DNA from: an uncultured virus (IMG/VR IMGVR_UViG_3300037358_000205)
Taxonomy: Duplodnaviria; Heunggongvirae; Uroviricota; Caudoviricetes
IMG/VR virus record: IMGVR_UViG_3300037358_000205
Direction: 5' to 3' (one strand)
Length of the DNA: 34,395 bases
The translations under genes and the position numbers were made by a program. The notes under the pieces are model-generated. The model was not told where the DNA came from. It did no database searches and saw only the letters and a list, made by a program, of their open reading frames with translations. Shown here piece after piece: positions 1 through 34,395 of this stretch; within the stretch, counting starts at the first letter, position 1; every line of letters begins with the position of its first letter.

Positions 1-1024
1 GGCCCTCGAGCAGATGGAGGATCGAAACCAGCTTTTGCGGTACGCGACCGCTGAGGGTTTGGAACGGCGTGAGATGCCGGTGGATAACCTGGTGCTCGTC
101 GATCCAGATATTGAACTGGCGCTTCTTCTCGCCGTGGCGGGCTTCGTATTCGTCGCGGGCGGTGTCCCAATCGCGCCATGTGGTCATCGAGCCATCGGTC
201 TTAAACTTCCGCTCGATGCCGCCGCGGATCATGTAGCGGTTGGTTTTGATGTCCTTGATCGCGGCTTCGGCGCCGGAGGGAGTGTTGGTCCTGGCGGTGC
301 GGTGTTCAATCTTCCCATCCCGGCGATGGTCGCGGGCGAAGTAGAGGACGGCGGTATCTATCGAATTGCAGTTCTGGAAGATGCTGCCGGGGATCGAGAG
401 CCAGAGCCAGATGTGCTGGCGGGCGGCGAGGTCGCCGCCGTAGCCCTCGGGATTGCCGAAGTAGGCGCGGGCGATTGTCTCCGAGAGGATGATGTACCCC
501 TCGCCCTTGGTGGTCATGAACTCCAAGGCCATGAGGAAGGTTGCCACGCCGGAGTTGATTTTGCCCTTCTTGGTCGCCACCGCGAAGCTCTCGCGGATCT
601 CCCGCGACTTGCTCTTGCCGAGAAATTCGAGGCGCTTCGCATCCCAATTGATCGAGAAGGGAGGGTTGAGGACGAAGGTATCGGCCTGCCACGCGATTTC
701 CGCGAGGATGGGGGCGAAGAGGGTGATGTCGGCGGGGAAGGCGTTCCAGTTCCCCTTGGCATTGGCGGGCTTGCGGGCAACGCCCTTGTCGATGTCGCAC
801 CCCATGAAGTCGTCGCCTCCGCTCCCCAGGAGGAGATTTCCGGTCCCCATCTGCAAATCGACGGCGCGATAAACAGAGGGAAGGATGGAGGCGAATGCGG
901 TGGCGTAGGCGAGCGGCGTGATGAATTGCTGCTGGCCTTTCCTGGCGGTGTCGCCGCTGTCGAGGGTTTCCTGTAGGGAATCCCAATGGATGCCGTTTCC
1001 GGCTTCGGTTTTGGTCTTAGGCAT
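1..1024 (-). CDS. N6-adenine DNA methyltransferase-domain protein, 5' part only (runs off the window; possibly a large MTase-helicase)
   Basis: Manual translation from ATG at 1024 (MPKTKTEAGNG...) stays open to the window edge. It shows QQFITP, a motif I-like AVDLQMGTGNLL, GCDID and motif IV FVLNPPF. Preceded by a CA-rich leader and the 16-bp palindrome. Not in the ORF track. Confidence 0.75.
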   Translation of the reverse strand, partial: MPKTKTEAGNGIHWDSLQETLDSGDTARKGQQQFITPLAYATAFASILPSVYRAVDLQMGTGNLLLGSGGDDFMGCDIDKGVARKPANAKGNWNAFPADITLFAPILAEIAWQADTFVLNPPFSINWDAKRLEFLGKSKSREIRESFAVATKKGKINSGVATFLMALEFMTTKGEGYIILSETIARAYFGNPEGYGGDLAARQHIWLWLSIPGSIFQNCNSIDTAVLYFARDHRRDGKIEHRTARTNTPSGAEAAIKDIKTNRYMIRGGIERKFKTDGSMTTWRDWDTARDEYEARHGEKKRQFNIWIDEHQVIHRHLTPFQTLSGRVPQKLVSILHLLEG

Positions 1025-1053
1025 GGTGGCTTTGTGTGTGTGTGGTTTTTGCT

Positions 1054-1203
1054 TCACGCGTGAAGCAGTTCAGGTGACTCGATTGGCGGTTCGAGGGTGA
1101 TGGGCGCGTACTCCGGGGCTGAGTCCATCGCGACGAGGGCGACGGTGCAGACGGGGCACGTTTCAGTGTTGTGGTCTTCGTGGATAAAGAAGGCTGGGCA
1201 CAT
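1054..1203 (-). CDS. small hypothetical protein (49 aa, CxxC) ending in the palindrome
   Basis: Manual translation MCPAFFIHEDHNTETCPVCTVALVAMDSAPEYAPITLEPPIESPELLHA*; the TGA stop lies inside the palindrome at 1051-1066. Confidence 0.45.
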   Translation of the reverse strand: MCPAFFIHEDHNTETCPVCTVALVAMDSAPEYAPITLEPPIESPELLHA

Positions 1204-1354
1204 TGGGCTTGCTGAGGGGTTGAGGTTTAACTAAAGAGGGAGTCGGGTCAAAAGTGTCATTGTGACAATATGTCAACACGTTTGACACAATGATTTTGTC
1301 GTGTGGCTGCCGCGCTGGTTTGGGGGAGCCAGCGCGGCAGGGCCGCGCGGAAAG

Positions 1355-2008
1355 TTACTTTTTGGGCTGGTCGAGGTCCCGATTCCTGCCGCTGAGAAGT
1401 TCGGCGGCAGTCATGGTCTTGAGGATGTTGCGGGAAGTGAACTCAACGGGGGTGTTGGTTTCATAGCCGTGGATGTGAGCGCTAACCATGTTGGCTTGCT
1501 CGATGACGCCCTGCCACGTTTCGCCCTGGCGGGTGACTTGGACCCAAAAGCGTTCGCCTCCCGCCTTCCGTTCGCCTTCTCCCTTCCAGCCAACGCCAAG
1601 CTGCACGAAGTCGCCCTCGTGGATTTCCTCCAACTCGGCCGCGCCGGGGATGAAGAAGGAGTCCGGATGCTGCCGGTTTCGATCCACGGCATCCATGAGG
1701 GGCATTTGCTCGGCTGCGGTCGGGAGTTTCTCGGGATGCGGGAAGGCCCAAAACTGCGTGCCGTCGAATTGAACATCGTGCCCCACCGGGAGGCGGGCTG
1801 CGGCTTCCACGGTTTCGAAGATGGAATCAAGCGTAGCCTGGAGACGGCAGGCTTCGTCGAGGTCGAGCGTGGACCAATCCTTCTGAATGGCCGTGGCCGC
1901 GTTGTGAGCGAGGAAGGCGGGCACTTTAGTGAGAGGGTAGGGCTTGAGGCCGTAGCGAACTTCCCATGCGGCGGGATCGGGGAATTTGTAGGCGGGTGGA
2001 CGTGGCAT
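1355..2008 (-). CDS. hypothetical protein with C-terminal DUF2314-like domain
   Basis: Likely start MPRPP at 2008. The C-terminal HPDSFFIP...GDFVQL...GERFWVQV...WQGVI pattern resembles DUF2314-type domains. Confidence 0.55.
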   Translation of the reverse strand: MPRPPAYKFPDPAAWEVRYGLKPYPLTKVPAFLAHNAATAIQKDWSTLDLDEACRLQATLDSIFETVEAAARLPVGHDVQFDGTQFWAFPHPEKLPTAAEQMPLMDAVDRNRQHPDSFFIPGAAELEEIHEGDFVQLGVGWKGEGERKAGGERFWVQVTRQGETWQGVIEQANMVSAHIHGYETNTPVEFTSRNILKTMTAAELLSGRNRDLDQPKK

Positions 2009-2141
2009 AGGATGGGATGGTTTTTCGGGGTTCAGTATTTTGGGTGTTTGGCGGAAATAGCAAGGGTGAGGTAGGCGGCGGGGACTCTCTGAGCGCCCCG
2101 CCGCCCGTTCCACACACACGGAAAGTCGATGATCGACGGCG

Positions 2142-2870
2142 TTATGCCGCTTTCTGTTCGCGGAAGGCGGCTACGTCGAGGTACGCCTCGGCGTCGAGAA
2201 GGGCGGCGCGGACGTTGCCCCCGGCTCCGAAGGCGATCTTGTCGGCCATTTCAGCGGGGACGCCGAATTTCCGGACAAGGCCGCTGATTTCCTCCTGCGG
2301 AGGATTGACGATGGGGTATTGCATCCACCGGGTTTGAAACCGCTCCTGCATTTGAAGCAGGTTGGCGTTGCTGGTGCCGATGATGGCGCGGTGGGGCGTG
2401 AGGTCGTCGGCGTAGTCGAGCATGAGGATCTGTGCATCGTTGGTGCAGACATCCATTTCGTTAATGAGCTTGACGCTGTAGCCACCGAAGAGGCTGGACA
2501 TGGGGAGCGAGGCCATCCACTCGCGGACAAGCTCCACGCCGATCTGCTTGCCATTCTTCTTCTCGATCTCCGTCTCGTGCTGGGTGAGGAGCTTGGCGAG
2601 CCAGATTGCCAACTCGCTTTTGCCGACACCGGGAGGGCCGTGGAAGATGACCTTGAAGGGATTGCCCACTGCGAGGAGTTTCTTGACCTTCATGGCGAGG
2701 ATGCCGGCGACTTCGCGGGCGTTGCCGATGAAGTCCTCGGGTTCGGACGGGTGCCAGGTCGAGGGGGAGATGTGAGCGTAGGGCTGGCCGATGGGGATGA
2801 TGGTTCCCCGCGTCCAGTTGGACGAATGGTTTGGATTAGGGTTTTTGGCGGGTTTGGCGGTGCGTTTCAT
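2142..2870 (-). CDS. AAA+ ATPase, clamp-loader clade (DnaX/RFC/RarA-like)
   Basis: FIGN, Walker A GPPGVGKS, IGVELVRE, Walker B-like LINEMD, sensor-1 GTSN, RFQTRW (SRC-like), GNVRAAL. Confidence 0.8.
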   Translation of the reverse strand: MKRTAKPAKNPNPNHSSNWTRGTIIPIGQPYAHISPSTWHPSEPEDFIGNAREVAGILAMKVKKLLAVGNPFKVIFHGPPGVGKSELAIWLAKLLTQHETEIEKKNGKQIGVELVREWMASLPMSSLFGGYSVKLINEMDVCTNDAQILMLDYADDLTPHRAIIGTSNANLLQMQERFQTRWMQYPIVNPPQEEISGLVRKFGVPAEMADKIAFGAGGNVRAALLDAEAYLDVAAFREQKAA

Positions 2871-2991
2871 GTGTGTGGTGTGTGGTTACTGACGGTTGAG
2901 CCACGCGAGCGCGGCGTTGTGGGTGGGAAGCTCGATGTCCTGGGCAATCATATATCTTGCTCACAAGGCTCGGGCGGTTTGAAGTCGTGGG

Positions 2992-3882
2992 ATGAGCAAA
3001 ACGAGGCCGTTAAAATTCTCCGAATCATCACAGATCGCCGATTGGAAGAAGTGGCATGAGCAAACCTACAAATCCCGCATCTGTCGTCGCGTGGCTGCTA
3101 TTTATTCCGAGAATTTGCTGCGCTCTCATTGCTTGGCCATTGTTCCAGGATACGCCTTTATGAGCGGCGTGAACTGGCAGGAATGCATGGACGAGGCGAA
3201 GAGACGGGAAAATATTCAGGACGAAACAGACGAGAAAGTGTTAAGGCTAGCAACAAGGCTGTACCTTCACATTTTCAAAACGCGGACCATAGAGGACGGG
3301 AGCCGCGACCTACGTGCCGCCCAAAGCAATGCCGAAATCACGATGTCTAGGACTCCGATTATGAGACGATCTCTTGTCGGGATGCTTGAGGGGATGATTA
3401 TCCAAGCATGGACCGCGTACGAGGTGATGGCTGTCGATCTGATTAAAAGTCTGCTCAAACGGAGGCGATCTCTCGACACGCGCAAAACTTGGTCTCCAGC
3501 GGAAAAAGAACACTCAGGATTTGGAAGCCGAAGCAAAATCGCCAATTATTACCGATGGACATTCAGGACCGACAATGCGGCCATACTCAAAAATGTTGAT
3601 AGCCCGGCTGTCCACGCACTTGGAATTGCTCGCAATCTACTGGTTCACTCCGCTGGGTGCATCGACAAATCTTTTCAAACTCACAGACTTGGATTTTATG
3701 CTGGCATCCCAAGCTTGTCCCCATTGCTGCCAATTCCAGAACTGAATAAAATCAGGGGAAATTCGATTGGCTATCGTGTCAACTTCGATGGAGATTTTGT
3801 GCGCCTCCTGATTGACAAAGTGACGCCGTTAGGATTTGGGCTGGTAAAGTACGTGGATGAGTGGCTTACTACTCACAAATGA
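2992..3882 (+). CDS. HEPN-like domain protein (putative RNase, toxin or defence effector)
   Basis: IIQAWTAYE followed by ARNLLVH (Rx4H). Visibly lower GC than its neighbours and on the opposite strand. Confidence 0.6.
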   Translation: MSKTRPLKFSESSQIADWKKWHEQTYKSRICRRVAAIYSENLLRSHCLAIVPGYAFMSGVNWQECMDEAKRRENIQDETDEKVLRLATRLYLHIFKTRTIEDGSRDLRAAQSNAEITMSRTPIMRRSLVGMLEGMIIQAWTAYEVMAVDLIKSLLKRRRSLDTRKTWSPAEKEHSGFGSRSKIANYYRWTFRTDNAAILKNVDSPAVHALGIARNLLVHSAGCIDKSFQTHRLGFYAGIPSLSPLLPIPELNKIRGNSIGYRVNFDGDFVRLLIDKVTPLGFGLVKYVDEWLTTHK

Positions 3883-3929
3883 AGGATCAGATTGGGGGGC
3901 TGTAATACTCTCTCACGTCGATGATATTC

Positions 3930-4676
3930 TCACCCCTCAGCCTTCTTCTTAGATGCGTGCGTTTCCCTATACTCAGCTTCCCTCCGAAGTATGGTGGGAT
4001 AGACATTGATGAAATCGAATTTGGTCATTTCGATGAGGAGCATTGCGGTTTGGACGTGGGTGCCTGTCTCCTTGAACGCGGCGGGGTCGAGGCTGATCCA
4101 CTGGGAAGCCAGAGGGCGTAACGCCTTGTCGCGGTGCGGGCCTTCCATGCAGATCGCGGCGAGCTTGCCCTCCGGTTTCAGGAAGGTAAGGGCGTGGAGG
4201 ATGTGCTTGATGTCGCTCCTCATGTGGAAGGGCGGATTCATGATGATGGCGTCGAATAGGCCGGTTTCGGCGGGTTTCATCGTGAGGAAGTCGCGCTGAT
4301 AGAGGGTCTTTTCCCCGTTGCAAGAGTCGTAGTTCTCGTAGAGATGGCGGCAGAGGACGGGTTCCATTTCCACGGCGACGACCTCGGCGGGAGCGATGGG
4401 CATTTGGATCGGGTGCAGGATGGCGTCGATCAAACGGCCAAGGCCGGCGCTGGGCTCGAGCACTCGTGCGCTGGGTTTTAATCCAAGCAGGGCCGCAAGC
4501 TGGGCGGCGATTGCCACGGGTGTCTGGAAGAGTTGATAGGCGCTGACTGCAACGGGCGCGGCGCCGTTCTCGTGACGGCCCGCGAGTCGGTCGAAGCGCG
4601 GTTTCATTTCCTGCATGGCGAAGCCAGCGGCATCGTTTTCCATGCGGAGTTGGTGCAGGCGGTGGAATGCGTTCAT
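3930..4676 (-). CDS. class I SAM-dependent DNA methyltransferase (N6-adenine, NPPF type)
   Basis: QLFQTP, motif I VLEPSAGLG, AVEME, DFL, motif IV IIMNPPF, HILHALTFLKPEG. Start MNAFH at 4676 overlaps the upstream stop. Confidence 0.9.
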   Translation of the reverse strand: MNAFHRLHQLRMENDAAGFAMQEMKPRFDRLAGRHENGAAPVAVSAYQLFQTPVAIAAQLAALLGLKPSARVLEPSAGLGRLIDAILHPIQMPIAPAEVVAVEMEPVLCRHLYENYDSCNGEKTLYQRDFLTMKPAETGLFDAIIMNPPFHMRSDIKHILHALTFLKPEGKLAAICMEGPHRDKALRPLASQWISLDPAAFKETGTHVQTAMLLIEMTKFDFINVYPTILRREAEYRETHASKKKAEG

Positions 4677-4828
4677 TTTGGCTCCCTTCCCACCGGCAGC
4701 ACTTTGACGGCGTGGCATCCCGGCGTTTCGCGGGCGATGCGTTCGGCGGTTTTGAGAGTGAGCGGCCCTTCGCCGTTTTCCTCCCAAATGCCGCCGCGAT
4801 TTTCGATGATCCAGACGATGTATTTCAT
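4673..4828 (-). CDS. small hypothetical protein
   Basis: MKYIVWII...; overlaps the upstream stop and the downstream start (translational coupling). Confidence 0.5.
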   Translation of the reverse strand: MKYIVWIIENRGGIWEENGEGPLTLKTAERIARETPGCHAVKVLPVGREPK

Positions 4829-5016
4829 TATTTGGCGTTCTGTTGTTCGATCCAGTATTTCAAGCCTTCCTTGGCGGCGGCTTGATTGGCTCGCTTGTGT
4901 TGGATTGTCTTGCCGTCCCCGTCGCATTCCTCGTTGCCGTCGATGGTGCCGACGAAGTACCAGGAGATATTTGTGCAGGAGACGTAACCGGAGAAACGGG
5001 ATTTTCTTTTCTTCAT
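4828..5016 (-). CDS. small hypothetical protein
   Basis: MKKRKSRF...; TAATG coupling to the next ORF. Confidence 0.45.
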   Translation of the reverse strand: MKKRKSRFSGYVSCTNISWYFVGTIDGNEECDGDGKTIQHKRANQAAAKEGLKYWIEQQNAK

Positions 5017-5123
5017 AAAGAGTTGGTTGGTAAGCAGCAGGCCCCGATGCCAAGGCCAGAGGTATCGCGCCACTCCTACCTAAAGGGCAGGCGCGTCTGT
5101 GCGGGCATCGGGGCCAAATTGCT

Positions 5124-6722
5124 TCACGCGTGAATCAGTTCAGTCTGAACGGGCAGGGCTTCCCACACTTCGGCGGGGAAGGGCTTCTGCGGCTTGTCGG
5201 TGAGGACGATGACGGCCATCGCCATGTAGCTGGAGCCATAGGTCACGCGGACCTGGGCGACGGCGGGGCCTCGCGCCTTGCGGCGTGCCTCGCCTTCGGA
5301 GGAATACATATTGGATTCGCGCTCGCTGAGTTCGCCGTTGTGGTAGAGGTAGCGCGTCTCGGCTTTCGCGTAGGAGCCTTGAGAGTTGGCGGAATAGGTG
5401 GCCTGCTTGATGCGGCAAACCTCCGTCGCCGTGAACGGTTGCGGGTGTTTCTTCCGCAAGAGTTCATCCTGTACCCGGTTATTGAGCATGGTCTGGAGCC
5501 GCTCGGCATCCTCGTCGGTGGGATTGACGAGGGGGATGGTGGCCTTCTTGGGCGTGGCGTCCTTTTTCTCCTTCACGAGCGCGGCGAGCGCGGCCTTGTC
5601 CGCCTCAGTCGGCGGGCGATAGGCGTTCTGCGGGAGCCGCTCGGTCTTGTACTGCATGAGGGCGTAATCGGTGCCGGGGACGTTCTCGACTTGGTAAGTC
5701 CAGCCGGAAACCTTGGGGACGCGGATATGCACGGAGACAACCCGGCCGGTTTTCACGGACTTGTTGACCTTGTGAATCTGCTTCTCGCCGATGAAGCCTC
5801 CCACTTCGATGTCGAGAGAGGCGGCGCGGCCTCCCTGTGCCTCGATCATCTGATTCTCGTAGGCGAGGCGAAGCTCCATGTGGAGCGTCCACTCATTGTC
5901 GGCCTGCGGCTCGGAGTGATCGGAGAAGAAGAGGTCACATGCCTGCTTGCCGGTGATGGTGTGCTTCTCGGGGCGCGGCTTGATGTCCTCCTCGCTCTTG
6001 AGGTTGACGCCGGAGAGGAGGCTGTAGAGCGAGGATTCCCCATCGCGGCTGAACGCCGTGGGGCCAAGCGGATGCGGGTATTCGGCCCATTGGTTGGTCG
6101 AGCCGGTGAAGTCGAGGGCAATCTCGGTCTGCTTCACGGGGTCTTCGATGGCGCGAATTTTCTCCCATGCCCGGAAAATCCGAAGGCGCTTCTCGATCTC
6201 GGCGCGCTCCTTGCGAAGCTCGGCCTCGATGGTCTTGATGCGGCCCATGCGGACGCCGGGGCTGGAGACGTGGAGGGCGTGGCTGATGACGCCAGCGGTG
6301 CGCCGTTGCCAGTATTCGGCTTTGCCCCATGCGTCGGTGGCGCGGGTGCCGATGCGGTCGTGGCGGGATGCCGCGCGGTTGGCGCGGGCCTGGCTCTGGA
6401 AGCCGTGGACGTGGGGGCCGGCGTCGAAGCGGTCGGCGTGGCCGGCGGCCTCGTCGGTGCGCTTGTCGCGGTACTCGCCGAAACGCTCGGCGCGATCCGC
6501 GGCGCGGTCCTCCGGTCCCATGTCCTCGTCTTCGATGATGTCCGCGTACTTGAGGCAGGTATCGCGGCGGCTGACGGTCCAGGTGGCGACGAAGTCGCAA
6601 TCCTGTTTGGGTGTGGATGTCCAGCCCTGCGCTTTGAGCAGGAGGTATTCATCCCGTGGAACGCGTCCGACATAGAGACGGAGCTTGTTATCTTCGGGGC
6701 TATAGGTGGCGGTGTCTTTCAT
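5124..6722 (-). CDS. DUF3560-like domain protein
   Basis: The N-terminus ATYSPEDNKLRLY...W+P+Q...IEDED...RAERF...AEYW..R...RI..IEAELRK matches my recollection of DUF3560 proteins of plasmid leading regions. The stop lies inside the palindrome (IHA*). Confidence 0.8.
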   Translation of the reverse strand: MKDTATYSPEDNKLRLYVGRVPRDEYLLLKAQGWTSTPKQDCDFVATWTVSRRDTCLKYADIIEDEDMGPEDRAADRAERFGEYRDKRTDEAAGHADRFDAGPHVHGFQSQARANRAASRHDRIGTRATDAWGKAEYWQRRTAGVISHALHVSSPGVRMGRIKTIEAELRKERAEIEKRLRIFRAWEKIRAIEDPVKQTEIALDFTGSTNQWAEYPHPLGPTAFSRDGESSLYSLLSGVNLKSEEDIKPRPEKHTITGKQACDLFFSDHSEPQADNEWTLHMELRLAYENQMIEAQGGRAASLDIEVGGFIGEKQIHKVNKSVKTGRVVSVHIRVPKVSGWTYQVENVPGTDYALMQYKTERLPQNAYRPPTEADKAALAALVKEKKDATPKKATIPLVNPTDEDAERLQTMLNNRVQDELLRKKHPQPFTATEVCRIKQATYSANSQGSYAKAETRYLYHNGELSERESNMYSSEGEARRKARGPAVAQVRVTYGSSYMAMAVIVLTDKPQKPFPAEVWEALPVQTELIHA

Positions 6723-6788
6723 GTGCGTGTGCTGTTGCTGGGTTGGTTGATAGGTTGATTCACGCGTGAAGCAGAAAGTTACTTTCAG

Positions 6789-7403
6789 TCATGACCATTT
6801 GTATTTGGCCCAATCCTTGAACTCGCGTTTGGCGTCCACGAGTTGAATGGGGTATTTGCTGGCGACCTGTTTCAGAAGGATGCCTTCGAAAAAGACATTG
6901 AGGCCGGTAAGTCCAAGCTGGCGGTTCACGAATTGCGCGTGGGTGTAAAGCTCCCATGCCTCCCGCAAGGGATGGCTGGCGACGGCGCGGACGGCGTTCT
7001 CACGCCCGAAATCCTTGTTGGCGAGACAGGCAATGTCCCGCTCCATGATTTCGCGGCGTTCGGTGTAAGTGGCGTCGGGGATCATCACGTCGAGAACGAT
7101 GAGGGAGCCGCGCATGTAACCGTGACGGCGCTCCAAGCCTTCGCAATCCATGTGACGGGGAAACCGCTTTGGCAGGGCATGGAGTAAGTCGAGGGCCTCG
7201 GAAAACTCGGAGGAGATTGAGAGGACTTCGCCGTGCCGGTTGTAGAGGATCTTCTCGTGGCGGTCGGCTTCGACGCGGAAGCCGTTGAGTTTCAATTCCG
7301 CCCTGCGGTCGCCGTAAATGTCGGGATCGAGAAACAGGGGCTTGGTGATTGCGATGTCGAGCGGCCCGCCGTGGATGGGGCGGGCTGGATGGGTGAGGTA
7401 CAT
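6789..7403 (-). CDS. ATP-dependent DNA ligase-like adenylation domain (no OB-fold)
   Basis: Motif I ELKLNGFR, NRHG, motif III MDCEG, IIIa LDVM, IV EGILLK and V WAKYK, followed almost immediately by the stop. Start MYLTHP at 7403. Confidence 0.75.
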   Translation of the reverse strand: MYLTHPARPIHGGPLDIAITKPLFLDPDIYGDRRAELKLNGFRVEADRHEKILYNRHGEVLSISSEFSEALDLLHALPKRFPRHMDCEGLERRHGYMRGSLIVLDVMIPDATYTERREIMERDIACLANKDFGRENAVRAVASHPLREAWELYTHAQFVNRQLGLTGLNVFFEGILLKQVASKYPIQLVDAKREFKDWAKYKWS

Positions 7404-7558
7404 AGACGGTGTGCGGCTTGTTGGGCTTCGGTGAAGGTGGCTTTTGCCATGATTGCGCGGTGAAATTCCTGCCAGTATTTTCCACGGCCATAGAGGAGTG
7501 GCGTCTTGCGCCACTCCTCTTCGGACATTTCCCACGGATGCAGGGTGTGGACTTCCAT
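7292..7558 (-). CDS. small hypothetical protein (overlaps the ligase start)
   Basis: MEVHTLHPWEM... is coupled by TAATG to the upstream gene; its 3' part overlaps the ligase ORF by about 110 nt. Confidence 0.35.
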   Translation of the reverse strand: MEVHTLHPWEMSEEEWRKTPLLYGRGKYWQEFHRAIMAKATFTEAQQAAHRLCTSPIQPAPSTAGRSTSQSPSPCFSIPTFTATAGRN

Positions 7559-8292
7559 TAGTGCTTGCGGAAGCTGGCCTGAATGGGGATGACGCGGTTG
7601 AGGGCGAGGTTGGTAGCCAGGTCGAACCGCTGCCACCGGGTCGCCTTGAAGTGCGGGGTGGGGGCGATGATCGACTTGCGGGCGAGGCAGTTGAGGCAAC
7701 CATGCTCCTGAAAGAGCGCGACAAGGCCCGCCGAAAGTGCGGGGCGCACGCTATCGGGAACGTCAGCCATTTTGATGGTGAGGCTGGTGGCATCGCGGAA
7801 GTTCTCGGTGAAGAGAGGCACGTCGCCATTGAGGAGGGTGAGGAGTTCCCCGGCTGCCGTCTTTGGGATTTCCTTGTACTTGCCGCCCGAATCGCCGCAA
7901 AGGGTGATGAGGCTCTCGGAGACGACGCCGGCGGCGAGGATGCCGCTGGGGACTTCGGCCAAGCCGATGTTCTGCTTGATGTACTGATCGGTGACGACAG
8001 GCGCGAGGAGGCCGGAGAGGACTTCCATGCTGCCCTTGAGAGCGGCGGCTTCTATCTTCTGCCGGTTCAGCTCGTCGATCTGCTTGCGCTGGGGGTCGGT
8101 GAGGATGGCGCGAGGGTAGGATTTGCCCCCGGTTTTCTTCGCGGCGGATTCCCCGATCGCGGCGAGCGGGTCATCGTTGCCGAATGGGTTGACGGTGGGT
8201 GCAGGGCCGTCTTTTGGAACGACCGTGAACGTGGGGCCGGGAGCGACGGGTTGAAGGTCGGCGGCGGGTTTCTTGAGTGCGGCTTTAGCCAT
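7558..8292 (-). CDS. hypothetical protein
   Basis: 244-aa ORF with a CA-rich leader and codon usage like its neighbours. Confidence 0.75.
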   Translation of the reverse strand: MAKAALKKPAADLQPVAPGPTFTVVPKDGPAPTVNPFGNDDPLAAIGESAAKKTGGKSYPRAILTDPQRKQIDELNRQKIEAAALKGSMEVLSGLLAPVVTDQYIKQNIGLAEVPSGILAAGVVSESLITLCGDSGGKYKEIPKTAAGELLTLLNGDVPLFTENFRDATSLTIKMADVPDSVRPALSAGLVALFQEHGCLNCLARKSIIAPTPHFKATRWQRFDLATNLALNRVIPIQASFRKH

Positions 8293-8687
8293 TGTGTGTA
8301 TTTGTTTTGTTGGTTGTTGGTTTGGTTACTGCGGAGAATCTTCCCGCTCCACGACGATCCATTTTTTATCCTACTGGGACTCAGGGTGGGCGTCTGTCAG
8401 ACCATGCCAGGGCCAATCGACGCGGAGCGGGGGAAAGAAGACTGCCCGCCCGGCAGAGGTTCGCGGATACCGTGTGCTCCCGTCTTCGCCTTTTCCCGTT
8501 GGTTCTTCAAGGTGAAGAAAAGGAAGGCGGGGCCGTTGGTCGTTTGAACTTGCAGGGGCGGGTTGCCTCTATCTCTCAGGGTATTTCATGGGAGCGATAT
8601 TCAACCGATGGCGCCTCGGTGTCGTCGCTAACAGCCATTATGAGAGAGCAGGCAAAGTTGCTTCACGCGTGAAGCGTAAGCGGAAAG

Positions 8688-8981
8688 TTACTTTTTGATG
8701 ATACCGTATCGGCCGGGATTGACCCGGACGGTGGCCCATGCGTCGAGCATGGCGCGGTTCCAGAAGATGCGGGCGCGTTCCATGGATGTGGTGCCGGCGC
8801 ATTGCCAGCGGTCGAGCCCTCCGCACTCGGCGAGTTGCTCTTGGAAGTAGTAACTGACCACGGCGCGAAATTTCGCATTGGCGCGGCGCAAGCCGGGGGG
8901 CGGCGGGTCGCCTCCGGTCCACGCGCAACGCTGCGAGCCGGGCGTGAGGAAGGCGAGGTTTGGAATAGGTGTTCTGTTCAT
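8688..8981 (-). CDS. hypothetical protein
   Basis: 97 aa; ATGA overlap with the upstream gene; the TAA stop lies inside AAAGTAACTTT. Confidence 0.55.
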   Translation of the reverse strand: MNRTPIPNLAFLTPGSQRCAWTGGDPPPPGLRRANAKFRAVVSYYFQEQLAECGGLDRWQCAGTTSMERARIFWNRAMLDAWATVRVNPGRYGIIKK

Positions 8982-9397
8982 ACGTGGGGATTGAGCTTGT
9001 TGAAGATGGTTTCCCGCAAACCACGGGCATCAATGATTGGCTCGGTGACGTTGTTCATGCCGGAGCCATAGCGGCCTTCCTGCCACTCCTGGTGATCGGG
9101 ACGCATGGCGACCAGGCGGATGTAGTTCGCCCTATCGTTGGGATCGCCGCAATCGACGAGGGAGATGGTGCCGAAGCCGTCATAGGATTGCGGGGCATTG
9201 GTCTGCCGGATGACGAAGACATCGGGATCGGCGTCGTCGATAATGATGCAGAGACGCATGGATTTGTTACTGGATACGCCGCCGCAAAGGAGGGAGCGGG
9301 CTTCCTTGAGATGGTCGATGACCATTCCGGTATCATCGACGCCTTCGCCCTGTTCGAGCGCGGTGATGGAGCTATTGAGTAGTTGGAGTAATTTCAT
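8978..9397 (-). CDS. hypothetical protein
   Basis: 139 aa, tightly packed in the operon. Confidence 0.65.
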   Translation of the reverse strand: MKLLQLLNSSITALEQGEGVDDTGMVIDHLKEARSLLCGGVSSNKSMRLCIIIDDADPDVFVIRQTNAPQSYDGFGTISLVDCGDPNDRANYIRLVAMRPDHQEWQEGRYGSGMNNVTEPIIDARGLRETIFNKLNPHV

Positions 9398-9406
9398 GGT
9401 TGAGTT

Positions 9407-10045
9407 TCATGTGTGGATGCCGAATTCGTTGCCGTGCGGGATGATGCCGCCATTGAAGCCGAAGCCACCGGGAAAGCGGCCGTCGAAGTAAAACTCCGTG
9501 CCGCAACCGCGGAATTTGGCGAGGGGGAGCATCCGGCGCATTTCGGCAAGGAGCCGTGTCCATTGCTCGATTTCGAGGATGCGATGGAAGTGTGCGAGGG
9601 TTTTTGCCATGCCGTAGGTTTCGCCACGATGGGGCGAGGCGTTCGGATGCCGGATGATCTGCGTGATGCTGAGAGCCGGGATTTCCTCGGGTGCGTTCTT
9701 GAACTTGCGGGCATCGAGGGTGGCGCTGATCTGCTTCGCGTGGAGTTTCGCGAGGACGCGAAAGAGCTTTGCGGTATCGAGGATATAGACGTGGCAGGGG
9801 GCGTGGTACTGGCCGCATTGGACGCGCCGCCAGTCGGCATTGTCGGTGCCCATGCACTTCGAGAGCACGATGCGCCAGGACTGGATGCAAACGACCGTGG
9901 AGAGGTCGAAGCAAGCGCGCTGGTAGCCGATGGGTGCGGTAAGTTCGTCCTTGGTGAGATAGAGGCTTGCGCCGTCCGAGAACTTGAGACAGACGCAATC
10001 CTGACTGTGACTGACTTCGATGCTGAGGATTGGCGGATGGAACAT
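9407..10045 (-). CDS. hypothetical protein
   Basis: Start MFHPP at 10045 follows the palindrome and a CA-rich leader; ends in GFGFNGGIIPHGNEFGIHT. Confidence 0.7.
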   Translation of the reverse strand: MFHPPILSIEVSHSQDCVCLKFSDGASLYLTKDELTAPIGYQRACFDLSTVVCIQSWRIVLSKCMGTDNADWRRVQCGQYHAPCHVYILDTAKLFRVLAKLHAKQISATLDARKFKNAPEEIPALSITQIIRHPNASPHRGETYGMAKTLAHFHRILEIEQWTRLLAEMRRMLPLAKFRGCGTEFYFDGRFPGGFGFNGGIIPHGNEFGIHT

Positions 10046-10106
10046 GGTGTGTGTGGTGTGTTGGTTTTGCTTCACGCGTGAAGCGGTTTTTCTGCGTTGA
10101 TGGGGT

Positions 10107-10505
10107 TCATGGTGTTATGAGTTGGACGGCGATGATTCCCGATGAACGGGAAACCATCATGTTATCGGTGCAAGCGTAGATGGGGCAATCGGCCCAGGCG
10201 GGATGCGAGACGCGGAAGGCTTTGGCGACCTCGACGGCCTTCTGGAAGGTGGGCGCGGGGTCGGGCGTCGGGGTATTTCCATGCTCCCTGATTTCCTGCC
10301 CCTTGCGGTTGCGAGTGGGGAGGGTGAGGGAGAAGCGATTGGCGTTGTAACGCTGGGAGCCTTTCACTTCCCACGGGACGGTCTCGGTGGGTTTGATGAA
10401 GGGGAAGATACTGCTTCCCCCGTGGATAAAGATACCGAAGTGCGCAGGATCGTGGCGGCAATCGTTGCGCTTGTTTTTGAATCCGAAGCGATGTTCGTAG
10501 GGCAT
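10107..10505 (-). CDS. hypothetical protein
   Basis: 132 aa, bounded by the palindromes at 10542 and 10069; CA-rich leader. Confidence 0.65.
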   Translation of the reverse strand: MPYEHRFGFKNKRNDCRHDPAHFGIFIHGGSSIFPFIKPTETVPWEVKGSQRYNANRFSLTLPTRNRKGQEIREHGNTPTPDPAPTFQKAVEVAKAFRVSHPAWADCPIYACTDNMMVSRSSGIIAVQLITP

Positions 10506-10544
10506 TGGTGTGTGTGTGGGTTGGTTGAAAAGTTACTTTTTGCT

Positions 10545-10784
10545 TCACGCGTGAAGCGTGATGGGATTGACGCCGGATAGTTTGGTTTCGCGGGCGAGCA
10601 TTTTTGTCACGAACTCGTCGTATTCGGACTGAGTAAGTTCTTCCCTGCCGGGAAAGCCGTAGGCAAACCTGGAGCCATTCGGCTCGGCGCGGAAGAAAAC
10701 GGCGCGACCGCTGGAAAGGTCGATAGGGGCGTTTGCGTCTAATGCCTTATTGAAGGCTTCGACGGCTTTGGCGTGGTTGGTCAT
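10545..10784 (-). CDS. small hypothetical protein
   Basis: 79 aa; the ATG lies just after the TAAGGCA-N6-CGTATA motif and the stop is in the palindrome (LHA*). Confidence 0.65.
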   Translation of the reverse strand: MTNHAKAVEAFNKALDANAPIDLSSGRAVFFRAEPNGSRFAYGFPGREELTQSEYDEFVTKMLARETKLSGVNPITLHA

Positions 10785-10818
10785 ATCTCTATACGGCGGG
10801 CTGCCTTATGGTTCCGGG

Positions 10819-11439
10819 TTAGTAATTCGCCGCCTCCGCGAATTGGTCGTGGACGCGGCATTCCTTGAACTCCTGCCACTCGGGGCGGCGGATTCGCCGG
10901 CCTTGAAAGTGGGAGCGGGATTTATCCTCGCCTTGCTCCATGTAGCTTTCCGTGGCGGCGAGCTGGTCCAGGGGCGAGAAGTGAGCGCCGGATCGGCGGA
11001 TGCTCCCGTCGCAATCGCGGCCTCCATTGGACCACTCATTGAGGACGATGAGGGGCGCGGTATCGGAAAAACGATCATCGCGCTGATAGGTGTAAAGGTT
11101 GGACTCGAAGGAATACCCCTCGTCATCCGGCGCGGAAAACCCGAAGGCGAGGGATTGGCAGAAGCGCAGGGTGAGCTTCACCCAACTATTGTGATAGAAC
11201 GTCCAGAAACGGGCGTTTGGCGGCTCGTTGCTGATGCGGGTGAAGCCGACAGAATCGACGACATACCGCTCGTTGTAATGGAGGCCAAGGATGTTGAGTG
11301 CGCTGTGGAAATCGGAAGCGATACGCTGGCAAGCGGCTTCCTGTGGATTGTGGCGGGCGAGCTTTTCCAACTCGTCGGCGGTTTGCTGGCGCAACGGGAA
11401 CGGTGCGCCGCGAACGATCTCTTTGTGTATTTCGATCAT
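10819..11439 (-). CDS. hypothetical protein
   Basis: 206 aa, CA-rich leader, RDCDG motif. Confidence 0.7.
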   Translation of the reverse strand: MIEIHKEIVRGAPFPLRQQTADELEKLARHNPQEAACQRIASDFHSALNILGLHYNERYVVDSVGFTRISNEPPNARFWTFYHNSWVKLTLRFCQSLAFGFSAPDDEGYSFESNLYTYQRDDRFSDTAPLIVLNEWSNGGRDCDGSIRRSGAHFSPLDQLAATESYMEQGEDKSRSHFQGRRIRRPEWQEFKECRVHDQFAEAANY

Positions 11440-11619
11440 TGGTGTGTGTGGTGTGGTGTTTGGTTTCTGGCGTTACCGGGCGTCCCCGGTGTTGCCGGAA
11501 GAACCTCCGGCGAGTGGCTTCAACAGTTTGGTTTTTATCGACGCATCCCTGTAAACTGTTCAGGTCCCATACTCATAAGTAGGGTGCGCCGTTTCATGCT
11601 TCACGCGTGAAGCGGAAAG

Positions 11620-11688
11620 TGGCGGCGGTCGGGGATTTCAACCCCACCGGGTTTATTGCCCGGTTTCAGCCGTGTTGCGGCTACCGCC
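11620..11688 (-). ncRNA. tRNA-like RNA (non-canonical cloverleaf, GCCA end)
   Basis: GGCGGT|AGCCG-CAACA-CGGCT|GAA|ACCGGG-CAATAAA-CCCGG|TGGGG-TTGAAAT-CCCCG|ACCGCC|GCCA. Confidence 0.55.
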
Positions 11689-11693
11689 TTTTT

Positions 11694-12611
11694 TTACCGG
11701 CCCGGCATCGTGACGGAATTGAGCGCGGCAAGTGCCTTGGCGAGCGCGGGATTTTTGGGCGCTGCCTTGGGCTTCGGGAAAGGAATGACTTTGGCCGCAA
11801 GCTGCTTCTCGATCATGGAGCCGACATTCGCGCCGATTTCTTCGCGGGGCTTTTCATGCCAGCCTTGCTTGGCGAGATTGAGCGCCCATGCCCCGGCATG
11901 AGGGCGGATGTCCGCCACGGTTTGCGAGTGCAGCCCACCTTCGTCATAGGCGTTGCGGTGGATTCCAATGCTGTCCTGGGTGAATTCATACGGGAGCCAT
12001 GCGTCAAGCTCTATGACGGCGAAGAGAATCTCGGGATCGCGCACGAGCTTATCCCCCGGCAGGAAGTAGGTATGCGAGACGGACACGGTTGGAACGCGGG
12101 CGGGGCAGCGGTGCAGCGGCAGGACTTCGATGGAAAGCGACAGGTAGGATTTGTGCTCGTACTTGCGGGAAAAGAGGGCGCGGCCTTTGAGCGCCTCCTC
12201 GAAGGCGACGGCATCCCCACGGCTTGCGATGACGCGCCGGAGATTCTTCGGGAAGGCGCGAGTGAGAAGGGGATCGAGCGTGGAGGTAATGCGGGTGGTT
12301 TCACCCTTGCCCCCTGTCTGCTGGATATGCCAGAAGGCATCGAACGCGGCCCGCCAGTTCTTAGCGCCGGGATGGGCGAGGGCGTATTGCAGGAAGTTAT
12401 CCCTGATTTCTTCGGCCCGCGCGGGTTCGGCATCTGCCGGGTTATTGGTGAGCATGGCAAACATGCCCTGCGGGAAGGCCGCAATGATGCCGGGCAAGGT
12501 GGAAACCTTGGGGACGCGCACGGCGGGCGCTTTCTTGCTCCGGCGCGTTTTGGGCGCGGGAGCTTCGACGGTGGCGATTGCTTCGCCGGTAAGGACATTG
12601 AGACGAGCCAT
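11694..12611 (-). CDS. DUF6908-like domain protein
   Basis: The C-terminal half YLSLSIE...VSVSHTY..GD..RDPEILF...WLPYEFTQDSIG resembles DUF6908/DUF1249. Confidence 0.6.
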   Translation of the reverse strand: MARLNVLTGEAIATVEAPAPKTRRSKKAPAVRVPKVSTLPGIIAAFPQGMFAMLTNNPADAEPARAEEIRDNFLQYALAHPGAKNWRAAFDAFWHIQQTGGKGETTRITSTLDPLLTRAFPKNLRRVIASRGDAVAFEEALKGRALFSRKYEHKSYLSLSIEVLPLHRCPARVPTVSVSHTYFLPGDKLVRDPEILFAVIELDAWLPYEFTQDSIGIHRNAYDEGGLHSQTVADIRPHAGAWALNLAKQGWHEKPREEIGANVGSMIEKQLAAKVIPFPKPKAAPKNPALAKALAALNSVTMPGR

Positions 12612-12656
12612 AAAAAGTTACTTTTCGGTTTGCGGTTGCTGCTTCACGCGTGAAGC

Positions 12657-12692
12657 AAAAAGGGCGCGGCGGGATGGACCGTCGCGCCCTTT
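12657..12692 (-). terminator. GC-rich hairpin followed by a U tract (probable intrinsic terminator, possibly bidirectional)
   Basis: AAAGGGCGCGGCGG-GATGGA-CCGTCGCGCCCTTT; on the minus strand it ends in TTTTT and abuts the palindrome at 12641. Confidence 0.55.
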
Positions 12693-12718
12693 GGGTGGGT
12701 TTGTGGCGATGCGGATTT

Positions 12719-13129
12719 CTAGGCCGCTTTCTGGAGGGTGAGGCTGATGCGCTCGGCCTGGCCGGCGAAGTACCGCTTGAGATAGACGCGGCCCACGATG
12801 GGGGCCTGGCCTTCGATCTCGACCTCATCGAACACGCGGCAACCCTTCGTGTCCTTGAGGAAGGCGAAGGTGCGGCAGTTCGCGGAGGGGGGCTGGCTGC
12901 CGGTCTTGTCCACGTGGACGCCGATGCTGGGTGCGGACCCGGCAAAGAAGCGTTTCACGTAGAGCGTGCCCATGCTCGGGGGAGTGCCTTCGACTTCGGC
13001 CTCCTCGTAGCGGACGGCGCCGGGAGTTTCCTTGCCGCGCGTCAAGAGGATGACGTTGGCGAGGGCGGTTGCGACGATGGCGGTGGGCGCGATGCGCTTC
13101 GCCGTGGATTTGCTGGATGCTTTCGGCAT
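12719..13129 (-). CDS. hypothetical protein with an internal two-fold repeat
   Basis: KETPGAVRYEEAEVEG..SMGTLYVKRFFAG versus KDTKGCRVFDEVEIEG..IVGRVYLKRYFAG; start MPKAS at 13129. Confidence 0.7.
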   Translation of the reverse strand: MPKASSKSTAKRIAPTAIVATALANVILLTRGKETPGAVRYEEAEVEGTPPSMGTLYVKRFFAGSAPSIGVHVDKTGSQPPSANCRTFAFLKDTKGCRVFDEVEIEGQAPIVGRVYLKRYFAGQAERISLTLQKAA

Positions 13130-13201
13130 TTGATTCCTTTCGGTTTTGTGTGGTTTTTGCTTCACGCGTGAAGCGGCGGCTGTGGTGTTTGCAGCGAAAA
13201 T

Positions 13202-13276
13202 TGGGGCGCGGCTGGGACTCGAACCCAGACGATTACGGGCGAAAGCGCGCAATCGCAGCACGTCCTGCTCCGCACC
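13202..13276 (-). ncRNA. tRNA-like RNA (canonical T-arm, CCA end, no anticodon loop)
   Basis: GGTGCGG|AGCA-GGACG-TGCT|GCGATTGCG-CGCTTTCGCC-CGTAATCGT|CTGGG-TTCGAGT-CCCAG|CCGCGCC|CCA. Confidence 0.65.
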
Positions 13277-13511
13277 TGAAAATATGCAGGTTCGAAGTGC
13301 TTCACGCGTGAAGCGGTAAGCACTTCAAATCTGCACACTTGGTAGTGTGCATCCGTTGTCTCGCTCGCAACGGCGCGGACCTTGTTTGCTCGTCTATGGT
13401 CAAAGACGTGGGCGCTTTGTTGCGCGGTTGGTAGTTACCGTTTAAGTCTCATAACTCCCTTTCTTGGTTTGGTTGAGGGTTAGTCTCTTCCCTCCTATAC
13501 GCTGGACTGCC

Positions 13512-13769
13512 TTACGGTTTTAAGGTGGAAACCAGATACAGGAGGGCCACGACTCCCATCCAGAGGGGGATGGCTAGTATGACAAAAACATGCTCGGGGT
13601 GATTTTGGCCGTAACGCTTCACGCGTGAAGCAATGCCGCGGCCGTACCGGAAGATTCGACGGCGATTTCTCCGGTAATCGCCCCGGCGCATCGTGCGATT
13701 CGAGGGGAGATGATGCAGCCATTCGGCTACGTCTCGGGCGTCATTGCGCCGGATTCCGCAGCCTCGCAT
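13512..13769 (-). CDS. small putative membrane protein
   Basis: 85 aa with a C-terminal hydrophobic segment; reads through the palindrome at 13616. Confidence 0.4.
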   Translation of the reverse strand: MRGCGIRRNDARDVAEWLHHLPSNRTMRRGDYRRNRRRIFRYGRGIASRVKRYGQNHPEHVFVILAIPLWMGVVALLYLVSTLKP

Positions 13770-14135
13770 TTAGTAGCTTGCGCGGTGATGGCTACGCTTG
13801 CCGCTGCTGCTGCCGCTGCCGGCGTTGCTGGCGTTGCTGGCGTGATGGCTGCGACCACCACTGCTGCCGTGGCTCCATGCCGCGTGGCTGGTGGTGCCGG
13901 TGGCCAGGATGAAGGCGAGCGCGATGCACGCGGCGGCGAGGAAGCGCGTTCCGAACCCCGGATGCAAACCGAGGATGACGAACATGGGGCGCTTGCGTGC
14001 GGACAGCTTGAGCGCCCTGCGCTGCTCATCGGGCGCGATGCAGCGCGTTTCGGTGTGCAGGGTGAAGTGGCGCGGCGATTTGCGGCCTGTGGCTGTGAGC
14101 ATTGGCACGGGCGTTGTGACTTTGGCGACGATCAT
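13770..14135 (-). CDS. hypothetical protein with a hydrophobic segment and a Ser/His/Gly-rich tail
   Basis: Start MIVAK at 14135 follows the palindrome; FLAAACIALAFILA is followed by SHGSSGGRSHH. Confidence 0.5.
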   Translation of the reverse strand: MIVAKVTTPVPMLTATGRKSPRHFTLHTETRCIAPDEQRRALKLSARKRPMFVILGLHPGFGTRFLAAACIALAFILATGTTSHAAWSHGSSGGRSHHASNASNAGSGSSSGKRSHHRASY

Positions 14136-14800
14136 TTGCGTGTGTCCTTTCAGGGATGTTGTGTTGTGGTTTACTGCTTCACGCGTGAAGCAATTCGCCT
14201 CGCGCGTTGCAACCCGCTCGCGTCTTGCGTGTGGGTCGCGCTTCACGCGTGAAGCACTCGCAGCGTGTCGCACAGCGTTTCCGCTGTGCTTCACGCGTGA
14301 AGCACTCCGCACGATGAAATCCAAAAAGTTGCTTTTTTTGGCGCACCCCCTTCCTCCGGTAATGGAGGCAAACCATGATCCGCCGCTCGATTCTTTCCCT
14401 CGCCCTTTATACGCTGTGCTGGGTTATGGCTCCCACTGAGAGCACCCTCCTTGGGTTTTTCGAAGCGCCCTTTAAGGGGGGTTTTTTCGGGAGAAAAAAA
14501 GCCGGAAATTTCCCGCCGAAAAAAATTCGGCTCCTATGGGCGCGACCTATACGGGCGCGAAAAAAAATAAAAAATAGAACGGCAAACCGGGCGGATTGCT
14601 TGCCCGGTTTGCCTCTCTTGCTTATCGGCTGATGCGAAGTGCAAGCAATGTGATTGCGGATAGACCGCGACGCATTGCCCGCCTTGCAAGTGCCTTCCTT
14701 GCTTTCGCGCTCATGCTGTCCCCCTTTCATTGTTACCGAATAGACCGCTTGCTAAGTTCGCCCCCTCGCTCCCATAGGAGCAAAGGGGCGTACCAAGCAA

Positions 14801-14822
14801 GGCGGGGGGAATGCCCCCCGCC
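14801..14822 (-). terminator. hairpin downstream of the 14838 gene
   Basis: GGCGGGGGG-AATG-CCCCCCGCC, 15 nt past the stop; weak U tract. Confidence 0.4.
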
Positions 14823-14837
14823 GCTTGTCCTAATCGA

Positions 14838-15575
14838 CTAGGCCGCAACCTTTGCGGCCTTGCCCGGTTTGCCCGCCTTGAGCTTCACAATCTGCCCCAA
14901 CCGCTTGAAAGCAAGGGCAAGCGCCTTGCTTTGCTCCTCGCTGAAATCCGCCTCCCCGATACGGACACCCGCCGCTTGCAAGGTGGCAAGGGCAATTTCC
15001 GCCGGAGACAATTCCTCCCCTTCCTCGCCCTCGCCTTCCCCGCCTTCCCCGCCTTCACCGTCCCCCGCCTCTTGCTTGGCCGGTTTCAATTGGTCGCGAA
15101 GCGTTTCGAGCCTATCCTGCCCGCCCTTTGGCTTGGTACGAATGACAGCCGCCATGCACTCGAAATGCGCAGCCGCTTCAACGTCCCCGAACGGTTTCCC
15201 GTTGACCTCCCGCCCCGCCTCTTGCGCTTCGGGAATCAGGTTAATGATTGCGCTGGCAACGGCCAGCCATCGGGCAGGGATCAAATCGAGTTGAGTCTCC
15301 GAATAGAACCCCGAACCCTCCCCGACACGCGCGCAGCAATTCGCCACGCTCCACGCTTGCGCGGGAATGTCCTTGCGGTCTGCTTTGATGGATTCGGAAA
15401 CGTATTTCTGGACACTCTTCGTGTCCCTTGGCGCTTTGCTGGCAAGCGCCGAAATGAGTTTCCCGAGCCGATGGCAAAGGCCGCCGCTATCGGCCAGCAA
15501 TTGACGCCCCCGCTTGCTCAAATCCGCCACGCTCATTTCCTTGAACGTAGCGAGATTTTCGATTAGTGCTTTCAT
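14838..15575 (-). CDS. hypothetical protein
   Basis: Start MKALIEN at 15575 after a CA-rich leader with AAGGA; contains an acidic GEGGEG linker. Confidence 0.75.
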   Translation of the reverse strand: MKALIENLATFKEMSVADLSKRGRQLLADSGGLCHRLGKLISALASKAPRDTKSVQKYVSESIKADRKDIPAQAWSVANCCARVGEGSGFYSETQLDLIPARWLAVASAIINLIPEAQEAGREVNGKPFGDVEAAAHFECMAAVIRTKPKGGQDRLETLRDQLKPAKQEAGDGEGGEGGEGEGEEGEELSPAEIALATLQAAGVRIGEADFSEEQSKALALAFKRLGQIVKLKAGKPGKAAKVAA

Positions 15576-15833
15576 ACTTAGTTTTCCTTTGTGTGTGTGT
15601 GTTTTGTTTTGTGTAGCTTGGCGGTTTGCCTTGCTTACATTCTTTATACGCCCGATTGCCTTACGGTATTTTTTCCGCCCGGTTTGCTTCACCCGTGAAG
15701 CACTTTCACCCGGTTTGATTCCTTCCGCTTTGCTTCACCCGTGAAGCACTTTCCCGCCCGGTTTGCTACCGTCTAACCGATTCCCTTTCTCCCCTGTCTC
15801 TTATACGCTGGATTGCCTTACCGAATAACAATG

Positions 15834-15866
15834 AAAAAGGCCGCTAGGGTTGAACCTAGCGGCCTT
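15834..15866 (-). terminator. intrinsic terminator
   Basis: AAGGCCGCTAGG-6nt-CCTAGCGGCCTT ending in a U tract on the minus strand, 17 nt after the stop of the 15884 gene. Confidence 0.7.
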
Positions 15867-15883
15867 CCGATTGCTTCTCTTGC

Positions 15884-17329
15884 TTACTTACTCAACAAGC
15901 GCGAAGCGTAAGCATTGACGCGAAACGCCCTTGCCCATGCCGTACCACTGGCAACGCTTGGCAACGTGCTAGGCAATTGCAGCGTATGACCCGCCCGCAA
16001 GCGCATTGACTTAGCACGAACACACGCAACGGATGGGATCAGCGTTGAGTATTCCGTTTCAACTAATAGGCGAGAAACCCGCTTTGCAGGGTGTGTTTCT
16101 GTCTCCTCTTGCAAGAGCCTCTCTTGATTGCATACCCGCCGCAGACTCGCCCGCCGCTTGGCTACCCTGTCCGCTACGCCCTCCCGACTAATAGGCCGCA
16201 CCCCTTGCCCCTCTTGGACGCCTACACGGTCCAAGAGCCTTTCCCATGCGTCCTCATTAGCTAACGCTTGGAACGCTTTCGGCCCTACGTTATTCCGACT
16301 AATTAGGCGGATGTATTCCAGCGTACTTTGCAGGGTGACGACATCCGCCGCTTGAATGATGATTTCCCCGCCTATCACTTCTTTCTGTAGCCGCTCGATT
16401 GCTTGGCCTAGTGGCGTTTCCGATGGCGAGAGCTTGCGAGGTTTCCACGCTTTCCCTCCCTTGCTCTTGCGTTGTCTTTTTGTCATTGCCTGCCCCTCGC
16501 CCTCGCCCACTTCAAACCCTAGTTTGAGCAATGCTAATGCACCGTTCCCCCGCTTGGATTCATAGACCGCATGAAGCAATGACAGCTTGCGCTCTAGCGT
16601 TGCTTTCCATTCCTTCCCGCTCTCATTCTCCCAATAGACCGCAAGGCGTAAACGGTCATCCTGATAACTCGCCCGCAGTCTCAGCAATGCCGCCGCATTC
16701 ATCCCATTCCCCTTGCCGCTATCCCATAGCAGGTTCCCAACGCACGAACGGCCCGCCGCATAAGCGCGAAGCAATTGGAAGGATGCTTTATCGCTCTTGC
16801 TCTCACCCGGTTTGCCCTCGCCCGCTATCCTATCGTATTGGACGAACTCGCTAACCTCTTCGGCTCCTTTGCCGTAGTGGTAAGACCTAGCCTTGCTCTT
16901 GGCCCTGTCCATTGCAGCCCGATACATAGCGCACCCTTTGGCCGTCCAAATGGTTTGCCTTGAACCATTGCGCCGAGGGAAGAAACCAACGCGGGAATAA
17001 ACGGCCCCTAATTCGTGCCGATATATCGCCTTCATTTCTTCCACCTCGCTAGGTTCCAACGGAATGCCGCTGGATTCCTCGATTTTCCTAGCGCATCGGC
17101 TCGCACCCTCGCCCGCCGCTTTCTCTAGCCGCTTGGCATCTATCGCAGCGTATGACGCTACAGGGTGAAGCAGACTTGCGGCCTTGATTGGCCGAAGCGT
17201 GCGAAGCACGAACAGAACCGCAACCAAACGCGCGAAGCGCGTTTGCCAATTACTACCTAGACGCGCGAAGCGCCTATTTTGCACCCTTGCCCTTGCCCCT
17301 GCCCATTGTTTACTTGCTTTAGCTTTCAT
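15884..17329 (-). CDS. basic hypothetical protein (first gene of the leftward arm)
   Basis: 481 aa, CA-rich leader, followed by a terminator. Confidence 0.7.
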   Translation of the reverse strand: MKAKASKQWAGARARVQNRRFARLGSNWQTRFARLVAVLFVLRTLRPIKAASLLHPVASYAAIDAKRLEKAAGEGASRCARKIEESSGIPLEPSEVEEMKAIYRHELGAVYSRVGFFPRRNGSRQTIWTAKGCAMYRAAMDRAKSKARSYHYGKGAEEVSEFVQYDRIAGEGKPGESKSDKASFQLLRAYAAGRSCVGNLLWDSGKGNGMNAAALLRLRASYQDDRLRLAVYWENESGKEWKATLERKLSLLHAVYESKRGNGALALLKLGFEVGEGEGQAMTKRQRKSKGGKAWKPRKLSPSETPLGQAIERLQKEVIGGEIIIQAADVVTLQSTLEYIRLISRNNVGPKAFQALANEDAWERLLDRVGVQEGQGVRPISREGVADRVAKRRASLRRVCNQERLLQEETETHPAKRVSRLLVETEYSTLIPSVACVRAKSMRLRAGHTLQLPSTLPSVASGTAWARAFRVNAYASRLLSK

Positions 17330-17812
17330 TTGACTTTGTGTGTGTTTGTTTGCTTATGCCGCTTGCGCTTGCCAGTCACTTGCCGACAACGCGCAGGAAG
17401 CACTTTGCCCCTTTATATTCGCCCTTATGTCAAGAGCCGAAAGAGTGGGAAAATGCGCCCGCCCTTTTTAGGATTGGCCCGCTATCGCTTCACGCGTGAA
17501 GCAAGGCCGCAAAATGCGTTTGCCCCTGTATTCATGCGGGAATCACCCCGCGCGAAAGGGTAACTTCCTCTAGGTAGTTTCCTCGCAACCACCCGCCAAG
17601 GGGGATAGGTTACAAGGGGCGGGAAGTGCCACTTCAAACCACCCCAGGCTGTCGAGATCGGCGCGCCTCGCGGGAGCTATTGGCTATCGGCCCCGGATCA
17701 TCGAAAAGTAACTTCCTCGCCCGTGGAGCCGGGTAGGGTCGCCGGGCATGGGGGAGGCCCGCTGGGGCCACACAGCGACCGTGAGGAAGGCGCGAGGCGG
17801 GGGCAGGGGGAT

Positions 17813-18191
17813 TGGAAGCGAGCGGAAGCGCTGCTTCCAAAGATTTGCCCCGGTGCTTCCAGTCCTAACTCTCTTATATTCAATAATTTCATTCAAAAAA
17901 TAAGAAATTGGAAGCAGCGGAAGCTGGAAACATCTCTCGTTAGGGGAAAAAATCGGCGGGCAAGGTGGTGGGCCGAAACAAGTGGGCATGGGGTTTCATT
18001 ACATATTGCGAGATGCTTCAAGAGTGCTTCCATGCTTCCCGTTTTTTGTAAGTGCCACAAATTACGCAAGTAACGATTAAGCTCATGCTTCCAGATGGAA
18101 GCGCCGCGATACCAATTCCGCTACCGCCCGGTACAAATGTACACTTTGGGAGGAGGGCCACTTACCCCCCTTAAAAGTGTACATTTGTACC
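17813..18191. other. candidate replication origin
   Basis: Ten GCTTCC/GGAAGC hexamers in both orientations around an AT-rich core (about 17870-17910), plus a perfect 18-bp inverted repeat at 18130-18147/18174-18191 just past the primase-helicase stop. Confidence 0.55.
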
Positions 18192-18198
18192 CTTTGCC

Positions 18199-21100
18199 CT
18201 AAGTTCCGGCAGTTGTGCCGTTCTCGTCGAGGGCGTCCTTGAGCTGCTCGGCAAAGGGGAATTTCTCAAGGTTGATAACCCATACGCCGTTGTACCGGTG
18301 GCCGTTGAGTGTGGCGCGGTGAATCCGTTGCGTGCCGGCTGGCTCGATCCAGTATTCCTCCTTGGAAATCTCGCGCTGGATGTCGTTCTTCGACAATGGG
18401 GCGGCATCGCCGCGCCTGCGGAGGTCCAGGGCGTACATATCGAAGACTTCGTTGGGGGCGAGGAAGACGGATTCGATACGGGGCGCGCCCGAGAGTTCCA
18501 CAAGGGCGGGGTCGTAGGCCCCCTTTGGACTGAGCACGATGGATTTCTCGGCGAAGAGGCGGCGGTCGATGTTGCCTCGGTTGATTGCGGAGATTACGTC
18601 CGTCCAGAACTTGTTGACCATCGTTTCGTCGTGAACATCGTCGAAGGCCAGGTTCGCGTGTTTGACGGTGTAATTGGCGAATGCGTTCACATCGACGTTG
18701 CTGATATTCAACATTTCCGCAAGCGCCGTGAAGGCGGCATACGCCGCGCCGTGGACGAATCGTGTGCGATCATCAGGGATGCCAAGCTGGGACTGCATCC
18801 ATATCGAGAGATGGCTCGCGAGGTTCTCGTTGAACTCCCTGCGGTTATTCATGAGGTAGCGTCCGATCAGGTGCAGATGGTTGGAGTCCGCCATCATGGT
18901 GCGGAAAAGCGAGACATTGCCCTCGCCTTGGCGACGGCGGCGGCTTGTGGCGATCAGGGCGTGAACGTACCGGGAACGGGTTGCGGCATCCGGCGAGGAC
19001 ATTTCGCCCGAGACGATGGGGGTGGTAAGTGCTCGGACGGTGTTCGTTTTCGTCGTGGAGTCCATGCGGCCCTTGGAGCCGGAGGATCTGTCGAACGCGC
19101 CGCGGAGCACGGCTTCCTTGAGGTCGATGTCGGGGATGTTGCGGCGATACTCGTCAAACCAAAGGGGTATGTCGGAGTATTGGGTGAGGTTGCGCGTCAT
19201 GCCCACGGCGGTCGTGGTCTTGTCGAGCCGGATGCCCTGTAGTTCCTTGAAGCCCCATATCCGCATGAGCCACCGGGCGACGGTCGTTTTGCCGCCCCCA
19301 CGCTTGCCGTAGAGCCAGAGGCCGGGCATCCCGCCATAGTCGCGATAAACCTGCTGGGCGGCGGCGTAGAGCAAGCTCATGCCGACACAGAGCAGGCCGT
19401 CATAATCGCCCACGGTGTCGAAGATGCCTTCCGAGAAGCGTTGAAAAAGTAACTTTATGTCGATTTTGTCATCACCTGGCCGCTCGGCAAGCAGGGGTGC
19501 GCCTTGCTGGAATCCCTCGCCTACGAGAGCGGCGTCAATATCGACCTGATAGCCCATGCCACCATGCCAGAAGATATTGTTGGCGTCGGGGAGAAGTACC
19601 TCGCCGTCCGGCGCCCATGCGCAATCTCCGAAGAAGGTAATTTTTGAGTTTGGATCGAATCCGTAGTGAGGGATTTCGAATATGTTGCGGTGTGCTGATA
19701 GGTGTTTCATGTCTTCTGTTAGGTTTTGTAGGTCTTTTTCTCCTCCCCGCCATACGGCAACGCCTTGGGTGCGTTCTAGGCACCAAACGCGGAACTCCGC
19801 GAGGCGTCCGTTGCTTTCGGCGGGCAGGGGAAGAAGGCTGGTTTTTTCGCCTTGGGTGTTTTCGATTCGGATAAGTCGCTCTGTCTTATGGTCCGCCGTG
19901 TGGCGACAGTATTCACACTTGGCGGTAAAGTTGGAAATGGCCTCGGGAGTGCCTTCCTCGATCAATTCGGTGAGGAGCCGGCGCTCAAGGGTCATGCGCG
20001 CGATCATCGCCTCGATGGATTCCATGCCCGCTGCGGTCTTTTCGCCCCGGCGATTCTGGAGATCTGCGATATTACCGCTGAGAGCCGCCCTTGATTTGAT
20101 GTACGACACCTTCACTTTGTCGGGGGTGACTTTCAGGACGTAGTAAGTGCCGATCACGGAACGCAGCGCGGCGGTCATCTTCTGCGCCATTATCTGCATC
20201 GAGACGGTGGAGAGCTTGCCGATGCGGTCGAGACGCCGTGCGAGCTTTTCCTGAACGTCGCCGCCCGATTTAAGGAGGGGTGTATGCCAAAGGTTTTCGA
20301 GGCGGGTGCCGATGATCGTTTGCGCGACATCGGGGAAGAGGTCGAGGAAGTCGTTTGGGGCCTGTGCTTCGAGTAGAACCTTTTCAAATTCCTGACTGGC
20401 TCGCGCGGTGCCGTGGATCACGCCTTCCTTCCTGACGAACATCGCGAGGGCGGTGTCCCAATCCACCTTTCCCGTGTCCACGCCGTTGTCGTCGAGACGC
20501 CATTCGTCGCGGAGGTTGCCGATCTGAACCTCGTCGAGCATGGCGGAGCGCGGGCTGCGTTTGATGAGGTCCCAGGCGATATACCGCGCCCAAATGACGT
20601 GCCAATAGCGGTCGAAGGGGTCGGCTTTGTAACTCGGCATCCCGGGCTTGTCCTTAATCTCGTTGTCGAAGACGACGATCACGCGCTGGATGCCGAATCG
20701 CTCGAGTATTGAGACGAGGCGGGCGCGAAAGATGGGGTTGCGAACAAAGGAAGTGCCGGGGATGCCGATGGCGGGAAACCCGGCCTGCCAGATAGCGGCG
20801 GCCTTGAACTCGGATTCCGTGAGAACAAGAGTCCTGTAAAGGGGGGAGCCGTGGTCGAAGTTTTCGAGGCGGGTTTCGATGAGAAGCGGGCAGTAAATAT
20901 CGCCCCCGCAAAACTCGTCATCGTCCTTGTCTCGCTTGGGGATGCCGCCCTTGTGAGGGCGGATGGAGGTTACTGTTCCATTGGCATCGCGGTAGGGGAT
21001 GAGGACGGGGTTTGTCGCGCCCCACTCCGCTTTGCCTTTGGTGTCTTTCTTTCCCGTGATGCCCCAGCCGGTAAATTGGTTGAATGGTGCCATACCCCCG

Positions 21101-21867
21101 GCTGGCGTTTTCACGAAGAGTCCGCTGTCGAGGAGCTGATGGGGTGGAAACTTGTCGCGGAGGCTGTTGATGATCTCGATGTTGGCGGCGTTGCTGGATT
21201 TGAAACCGAGCGTGTCTATCGTCTGATCGCTGAATCCTCGCTTGGTTTTCAGGCGCTCGCGGTCGGCGTTGGTCAGCAGGAGGAGCGGGTGAAGCGTGGC
21301 CCAAATATCCTTGGTGTCGGGGCCTTTGGGCGGCGGTGGTGGTGGCGGCTTGGCTCCCGTGCTACTCCCCTGGAGGAAGGGGACGACATTGGCGGGCTCC
21401 GGCTCCGGTTGTGCTTCGGGTTGCGGCTGGAACAAGGTTTCCAGCGGGGGTTGTGGTGCAGGTTGCGCTACAGGCTCGGATTCCGGGGCGGCTTGTGGTG
21501 CAGGTTGCACTACAGGAGACGGGGCCTTCTCGATCACGACTCCGGCGAGTTCGAGGAACCGCATGTACGCCGCTTTGCGGTCGGGGAGATTCTCCATGCG
21601 TTGGATGAGGCCGATTTCATCCATCGCCTTGTTCGCCTCGCAGGGCGTGGGGCGGTCAATCTGGCATTTTACCAGCCACTTGCCGTCCACCTTCTTCGTG
21701 AAGGCGGAAAACTTCCCATTGCGGCCACAGAAGGGGCACGGCTCCTTCTTGTAATTGCCGCCGTGTTTTGGGGGCAGGAATTGCCCCATGCTGTAATGCG
21801 CGAGGACGCGCGGCATCGGCCAAGAGGCGAGGGCCTCTTCGTAGGCAGACGTGGAATCGAACGCCAT
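18199..21867 (-). CDS. primase-helicase (Zn finger, TOPRIM/DUF3854-like primase and P-loop helicase; P4 alpha-like)
   Basis: CPFC...C zinc-binding N-terminus, Pro-rich linker, LTESEFKAAA...AIGIPG...VVFDNE (TOPRIM), Walker A GKRGGGKTT, Walker B LWFDEY. Confidence 0.85.
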   Translation of the reverse strand: MAFDSTSAYEEALASWPMPRVLAHYSMGQFLPPKHGGNYKKEPCPFCGRNGKFSAFTKKVDGKWLVKCQIDRPTPCEANKAMDEIGLIQRMENLPDRKAAYMRFLELAGVVIEKAPSPVVQPAPQAAPESEPVAQPAPQPPLETLFQPQPEAQPEPEPANVVPFLQGSSTGAKPPPPPPPKGPDTKDIWATLHPLLLLTNADRERLKTKRGFSDQTIDTLGFKSSNAANIEIINSLRDKFPPHQLLDSGLFVKTPAGGMAPFNQFTGWGITGKKDTKGKAEWGATNPVLIPYRDANGTVTSIRPHKGGIPKRDKDDDEFCGGDIYCPLLIETRLENFDHGSPLYRTLVLTESEFKAAAIWQAGFPAIGIPGTSFVRNPIFRARLVSILERFGIQRVIVVFDNEIKDKPGMPSYKADPFDRYWHVIWARYIAWDLIKRSPRSAMLDEVQIGNLRDEWRLDDNGVDTGKVDWDTALAMFVRKEGVIHGTARASQEFEKVLLEAQAPNDFLDLFPDVAQTIIGTRLENLWHTPLLKSGGDVQEKLARRLDRIGKLSTVSMQIMAQKMTAALRSVIGTYYVLKVTPDKVKVSYIKSRAALSGNIADLQNRRGEKTAAGMESIEAMIARMTLERRLLTELIEEGTPEAISNFTAKCEYCRHTADHKTERLIRIENTQGEKTSLLPLPAESNGRLAEFRVWCLERTQGVAVWRGGEKDLQNLTEDMKHLSAHRNIFEIPHYGFDPNSKITFFGDCAWAPDGEVLLPDANNIFWHGGMGYQVDIDAALVGEGFQQGAPLLAERPGDDKIDIKLLFQRFSEGIFDTVGDYDGLLCVGMSLLYAAAQQVYRDYGGMPGLWLYGKRGGGKTTVARWLMRIWGFKELQGIRLDKTTTAVGMTRNLTQYSDIPLWFDEYRRNIPDIDLKEAVLRGAFDRSSGSKGRMDSTTKTNTVRALTTPIVSGEMSSPDAATRSRYVHALIATSRRRRQGEGNVSLFRTMMADSNHLHLIGRYLMNNRREFNENLASHLSIWMQSQLGIPDDRTRFVHGAAYAAFTALAEMLNISNVDVNAFANYTVKHANLAFDDVHDETMVNKFWTDVISAINRGNIDRRLFAEKSIVLSPKGAYDPALVELSGAPRIESVFLAPNEVFDMYALDLRRRGDAAPLSKNDIQREISKEEYWIEPAGTQRIHRATLNGHRYNGVWVINLEKFPFAEQLKDALDENGTTAGT

Positions 21868-22071
21868 TTATCCCCTCGTCGTGTGGCTGGGGCGCTTGAA
21901 TGGTCCGAGTTGTTCAACAACGGACGGGTCGTAGCGCGCCCCACCCACTGAGAGACGAAGGGAGGGTTTGATGCCCTTGGCGCGAATGCGCCGCTGGACG
22001 GTCATTGTGGTGCGGTTAATAAGGACAGCGATTTGTCCTACCGAAAGGAGGGGGGAGATTTCGTCAGCCAT
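21868..22071 (-). CDS. small HTH DNA-binding protein (AlpA/excisionase-like)
   Basis: LLSVGQIAVLINRTTMTVQRRIR...ARYD; abuts the primase start. Confidence 0.65.
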   Translation of the reverse strand: MADEISPLLSVGQIAVLINRTTMTVQRRIRAKGIKPSLRLSVGGARYDPSVVEQLGPFKRPSHTTRG

Positions 22072-22159
22072 GATGTGCGTGGGCAAACGTTCTATGGCGA
22101 ACACCCTTGGCGGGCAAGAAGGATTTGCAATTTTGTCTCTGTGACGTAAAAAGCCATCC

Positions 22160-22801
22160 ATGAACCCCTACATTATCGGAGCGTGGGATGGCTCCCATCT
22201 CTGGCTCCAATGGACGCCAGTTCCCAAGGCCAAGGGTTACTTGGTGCGCGTGCGATACCGGCGACCGTCCTGTAAGGCAGGGAGCAAGCGGTGGGGTGCA
22301 TGGATCAGGCTGGGCGCTGGCCTGATTACCGAGCCGTCCATGAAGGTGACGGCGCACAAGGATGGATGGGAGGCGCAAGCGCAGGTTGCGTGCTTCGGCT
22401 CGAAGAAGTGGGAGAATGCGACGCCCGCGGAATTTTCGCGGAGCCGGTGCGAGTTCGAATTCGCGAGCCGGGGGCGAAAAGTTACTTTTCAGGCCGGGGA
22501 GACGATTCATTGCATCGTCAAGGGCGAGTCATGCGCCTACCGCTTTCGCGAGGGGTTTGAGCTTCCAGAGGGCGGCAAGTGTACGGCGGTCCTTGAGGCT
22601 GTCCGATCCGCGCCGGGGAATCGGCTGGAGCGCGCGGGCGACTTCCGGATTGCACCCGCCTTCGACCTCGAAATCCGAAATGTTGGCCCGAGTGAAAATG
22701 ACGTGGCGGTGATTCAAGAGAGCGTGGCGAAGATCCACCCCGTGACTCCCGATGGGGAGATGACGGCCGCATTTGGTTCGCTGCCGAGGCGCTCGATATG
22801 A
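22160..22801 (+). CDS. hypothetical protein with an FnIII-like N-terminus (possible virion protein)
   Basis: LQWTPVPKAKGYLVRVR resembles FnIII strands; ATGA overlap with the next gene. Confidence 0.55.
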   Translation: MNPYIIGAWDGSHLWLQWTPVPKAKGYLVRVRYRRPSCKAGSKRWGAWIRLGAGLITEPSMKVTAHKDGWEAQAQVACFGSKKWENATPAEFSRSRCEFEFASRGRKVTFQAGETIHCIVKGESCAYRFREGFELPEGGKCTAVLEAVRSAPGNRLERAGDFRIAPAFDLEIRNVGPSENDVAVIQESVAKIHPVTPDGEMTAAFGSLPRRSI

Positions 22802-25800
22802 ATTTCGCCGGCGGGGTTGTAAAATCAGCACGCTTCACTCAAGCGTGGGGCGCATCGCCGGGGTCGGGGACATTGGAGGTCCTGGGGAAGATGGAAGTGA
22901 ATGTGTCGGTCGCGGTGGCGTTCACGCTGGGGTCGGTGACGATTAACGGCGTGGTCAAGAAGGCGGAAAAGAAAGAGCAGGGAGAGGGAGGCAGGCTTTG
23001 GGATATAACGGTCGCGGACAACCGGGAACTGCTTTCATGGGACCATCTGGAGTGCATGTTCAACATGGTGGAGATTGTCGAGGAGAAGGTGGATCAACCG
23101 GGGGTGCATCGGAGCAAGCGGTATTACTCGGTTTACCCGGATGATTGGAAGGCGCTCAAGAGGACTTACACGACCGACAAGAAGGGGAAGGCCCGGGCGC
23201 TGACGGCCAAAGAGATTCTTGATGCGATCTTCAAGGCCAAGGGCATCCGTTATGATTTCACCTTTGAGGATCACAAGAATCTAGCGAAGGCGCCGCAAGC
23301 GGTGGATGCGCAGAACGGGAAAGAGGTAAGTGCGCTGGTGCAGGAGGTCTTGGACAAAGTTGGGCTCCTGATGACTATAAAGGGGATGAATCTGTCGTTC
23401 TGCGTGAAGGGGGAGGGGCAGGAGCCGGAGAAGAAGGAATACTCCGAGTCGATCACGACCGGCGAGGCGCTGTCCAACAACGCGACCCAGGTGCGGATTA
23501 TCGGGGACCGCAATCTCTATCAGGATTTGCCGGTTAAGTTGAATCCGAGTTGGAATCGCAAGTGGGAAGATTTCGTGTTCGAGCCGGATTGGTTGGAGGC
23601 GGTCGAAAAGCATTTCGGGCCGTATGCGAGCGATATGGTGGGACGCGCGGAGCGTGTGCTGAAATCCCGGCAAGTTACCGTCAGAGAGTTTTGCGCGAAG
23701 AAGAAGGGCAAACGTTTCGAGGATTTTGGGAAATGGGGAGAGGTAAGCAGGATGGAGATTCCCGCATGGGTGTACCTGCAAGAAATCGTATGGAAGGCGT
23801 ATGAGATTGACCGCGCCTTTAAGTTGAACGGGCTTGATCTTTTCTCGCTGGAATTGAAGGAGGGGTTGCTGAGGGCGGTGACTTTCGATGTGAAGGGCAA
23901 GCTCTCTTATGCGAAGCCGGAGGAGCTTTACCCGGACACGAAGGCTTTCATCATCATGAAGGGCCAGCCGATTGACCTTACCGATCCGTCAAAGACGGAC
24001 GTGCTGGACCCGAAGCAATTCGAGCACTTGAAGGAGTTGTGGTGGAGCGCGAATCGGTTTCACCTGGACCCGAAGAATTACGCGGTGATTTTCGAGGACC
24101 CGATCTTTGTTCCCACCTGTAAAAAGGGCGGGGGCGGCGGTAGTAGTAGTGGCAGTAACAGCCACAGCGGCGGCGGTGGCAGCAACAGCCAAGACAGCGA
24201 GAGTCAGAGCGGAAGCCAACATACCGGGCAAGAGTTGACTCGCCTTCTCGATCCGGCTACCCCTGAGTTTGAAGGTGTGGATAGTGCCGGTGGCGGAAGC
24301 GGCGGCGATGGAAGCGGGAATGGAGCCGGTGGAAACGGGGAGAGTGCCGGATGGTCAACCGGGCTGGGAAGCAGCTATGGCGGCAATGGAAGGGCGGGCA
24401 AGGCGAAGAATAATTGCTCGCTGTTCATTTATCCAAACCAAGCCCTGCCGGCGAGCCATCCGGCGCGAAACATCGTGGTGCCAAACGCGGATGCCGAGTT
24501 CCAGCCAGCGGAAATCCGGGGTTCGTTTTGCTTTGCCGGGGAGAAGTTTTCCAAGGAGTTCGGGGCTGGGCACAAGCATGGGGCCGTCTCCGTGCCGGGT
24601 ATCGGTTATCACGCGCTGATGGAGGAGGGCGCATGGAAAGAGGAGGTCAAGTATGCGGATGACGAGGGCGCTGAGAAAAAGGCGAAAGATGCAGCGGAGG
24701 CGTACACGGACAAGCAGCAAACCTACAAGGATGGCGGGTTGGTGAACAAGGGGGTGTGCGCGACGGAATTGAACGGGGCGATTGACCGCGCGACTTACTC
24801 GCTGAGCACGCGAGGGCTTGAGGAAACGCTTGAGTACGCGAAGGAACGCGCGCCGAGTAACTTTGAAAACGAGCGGGAATTGGAGCGGCAGAAAGAGCAG
24901 GGAGAGTTATTTCCGGGGCAGAGAGCCGAGAGGCAGGAAGTGGATGAATTGAGTTATTGGGCGCGGATACTCAAGGCCATGAAGCAGGGGCAGCAAGCGA
25001 AGCCCTACCTGAACCTGAATGATATTCTTTTGAAGCCGCCAGGGGCGATTCATTGCTCCCCTACGGTGGTTTATCCGTCCAAGCCGGTGAACGCCGGGGA
25101 TTGCATTTTTAAGGACGGCCAGAAGGTCGATGACAAGGGCGATGCGTTCGTGGGGGTCGTGACGTGCAAGATTTCGAGCAAGATGGCTGTTCCGGTGGCG
25201 ACACAGGGAATTGTGCCCGTGAGGATAAGCGGCCCGGTGGAAGCGGGTGATGCCGTGGGCTGCGAGCCGGGCACCCGTGTAGCCACGGCTGCAACGCCGA
25301 GTACAAGGCCGGTGGGCGTCGTTACGATGAGCTATGACGGGAAGCATGGCGAAGTGCTCCTGCCTACCAGATTGGGGGCTGCTGGACCGATGGCGCGGAC
25401 GCCTTATGAGGTTTTGCCGGTATTGGATAAGAAGGGGAAGGTCACGAAGCTCAAGGTGTGGAAGGAGAGCTTTCTACTCGTGAGCGCCAACAAGAAGGCG
25501 TACACGCAAACCATTTCGGGGCTGGGCAAATCATTCAGTGTAGGGAAGAAGGGGGACAAGATTTACATGCGGTTGAAGGTCACGGATGACAATTCGACCG
25601 ATAACGTGGATCAATTCGCGGTCCCCTCCCAGGCGAAGATTATGCACGGGCCTGCGTGGACCCATTTCCCCGACCCTATCGAGATCAAGCAGGGGAAAAG
25701 CAAGGATAGGTGGGATAAAAACTCTAAGCAAAGTTACTTTTACCAGATCATTGCGGAGTTGGTTGACGTGGATGATTCCCGGCCCGGATTCGTGATACCG

Positions 25801-26160
25801 GAGAAGAAGGTAAAAGTGGTGCAGTTGCTCTTTACGAATCTGATGGCGACGCCGGCCTTCACGACAAAGCAAGCCTACGAGCCTTTCCTGCCGGTGCTGG
25901 TTTGCGTGCCCTGGTTGAATCCGGGGACCAAGGACGGGAAGCCAGTACCGAAAGCCAAGAGCGGGGACTTGATGACGCCGTGGAGCTTCGGGCTGGGGTT
26001 GCCGATCCCGGGCGACATCAAGCGGGCTTACATGGTGGTGTGGGAAAAGAGTAAATATTGGAAGGTGTTAGAGGCTCCCAAGAAGGGCCAGTATTTGCCG
26101 GTGGTGACTAATTCTTCGTGGGGATGGATCAAGACGAAGAAATGTAAAAAGAAGGGCTAG
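22798..26160 (+). CDS. large putative tail/baseplate hub protein with a Gly/Ser-rich insert
   Basis: 1120 aa. The N-terminal beta-rich region ending in WDITVADNRELL is hub-like, and VPVATQGIVPVRISGPVEAGD is a beta-clip-like motif seen in virion proteins. Function is inferred from context. Confidence 0.5.
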   Translation: MNFAGGVVKSARFTQAWGASPGSGTLEVLGKMEVNVSVAVAFTLGSVTINGVVKKAEKKEQGEGGRLWDITVADNRELLSWDHLECMFNMVEIVEEKVDQPGVHRSKRYYSVYPDDWKALKRTYTTDKKGKARALTAKEILDAIFKAKGIRYDFTFEDHKNLAKAPQAVDAQNGKEVSALVQEVLDKVGLLMTIKGMNLSFCVKGEGQEPEKKEYSESITTGEALSNNATQVRIIGDRNLYQDLPVKLNPSWNRKWEDFVFEPDWLEAVEKHFGPYASDMVGRAERVLKSRQVTVREFCAKKKGKRFEDFGKWGEVSRMEIPAWVYLQEIVWKAYEIDRAFKLNGLDLFSLELKEGLLRAVTFDVKGKLSYAKPEELYPDTKAFIIMKGQPIDLTDPSKTDVLDPKQFEHLKELWWSANRFHLDPKNYAVIFEDPIFVPTCKKGGGGGSSSGSNSHSGGGGSNSQDSESQSGSQHTGQELTRLLDPATPEFEGVDSAGGGSGGDGSGNGAGGNGESAGWSTGLGSSYGGNGRAGKAKNNCSLFIYPNQALPASHPARNIVVPNADAEFQPAEIRGSFCFAGEKFSKEFGAGHKHGAVSVPGIGYHALMEEGAWKEEVKYADDEGAEKKAKDAAEAYTDKQQTYKDGGLVNKGVCATELNGAIDRATYSLSTRGLEETLEYAKERAPSNFENERELERQKEQGELFPGQRAERQEVDELSYWARILKAMKQGQQAKPYLNLNDILLKPPGAIHCSPTVVYPSKPVNAGDCIFKDGQKVDDKGDAFVGVVTCKISSKMAVPVATQGIVPVRISGPVEAGDAVGCEPGTRVATAATPSTRPVGVVTMSYDGKHGEVLLPTRLGAAGPMARTPYEVLPVLDKKGKVTKLKVWKESFLLVSANKKAYTQTISGLGKSFSVGKKGDKIYMRLKVTDDNSTDNVDQFAVPSQAKIMHGPAWTHFPDPIEIKQGKSKDRWDKNSKQSYFYQIIAELVDVDDSRPGFVIPEKKVKVVQLLFTNLMATPAFTTKQAYEPFLPVLVCVPWLNPGTKDGKPVPKAKSGDLMTPWSFGLGLPIPGDIKRAYMVVWEKSKYWKVLEAPKKGQYLPVVTNSSWGWIKTKKCKKKG

Positions 26161-26162
26161 GT

Positions 26163-27089
26163 ATGGCTGCGACAGTGATGCTTTATGATGGTGGCGTTTT
26201 GTTGAAGGACGGCAAGGTTGCCATCGACCCGAAGTGCTGTTGTAAAAAGCAGCAAGACAGCAGTAGCAGCGGCGGACCTGGCCCCAGCAATAGCAATAGC
26301 CACAGCGGGCACAGTCACAAGCATAGCCACAGCCACAAGCACAGCCACAGCCACAAGCACAGCCACAGCCACAGCCATAGCCACTCGAAGAGTCATTCGA
26401 AGAGTCATTCAAAGAGTTCGAGCCATCCGAGCAGTAGCAGTCACCCGAGTAGCCATTCGAGTAATCCGAGCAGCCGTTCGAGTAATCCGAGCAGCCGTTC
26501 GAGCCAGCCGAGCAGTAGCAGTCGCCCGAGCCACAGTAGCGGTCCAAGCAGTAGTCGTCCGAGCAGCAGCCGTCCGAGCAGCAGCCGTCCGAGCAGCTCG
26601 TCGAGTTCGAGCAGCTCGTCGAGTTCGAGTAGTTCGTCGTCGAGTTCATCATCGAGCAGTTCGTCGTCAAGCAGCTCGTCTTCGGGCAGTTCGTCGAGTT
26701 CATCGAGTTCATCGAGTAGTTCCTCGTCGAGTTCCAGCGGTGGTAGTACGTGCTACACCATTCCTGACGCGGGGGACTCTCAATCAAGTGACGGGATATG
26801 TAGTGGCACGCAGTACCCCATTGGTACATGGACGAATCCATATTCCGTCGCGGCGACGTGCGAAGTTTCCGGTAATGTAAACGACCAGATTGTGATTAAC
26901 GGCGTTGTCTCCGGTGGCGACCCTGATTGCCCTTACGGGCCTTGTAATTGCGCAGGATCGTTCGATTACTCATTCGAGATCGAGGCCGGGGGGACTGTCA
27001 CGATTGCCGTCCAGAACAACTATGATCCGGGGTGGGACATTCAAGGGGCCACTATCTGCTTCACCCCGCTCTCTTCGCCCCCGCCATGA
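26163..27089 (+). CDS. Ser/His-rich mucin-like protein with Cys-containing ends
   Basis: KCCCK, (SHKH)n, (SSRP)n, a long poly-Ser run encoded by mixed Ser codons, and a C-terminal Cys-containing beta domain. Confidence 0.75.
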   Translation: MAATVMLYDGGVLLKDGKVAIDPKCCCKKQQDSSSSGGPGPSNSNSHSGHSHKHSHSHKHSHSHKHSHSHSHSHSKSHSKSHSKSSSHPSSSSHPSSHSSNPSSRSSNPSSRSSQPSSSSRPSHSSGPSSSRPSSSRPSSSRPSSSSSSSSSSSSSSSSSSSSSSSSSSSSSSSGSSSSSSSSSSSSSSSSSGGSTCYTIPDAGDSQSSDGICSGTQYPIGTWTNPYSVAATCEVSGNVNDQIVINGVVSGGDPDCPYGPCNCAGSFDYSFEIEAGGTVTIAVQNNYDPGWDIQGATICFTPLSSPPP

Positions 27090-28288
27090 TGCACGCGCTC
27101 AAGATCGAGGAGCTAAGAATGGTGGCTCCCTTTAGGAAGCGGGGCTATTTCAAGGAGTGCCGAAAAAGGGCGGTGGAAAAGAAGGGCGGATACCTTTTTG
27201 TAACCGAAGCCGATTACCTAGAATTGGGGCGTCTGTTTGTGCCTAATAAGGGCCAGAAAGTAACTTTAGCCAAGAAGCGCGAACGCGACCCCTACGACCA
27301 AAGCAAGTGGCCTGGGTACATCAAAAAATGGGCTACGAAACGGGTGAAGAAGGATCGTGGTGCCGGTGACGTATTCGCGCGATTGAAGGCGAGTGGCGAA
27401 CTTGAAAACACTTGTGGATGCACGGAGAGGAGCGAGATTCAGACTCGGCGCAAAAGCCTTAACCGCGCATTCCCGTTTCCTCCGAAGCGTTACCTGACGG
27501 TTTGCGCGATTGCGAAGGATGAATTGGATATTGAGGAGTGGGTGGCGTATCACATCGCGGTTGGCGTCGATCATATCCAAATTTACGACAACGAGAGTGC
27601 GGTCCCGATCCGGCGAGTGCTGCGCAAGTGGATAAAGGCGGAGAAGGTGACGGTGGAGATCGCGAAGGGGGTAAAGATTCAGAACAGGCTTTATACCCGG
27701 TTTCTGTCGAAGTCAGAGTCAAGGTGGGTGGCGTGCATAGACATTGACGAATACCTGGTGCCGCTCAAAACGGATAATGTGAAGGATGTCCTCCGGGGCT
27801 TCGAGGGCTACGCGGGATTGGGGGTGTTCTGGAAAGTGTTTGGGTCGAACGGCCATGTAAATCGACCTCAGAGCCTCGTGATGGAAGCCTACACGCGGAC
27901 AACCGTTGGCTGGTTCGATACCTACCTACGGAGGAACCGCTGGCCGCAATACAAGACGCTTGTGCAGCCTCGCTATGCCAAATGGTTCAGGGACCCGCAT
28001 CGTTGCAAATACGGCGAGGGATGCGCGGTGAATGACGCGGGGGTTGAAATTCCGCGTCATGGTCCGCCTCACGGGCCTCCTTCAAACACGCTGATTCAGA
28101 TAAACCATTACATCGGAAAATCATTGGAGGACTTCCGACTAAAACAGGCCCGCAAGGGAGCGATGTGCAACAAACCGCGGCCTTTCAAGCAATGGCATTA
28201 CTGGGAGAGAAATTGCAACGCGGTTGAGGATCGCACCGCCCTTCGGTTCCTGCCGAAAGTTAAGGCGTTGCTGGAGCAAATGAAATAA
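27086..28288 (+). CDS. glycosyltransferase, GT92/DUF23-like, with an extra N-terminal domain
   Basis: YLTVCAIAKDE..IEEWVAYH..GVDHIQIYDNES, WVACIDIDEYL, VFGSNGH, INHY.KS.ED; the N-terminal domain carries GAGD...CGC...R..LN. Confidence 0.85.
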   Translation: MMHALKIEELRMVAPFRKRGYFKECRKRAVEKKGGYLFVTEADYLELGRLFVPNKGQKVTLAKKRERDPYDQSKWPGYIKKWATKRVKKDRGAGDVFARLKASGELENTCGCTERSEIQTRRKSLNRAFPFPPKRYLTVCAIAKDELDIEEWVAYHIAVGVDHIQIYDNESAVPIRRVLRKWIKAEKVTVEIAKGVKIQNRLYTRFLSKSESRWVACIDIDEYLVPLKTDNVKDVLRGFEGYAGLGVFWKVFGSNGHVNRPQSLVMEAYTRTTVGWFDTYLRRNRWPQYKTLVQPRYAKWFRDPHRCKYGEGCAVNDAGVEIPRHGPPHGPPSNTLIQINHYIGKSLEDFRLKQARKGAMCNKPRPFKQWHYWERNCNAVEDRTALRFLPKVKALLEQMK

Positions 28289-28291
28289 TTT

Positions 28292-29215
28292 ATGAGACGC
28301 GTGCGTGAATTGCCAAGATTTGACGGCCCTGAGGAGATGGGTGAGTCATCCAGCCCGGAGCAATCCAATCCGCCACCGCCGCCCCAGCCCCCCGAGCCAA
28401 CGCCGCAAAAAGTAACTTGTCAGAAGCCGAGTTACTACCTGACTGTTTGCGCCATTGCCCGAGATGAATTGGACTTGCTGGAATGGATCGCCTACCAATT
28501 CGCGATTGGGGTCGAGCATATCCATCTCTTCGACAACGAGAGCATTATTCCCATCGCGGAAAGGATTCCGAAATGGATCGAGGCCGGGAAGGTGTCGGTG
28601 GAGAGGGTTAGGGGCCGAAGGGTGCAGACGCAATGTTACACCCGCCATCTGAGAAGGGCGCAGTCACAGTGGACCGCGTATATCGACGTTGACGAATTCA
28701 TGCTTCCGCATCACACGGACGATCTAAAGACCGTGTTGGCGGGGTTTGAGAAATTCGGTGCTCTTATCATCCCCTGGATAACCTTCGGCTCCAACGGGCA
28801 TCAGGCGAGGCCGGAGAGCGTTCTTGAGGCGTACACGATGCGAGGCCCGAAAAGATTCAGCCTCTATGGATCATTGCCCCAGCATAAATCCATCGTGCAA
28901 AATCGCTTCGCGTGGAAATGCCCTAACCCGCATTACTTCCGCTATCTGAGCGGGCACTATTCCGTGGATACCAACAGGAAGAGGCATTGGGGCTGGCATT
29001 CCACAAGCCGTCCGGAAGTGGTTCAACTTAACCACTACATGACGAAATCGGGGGAGGACTGGCTTCTCAAGCAGGAGCGCTTGGGCGGATTTACGGCAAA
29101 GCCGCGCTCGCAATTCACATGGGGCGCGGTGGAGTCAAAGTGCAACCAGATCGAGGATTTGGGAATTCTGCGCTTCATGCCCGCCGTGAAAGCGCTTATG
29201 GAGGAGTTTCGATGA
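28292..29215 (+). CDS. glycosyltransferase, GT92/DUF23-like
   Basis: YLTVCAIARDE, HLFDNES, YIDVDEF, FGSNGH, LNHYMTKS. Confidence 0.85.
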   Translation: MRRVRELPRFDGPEEMGESSSPEQSNPPPPPQPPEPTPQKVTCQKPSYYLTVCAIARDELDLLEWIAYQFAIGVEHIHLFDNESIIPIAERIPKWIEAGKVSVERVRGRRVQTQCYTRHLRRAQSQWTAYIDVDEFMLPHHTDDLKTVLAGFEKFGALIIPWITFGSNGHQARPESVLEAYTMRGPKRFSLYGSLPQHKSIVQNRFAWKCPNPHYFRYLSGHYSVDTNRKRHWGWHSTSRPEVVQLNHYMTKSGEDWLLKQERLGGFTAKPRSQFTWGAVESKCNQIEDLGILRFMPAVKALMEEFR

Positions 29216-30039
29216 AATATCTAACCGGGTGCGCCATTGTACAGGACGAAATCGACCTTCCTGAGTGGGTGGCGTACTGCTTTGCAATCGGCTTTGAGCA
29301 TATTTATTTTTATGACAACGAGAGCGCCGTGCCGGTGGCGGAAACGCTGGCTTCGTGGGTGGGTGAAGGAAGGGTAACGGTGAGCCCTATCTATGGCGCG
29401 AAGCAACAAATGCCCGCGTACAAGGATTTCCTTTCGGGATGGAGGGGAAAATCCCGGTGGGCTGCGTTCATCGACCCCGACGAATTCATTCTCCCGCATC
29501 AAACGAACGACCTGAGAGAGTTGTTGCAGGGATATGAAGCCTTTGGAGGCTTGTCGATCCCGTGGTGCGTGTACGGGAGCAATGGGAGGATCGAGCGGCC
29601 CGAGGGCCTGGTGATCGAGAGTTACACCAAACGCGGCCCGGTGATGTTCAGCTTGAGGAAGGATTTTGTCGCGCCGGCCATAGCGCCGCCGCAGGGCAAG
29701 ACCATCGCGCAACTGAGCTATGCGCGGACAATGAATCCCCACCGCTTTGCTTATCGGGGCAATCGCTTTGACGTGAATGAAAACCGCCTCCCGATGTCGC
29801 GCGTCATGGGATGCCACAAGAGAGGGGAAAATCTCTTCTCGTGTGAGGCGGTGCAGGTCAACCATTACATCGTGAAGAGTCTGGAGGATTGGTCATTGAA
29901 GCGGGGGCGCGGCGACCCCTACAGCCCGCCCAGGACGAACGATGAATTGGCGTTCATAGAGAGCCGATGCAATGAAATCACGGATATCCGCATCCTGCGT
30001 TTCGCCCCAGCCGTGCGGGCCTTGATGGAGAAACACTGA
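29212..30039 (+). CDS. glycosyltransferase, GT92/DUF23-like
   Basis: MKYLTGCAIVQDE, FYDNES, FIDPDEF, YGSNG, VNHYIVKS; ATGA coupling at 29212. Confidence 0.85.
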   Translation: MKYLTGCAIVQDEIDLPEWVAYCFAIGFEHIYFYDNESAVPVAETLASWVGEGRVTVSPIYGAKQQMPAYKDFLSGWRGKSRWAAFIDPDEFILPHQTNDLRELLQGYEAFGGLSIPWCVYGSNGRIERPEGLVIESYTKRGPVMFSLRKDFVAPAIAPPQGKTIAQLSYARTMNPHRFAYRGNRFDVNENRLPMSRVMGCHKRGENLFSCEAVQVNHYIVKSLEDWSLKRGRGDPYSPPRTNDELAFIESRCNEITDIRILRFAPAVRALMEKH

Positions 30040-30040
30040 T

Positions 30041-30646
30041 ATGCCCAAAGTATTCGTAATTGGACTAAGCAAAACGGGTACGACGAGCCTGACGGCGGCA
30101 TTGAGGATATTGGGCTATAGCGCGAAGCACTTGCCGGAGGTTTCGGAAATCCGCCGATTCGATGCCGTGGCAGACATTAGCGTGGCCGTGATGTTCAGAA
30201 CGCTCGACAAGTGGTTTCCCGGCTCGAGGTTCATCTACACAACTCGCGATGAAGAATCGTGGCTTAATGCTTGCGAGCGTCATTTTTCGGAGAGCACGGT
30301 CAGCCGGGACAGGTGGTTTCGGGAATTGCGCATGAGGGTGTTCGGCTGTGCCTACTTCGACCGCTCCTTGTTCACGGAGGCATACAAGGTTCACGATGAC
30401 AGAGTGAGGGAGTATTTTGCAGGGCGGGACGATTGCCTCGTGCTCAATGTCCGCGAGTTGGGCTGGGAGCCGGTTTGCGCCTTCCTTGGGAAGCCCGTCC
30501 CCGACCTTCCGTTCCCATGGGAGAAAAAGGGTTTCAACCCATCGCGCGGCAAGCCCAAGAAAGGCCGGAGGACCCGCAAGGAACGGCGTCGCCCATGGAT
30601 GTGGAAGCAATGGGACAGGTGCGTTCTCTCCGGTAAAAACAAATGA
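30041..30646 (+). CDS. sulfotransferase family protein (Sulfotransfer_4-like P-loop)
   Basis: KVFVIGLSKTGTTSL..AL..LGY, FPGSRFIYTTRD..SWL, GWEPVCAFLG.PVP..PFP. Confidence 0.8.
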   Translation: MPKVFVIGLSKTGTTSLTAALRILGYSAKHLPEVSEIRRFDAVADISVAVMFRTLDKWFPGSRFIYTTRDEESWLNACERHFSESTVSRDRWFRELRMRVFGCAYFDRSLFTEAYKVHDDRVREYFAGRDDCLVLNVRELGWEPVCAFLGKPVPDLPFPWEKKGFNPSRGKPKKGRRTRKERRRPWMWKQWDRCVLSGKNK

Positions 30647-31350
30647 AACTCCTGCTCTCGATGACAACCATCCAGGCCCGACTGGAAGACGCCCGCCGCG
30701 TGCTCGCCTCGTTTCGGGACCAAACGCGCCCAGCCGATGAAACGCACCTGTACGTCTCAAGGGAGGGCTACATTTTTGACACGGGCATCGCAGATCCGGG
30801 GCCGGTGGCGGCTGACGTCCACTTCGTCCCCAACACCGGCCCGTACCGCAAGCTGCTCCCGCTGATTCGGGAGCGATGGAATGAAGACGTGCTGATTGTC
30901 ACGATTGACGACGACGGGGCTTATCCGCCTTGGTTCCTTGAGCGGCTCGTGGACGGGTACGAACGTACCGGCTGCATAACCTGCTTCCGTGCCAAGCGCG
31001 CGAAGCGAAGGGGTGACGGGCGATTTAAGCCCTTCCTGTCATGGCCTGGCGTCCAGCCAACGGAGGAATCTGTTTCGCTGTTCAATTACCCGCTTGGCTC
31101 GTGGGGCATCCTCTACAGCCCCCGGCATTTTTCGGAGCGAGTGTTTGACGAGGCCGCGATGAAGGCTTCGCCGACCGCCTGCGAGCCGTGGCTCTACGGG
31201 AACGCCTATTTCCGCCAGACAAGGACCTGTGTTCTGCGGGGCCGGTTTCCGATGCTGCGCGAGAACAAAGATTGCCTCTGGAAAATCAACGCCGAAAAAC
31301 AGGACGCCCGCTTGCGTGCCGTGTGGCTGTATTTTGGGCATGTGTTCTAA
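30643..31350 (+). CDS. GT-A fold glycosyltransferase
   Basis: SMTTI..RL, GPYRKLLP, IVTIDDD..YP, GSWGILYSP. Confidence 0.75.
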   Translation: MKLLLSMTTIQARLEDARRVLASFRDQTRPADETHLYVSREGYIFDTGIADPGPVAADVHFVPNTGPYRKLLPLIRERWNEDVLIVTIDDDGAYPPWFLERLVDGYERTGCITCFRAKRAKRRGDGRFKPFLSWPGVQPTEESVSLFNYPLGSWGILYSPRHFSERVFDEAAMKASPTACEPWLYGNAYFRQTRTCVLRGRFPMLRENKDCLWKINAEKQDARLRAVWLYFGHVF

Positions 31351-31355
31351 CCCTT

Positions 31356-31904
31356 ATGCAAACCCCGCTCTTTCGAATCAAACCCGCGGAGCCCCGATCC
31401 GCGCCGGCTCTCGCCTCTCAATCCGCTTACGAGTGGATTGACGTATCGGCCGTAGCGGCGGCGCGGCCTGATCGACGCGCGAGGGAGGTAGCGGCTTCGC
31501 TGGCCCACGCGAGGGCGCTGGAGGCGTTTTTGGACACGCTGGCTCCCTTCGGGGTGGTGATCGAGGACGATGCGATCCTGGCGCCGAATACTTCGTGGAT
31601 GCTTCTGGCCGGGTACGATTTCTTTGTGCCGTTCGGTCACAATCGAAAAAAGCGCCCTCCGGAGGCGATTATCAACGTGGGGTATGTCCCGAGGTCGGGG
31701 GCGTTCGCTTACGTTGCGAGTCGCCGGTTTGCCTTATCCTGCCTGCCCCGGCTCCACGCGGGCGAAGTGGCCGATAAGGCAATGCGCCGTGCGGCGGATG
31801 GGATGCGGATTGCCTCCTATCGCGGGAATCTCGTGAACCATGACAACCACTCCCCGTCGATGATTTCGGAGGCGAGGCGATTGAAATTCCTGAGACGAAA
31901 GTAA
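31356..31904 (+). CDS. glycosyltransferase, GT25-like
   Basis: AASLAH..AL, VVIEDDA, GAFAYVASRRFA, VAD; start MQTPL at 31356. Confidence 0.65.
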   Translation: MQTPLFRIKPAEPRSAPALASQSAYEWIDVSAVAAARPDRRAREVAASLAHARALEAFLDTLAPFGVVIEDDAILAPNTSWMLLAGYDFFVPFGHNRKKRPPEAIINVGYVPRSGAFAYVASRRFALSCLPRLHAGEVADKAMRRAADGMRIASYRGNLVNHDNHSPSMISEARRLKFLRRK

Positions 31905-31908
31905 CTTT

Positions 31909-32376
31909 TCAGACGTGGCGAGGGTCGGGCTTTGCGCCTTGGGCCTCTTCCACCAGATCGCGAATGTCCGCGAGTTGGCGGCGTAGAGCGCGTGATTGGG
32001 GGGCGCGGCGAATGATCGTGGCGAGGGCGTTGATCGTATCGGTATCGAGGTTCCCTTTCTGGCAAAGGGCGTCAAGGGTGCCGTGCGGACGCGCCGGGGA
32101 GGCTTTCCCGTGGGTGACGGTGCGGACTTCGATCAAATGATTGAGCGAGGCTAAACGCTGGTCGCGCAGGTAGGCGGCGAGAAGCTCGGCCTGGTCCGCC
32201 TTCTTGCTGCTGACGCCAAGGCAAATCTTCTCAAGCGTCTCAGGGTTGCAGGATAGCCTGACGCCGGTGATGAACTTGCTGAAAGCTGACGGGTGAACGC
32301 CGATTTTAACCGCGATTTCCCTGGCGGATGAATCGCTGGGAATTAACTGTTTTAGGGTGTTGCCAAATTCGCTCAT
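31909..32376 (-). CDS. XRE-family HTH repressor
   Basis: FGNTLKQL...AREIAVKIGVHPSAFSKFITG; transcribed divergently from the small genes to its right. Confidence 0.8.
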   Translation of the reverse strand: MSEFGNTLKQLIPSDSSAREIAVKIGVHPSAFSKFITGVRLSCNPETLEKICLGVSSKKADQAELLAAYLRDQRLASLNHLIEVRTVTHGKASPARPHGTLDALCQKGNLDTDTINALATIIRRAPQSRALRRQLADIRDLVEEAQGAKPDPRHV

Positions 32377-32769
32377 AACGGGTTGAAATAAATATCGGAC
32401 TAGCCAATTTTGTCAACATTCAAAAATGTGGGTGGAAAATTACTGACCGAAAATTGCGGTGAATAACTCACTGGATTTCAGGTACGTGACCGGCCCGGCT
32501 ATAGCGCGGGGGCTATGGGGCGAATGTCTAAAGCGCGCGCGCAAGGGGGTGTGAACAACTCGAAACTCAACCGTATATGCCCGGTTTCGCGCGCGGCCTC
32601 ATTTGCCTGTTTATCCGCCGCACATTACCTTACCCCCTTTTACGTGAAAACCCCGAATCCCTTACCCCAAATTTACATGAAAAACCCGTCTATTCCGCCG
32701 CTGGTTCGCAAATCTTTTGCGAATTTACTTTTTGACAATGTGACAAAAAAGCTCACGCTCCCAACACCC

Positions 32770-32952
32770 ATGAGTAGTGACTTTCAGAGAATCGCGAACG
32801 CCATCGAGAATCTTCTCGGAGTGGCCGTCGAGTCGAGGAGCATAAAACGACGCAGGGCGGTGGCGCGGTGGTCTGCAATCGTCAAAGCTGAACTTCAAAA
32901 AGAAGCCGCCGCCGCCACGCCGCGCACAAACAGGGTGGGGGTGGTCGGATGA
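32770..32952 (+). CDS. small hypothetical protein
   Basis: MSSDFQRIANAIE... downstream of TTGACA at 32732; ATGA coupling to the next gene. Confidence 0.5.
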   Translation: MSSDFQRIANAIENLLGVAVESRSIKRRRAVARWSAIVKAELQKEAAAATPRTNRVGVVG

Positions 32953-33194
32953 AGTTTTCCGCCATCCGCACCCCTGAGAAGCGGTCCCTTGATCTGGATG
33001 AGGCGGCTGAGTTCGTCGGCGGCATTGGCAACCTGCGGATGTACCGCGCGCTCGGTTGGCTCGCTCCCTACATCGAGCGGCACCGAATGACGCGGTTTGA
33101 TCTGAACGATCTTCACGCCGCCATCGACCGTCATAAGCAGACGGGCGACGAGGAGGCTAGGCGGCAGCTTGAGACGGTTGCTGTGGCAGCGTAG
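32949..33194 (+). CDS. excisionase-like HTH protein
   Basis: LDLDEAAEFVG...GWLAP...RFDLNDL; convergent with the integrase. Confidence 0.65.
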   Translation: MKFSAIRTPEKRSLDLDEAAEFVGGIGNLRMYRALGWLAPYIERHRMTRFDLNDLHAAIDRHKQTGDEEARRQLETVAVAA

Positions 33195-34314
33195 CGGGGA
33201 AGTGATCGTCTATCGCTCTATCATCAACGCGCAAATGAGCGTAATGCCTCTCAACCACCCGGATGCCATCTCCGAGGTATTGCGCGACCTTGAAGAGACT
33301 CGCCCCCGAAAACACCAAATGGGAGGCGAAGCTGTGCCGCATGACGTGAGGGGTTGCCCACTCGAAACCCTTGCTAATCATGTATTCGGTGTAGGGGCGG
33401 CGGAAGTCGTAGCGGTAGCGCCACGCGCCTTTCTCTACGTCAGGCCGAAGCATGTAGGGGCCGTCGCTCGGGTAGTGTTCGAGGAATTGTGCGAAGTCGA
33501 GCGTCATGGGGATAGCGCGGAGGGCCTCGCGGTCCTTCTGGCGAAAGCCTGCCGGTGTGGTTTCACGATCCTCGCTTATGACCCTAACGAGCCTGCTTTT
33601 CTTGTCGAACCAAGCGGGCTTGGCGTTGACGATTTCATCCCGGCGAAGGCCGGCGTGGAATCCGCAATAGAGGATGAAGCGGATGTCGTCATTCGGGGCC
33701 TCCGCGATGAGCTTCTGAAAATCCTCGAAGTTCACGAAGCTGATTTTGGCGTAGCTGTCCACCTTTCGGAGTTCGAGTTCGGCCCAGGGATTTTGATGCG
33801 TGGTTCCCTTGGAAATGAGCCACGTCCAGAATCCTTGAAGGACGGCGACGTAGCTGTTGGCGGTGATCGGCTTCATGGGGGTTGCTCTCCGGCTCGGGCA
33901 TTTCGAATTGCGCGGGAGAGGTTCGGAAAGGAGCCGGTTGTAAAAGGCTTCGGCGTCACTCTTTTTGATCTGGTGAGGGGCGTGTTTTTCGTGGAGGCCA
34001 GCGAAGGTATCGAGGAAGAGTCTCTTGTTGCGGGCGGTGTTCTCGCTGAAAAGATTGAGGCGTTTTTTCTCGGCCAGATAGTTGTCGATTTCAGCCCTCC
34101 ATCCGGTTGTCTCGGCGCGGACGCATGGAGCGTTCTGAATGGCGGCGGCGCGGGCGATGGCTTCGACGTAATTGGTGGTTTCAAGATCGACGTAAACGCT
34201 CTTGAAATTGACGGTCTTTTTGAACCAGTAAACGCCGCGATCCTTGCGGAAGTAAACGCCCCTCACTTTGGTTGCGCTGTGCGGCAATTTTGTCTTCTTT
34301 TTGTGGTTTGTCAT
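33157..34314 (-). CDS. int: tyrosine recombinase / phage integrase
   Basis: GLRRDEI (catalytic R), HVMRHSFAS (HxxR), LGD, HYAH (catalytic Y), and an arm-binding-like N-terminus. Likely start MTNHK at 34314. Confidence 0.92.
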   Translation of the reverse strand: MTNHKKKTKLPHSATKVRGVYFRKDRGVYWFKKTVNFKSVYVDLETTNYVEAIARAAAIQNAPCVRAETTGWRAEIDNYLAEKKRLNLFSENTARNKRLFLDTFAGLHEKHAPHQIKKSDAEAFYNRLLSEPLPRNSKCPSRRATPMKPITANSYVAVLQGFWTWLISKGTTHQNPWAELELRKVDSYAKISFVNFEDFQKLIAEAPNDDIRFILYCGFHAGLRRDEIVNAKPAWFDKKSRLVRVISEDRETTPAGFRQKDREALRAIPMTLDFAQFLEHYPSDGPYMLRPDVEKGAWRYRYDFRRPYTEYMISKGFEWATPHVMRHSFASHLVFSGASLFKVAQYLGDGIRVVERHYAHLRVDDRAIDDHFPATLPQQPSQAAA

Positions 34315-34395
34315 GGTGGGTTTTTGGGCGAGGTTTTTGGTAACATTCCGGTGTTCCCGGCTGGTAACATCGGTCAATTGAACATAGCCGAACAT

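Follow-up and report, generated by a model that had tools for sequence, protein, structure and literature searches.

The stoperators of mycobacteriophage L5, more than 20 near-identical short sites spread over a region of the genome, are found at promoters and in the short gaps that separate co-directional genes, and were proposed to stop initiation as well as elongation, keeping the integrated element silent; each is a 13-nt asymmetric sequence aligned with the direction of transcription, to which the gp71-type repressor binds as a monomer (PMC9283540). For the IncP plasmid RK2, the KorB (OB) and KorA (OA) operators are described as repeated, identical, short palindromes, some of them promoter-distal, at which the protein loads and from which it spreads (PMC11790492). 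The IncN plasmids have repeated upstream elements, the CUP repeats, which are bound by a plasmid-encoded, self-regulating repressor, ArdK, and control the establishment genes of one arm, the ArdK site being a 13-nt consensus with copies 69-85% alike (PMC6289460). Finally, the promoter-early stem-loops (PeSLs) of T4-type phages are repeated intergenic elements of a variable region, situated 5' of orphan genes and serving as points of homologous exchange, which combine a sigma-70 consensus promoter with a terminating stem-loop and are loosely conserved in sequence (PMC2839356, PMC4122927).

At the locus studied here, a 16-nt palindrome, GCTTCACGCGTGAAGC, occurs 17 times between positions 1051 and 17502 of the window, by which we mean the whole 34,395-nt stretch of DNA that was analysed. 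In a scan of the window at up to two mismatches 13 copies are exact and four (5121, 6757, 15686 and 15732) deviate at one position, compared to a mean of 0.02 matches in 100 dinucleotide shuffles at the same threshold. Since searching the window at up to three mismatches adds no copy, with 0.3 expected by chance, the sites are all-or-none. Positions 17503-34395 contain none. The earlier note had listed 17 copies confined to the leftward arm, and our scan returned identical coordinates. It had also placed the palindrome about 23-40 nt upstream of seven starts, usually followed by CA-rich leaders, and had it supply the TGA stop of three ORFs (1054, 5124 and 10545); the measured gaps are indeed 23-40 nt (Table 1), the leaders are rich in A and C, and translation gives the ends LLHA, LIHA and TLHA before the stop. 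The designation of this arm as early is not supported, as nothing in the contents of the window marks a phage early arm: the ORFs scanned include an integrase, an XRE-like protein, a small HTH protein and a primase-helicase, and no virion genes were found among them.

Table 1. Palindrome copies and associated features of the window
Feature	Coordinates	Strand	Context
Palindrome, exact	1051..1066		26 nt 5' of ATG 1024 (N6-methyltransferase gene, minus); TGA stop of small ORF 1054-1203
Palindrome, mismatch at position 15	5121..5136		TGA stop of DUF3560 gene 5124-6722(-)
Palindrome, mismatch at position 2	6757..6772		34 nt 5' of DUF3560 ATG 6722; motif AAAGTTACTTT 3 nt off
Palindrome, exact	8660..8675		Directly past stop of gene 8688-8981(-); motif AAAGTTACTTT 8 nt off
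Palindrome, exact	10069..10084		23 nt 5' of ATG 10045; left joint of unit absent from L132
Palindrome, exact	10542..10557		36 nt 5' of ATG 10505; stop of 79-aa ORF 10545-10784; right joint of unit absent from L132
Palindrome, exact	11598..11613		Adjoining 74 nt (about 11620-11694) missing from L134
Palindrome, exact	12641..12656		29 nt 5' of ATG 12611 (DUF6908 gene)
Palindrome, exact	13159..13174		29 nt 5' of ATG 13129; left border of 140-nt tRNA-like unit
Palindrome, exact	13299..13314		Right border of tRNA-like unit
Palindrome, exact	13616..13631		Past stop of gene 13770-14135(-); ~100 nt upstream of promoter-like motif
Control region, three exact palindromes (14176, 14240, 14288)	14176..14303		Between promoter-like motif 14404-14427 and ATG 14135; gap to ATG 40 nt
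Two variant palindromes, centre CCCG/CGGG	15686..15747		Between two promoter-like motifs, 5' of 245-aa gene
Palindrome, exact, last copy	17487..17502		~55 nt upstream of promoter-like motif of 481-aa gene; adjoins origin-like region
Hairpin, then T-run	14581..14613	-	Read by us as intrinsic terminator ending the 245-aa gene unit, called terminator-like by the terminator scan on the + strand only; long leftward unit begins beyond
Strong intrinsic terminator	15835..15868	-	After 481-aa gene
Orphan all-helical protein, 245 aa	14838..15575	-	Candidate binder; gene preceded by two variant palindromes
XRE-like HTH protein, 155 aa	31909..32376	-	Candidate binder

A metagenome scan detected 10 related loci with DNA identities of 76-98%, in which this palindrome recurs at corresponding positions, again in this arm only; the right arms of the window and of the relatives L134, L135 and L138 hold zero copies. 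In 52 site-by-relative pairs the 16 nucleotides of the palindrome are 97-100% conserved as compared to 69-92% for the flanks, and L134, the most diverged relative, keeps 12 copies. The triple site of the control region is found in nine of the 10 relatives, those whose locus spans it (the locus of L130 is cut off within this region, with two copies visible), and the variant pair is kept in L131, L135, L136 and L138. Immediately outside the palindrome, all 74 distinct instances have T or C at position -1 and A or G at position +16, a symmetric arrangement of pyrimidine before and purine after. As the non-pairing combination C..A is present at six of the 17 window sites and pairing covariation is absent, this arrangement fits two equivalent half-sites on duplex DNA and not the extension of a hairpin. 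The palindrome sequence is under constraint; in its extended form, YGCTTCACGCGTGAAGCR, it constitutes a cis element under strong selection that is particular to a single family of integrative elements.

A short hairpin-forming palindrome 5' of genes would also be expected of a host-wide REP-like repeat or of N4-like hairpin promoters served by an RNA polymerase of the element, a pair of explanations that we consider highly improbable. In 596 Gb of genomes, the 80 stretches listed of 120 have one site each, all on different contigs, at a chance level roughly estimated at ~140 sites. Among 401 genomes from the phylum of G001 the palindrome occurs in only two, once in each, whereas the 10 metagenome loci at which copies are paired are all members of this element family, and the copy-free right arms likewise speak against a host repeat. 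Hairpin promoters of the N4 type, put forward in the earlier note, fared no better, since the ORFs scanned yielded no RNA polymerase homologue, no initiation motif keeps a constant distance from the site, and L134 retains its palindromes although the 1120-aa orphan ORF (22798-26160) is missing from it.

How, then, might the palindrome act? Regulon operators, another model of that note, fit best with the invariant sequence, the symmetric flanks and the clustering in control regions. We assign a probability of roughly 0.4 to the palindrome being a site of the operator or stoperator kind, at which a dimeric regulator of the element's own making would silence the leftward arm. Such a symmetric regulator would bind the palindrome as double-stranded DNA. 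The sites cluster where control is expected, three being situated in the leader of the long leftward unit, downstream of a promoter-like motif and past the presumed minus-strand terminator, and two between promoter-like motifs, and a regulator occupying these five sites and the one upstream of the 481-aa gene could control initiation. The copies at gene boundaries, before starts or over stops, might block read-through in the manner of stoperators or, alternatively, serve like KorB operators for the loading of a silencing protein along the length of the arm; by either route an arm of at least 17 kb would be kept silent while the element is integrated. The spacing within the triple site varies across relatives (48-51 and 60-65 nt), arguing against strictly phased cooperative binding. 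A hairpin with a T-run just upstream of the 12641 copy, which the terminator scan did not list, appears terminator-like by eye.

The best candidate for the binder would be the XRE-like protein, followed by the orphan 245-aa protein. Of the 11 window proteins with a match in L134, the one relative that covers its gene, the former is the best conserved, at 88% identity; a scan to three mismatches detected no palindrome upstream of the XRE-like gene itself. The 245-aa protein matched nothing significantly in structure or sequence; its top hit, a ParB chain with a Z of 5.0, is within noise for helical proteins. ParB, KorB and repressor families were not found in the ORFs scanned beyond the weak XRE/HTH match.

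On the features described for cluster A mycobacteriophages, the likeness lies in many near-identical sites, 17 here, at promoters and in intergenic gaps. The locus differs from L5 by a perfect palindrome of 16-18 bp, which implies a dimer, by the restriction to one arm and by a binder that is a predicted one; a homologue of the gp71-type repressor was not detected in the window. RK2 has 12 OB sites. As in that plasmid, short identical palindromes recur over a mobile element and a second palindromic type accompanies some of the sites, here AAAGTWACTTT at 2-21 nt from five copies, but the sequence is unrelated to OB, and the ORFs of the window, which is cut at its left end, yielded no ParB/KorB-family protein. 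The CUP repeats, reportedly first described by Delver and Belogurov in 1997, are similar to the extent that repeated upstream elements occupy one arm, whereas the window contains no ArdK-type match and the elements and hosts are unrelated.

Alternatively, the palindrome may work in RNA, either as a 6-bp hairpin, located in 5' leaders and in the gaps between cistrons and bound by an RNA-binding protein or endoribonuclease, or by pairing of two neighbouring copies into a 16-bp duplex, with the outcome that a long transcript would be processed into stable pieces or that A/C-rich translation starts would be insulated. RNase III sites in the early region of T7 cut the transcript and insulate starts in a like manner. 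We regard such an RNA element, both versions combined, as unlikely, though less so than the other alternatives. It would suit the seven copies ahead of starts and A/C-rich leaders, the copies on either side of the tRNA-like RNA and of a unit that is probably non-coding, and the predicted pairing between neighbouring copies. One metatranscriptome contig spans the 11598 copy, albeit possibly through DNA carry-over. L134 has a symmetric double change in the palindrome, GATTCACGCGTGAATC, by which a base pair would be preserved, but this is equally consistent with two equivalent DNA half-sites. Moreover, the hairpin is weak (-6.9 kcal/mol, with 13 of 200 shuffles folding equally well), the 5121 variant folds no better than shuffles, the sequence is invariant instead of covarying, and the C..A flanks indicate no selection for a longer stem. 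Terminating ribosomes would cover the three copies that contain ORF stops, and no RNA-binding or nuclease family was detected among the ORFs scanned. The palindrome is the same on both strands; a role in RNA is also compatible with this, which we count against the regulator reading.

The repeats also have a part in the variation among relatives. L132 is without the 10107-10505 gene, the gap falling exactly between two 21-nt perfect direct repeats that contain the palindrome, the 12641..12656 copy marks the exact point where identity to L135 falls from 100% to about 88%, the tRNA-like unit together with the 13299 copy is replaced in L133, L135 and L138, and in L138 the 55-nt module of leader, motif and palindrome of the 10542 copy precedes a different gene than in the window. 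Overall, 11 of 55 change-points lie within 25 nt of a copy, 2.5-fold more than the 4.3 expected. The identical repeats of 16-21 nt are joints of homologous exchange, at which relatives have gained, lost or replaced units consisting of a single gene or a single RNA.

Integron attC sites are imperfect palindromes of 57-141 nt, which IntI recombines in folded single-stranded form next to attI and Pc. The leftward arm resembles their arrays in its co-directional small units split by a palindromic repeat and in its varying content, and the earlier note had offered, as one of three models, recombination sites of a shufflable, integron-like cassette array, here taken as dedicated site-specific ones, for which it proposed to examine breakpoints in aligned relatives. 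The alignment bears out that units are gained, lost and replaced directly at copies, as in L132, at the borders of the variably present tRNA-like unit and in the enrichment of change-points; it does not bear out the cassette system, with 44 of the 55 change-points away from copies and several replaced or missing segments having one end or neither at a copy. In contrast to attC, the site is a perfect palindrome of 16-18 bp with unconserved flanks, and as its centre is symmetric recombination would invert as often as delete, whereas inversions are absent among the 10 relatives. The sole recombinase found in the window, a tyrosine integrase of the ordinary kind, lies ~16 kb away. The unit changes can be explained by homologous exchange among short repeats of identical sequence, for which the direct repeats of L132 suffice, and a dedicated system is unnecessary; cassette recombination appears very unlikely.

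The same exchanges would be expected of a composite transcription signal akin to the PeSLs, that is, an attenuator or part of a promoter for the host polymerase which has no dedicated binder and whose repeats serve mainly as shuffling joints. As in the portrayal of PeSLs, a repeated intergenic stem-loop motif resides in the most variable arm directly 5' of orphan genes, small gene units are added, deleted and replaced between close relatives, and one 55-nt module stands before different genes in the window and L138; unrelated viral contigs with a DUF3560-methyltransferase pair carry repeated promoter-like and hairpin modules of their own (L128). However, no -35/-10 boxes at a fixed distance were found beside the palindrome, and the sigma-70 scan gave fewer promoter-like sites than shuffles. 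The 24-nt promoter-like motif stands apart from the palindrome, at distances that vary. Unlike PeSLs as depicted, the weak hairpin is not followed by a U-run on the transcribed strand, and the 16 nt are invariant, while host signals are rarely 100% identical over 17 sites and in relatives of only 76% identity. We consider this explanation improbable.

Every copy lies on one side of the iteron cluster at 17814-18102, where the iterons (GGAAGC) and a further 16-nt palindrome, GCTTCCAGATGGAAGC, have the outer GCTTC/GAAGC in common with the motif. That the primase-helicase binds or primes at the copies, to one side of the origin, is nevertheless scarcely credible, as the iterons change with the primase-helicase among relatives and the palindrome is identical. 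GGAAGC is present in the window and in L135, L138 has GCTACC with a primase 84% identical, and L134, with a primase 55% identical, is without GGAAGC. The palindrome stays constant through these changes, and its partner must therefore be a conserved factor.

A search of the window with GCTTCACGCGTGAAGC, allowing two mismatches, found 17 palindrome sites between 1051 and 17502, 13 of them exact and four with one mismatch (5121, 6757, 15686, 15732), where dinucleotide shuffling leads to an expectation of 0.02. Allowing three mismatches added no copy in the window (0.30 expected), so the palindrome family is all-or-none, and the same mismatch search found none in 17.5-34.4 kb. Seven start codons on the minus strand (1024, 6722, 10045, 10505, 12611, 13129, 14135) have a palindrome 23-40 nt upstream with an A/C-rich leader following it, and at three copies the palindrome itself supplies the TGA stop of the upstream ORF, all three ORFs ending in HA*. 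Mismatch search and ORF reading thus agree with the earlier note in the number and coordinates of the copies, their restriction to one arm, the distances to starts, the leaders and the HA* stops.

Megablast of 1-17600 against phage and plasmid collections gave no match, and homologues of the primase-helicase were not found in viral_contigs. A metagenome scan for two palindrome copies 25-55 nt apart returned ten loci, all ten of which align to 9.4-23.8 kb of the window, with main alignments of 76-98% identity and 3-12 copies per locus at matching places. Twelve exact copies are present in L134, the most diverged of the related loci, despite identities of just 67-80% in most of its alignments to the window. 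The three loci that reach the primase side (L134, L135 and L138) have no palindrome there, indicating that the confinement to one arm is conserved. Two observations speak against a REP-like repeat of the host: the right arm lacks the palindrome in the window as well as in three relatives, and in other genomes, among the matches listed, only single copies occur. The exact motif was found in at least 120 stretches of genome_contigs (596 Gb), compared to a chance level that we roughly estimate at 140, and the 80 stretches listed each hold one site on a different contig; two of 401 genomes of the phylum of genome G001 carry the palindrome, with one copy each, and viral_contigs contains two singletons. 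A host repeat is very improbable, and the palindrome family is real and, as far as could be tested, neither a product of chance nor a host-wide repeat.

What is the palindrome selected for? In 52 site-by-relative pairs the 16 columns of the palindrome are 97-100% identical as compared to 69-92% in the flanks, conservation falling directly outside the palindrome, and the conserved part is 16-18 bp long and perfectly symmetric. Position -1 is always a pyrimidine (T or C) and position +16 always a purine (A or G) in 74 distinct instances, and the flank combination C..A is found at 6 of the 17 window sites and C..G at none. The preference is independent on the two sides and mirror-symmetric, as two equivalent half-sites in duplex DNA would give, and does not reflect selection for a longer stem. 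The reading that we rank first, with a probability of about 0.4, is that the palindrome is an operator or stoperator-like site at which a dimeric regulator encoded by the element would silence the leftward arm, and that modular exchange is a demonstrated side effect. Column identity and mirror-symmetric flanks thereby bring the regulon operators, one of three models in the earlier note, to the top of the ranking. To our knowledge, the palindrome is unlike the boxes of the global host regulators LexA, CRP and Fur.

Alternatively, the palindrome may act at the RNA level as a hairpin, which we consider unlikely though worth keeping in mind. Copies flank a tRNA-like element and a probable non-coding unit, and neighbouring copies are able to pair in predicted folds, making a role in processing or insulation possible. 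However, the predicted hairpin is weak (-6.9 kcal/mol, with 13 of 200 shuffles folding equally well), and the 5121 variant folds no better than shuffles. Metatranscriptome run X1 contains short low-depth contigs for parts of 9369-12926 and 17247-17494, in which starts, ends and strand are unreadable and DNA carry-over is possible. As the hairpin is not followed by a U-run on the transcribed strand, an intrinsic terminator was rejected, and the palindrome was rejected as -35 box or as 16-nt spacer between boxes because no hexamers match. The flank comparison revealed no conserved -35/-10 at a fixed distance beside the palindrome, and a sigma-70 scan of the window yielded three promoter-like sites compared to 6.0 in shuffles, with none at palindrome copies. 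Hairpin promoters of the N4 type, also proposed in the earlier note, would need a polymerase to read them; no RNA polymerase family matched among the window ORFs scanned, and L134 is without the 1120-aa orphan ORF yet keeps its palindromes, which leaves this model highly improbable.

Identity to the relatives is a mosaic, and palindrome copies are used as exchange joints, albeit not exclusively. In L132 the unit with gene 10107-10505 is missing, the gap falling precisely between two direct repeats of 21 nt that include the palindrome; L135 matches the window at every base as far as copy 12641, directly after which its identity falls to about 88%; and in L131 and L136 copy 14288 is where about 96% identity gives way to about 77%. 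L131 and L132 have the tRNA-like unit between copies 13159 and 13299 without a single difference; L133, L135 and L138 have other sequence in its place, and the ends of the replaced stretch are no more than about 15 nt from the copies. Similarly, the 79-aa gene beside copy 10542 is missing from L134; a replacement stands there in L138, which has the same module of 55-nt leader, motif and palindrome ahead of a different gene. Other joints lie elsewhere: L135 switches from 79% to 97% identity at about 17366, away from copy 17487, several variable segments are inside genes, and a 9.7-kb block missing from L134 has no palindrome at its ends. Likelihood segmentation of seven pairwise alignments gave 55 change-points, of which 11 are no more than 25 nt away from a copy as compared to a random mean of 4.3 (P ~0.003). 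These events are not independent because the relatives share ancestry, and the gene borders at which copies are located are frequent places for mosaic joints in any case. Within 50 nt the numbers are 14 and 6.9, the median distance to a copy is 161 nt, and no inversions were seen among the relatives.

Could the copies be dedicated recombination sites, as in the integron-like cassettes of the earlier note? In favour of that model, the unit missing from L132 has both ends at the repeat and the tRNA-like unit nearly so; against it, 44 of 55 change-points are more than 25 nt from a copy. Dedicated sites are scarcely probable. Integron attC sites are imperfect palindromes, roughly 57-141 nt long, in which core sites are conserved and some bases stay unpaired, and integrons have an IntI-type integrase with attI and Pc adjoining the cassette array. 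In contrast, the palindrome is short, perfectly symmetric and embedded in unconserved flanks. The generic tyrosine integrase of the window is some 16 kb away from the nearest copy. Integron attC sites and N4 hairpin promoters were rejected since their defining features fail.

A different precedent for exchange at repeats are the PeSLs of T4-type phages, which are described as shuffling joints in a variable region, made up of a sigma-70 promoter and a stem-loop that terminates (PMC2839356; PMC4122927). The palindrome copies resemble them as exchange points between close relatives in a variable region, but no sigma-70 consensus promoter was found at the copies, and their predicted hairpin has no U-run after it on the transcribed strand. 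A PeSL-like signal read by the host is quite improbable. In distribution and inferred action the stoperators of cluster A mycobacteriophages are the closest system, with a reported number of more than 20 13-nt sites at promoters and in short intergenic spaces that halt initiation and elongation, each site being asymmetric and oriented with transcription and the repressor monomeric and two-domain (PMC9283540). Common to both are many near-identical sites at promoters and in short spaces between co-directional genes; however, the palindrome is perfectly symmetric, and since stoperators as described there are asymmetric and bound by a monomer, it is not a member of the stoperator system. KorB and KorA of RK2 act far from promoters through identical palindromes, some with a second operator beside them (PMC11790492). 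The window likewise has short identical palindromes in multiple copies, five of them with AAAGTWACTTT alongside in the manner of the second operator; no ParB-family protein is seen in it (no match among 39 + 20 proteins submitted, the window being cut at its left end). The CUP repeats and ArdK of IncN plasmids offer a looser parallel (PMC6289460).

Which protein could bind the palindrome? Adjoining the primase-helicase gene there is an origin-like region with an AT-rich stretch and ten GGAAGC/GCTTCC iterons (17814-18102), and an 18-nt inverted repeat (~18129-18191) directly follows the gene. Iterons and palindrome have GCTTC/GAAGC arms in common. The iterons read GGAAGC in the window and, together with a primase of 99% identity, in L135; they read GCTACC in L138 (primase 84%), and L134 (primase 55%) has no GGAAGC, so that iteron changes track primase divergence, whereas the palindrome is unchanged in all four. 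The primase-helicase is therefore not the partner of the palindrome, a function as replication sites becomes improbable in the extreme, and the same reasoning leads one to expect good conservation of the partner. The XRE-like protein, the first candidate, is, at 88%, the most conserved of 11 window proteins matching L134, the one relative in which its gene is covered, and its predicted HTH differs from that of L134 by conservative changes only; upstream of its gene no palindrome was found with up to three mismatches. The second candidate, the orphan 245-aa protein (14838-15575, minus strand), is 69% identical in L134. It represents a small orphan family with 18 close homologues and 32 representatives in a library clustered at 50% identity, has no Pfam or NCBIfam family, and scanning 30 of the 32 representatives gave no convincing family either. 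An identical protein is recorded on a contig of 208 kb, and more distant relatives (P0137, P0138) share 38-41% identity with it. Its AlphaFold model is confident (pLDDT 78.6) and all-helical with an acidic linker. Foldseek found nothing in the PDB at E <= 0.001, a profile search of PDB sequences nothing at all, and a wide VIA search designed helical proteins as best match (Z 6.1), Spo0J chain 1vz0 being within noise (Z 5.0, 102 residues aligned). In the Atlas the protein falls into unnamed viral clusters only, and it was not found in viral_contigs or in the 401 genomes of the phylum of G001. A 481-aa protein has four homologues, an unusable model (pLDDT 41.8) and no match in the Atlas. Beyond the weak XRE/HTH match no repressor families were found among the window ORFs. 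The half-site TTCAC/GTGAA resembles what we take to be the parS half-site, with two extra central bases.

A more specific version of the operator reading, distinctly unlikely in its entirety, is that the 17 palindromes are loading or blocking sites for a regulator of an undescribed family, either the 245-aa protein, encoded behind two sites of variant sequence, or some partner of the XRE-like protein. From such dispersed sites the whole accessory arm of at least 17 kb would be silenced in a KorB- or stoperator-like manner, and these sites would in addition have been recruited as standard joints at which single genes and small RNAs are swapped between elements, one sequence serving as silencing and as shuffling signal. 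If the operator reading is right, a long accessory block in an uncultivated lineage of integrative elements, comprising two methyltransferases, DUF3560, DUF6908 and numerous orphans, would be controlled by a single perfect operator present in many copies, and the same copies would mark the positions of gene swaps. Dispersed-site silencing as by stoperators and KorB and repeat-mediated modular shuffling as by PeSLs, described separately, would be joined, and the palindrome would be a handle to find cargo units and the regulator in metagenomes. No new category is opened by this mechanism, which we infer.

Genes in 1-22161 are nearly all leftward (see table). The 24-nt promoter-like motif follows terminators and precedes genes or non-coding units with a spacing unfit for sigma-70, and is probably a promoter type of the element or its host. 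Terminator-like hairpins and promoter-like motifs on the minus strand suggest that a long leftward unit begins near 14400 and that its leader contains three palindromes. The two promoter-like motifs of the 245-aa gene enclose two variant palindromes, and one palindrome lies upstream of the motif of the 481-aa gene. CA-repeat or A/C-rich leaders (1025-1050, 8285-8314, 15582-15611, 17329-17358 and others) precede start codons, mostly with no clear Shine-Dalgarno sequence when read by eye; as they are also found at genes without a palindrome, they seem to be a translation-start style of host or element. Family scans of the ORFs found no virion genes in the window, for which reason the early-gene arm of a phage, as the earlier note had it, is not established, and PADLOC returned only methyltransferase matches and a weak P-loop match as defence systems. 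The layout is that of an integrative element which encodes a primase-helicase of its own. A host in the Verrucomicrobiota is weakly suggested by a single named DUF3560 homologue and a single row of the Atlas. G+C content is 0.49 at 3001-4000 as compared to about 0.6 around; this region, which holds the arm's only sizeable rightward ORF (2992-3882, without family match), may be a recent insertion.

Genes, signals and motif sites in the window
Feature	Position	Remark
Methyltransferase, cut by window edge	2-1024	family match
AAA ATPase	2142-2870	family match
Methyltransferase	3930-4787	family match
DUF3560	5124-6722	family match
DUF6908	11694-12611	family match
Hairpin then T-run, read as second terminator	14613-14581	minus strand; terminator scan lists plus strand only
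Strong intrinsic terminator	15868-15835	minus strand
24-nt promoter-like motif ..TAAGGCA..GCG-TATAAAG, six places	17433-17410, 15821-15798, 15664-15641, 14427-14404, 13515-13492, 10809-10786	minus strand
Primase-helicase, 1222 aa	18199-21867	family match
Small HTH_17-like protein	21868-22161	family match
Glycosyltransferase and sulfotransferase block	27-30.6 kb	rightward
XRE-like HTH protein	31909-32376	family match
Tyrosine integrase (PF00589, phrog_1)	33157-34395	sole recombinase found, ~16 kb from nearest palindrome
AAAGTWACTTT, exact	1351, 6775, 8684, 10529, 12614, 19446, 22478, 25730, 27257, 31898	
AAAGTWACTTT, one mismatch	14325, 17705, 28409	

Exact copies of the second palindromic motif, AAAGTWACTTT, number 10 in the window compared to 0.17 expected, and there are none in 212 kb of unrelated loci. 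It is found in both arms, some copies being intragenic, and at 1351 and 8684 the motif provides a gene with its ...KK* stop. At five sites, of which that at 14325 is a one-mismatch variant, the distance to a main palindrome is 2-21 nt. Intergenic copies are kept in the relatives, and the intragenic copy at 19446 is not retained in L134 and L138.

The tRNA-like element (13205-13262, minus strand; unit 13175-13298), flanked by two palindromes, combines an acceptor stem with a perfect T-arm. Its match to the mascRNA/menRNA model scores 23 bits (E 0.03), below the gathering score; ARAGORN found no tRNA and Rfam no family at gathering score.

The block missing from L134 (22218-31898, 9.7 kb, rightward) encodes the 1120-aa orphan, a repeat-rich ORF with 18-nt tandem repeats (26292-26393), three glycosyltransferases and a sulfotransferase; it has an AAAGTWACTTT site (31898) at one end and looks like cargo. 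The DUF3560 protein led to seven loci in viral_contigs (L123-L129), which have in common with the window only the DUF3560 gene and the adjacent methyltransferase gene (3930-6722), with amino-acid identities of 35-58% and 38-60%, and no repeated palindrome. These loci are therefore not relatives of the element, and the two genes travel as a pair. L128 and L126 have intergenic repeats of their own, the repeated module of L128 consisting of a ..CCGCCGTATC.. box and then the hairpin GCCCGAAATTCGGGC, ahead of many small genes.

Follow-up and report, generated by a model that had tools for sequence, protein, structure and literature searches.

The leading regions of conjugative elements are now viewed as fast-evolving stores of anti-defence genes. 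To our knowledge, gene shuffling and donor silencing in these regions are understood for a few enterobacterial plasmids only. In integrons, where IntI recombines attC with attI, one-directional genes are separated by inverted repeats, half-sites of neighbouring cassettes make hybrids, and the repeat often overlaps the 3' end of the ORF. The attC sites are imperfect inverted repeats of about 57-141 bp, with extrahelical bases, and differ between cassettes. Both attC sites and the known core sites of tyrosine recombinases are directional, unlike a fully symmetric palindrome.

Regarding regulatory repeats, PMC6289460 describes CUP elements as a repeated conserved sequence upstream of several leading-region genes of IncN plasmids (pKM101/R46) and reports, citing Delver and Belogurov 1997, that CUP is bound by the plasmid-encoded repressor ArdK. 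For T4-type phages, PMC2839356 and PMC4122927 describe PeSLs, intergenic regulatory motifs flanking variable genes, and explain indels between close relatives by recombination between neighbouring PeSLs, which frees mini-circles with a chimeric motif. Finally, the account of Cluster A mycobacteriophages (L5, Bxb1) in PMC6550527 gives up to ~30 copies of a 13-bp stoperator per element, most of them not promoter-associated, with related phages having their own consensus.

Here we analysed a 34,395-nucleotide stretch of DNA (the window), in which an earlier note had interpreted two reciprocal hybrid palindromes around a DUF3560 gene as the attL/attR-like footprint of a circular cassette inserted by site-specific recombination. 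The hybrid pattern proved to be real, and it is inherited. Support for cassette integration is only partial, and the palindromes resemble shared control sites, with an occasional swap of DNA between relatives, more than they resemble a dedicated cassette insertion system.

Results

A family of exact palindromes punctuates one block of genes

A pattern search of the window identified an array of 17 sites of GCTTCACGCGTGAAGC, which is symmetric and belongs to neither strand, between positions 1051 and 17502 (site starts: 1051, 5121, 6757, 8660, 10069, 10542, 11598, 12641, 13159, 13299, 13616, 14176, 14240, 14288, 15686, 15732 and 17487). The remaining 17 kb of the window hold none. Thirteen of the 17 sites match perfectly; the four with a single mismatch are the pair at 5121 and 6757, analysed below, and those at 15686 and 15732, altered at the centre. 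Allowing three mismatches gave no extra, degenerate copy in the window, for which 0.03 sites would be expected by chance at up to two mismatches and 0.30 at up to three. The flanks show no conservation, and the shared unit is the 16 bp only. Across the window and 15 related loci, positions 1, 2, 8 and 15 are the only variable ones, while the half-site cores TTCAC and GTGAA are invariant, as expected if a dimer reads the site. The relatives have the perfect palindrome at 14 of 20 sites, despite flanks that are just 76-95% identical.

The genes of the array run in a single orientation, with zero to six of them in each inter-site interval. At eight sites a minus-strand ATG lies 21-40 nt downstream, mostly across a CA-rich leader, and at three sites the palindrome supplies the stop codon of the upstream gene. 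In two places (15868-15835 and upstream of 12641) a terminator-like hairpin with a T run precedes the palindrome, and there the palindrome stands at the head of a new transcription unit. Neither sigma-70-like promoters in the array (3 found against 5.9 expected) nor terminator-like sites (31 against 26.6) are enriched. We also considered the palindrome as an intrinsic terminator and rejected this, since the sequence following it on the minus strand is A-rich and not T-rich. With respect to a REP/RAYT or MITE-like nature, the sites within the window are limited to one block, and profile searches gave no match to transposase families in the window.

Many near-identical short sites in one element, mostly between genes, are what is found in operator regulons, and so is a related element with its own version of the motif. 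Such an element is the locus L008, a Victivallales relative, in which we found an unrelated motif with the core AACCGTTAC, usually AAAACCGTTACGG. It is present in 16 copies in 6.9 kb, all in gene orientation; several copies lie ~15-30 nt before an ATG, that of DUF3560 included, some are clustered, and a few fall within the gene. The other distant loci lack the palindrome, and in 401 genomes from L008's phylum, which may not be that of the window, we found two single matches to it, equal to the control pattern. That L008 has a motif of its own recalls the stoperators, although these are asymmetric, oriented with transcription and bound by a monomeric repressor, whereas the site here is a perfect palindrome.

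The array lies in a leading-region-like context

Directly upstream of the array is a backbone gene for a primase-helicase-like protein of 1222 aa (18199..21867, minus strand), 85% identical in the relative L039. The sole recombinase detected in the window is the tyrosine integrase of the element (33157..34395, minus strand, running off the window end), ~16 kb from the nearest palindrome. It is of a generic type, scoring 24.6 bits against a cut-off of 265 with TIGR02249 and 19 against 435 with PRK15417; no integron-type integrase adjoins the array. A candidate element regulator (31909..32376, minus strand) gave a weak, sub-threshold match to XRE-type helix-turn-helix domains in Pfam (E 0.02-0.1), as did 21868..22161 to helix-turn-helix domains (E 0.03); naming the former as the palindrome binder is a guess only. 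Profile searches revealed no ArdK homologue in the window, and PHROGs and NCBIfam added labels only for methyltransferase, clamp-loader-like ATPase, primase and integrase. The window contains no detected tRNA genes and no Rfam families at gathering scores. No oriT, relaxase or type IV secretion system was detected in its 34.4 kb, which end inside the array, and these may lie beyond the window end.

The window does present features of a leading region: a one-directional block, orphan DNA methyltransferases, and a DUF3560 gene paired with a SAM-dependent methyltransferase gene. In the E. coli IncFIA plasmid pVE155, DUF3560 adjoins a SAM methyltransferase in a classic leading region, where the pair sits between the antirestriction gene and ssb/psiB, with DNA methylase, antirestriction protein, SSB, PsiB/PsiA and Hok as neighbours. 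At least 5000 plasmids carry a DUF3560 homologue, of which 3835 are predicted to be conjugative. As with CUP/ArdK, a short repeat precedes establishment genes in a leading-region-like context, with the DUF3560-methyltransferase pair as in IncF plasmids; unlike CUP, the unit here is a perfect 16-bp palindrome in 17 copies, in an integrative element (it has an integrase) whose host lies outside the enterobacteria. This host is a peat bacterium, probably of the Verrucomicrobiota or a related phylum. The element is common in peat metagenomes.

The DUF3560 gene (5124..6722, minus strand) encodes 532 aa and matches Pfam PF12083 with an E-value of 3.2e-7 (30.9 bits, cut-off 27.2). Its protein has more than 1540 homologues, and no solved structure resembled it at E <= 1. 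We rejected the gene as a compositional outlier, given that its GC3 of 0.83 is within the 0.67-0.88 of its neighbours. The methyltransferase gene (3930..4676, minus strand; 248 aa, starting MNAFHRL) has a conserved place downstream of DUF3560, both in distant relatives and in IncF plasmids.

Two reciprocal hybrid sites face each other across the DUF3560 gene

The left hybrid palindrome (5121..5136) reads GCTTCACGCGTGAATC on the plus strand and the right one (6757..6772) reads GATTCACGCGTGAAGC, both letter for letter as previously given; the right site is the exact reverse complement of the left. Within the 17-site family the change at position 2/15 occurs in these two sites only, with the altered arms toward DUF3560. 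The segment between them holds one complete gene with its leader, as had been claimed: a single ORF, 5124..6722, behind a 34-nt CA-rich leader (6723..6756, minus strand; 17 nt in the relative L082) that separates the right palindrome from the ATG. The DUF3560 stop codon TGA (5124-5126), which had been overlooked, sits within the left palindrome, and so do the last four codons of the gene. The left variant base opens the Ile codon of the C-terminal ...ELIHA*.

One could argue that such a layout arose by chance. We modelled this as random placement of two identically altered half-sites. Of the 561 pairs that the 34 half-sites allow, 16 are face to face across one interval (P = 16/561 = 0.029) and five across an interval with a single gene (P = 5/561 = 0.009). 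Consensus outer arms with mirror-image altered inner arms are therefore a non-random pattern at the ~1-3% level, improbable by chance, yet not overwhelmingly so. It is possible, though we consider it rather unlikely, that independent point changes at the least-constrained position, 2/15, were fixed by drift or hitch-hiking and that the facing layout is coincidental. Besides these P values, the fact that both sites carry the same base change in mirror image speaks against independent changes. On the other hand, other variants occur at positions 1, 2+15 and 8, hence both outer and central positions vary, and the left variant replaces Leu with Ile, a conservative exchange in a C-terminal tail that is hypervariable. 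The same A makes a stop codon in another reading frame in the L126/P0125 type. Moreover, the same hybrid site, with the G-to-T change, is found in the relative L047 with no reciprocal partner in its 1737-bp contig. The earlier note had named substitutions arising independently as what would speak against its interpretation, and L047 is such a case, though at another gene.

The symmetry of the two changes also fits a compensatory pair, in which the two sites would form a 16-bp long-range duplex in RNA or in transferred ssDNA and loop out DUF3560. Position 15 of the upstream site would pair with position 2 of the downstream site, antiparallel, so that the G-C to U-A double change keeps the duplex while disabling both local hairpins (from -5.4 kcal/mol for the consensus to -0.8 and -0.3 for the hybrids). 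The two changes are co-inherited, and a leading-region context would imply a single-stranded phase, going by what PMC11541004 describes. Pairing symmetry is also maintained elsewhere in the family: in L015, both arms of one site are symmetrically altered, and this double change leaves the hairpin energy at -5.4 kcal/mol, a point in favour of pairing. However, the complementarity of the hybrid pair stops at the 16 nt, all consensus sites are mutually complementary, with no obvious partner logic beyond the hybrid pair, and L047 has its hybrid without a partner in the contig. We regard long-range pairing as improbable.

The hybrid arms are inherited while neighbours change at the palindrome edge

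Both hybrid sites are kept in the relatives L082 (95% identity) and L126 (86%), and the palindrome-coded IHA ending is present in 12 of the 15 listed proteins of the >=90% cluster. That the inner arms would stay with DUF3560 is thus borne out by L082, L126 and these proteins. Other DUF3560 homologues have proteins ending in LHA or VHA (P0030, P0052 and P0103), in ELASIID (P0123 and P0131) or in ALPIAA (P0002). The age and stability of the two hybrids, kept at 86-95% identity, are also in line with independent changes.

The neighbours of DUF3560 do change, and in two independent variants the break coincides exactly with the left palindrome's outer edge. In L126 the homology to the window ends at most 1-2 nt from this edge, and a contig from sequencing run X4 joins 2884 to 5120 via a 19-nt CA-rich stretch. 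In addition, the 10069 site is followed by a different gene in L015 and L104. When indels are sorted as for PeSLs, these three cases fall at the motif, while three others lie away from it: an insertion in L082, the absence of 22218-31897 in L039, and a joint 4829->5036. The extra gene of L082 has no palindrome before it. Among the relatives compared, none was found to have gained or lost a unit delimited by two sites.

The distant relatives bear on the unit that would have moved. In all eight, which lack palindromes, DUF3560 is directly followed by the same methyltransferase gene, often with overlapping stop and start codons. The proposal of a free single-gene cassette unit does not agree, on a long time scale, with this pairing, which recurs in pVE155, nor does a single-gene unit agree with inter-site intervals of zero to six genes.

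No circle, empty site or donor lineage was found among the contigs listed

We aligned Logan contigs of runs X2, X3, X4 and X7 to positions 1-20000 of the window at 85% likeness. None of the 15 listed joints and 12 listed rows connects 5121-5136 with 6757-6772 in one direction or the other, as a circle or an empty site would; contig assemblies drop rare forms, and the listed joints are thus no evidence that the circle or the empty site is absent. A scan of metagenome contigs for the palindrome pattern matched at least 121 stretches, or at least 125 when viral contigs are included, the latter giving four single, unrelated matches. Among the metagenome matches listed, the palindrome with both arms altered was present in at least nine stretches (L034, L038, L070, L090, L091, L101, L106, L119 and L120) in eight distinct contexts, and none of the nine had an element-like flank or a match to the proteins of the window. 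No lineage with such all-variant (A/T-type) palindromes that could serve as a donor was found among the stretches listed.

These data bear most directly on a dedicated site-specific cassette system, in which a DUF3560 circle with an all-variant palindrome would have integrated into a consensus site, leaving an attL/attR-like pair. Its products hold as the earlier note described them, and the hypothetical circle of ~1.64 kb would regenerate the DUF3560 stop codon; the crossover need not fall in the CGCG core, as any crossover at palindrome positions 3-14 would give the same result. Part of this reading stands, namely the reciprocal pattern that is improbable by chance, the inner arms that travel with the gene, and the change of neighbours, in two variants, precisely at the palindrome edge. 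The extreme conservation of all 16 bp with no degenerate copies, the common orientation of the array genes, and the placement of palindromes at junctions where the genes of distant relatives tightly overlap also argue for it.

The circle, the empty site and the donor are the part that found no counterpart, with no such joint among those listed and no element-like context for the all-variant palindrome among the stretches listed. A fully symmetric site and core would give no directionality, there is no recombinase within the array, and the integrase falls at 24.6 bits against the integron-integrase cut-off of 265. The lone hybrid of L047 and the double variant of L015 count against it as well; in the latter the next downstream site on the contig is consensus, and a symmetric double change is not producible by crossover-made hybrids. 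To these are added the extra gene of L082 with no palindrome in front, the intervals of zero to six genes, and the ancient DUF3560-methyltransferase pairing. The resemblance to integron cassettes is found in the one-directional genes separated by inverted repeats like recombination sites, in the hybrids and in the overlap with an ORF end; the differences are the absence of an IntI-type integrase, the identical perfect 16-bp palindromes, the zero to six genes per interval, and that no cassette presence or absence bounded by two sites was found. Taken together, we consider a dedicated cassette system unlikely, to about the same degree as long-range pairing.

Discussion

Our tentative preference, held at somewhat less than even confidence, is for operator-like control sites in a leading-region-like block, with the hybrid pair as a scar of DNA exchange in shared repeats. 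The two hybrid sites would be ordinary members of an element-specific 16-bp palindrome family that punctuates the one-directional establishment-gene block of an integrative mobile element. The palindrome may act as an operator-like site, read by an element-encoded dimeric DNA-binding protein that would hold the genes of the block under common control, like ArdK at CUP or the repressors at stoperators. As the same exact 16 bp are found at most gene junctions, they could also serve as a shared exchange point between related elements. The hybrid pair would be an old scar of two crossovers, or of excision and re-insertion, within palindromes, the partner being a relative that had A/T at position 2/15 of its sites. 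For this, general recombination, or recombination through short homology, at shared regulatory repeats would suffice, and a dedicated cassette integrase would be unnecessary.

The hybrid pair would follow the same logic as PeSLs, that of recombination between regulatory repeats. However, a PeSL comprises a sigma-70 promoter and a terminator stem-loop over ~100 bp, whereas the unit here is of 16 bp with no associated sigma-70-like promoter, and no circles appear among the contig joints listed. Several observations count against operator-like sites with an exchange scar. Sixteen base pairs are very short for homologous recombination, in comparison with the ~100 bp of conservation that PMC2839356 describes for PeSLs, and several indels between relatives lie away from the palindromes. 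The helix-turn-helix candidates are all below Pfam cut-offs, no A/T-type donor lineage appears among the stretches listed, sigma-70-like promoters are not enriched in the array, and a perfect palindrome also fits an RNA or ssDNA hairpin. Chance and long-range pairing of the hybrid sites are live rivals.

A more ambitious version would make the palindrome both the operator of the establishment genes and the crossover point of an undescribed exchange of cassettes, free of IntI and attC. Such a system would carry single genes, DUF3560 among them, from one leading region to another in the integrative elements of peat Verrucomicrobiota-like bacteria, and the hybrid pair would be its attL/attR scar. 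We give this version little credence.

The solution seen in this element is very regular, with the same exact palindrome repeated at most gene junctions, homology that breaks right at palindrome edges, and one pair that resembles either a scar of recombination or compensatory changes. Should the palindrome indeed act as an operator and also as a point of exchange, the idea of a 'regulatory repeat as recombination module', so far one of T4 phages and IncN plasmids, would reach a distant group of bacteria and a far smaller site. If the hybrid pair is due to chance, a tidy but ordinary operator family remains.

Other features around the DUF3560 gene

Apart from the palindromes, we noted several features in the vicinity of the gene. 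A copy of a second motif, AAAGTAACTTT (6775..6787, minus strand), lies directly upstream of the right palindrome, and in L082 it forms the right edge of a ~320-bp insertion. Between the DUF3560 and methyltransferase genes there is a 62-aa ORF (4828..5016, minus strand), absent from contig variants in three runs (the joint 4829->5036), and a 51-aa ORF (4673..4828, minus strand) whose stop codon overlaps the methyltransferase start codon. Positions 3336-4002 have low cover in X3, X4 and X7, a hint of strain-specific DNA only, and one X7 contig joins 2667 to 4032 across this stretch. Finally, a 76-nt hairpin (5040..5115, minus strand; arms 5115-5104 and 5051-5040) begins 5 nt past the left palindrome and is predicted to be very stable, at about -50 kcal/mol as folded RNA.

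Two hybrid palindromes enclose a DUF3560 gene

On the plus strand, positions 5121-5136 are GCTTCACGCGTGAATC and positions 6757-6772 are GATTCACGCGTGAAGC, each with a consensus outer arm and an inner arm changed at position 2/15. This bears out the two sites claimed in an earlier note, and so does the content of the interval, a sole real gene (DUF3560; 5124..6722, minus strand, 532 aa; Pfam E 3.2e-7) preceded by a 34-nt CA-rich leader. The codon-position GC pattern of the gene is that of its neighbours. The left palindrome contains its stop codon (C-terminus ...ELIHA*), and the variant base there changes a Leu codon (CTT) to an Ile codon (ATT). With two identically changed half-sites placed randomly among 34 half-sites, the facing layout across one interval has a probability of 16/561 (0.029); when that interval must hold a single gene, it is 0.009. 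The reciprocal hybrid pattern around DUF3560 is real, inherited and moderately unlikely by chance.

Coincidence at the least constrained position of the site must still be weighed. In L047, a related locus, the same hybrid precedes an unrelated gene and its reciprocal partner is absent from all 1737 bp, so that the substitution does arise independently, at another gene, against what the earlier note's cassette model expected. This lone hybrid speaks for coincidence and the 1-3% chance figure for the layout against it, and we hold coincidence to be a somewhat unlikely explanation.

Inner arms are inherited with DUF3560 while neighbours change

Metagenomes that contain the stretch 4300-7600 are many and come from peat, moss, soil and permafrost; apart from the likely source run, 18 further runs, each with its own study code, hold at least half of its sampled words. 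Scanning metagenome contigs for the pattern gave at least 121 stretches; among those listed, blastn relates 13 to the window and tblastx two more, all 15 being short contigs with 76-97% identity to it. L082 (95% identical) carries the same hybrid upstream of DUF3560, and L126 (86%) carries the same hybrid at the end of the gene. In the DUF3560 protein cluster of at least 90% identity, 12 of the 15 listed members end in IHA, some of which may be the window's own. The 10-25 residues before IHA are hypervariable within this cluster (P0001, P0121-P0134; window codons 5127-5170) and differ by indels (ALPVQTEL, SYTPPVEAKAEV, SYTPPTQAEL, ALPAEAAEGDNGGRRAGESQPDL).

On the other side, similarity between the window and L126 ends within 1-2 nt of the left palindrome's outer edge, and a contig from metagenome run X4 joins 2884 to 5120 via 19 CA-rich letters, a variant in which an AAA ATPase gene directly follows the palindrome. 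The gene after the 10069 site also differs from the window in L015 and L104. Hence, the inner arms stay with DUF3560 and the sequence beyond the outer arms varies, the pattern that the earlier note proposed to look for in relatives; both flanks are hypervariable and the palindrome itself is fixed. Among the 118 distant homologues listed, three (P0030, P0052 and P0103; 50-55% identical) end in LHA or VHA, the endings that would be encoded by the consensus palindrome and by a G-variant of it, so the family may be present in far more distant elements as well.

A sharply conserved, putatively operator-like palindrome family

The consensus GCTTCACGCGTGAAGC has 17 copies between 1051 and 17502, 13 perfect and four with one mismatch; no further sites appear in the window at three mismatches, where shuffled sequence gives 0.30 matches (0.03 at two mismatches). 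An ATG lies 21-40 nt downstream on the minus strand at eight sites, at three sites the preceding gene takes its stop codon from the palindrome, always in the frame CTT/ATT-CAC-GCG-TGA, and each interval between sites holds 0 to 6 genes. At 15868-15835 and, by direct reading, upstream of 12641, a terminator-like hairpin with a T run stands just ahead of palindromes, and at these two places the palindrome marks where a new transcription unit starts. A role as intrinsic terminator for the array genes was rejected on the A-rich sequence that follows the palindrome. Tandem copies occur at 14176/14240/14288 and 15686/15732. The two palindromes of the latter pair (15686-15747) lie 46 bp apart, have similar flanks and both carry C for G at position 8, in the centre; a unit of about 46 bp seems to have been duplicated locally in tandem.

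The 15 related loci contain 20 sites (14 perfect) that vary only at positions 1, 2, 8 and 15, with the half-site cores TTCAC and GTGAA invariant despite diverged flanks. Such invariant cores and variable ends fit a site read by a symmetric protein dimer, but much the same would be seen for a hairpin whose loop and end tolerate change. Strikingly regular and sharply conserved, the family marks a mobile-element lineage widespread in peat metagenomes.

L008, a distant DUF3560 locus, shows the same architecture with a different word: 16 copies of a motif with core AACCGTTAC (usually AAAACCGTTACGG) in 6.9 kb, all gene-oriented, several of them about 15-30 nt ahead of start codons, that of DUF3560 included, some clustered and a few inside that gene. 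At 2756-3064 of this locus, the AACCGTTAC-core motif occurs four times in frame within the DUF3560 N-terminal extension, and three of these four are spaced 33-45 bp apart. Element-specific motifs before genes are likewise described for IncN leading regions, where ArdK binds the CUP sequences (PMC6289460), and for Cluster A mycobacteriophages, whose stoperators have their own consensus in related phages (PMC6550527). From this shared architecture and these precedents, we infer that the palindrome would be an operator-like control site of the element. The only helix-turn-helix candidates in the window, 31909..32376 and 21868..22161, fall below Pfam cut-offs, and sigma-70-like promoters showed no enrichment in the palindrome array.

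DUF3560 pairs with a methyltransferase in a leading-region-like block

In all eight distant loci that reach past DUF3560 (35-58% protein identity), the same methyltransferase gene comes directly next, and in L001, L002, L003 and L008 its start codon either shares bases with the stop codon of DUF3560 or comes 2 nt later. The E. coli IncFIA plasmid pVE155 carries the same DUF3560 and SAM methyltransferase pair. Judged from this gene order, DUF3560 is half of an ancient two-gene module. The palindrome was found in none of nine distant DUF3560 loci. In the window's lineage, the two genes have become separated by the left palindrome, two small ORFs and a hairpin of 76 nt. The hairpin (5040-5115, minus strand) begins 5 nt past the palindrome, is highly stable (about -50 kcal/mol as an RNA fold) and has no T run behind it; if the block acts as a leading region, the hairpin could serve as a structured element of single-stranded DNA, resembling an ssDNA promoter or priming site.

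By tblastn, DUF3560 homologues occur in at least 5000 plasmids, and 3835 of those listed are predicted conjugative. The pVE155 pair is flanked on one side by a DNA methylase and an antirestriction gene, and on the other by ssb, a ParB-like gene, psiB, psiA and hok, a classic leading region. Leading-region genes typically lie on the strand that is transferred, with many methyltransferases and anti-defence genes among them (PMC11541004). The real genes from about 22 kb to base 1 of the window are on the minus strand, among them a primase-helicase-like gene (18199..21867), a SAM-dependent methyltransferase, an N6 DNA methyltransferase, a clamp-loader-like AAA ATPase, DUF3560, a DUF6908 protein and many small genes without a family match. 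The single orientation of the block, its two orphan methyltransferases and its many small genes of no known family fit a leading-region-like stretch; no oriT, relaxase or transfer genes were found within the window. Regarding the host, a named DUF3560 homologue (52% identity) is from Cerasicoccus fimbriatus, a Verrucomicrobiota species, and L008 is a Victivallales genome bin, so the host is probably from this group of phyla.

Proposed exchange inside shared palindromes and its alternatives

The earlier note read the pair as the possible trace of a dedicated system for site-specific cassettes. The pattern it relied on is real and inherited, and the support it lends is weaker than claimed, given the lone substitution elsewhere and the ancient pairing. 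Where the window has its 10542 site, L015 carries GGTTCACGCGTGAACC, with both arms symmetrically changed, and the next site downstream on that contig is consensus; a crossover with a consensus site cannot be the source, and the double change points instead to pressure for symmetry within a site. Indels also lie off palindromes, in L039 and at a joint from 4829 to 5036 seen in three runs, and in L082 an extra small gene of about 320 bp, without a palindrome in front, stands between the upstream gene and the AAAGTAACTTT motif. The product of this gene (320-640 of L082) is about 60 aa, cysteine-rich and zinc-ribbon-like. The spread of 0 to 6 genes per interval also speaks against such a system. 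As sole recombinase the window has the tyrosine integrase at its far end (33157..34395, minus strand), which is some 16 kb away from the closest palindrome and stays far short of the cut-offs for integron integrases. No empty site or circle joint was among the contig joints listed for four metagenome runs, nor any element-like context of the all-variant palindrome among the 125 pattern-scan stretches listed. We consider such a system improbable.

Hardly more credible is a long-range helix. Each of the two sites is the exact reverse complement of the other, so they could pair over 16 bp, and replacing G-C by U-A would be compensatory in that helix, while the local hairpins both become weaker (-0.8 and -0.3 kcal/mol, against -5.4 before). 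Helix and recombination predict the same pattern, so sequence alone cannot separate them.

Tentatively, we prefer exchange inside shared palindromes, together with the operator reading. A relative with A/T at position 2/15 would have donated the changed arms, and exchange with it inside the palindromes would yield the reciprocal pair and the homology breaks at palindrome edges. No donor lineage was found among the pattern-scan stretches listed. T4-type phages provide the precedent for this mechanism: recombination between their PeSLs, regulatory repeats that flank genes, yields chimeric repeats and mini-circles (PMC2839356; PMC4122927), although the 16-bp site is far shorter than a PeSL. On the whole, we regard the array as a family of regulatory repeats that belongs to a leading-region-like block and shows repeat-associated mosaicism.

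Other features of the window

L039 lacks a 9.7-kb block: only about 130 bp bridge its joint from 22218 to 31897. The block encodes a 1120-aa protein, three GT92/GT2-like glycosyltransferases and one sulfotransferase, and from its absence there looks like cargo inserted between the regulator gene and the backbone. One contig of metagenome run X7 joins 2667 to 4032, and the skipped stretch 2668-4031, which holds a 296-aa plus-strand ORF without a family match, appears specific to the window's strain.

Between palindromes 13299 and 13159, a gene-free stretch holds a tRNA-like fragment (13205-13262, minus strand) with an acceptor-like stem and a T arm containing GGTTCGAGTCC. ARAGORN called no tRNA in it and Rfam gave a weak match only, to tRNA-like RNA (E 0.073); it could be an attachment-site remnant.

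A second motif, AAAAGTAACTTT, which is palindromic over 11 bp around an unpaired central base (AAAGT-A-ACTTT), has 12 copies across the whole window, cargo region included: 1352, 6776, 8685, 10530, 12615, 22479 and 25731 on the minus strand, and 17706, 19447, 27258, 28410 and 31899 on the plus strand. They are mostly gene-oriented, often at stop codons or just ahead of ATGs. Since four copies (308, 1273, 6664 and 9007) also occur in L076, an unrelated 11-kb metagenome contig, the motif may be a host-level signal, promoter-like or terminator-like, rather than part of the element.
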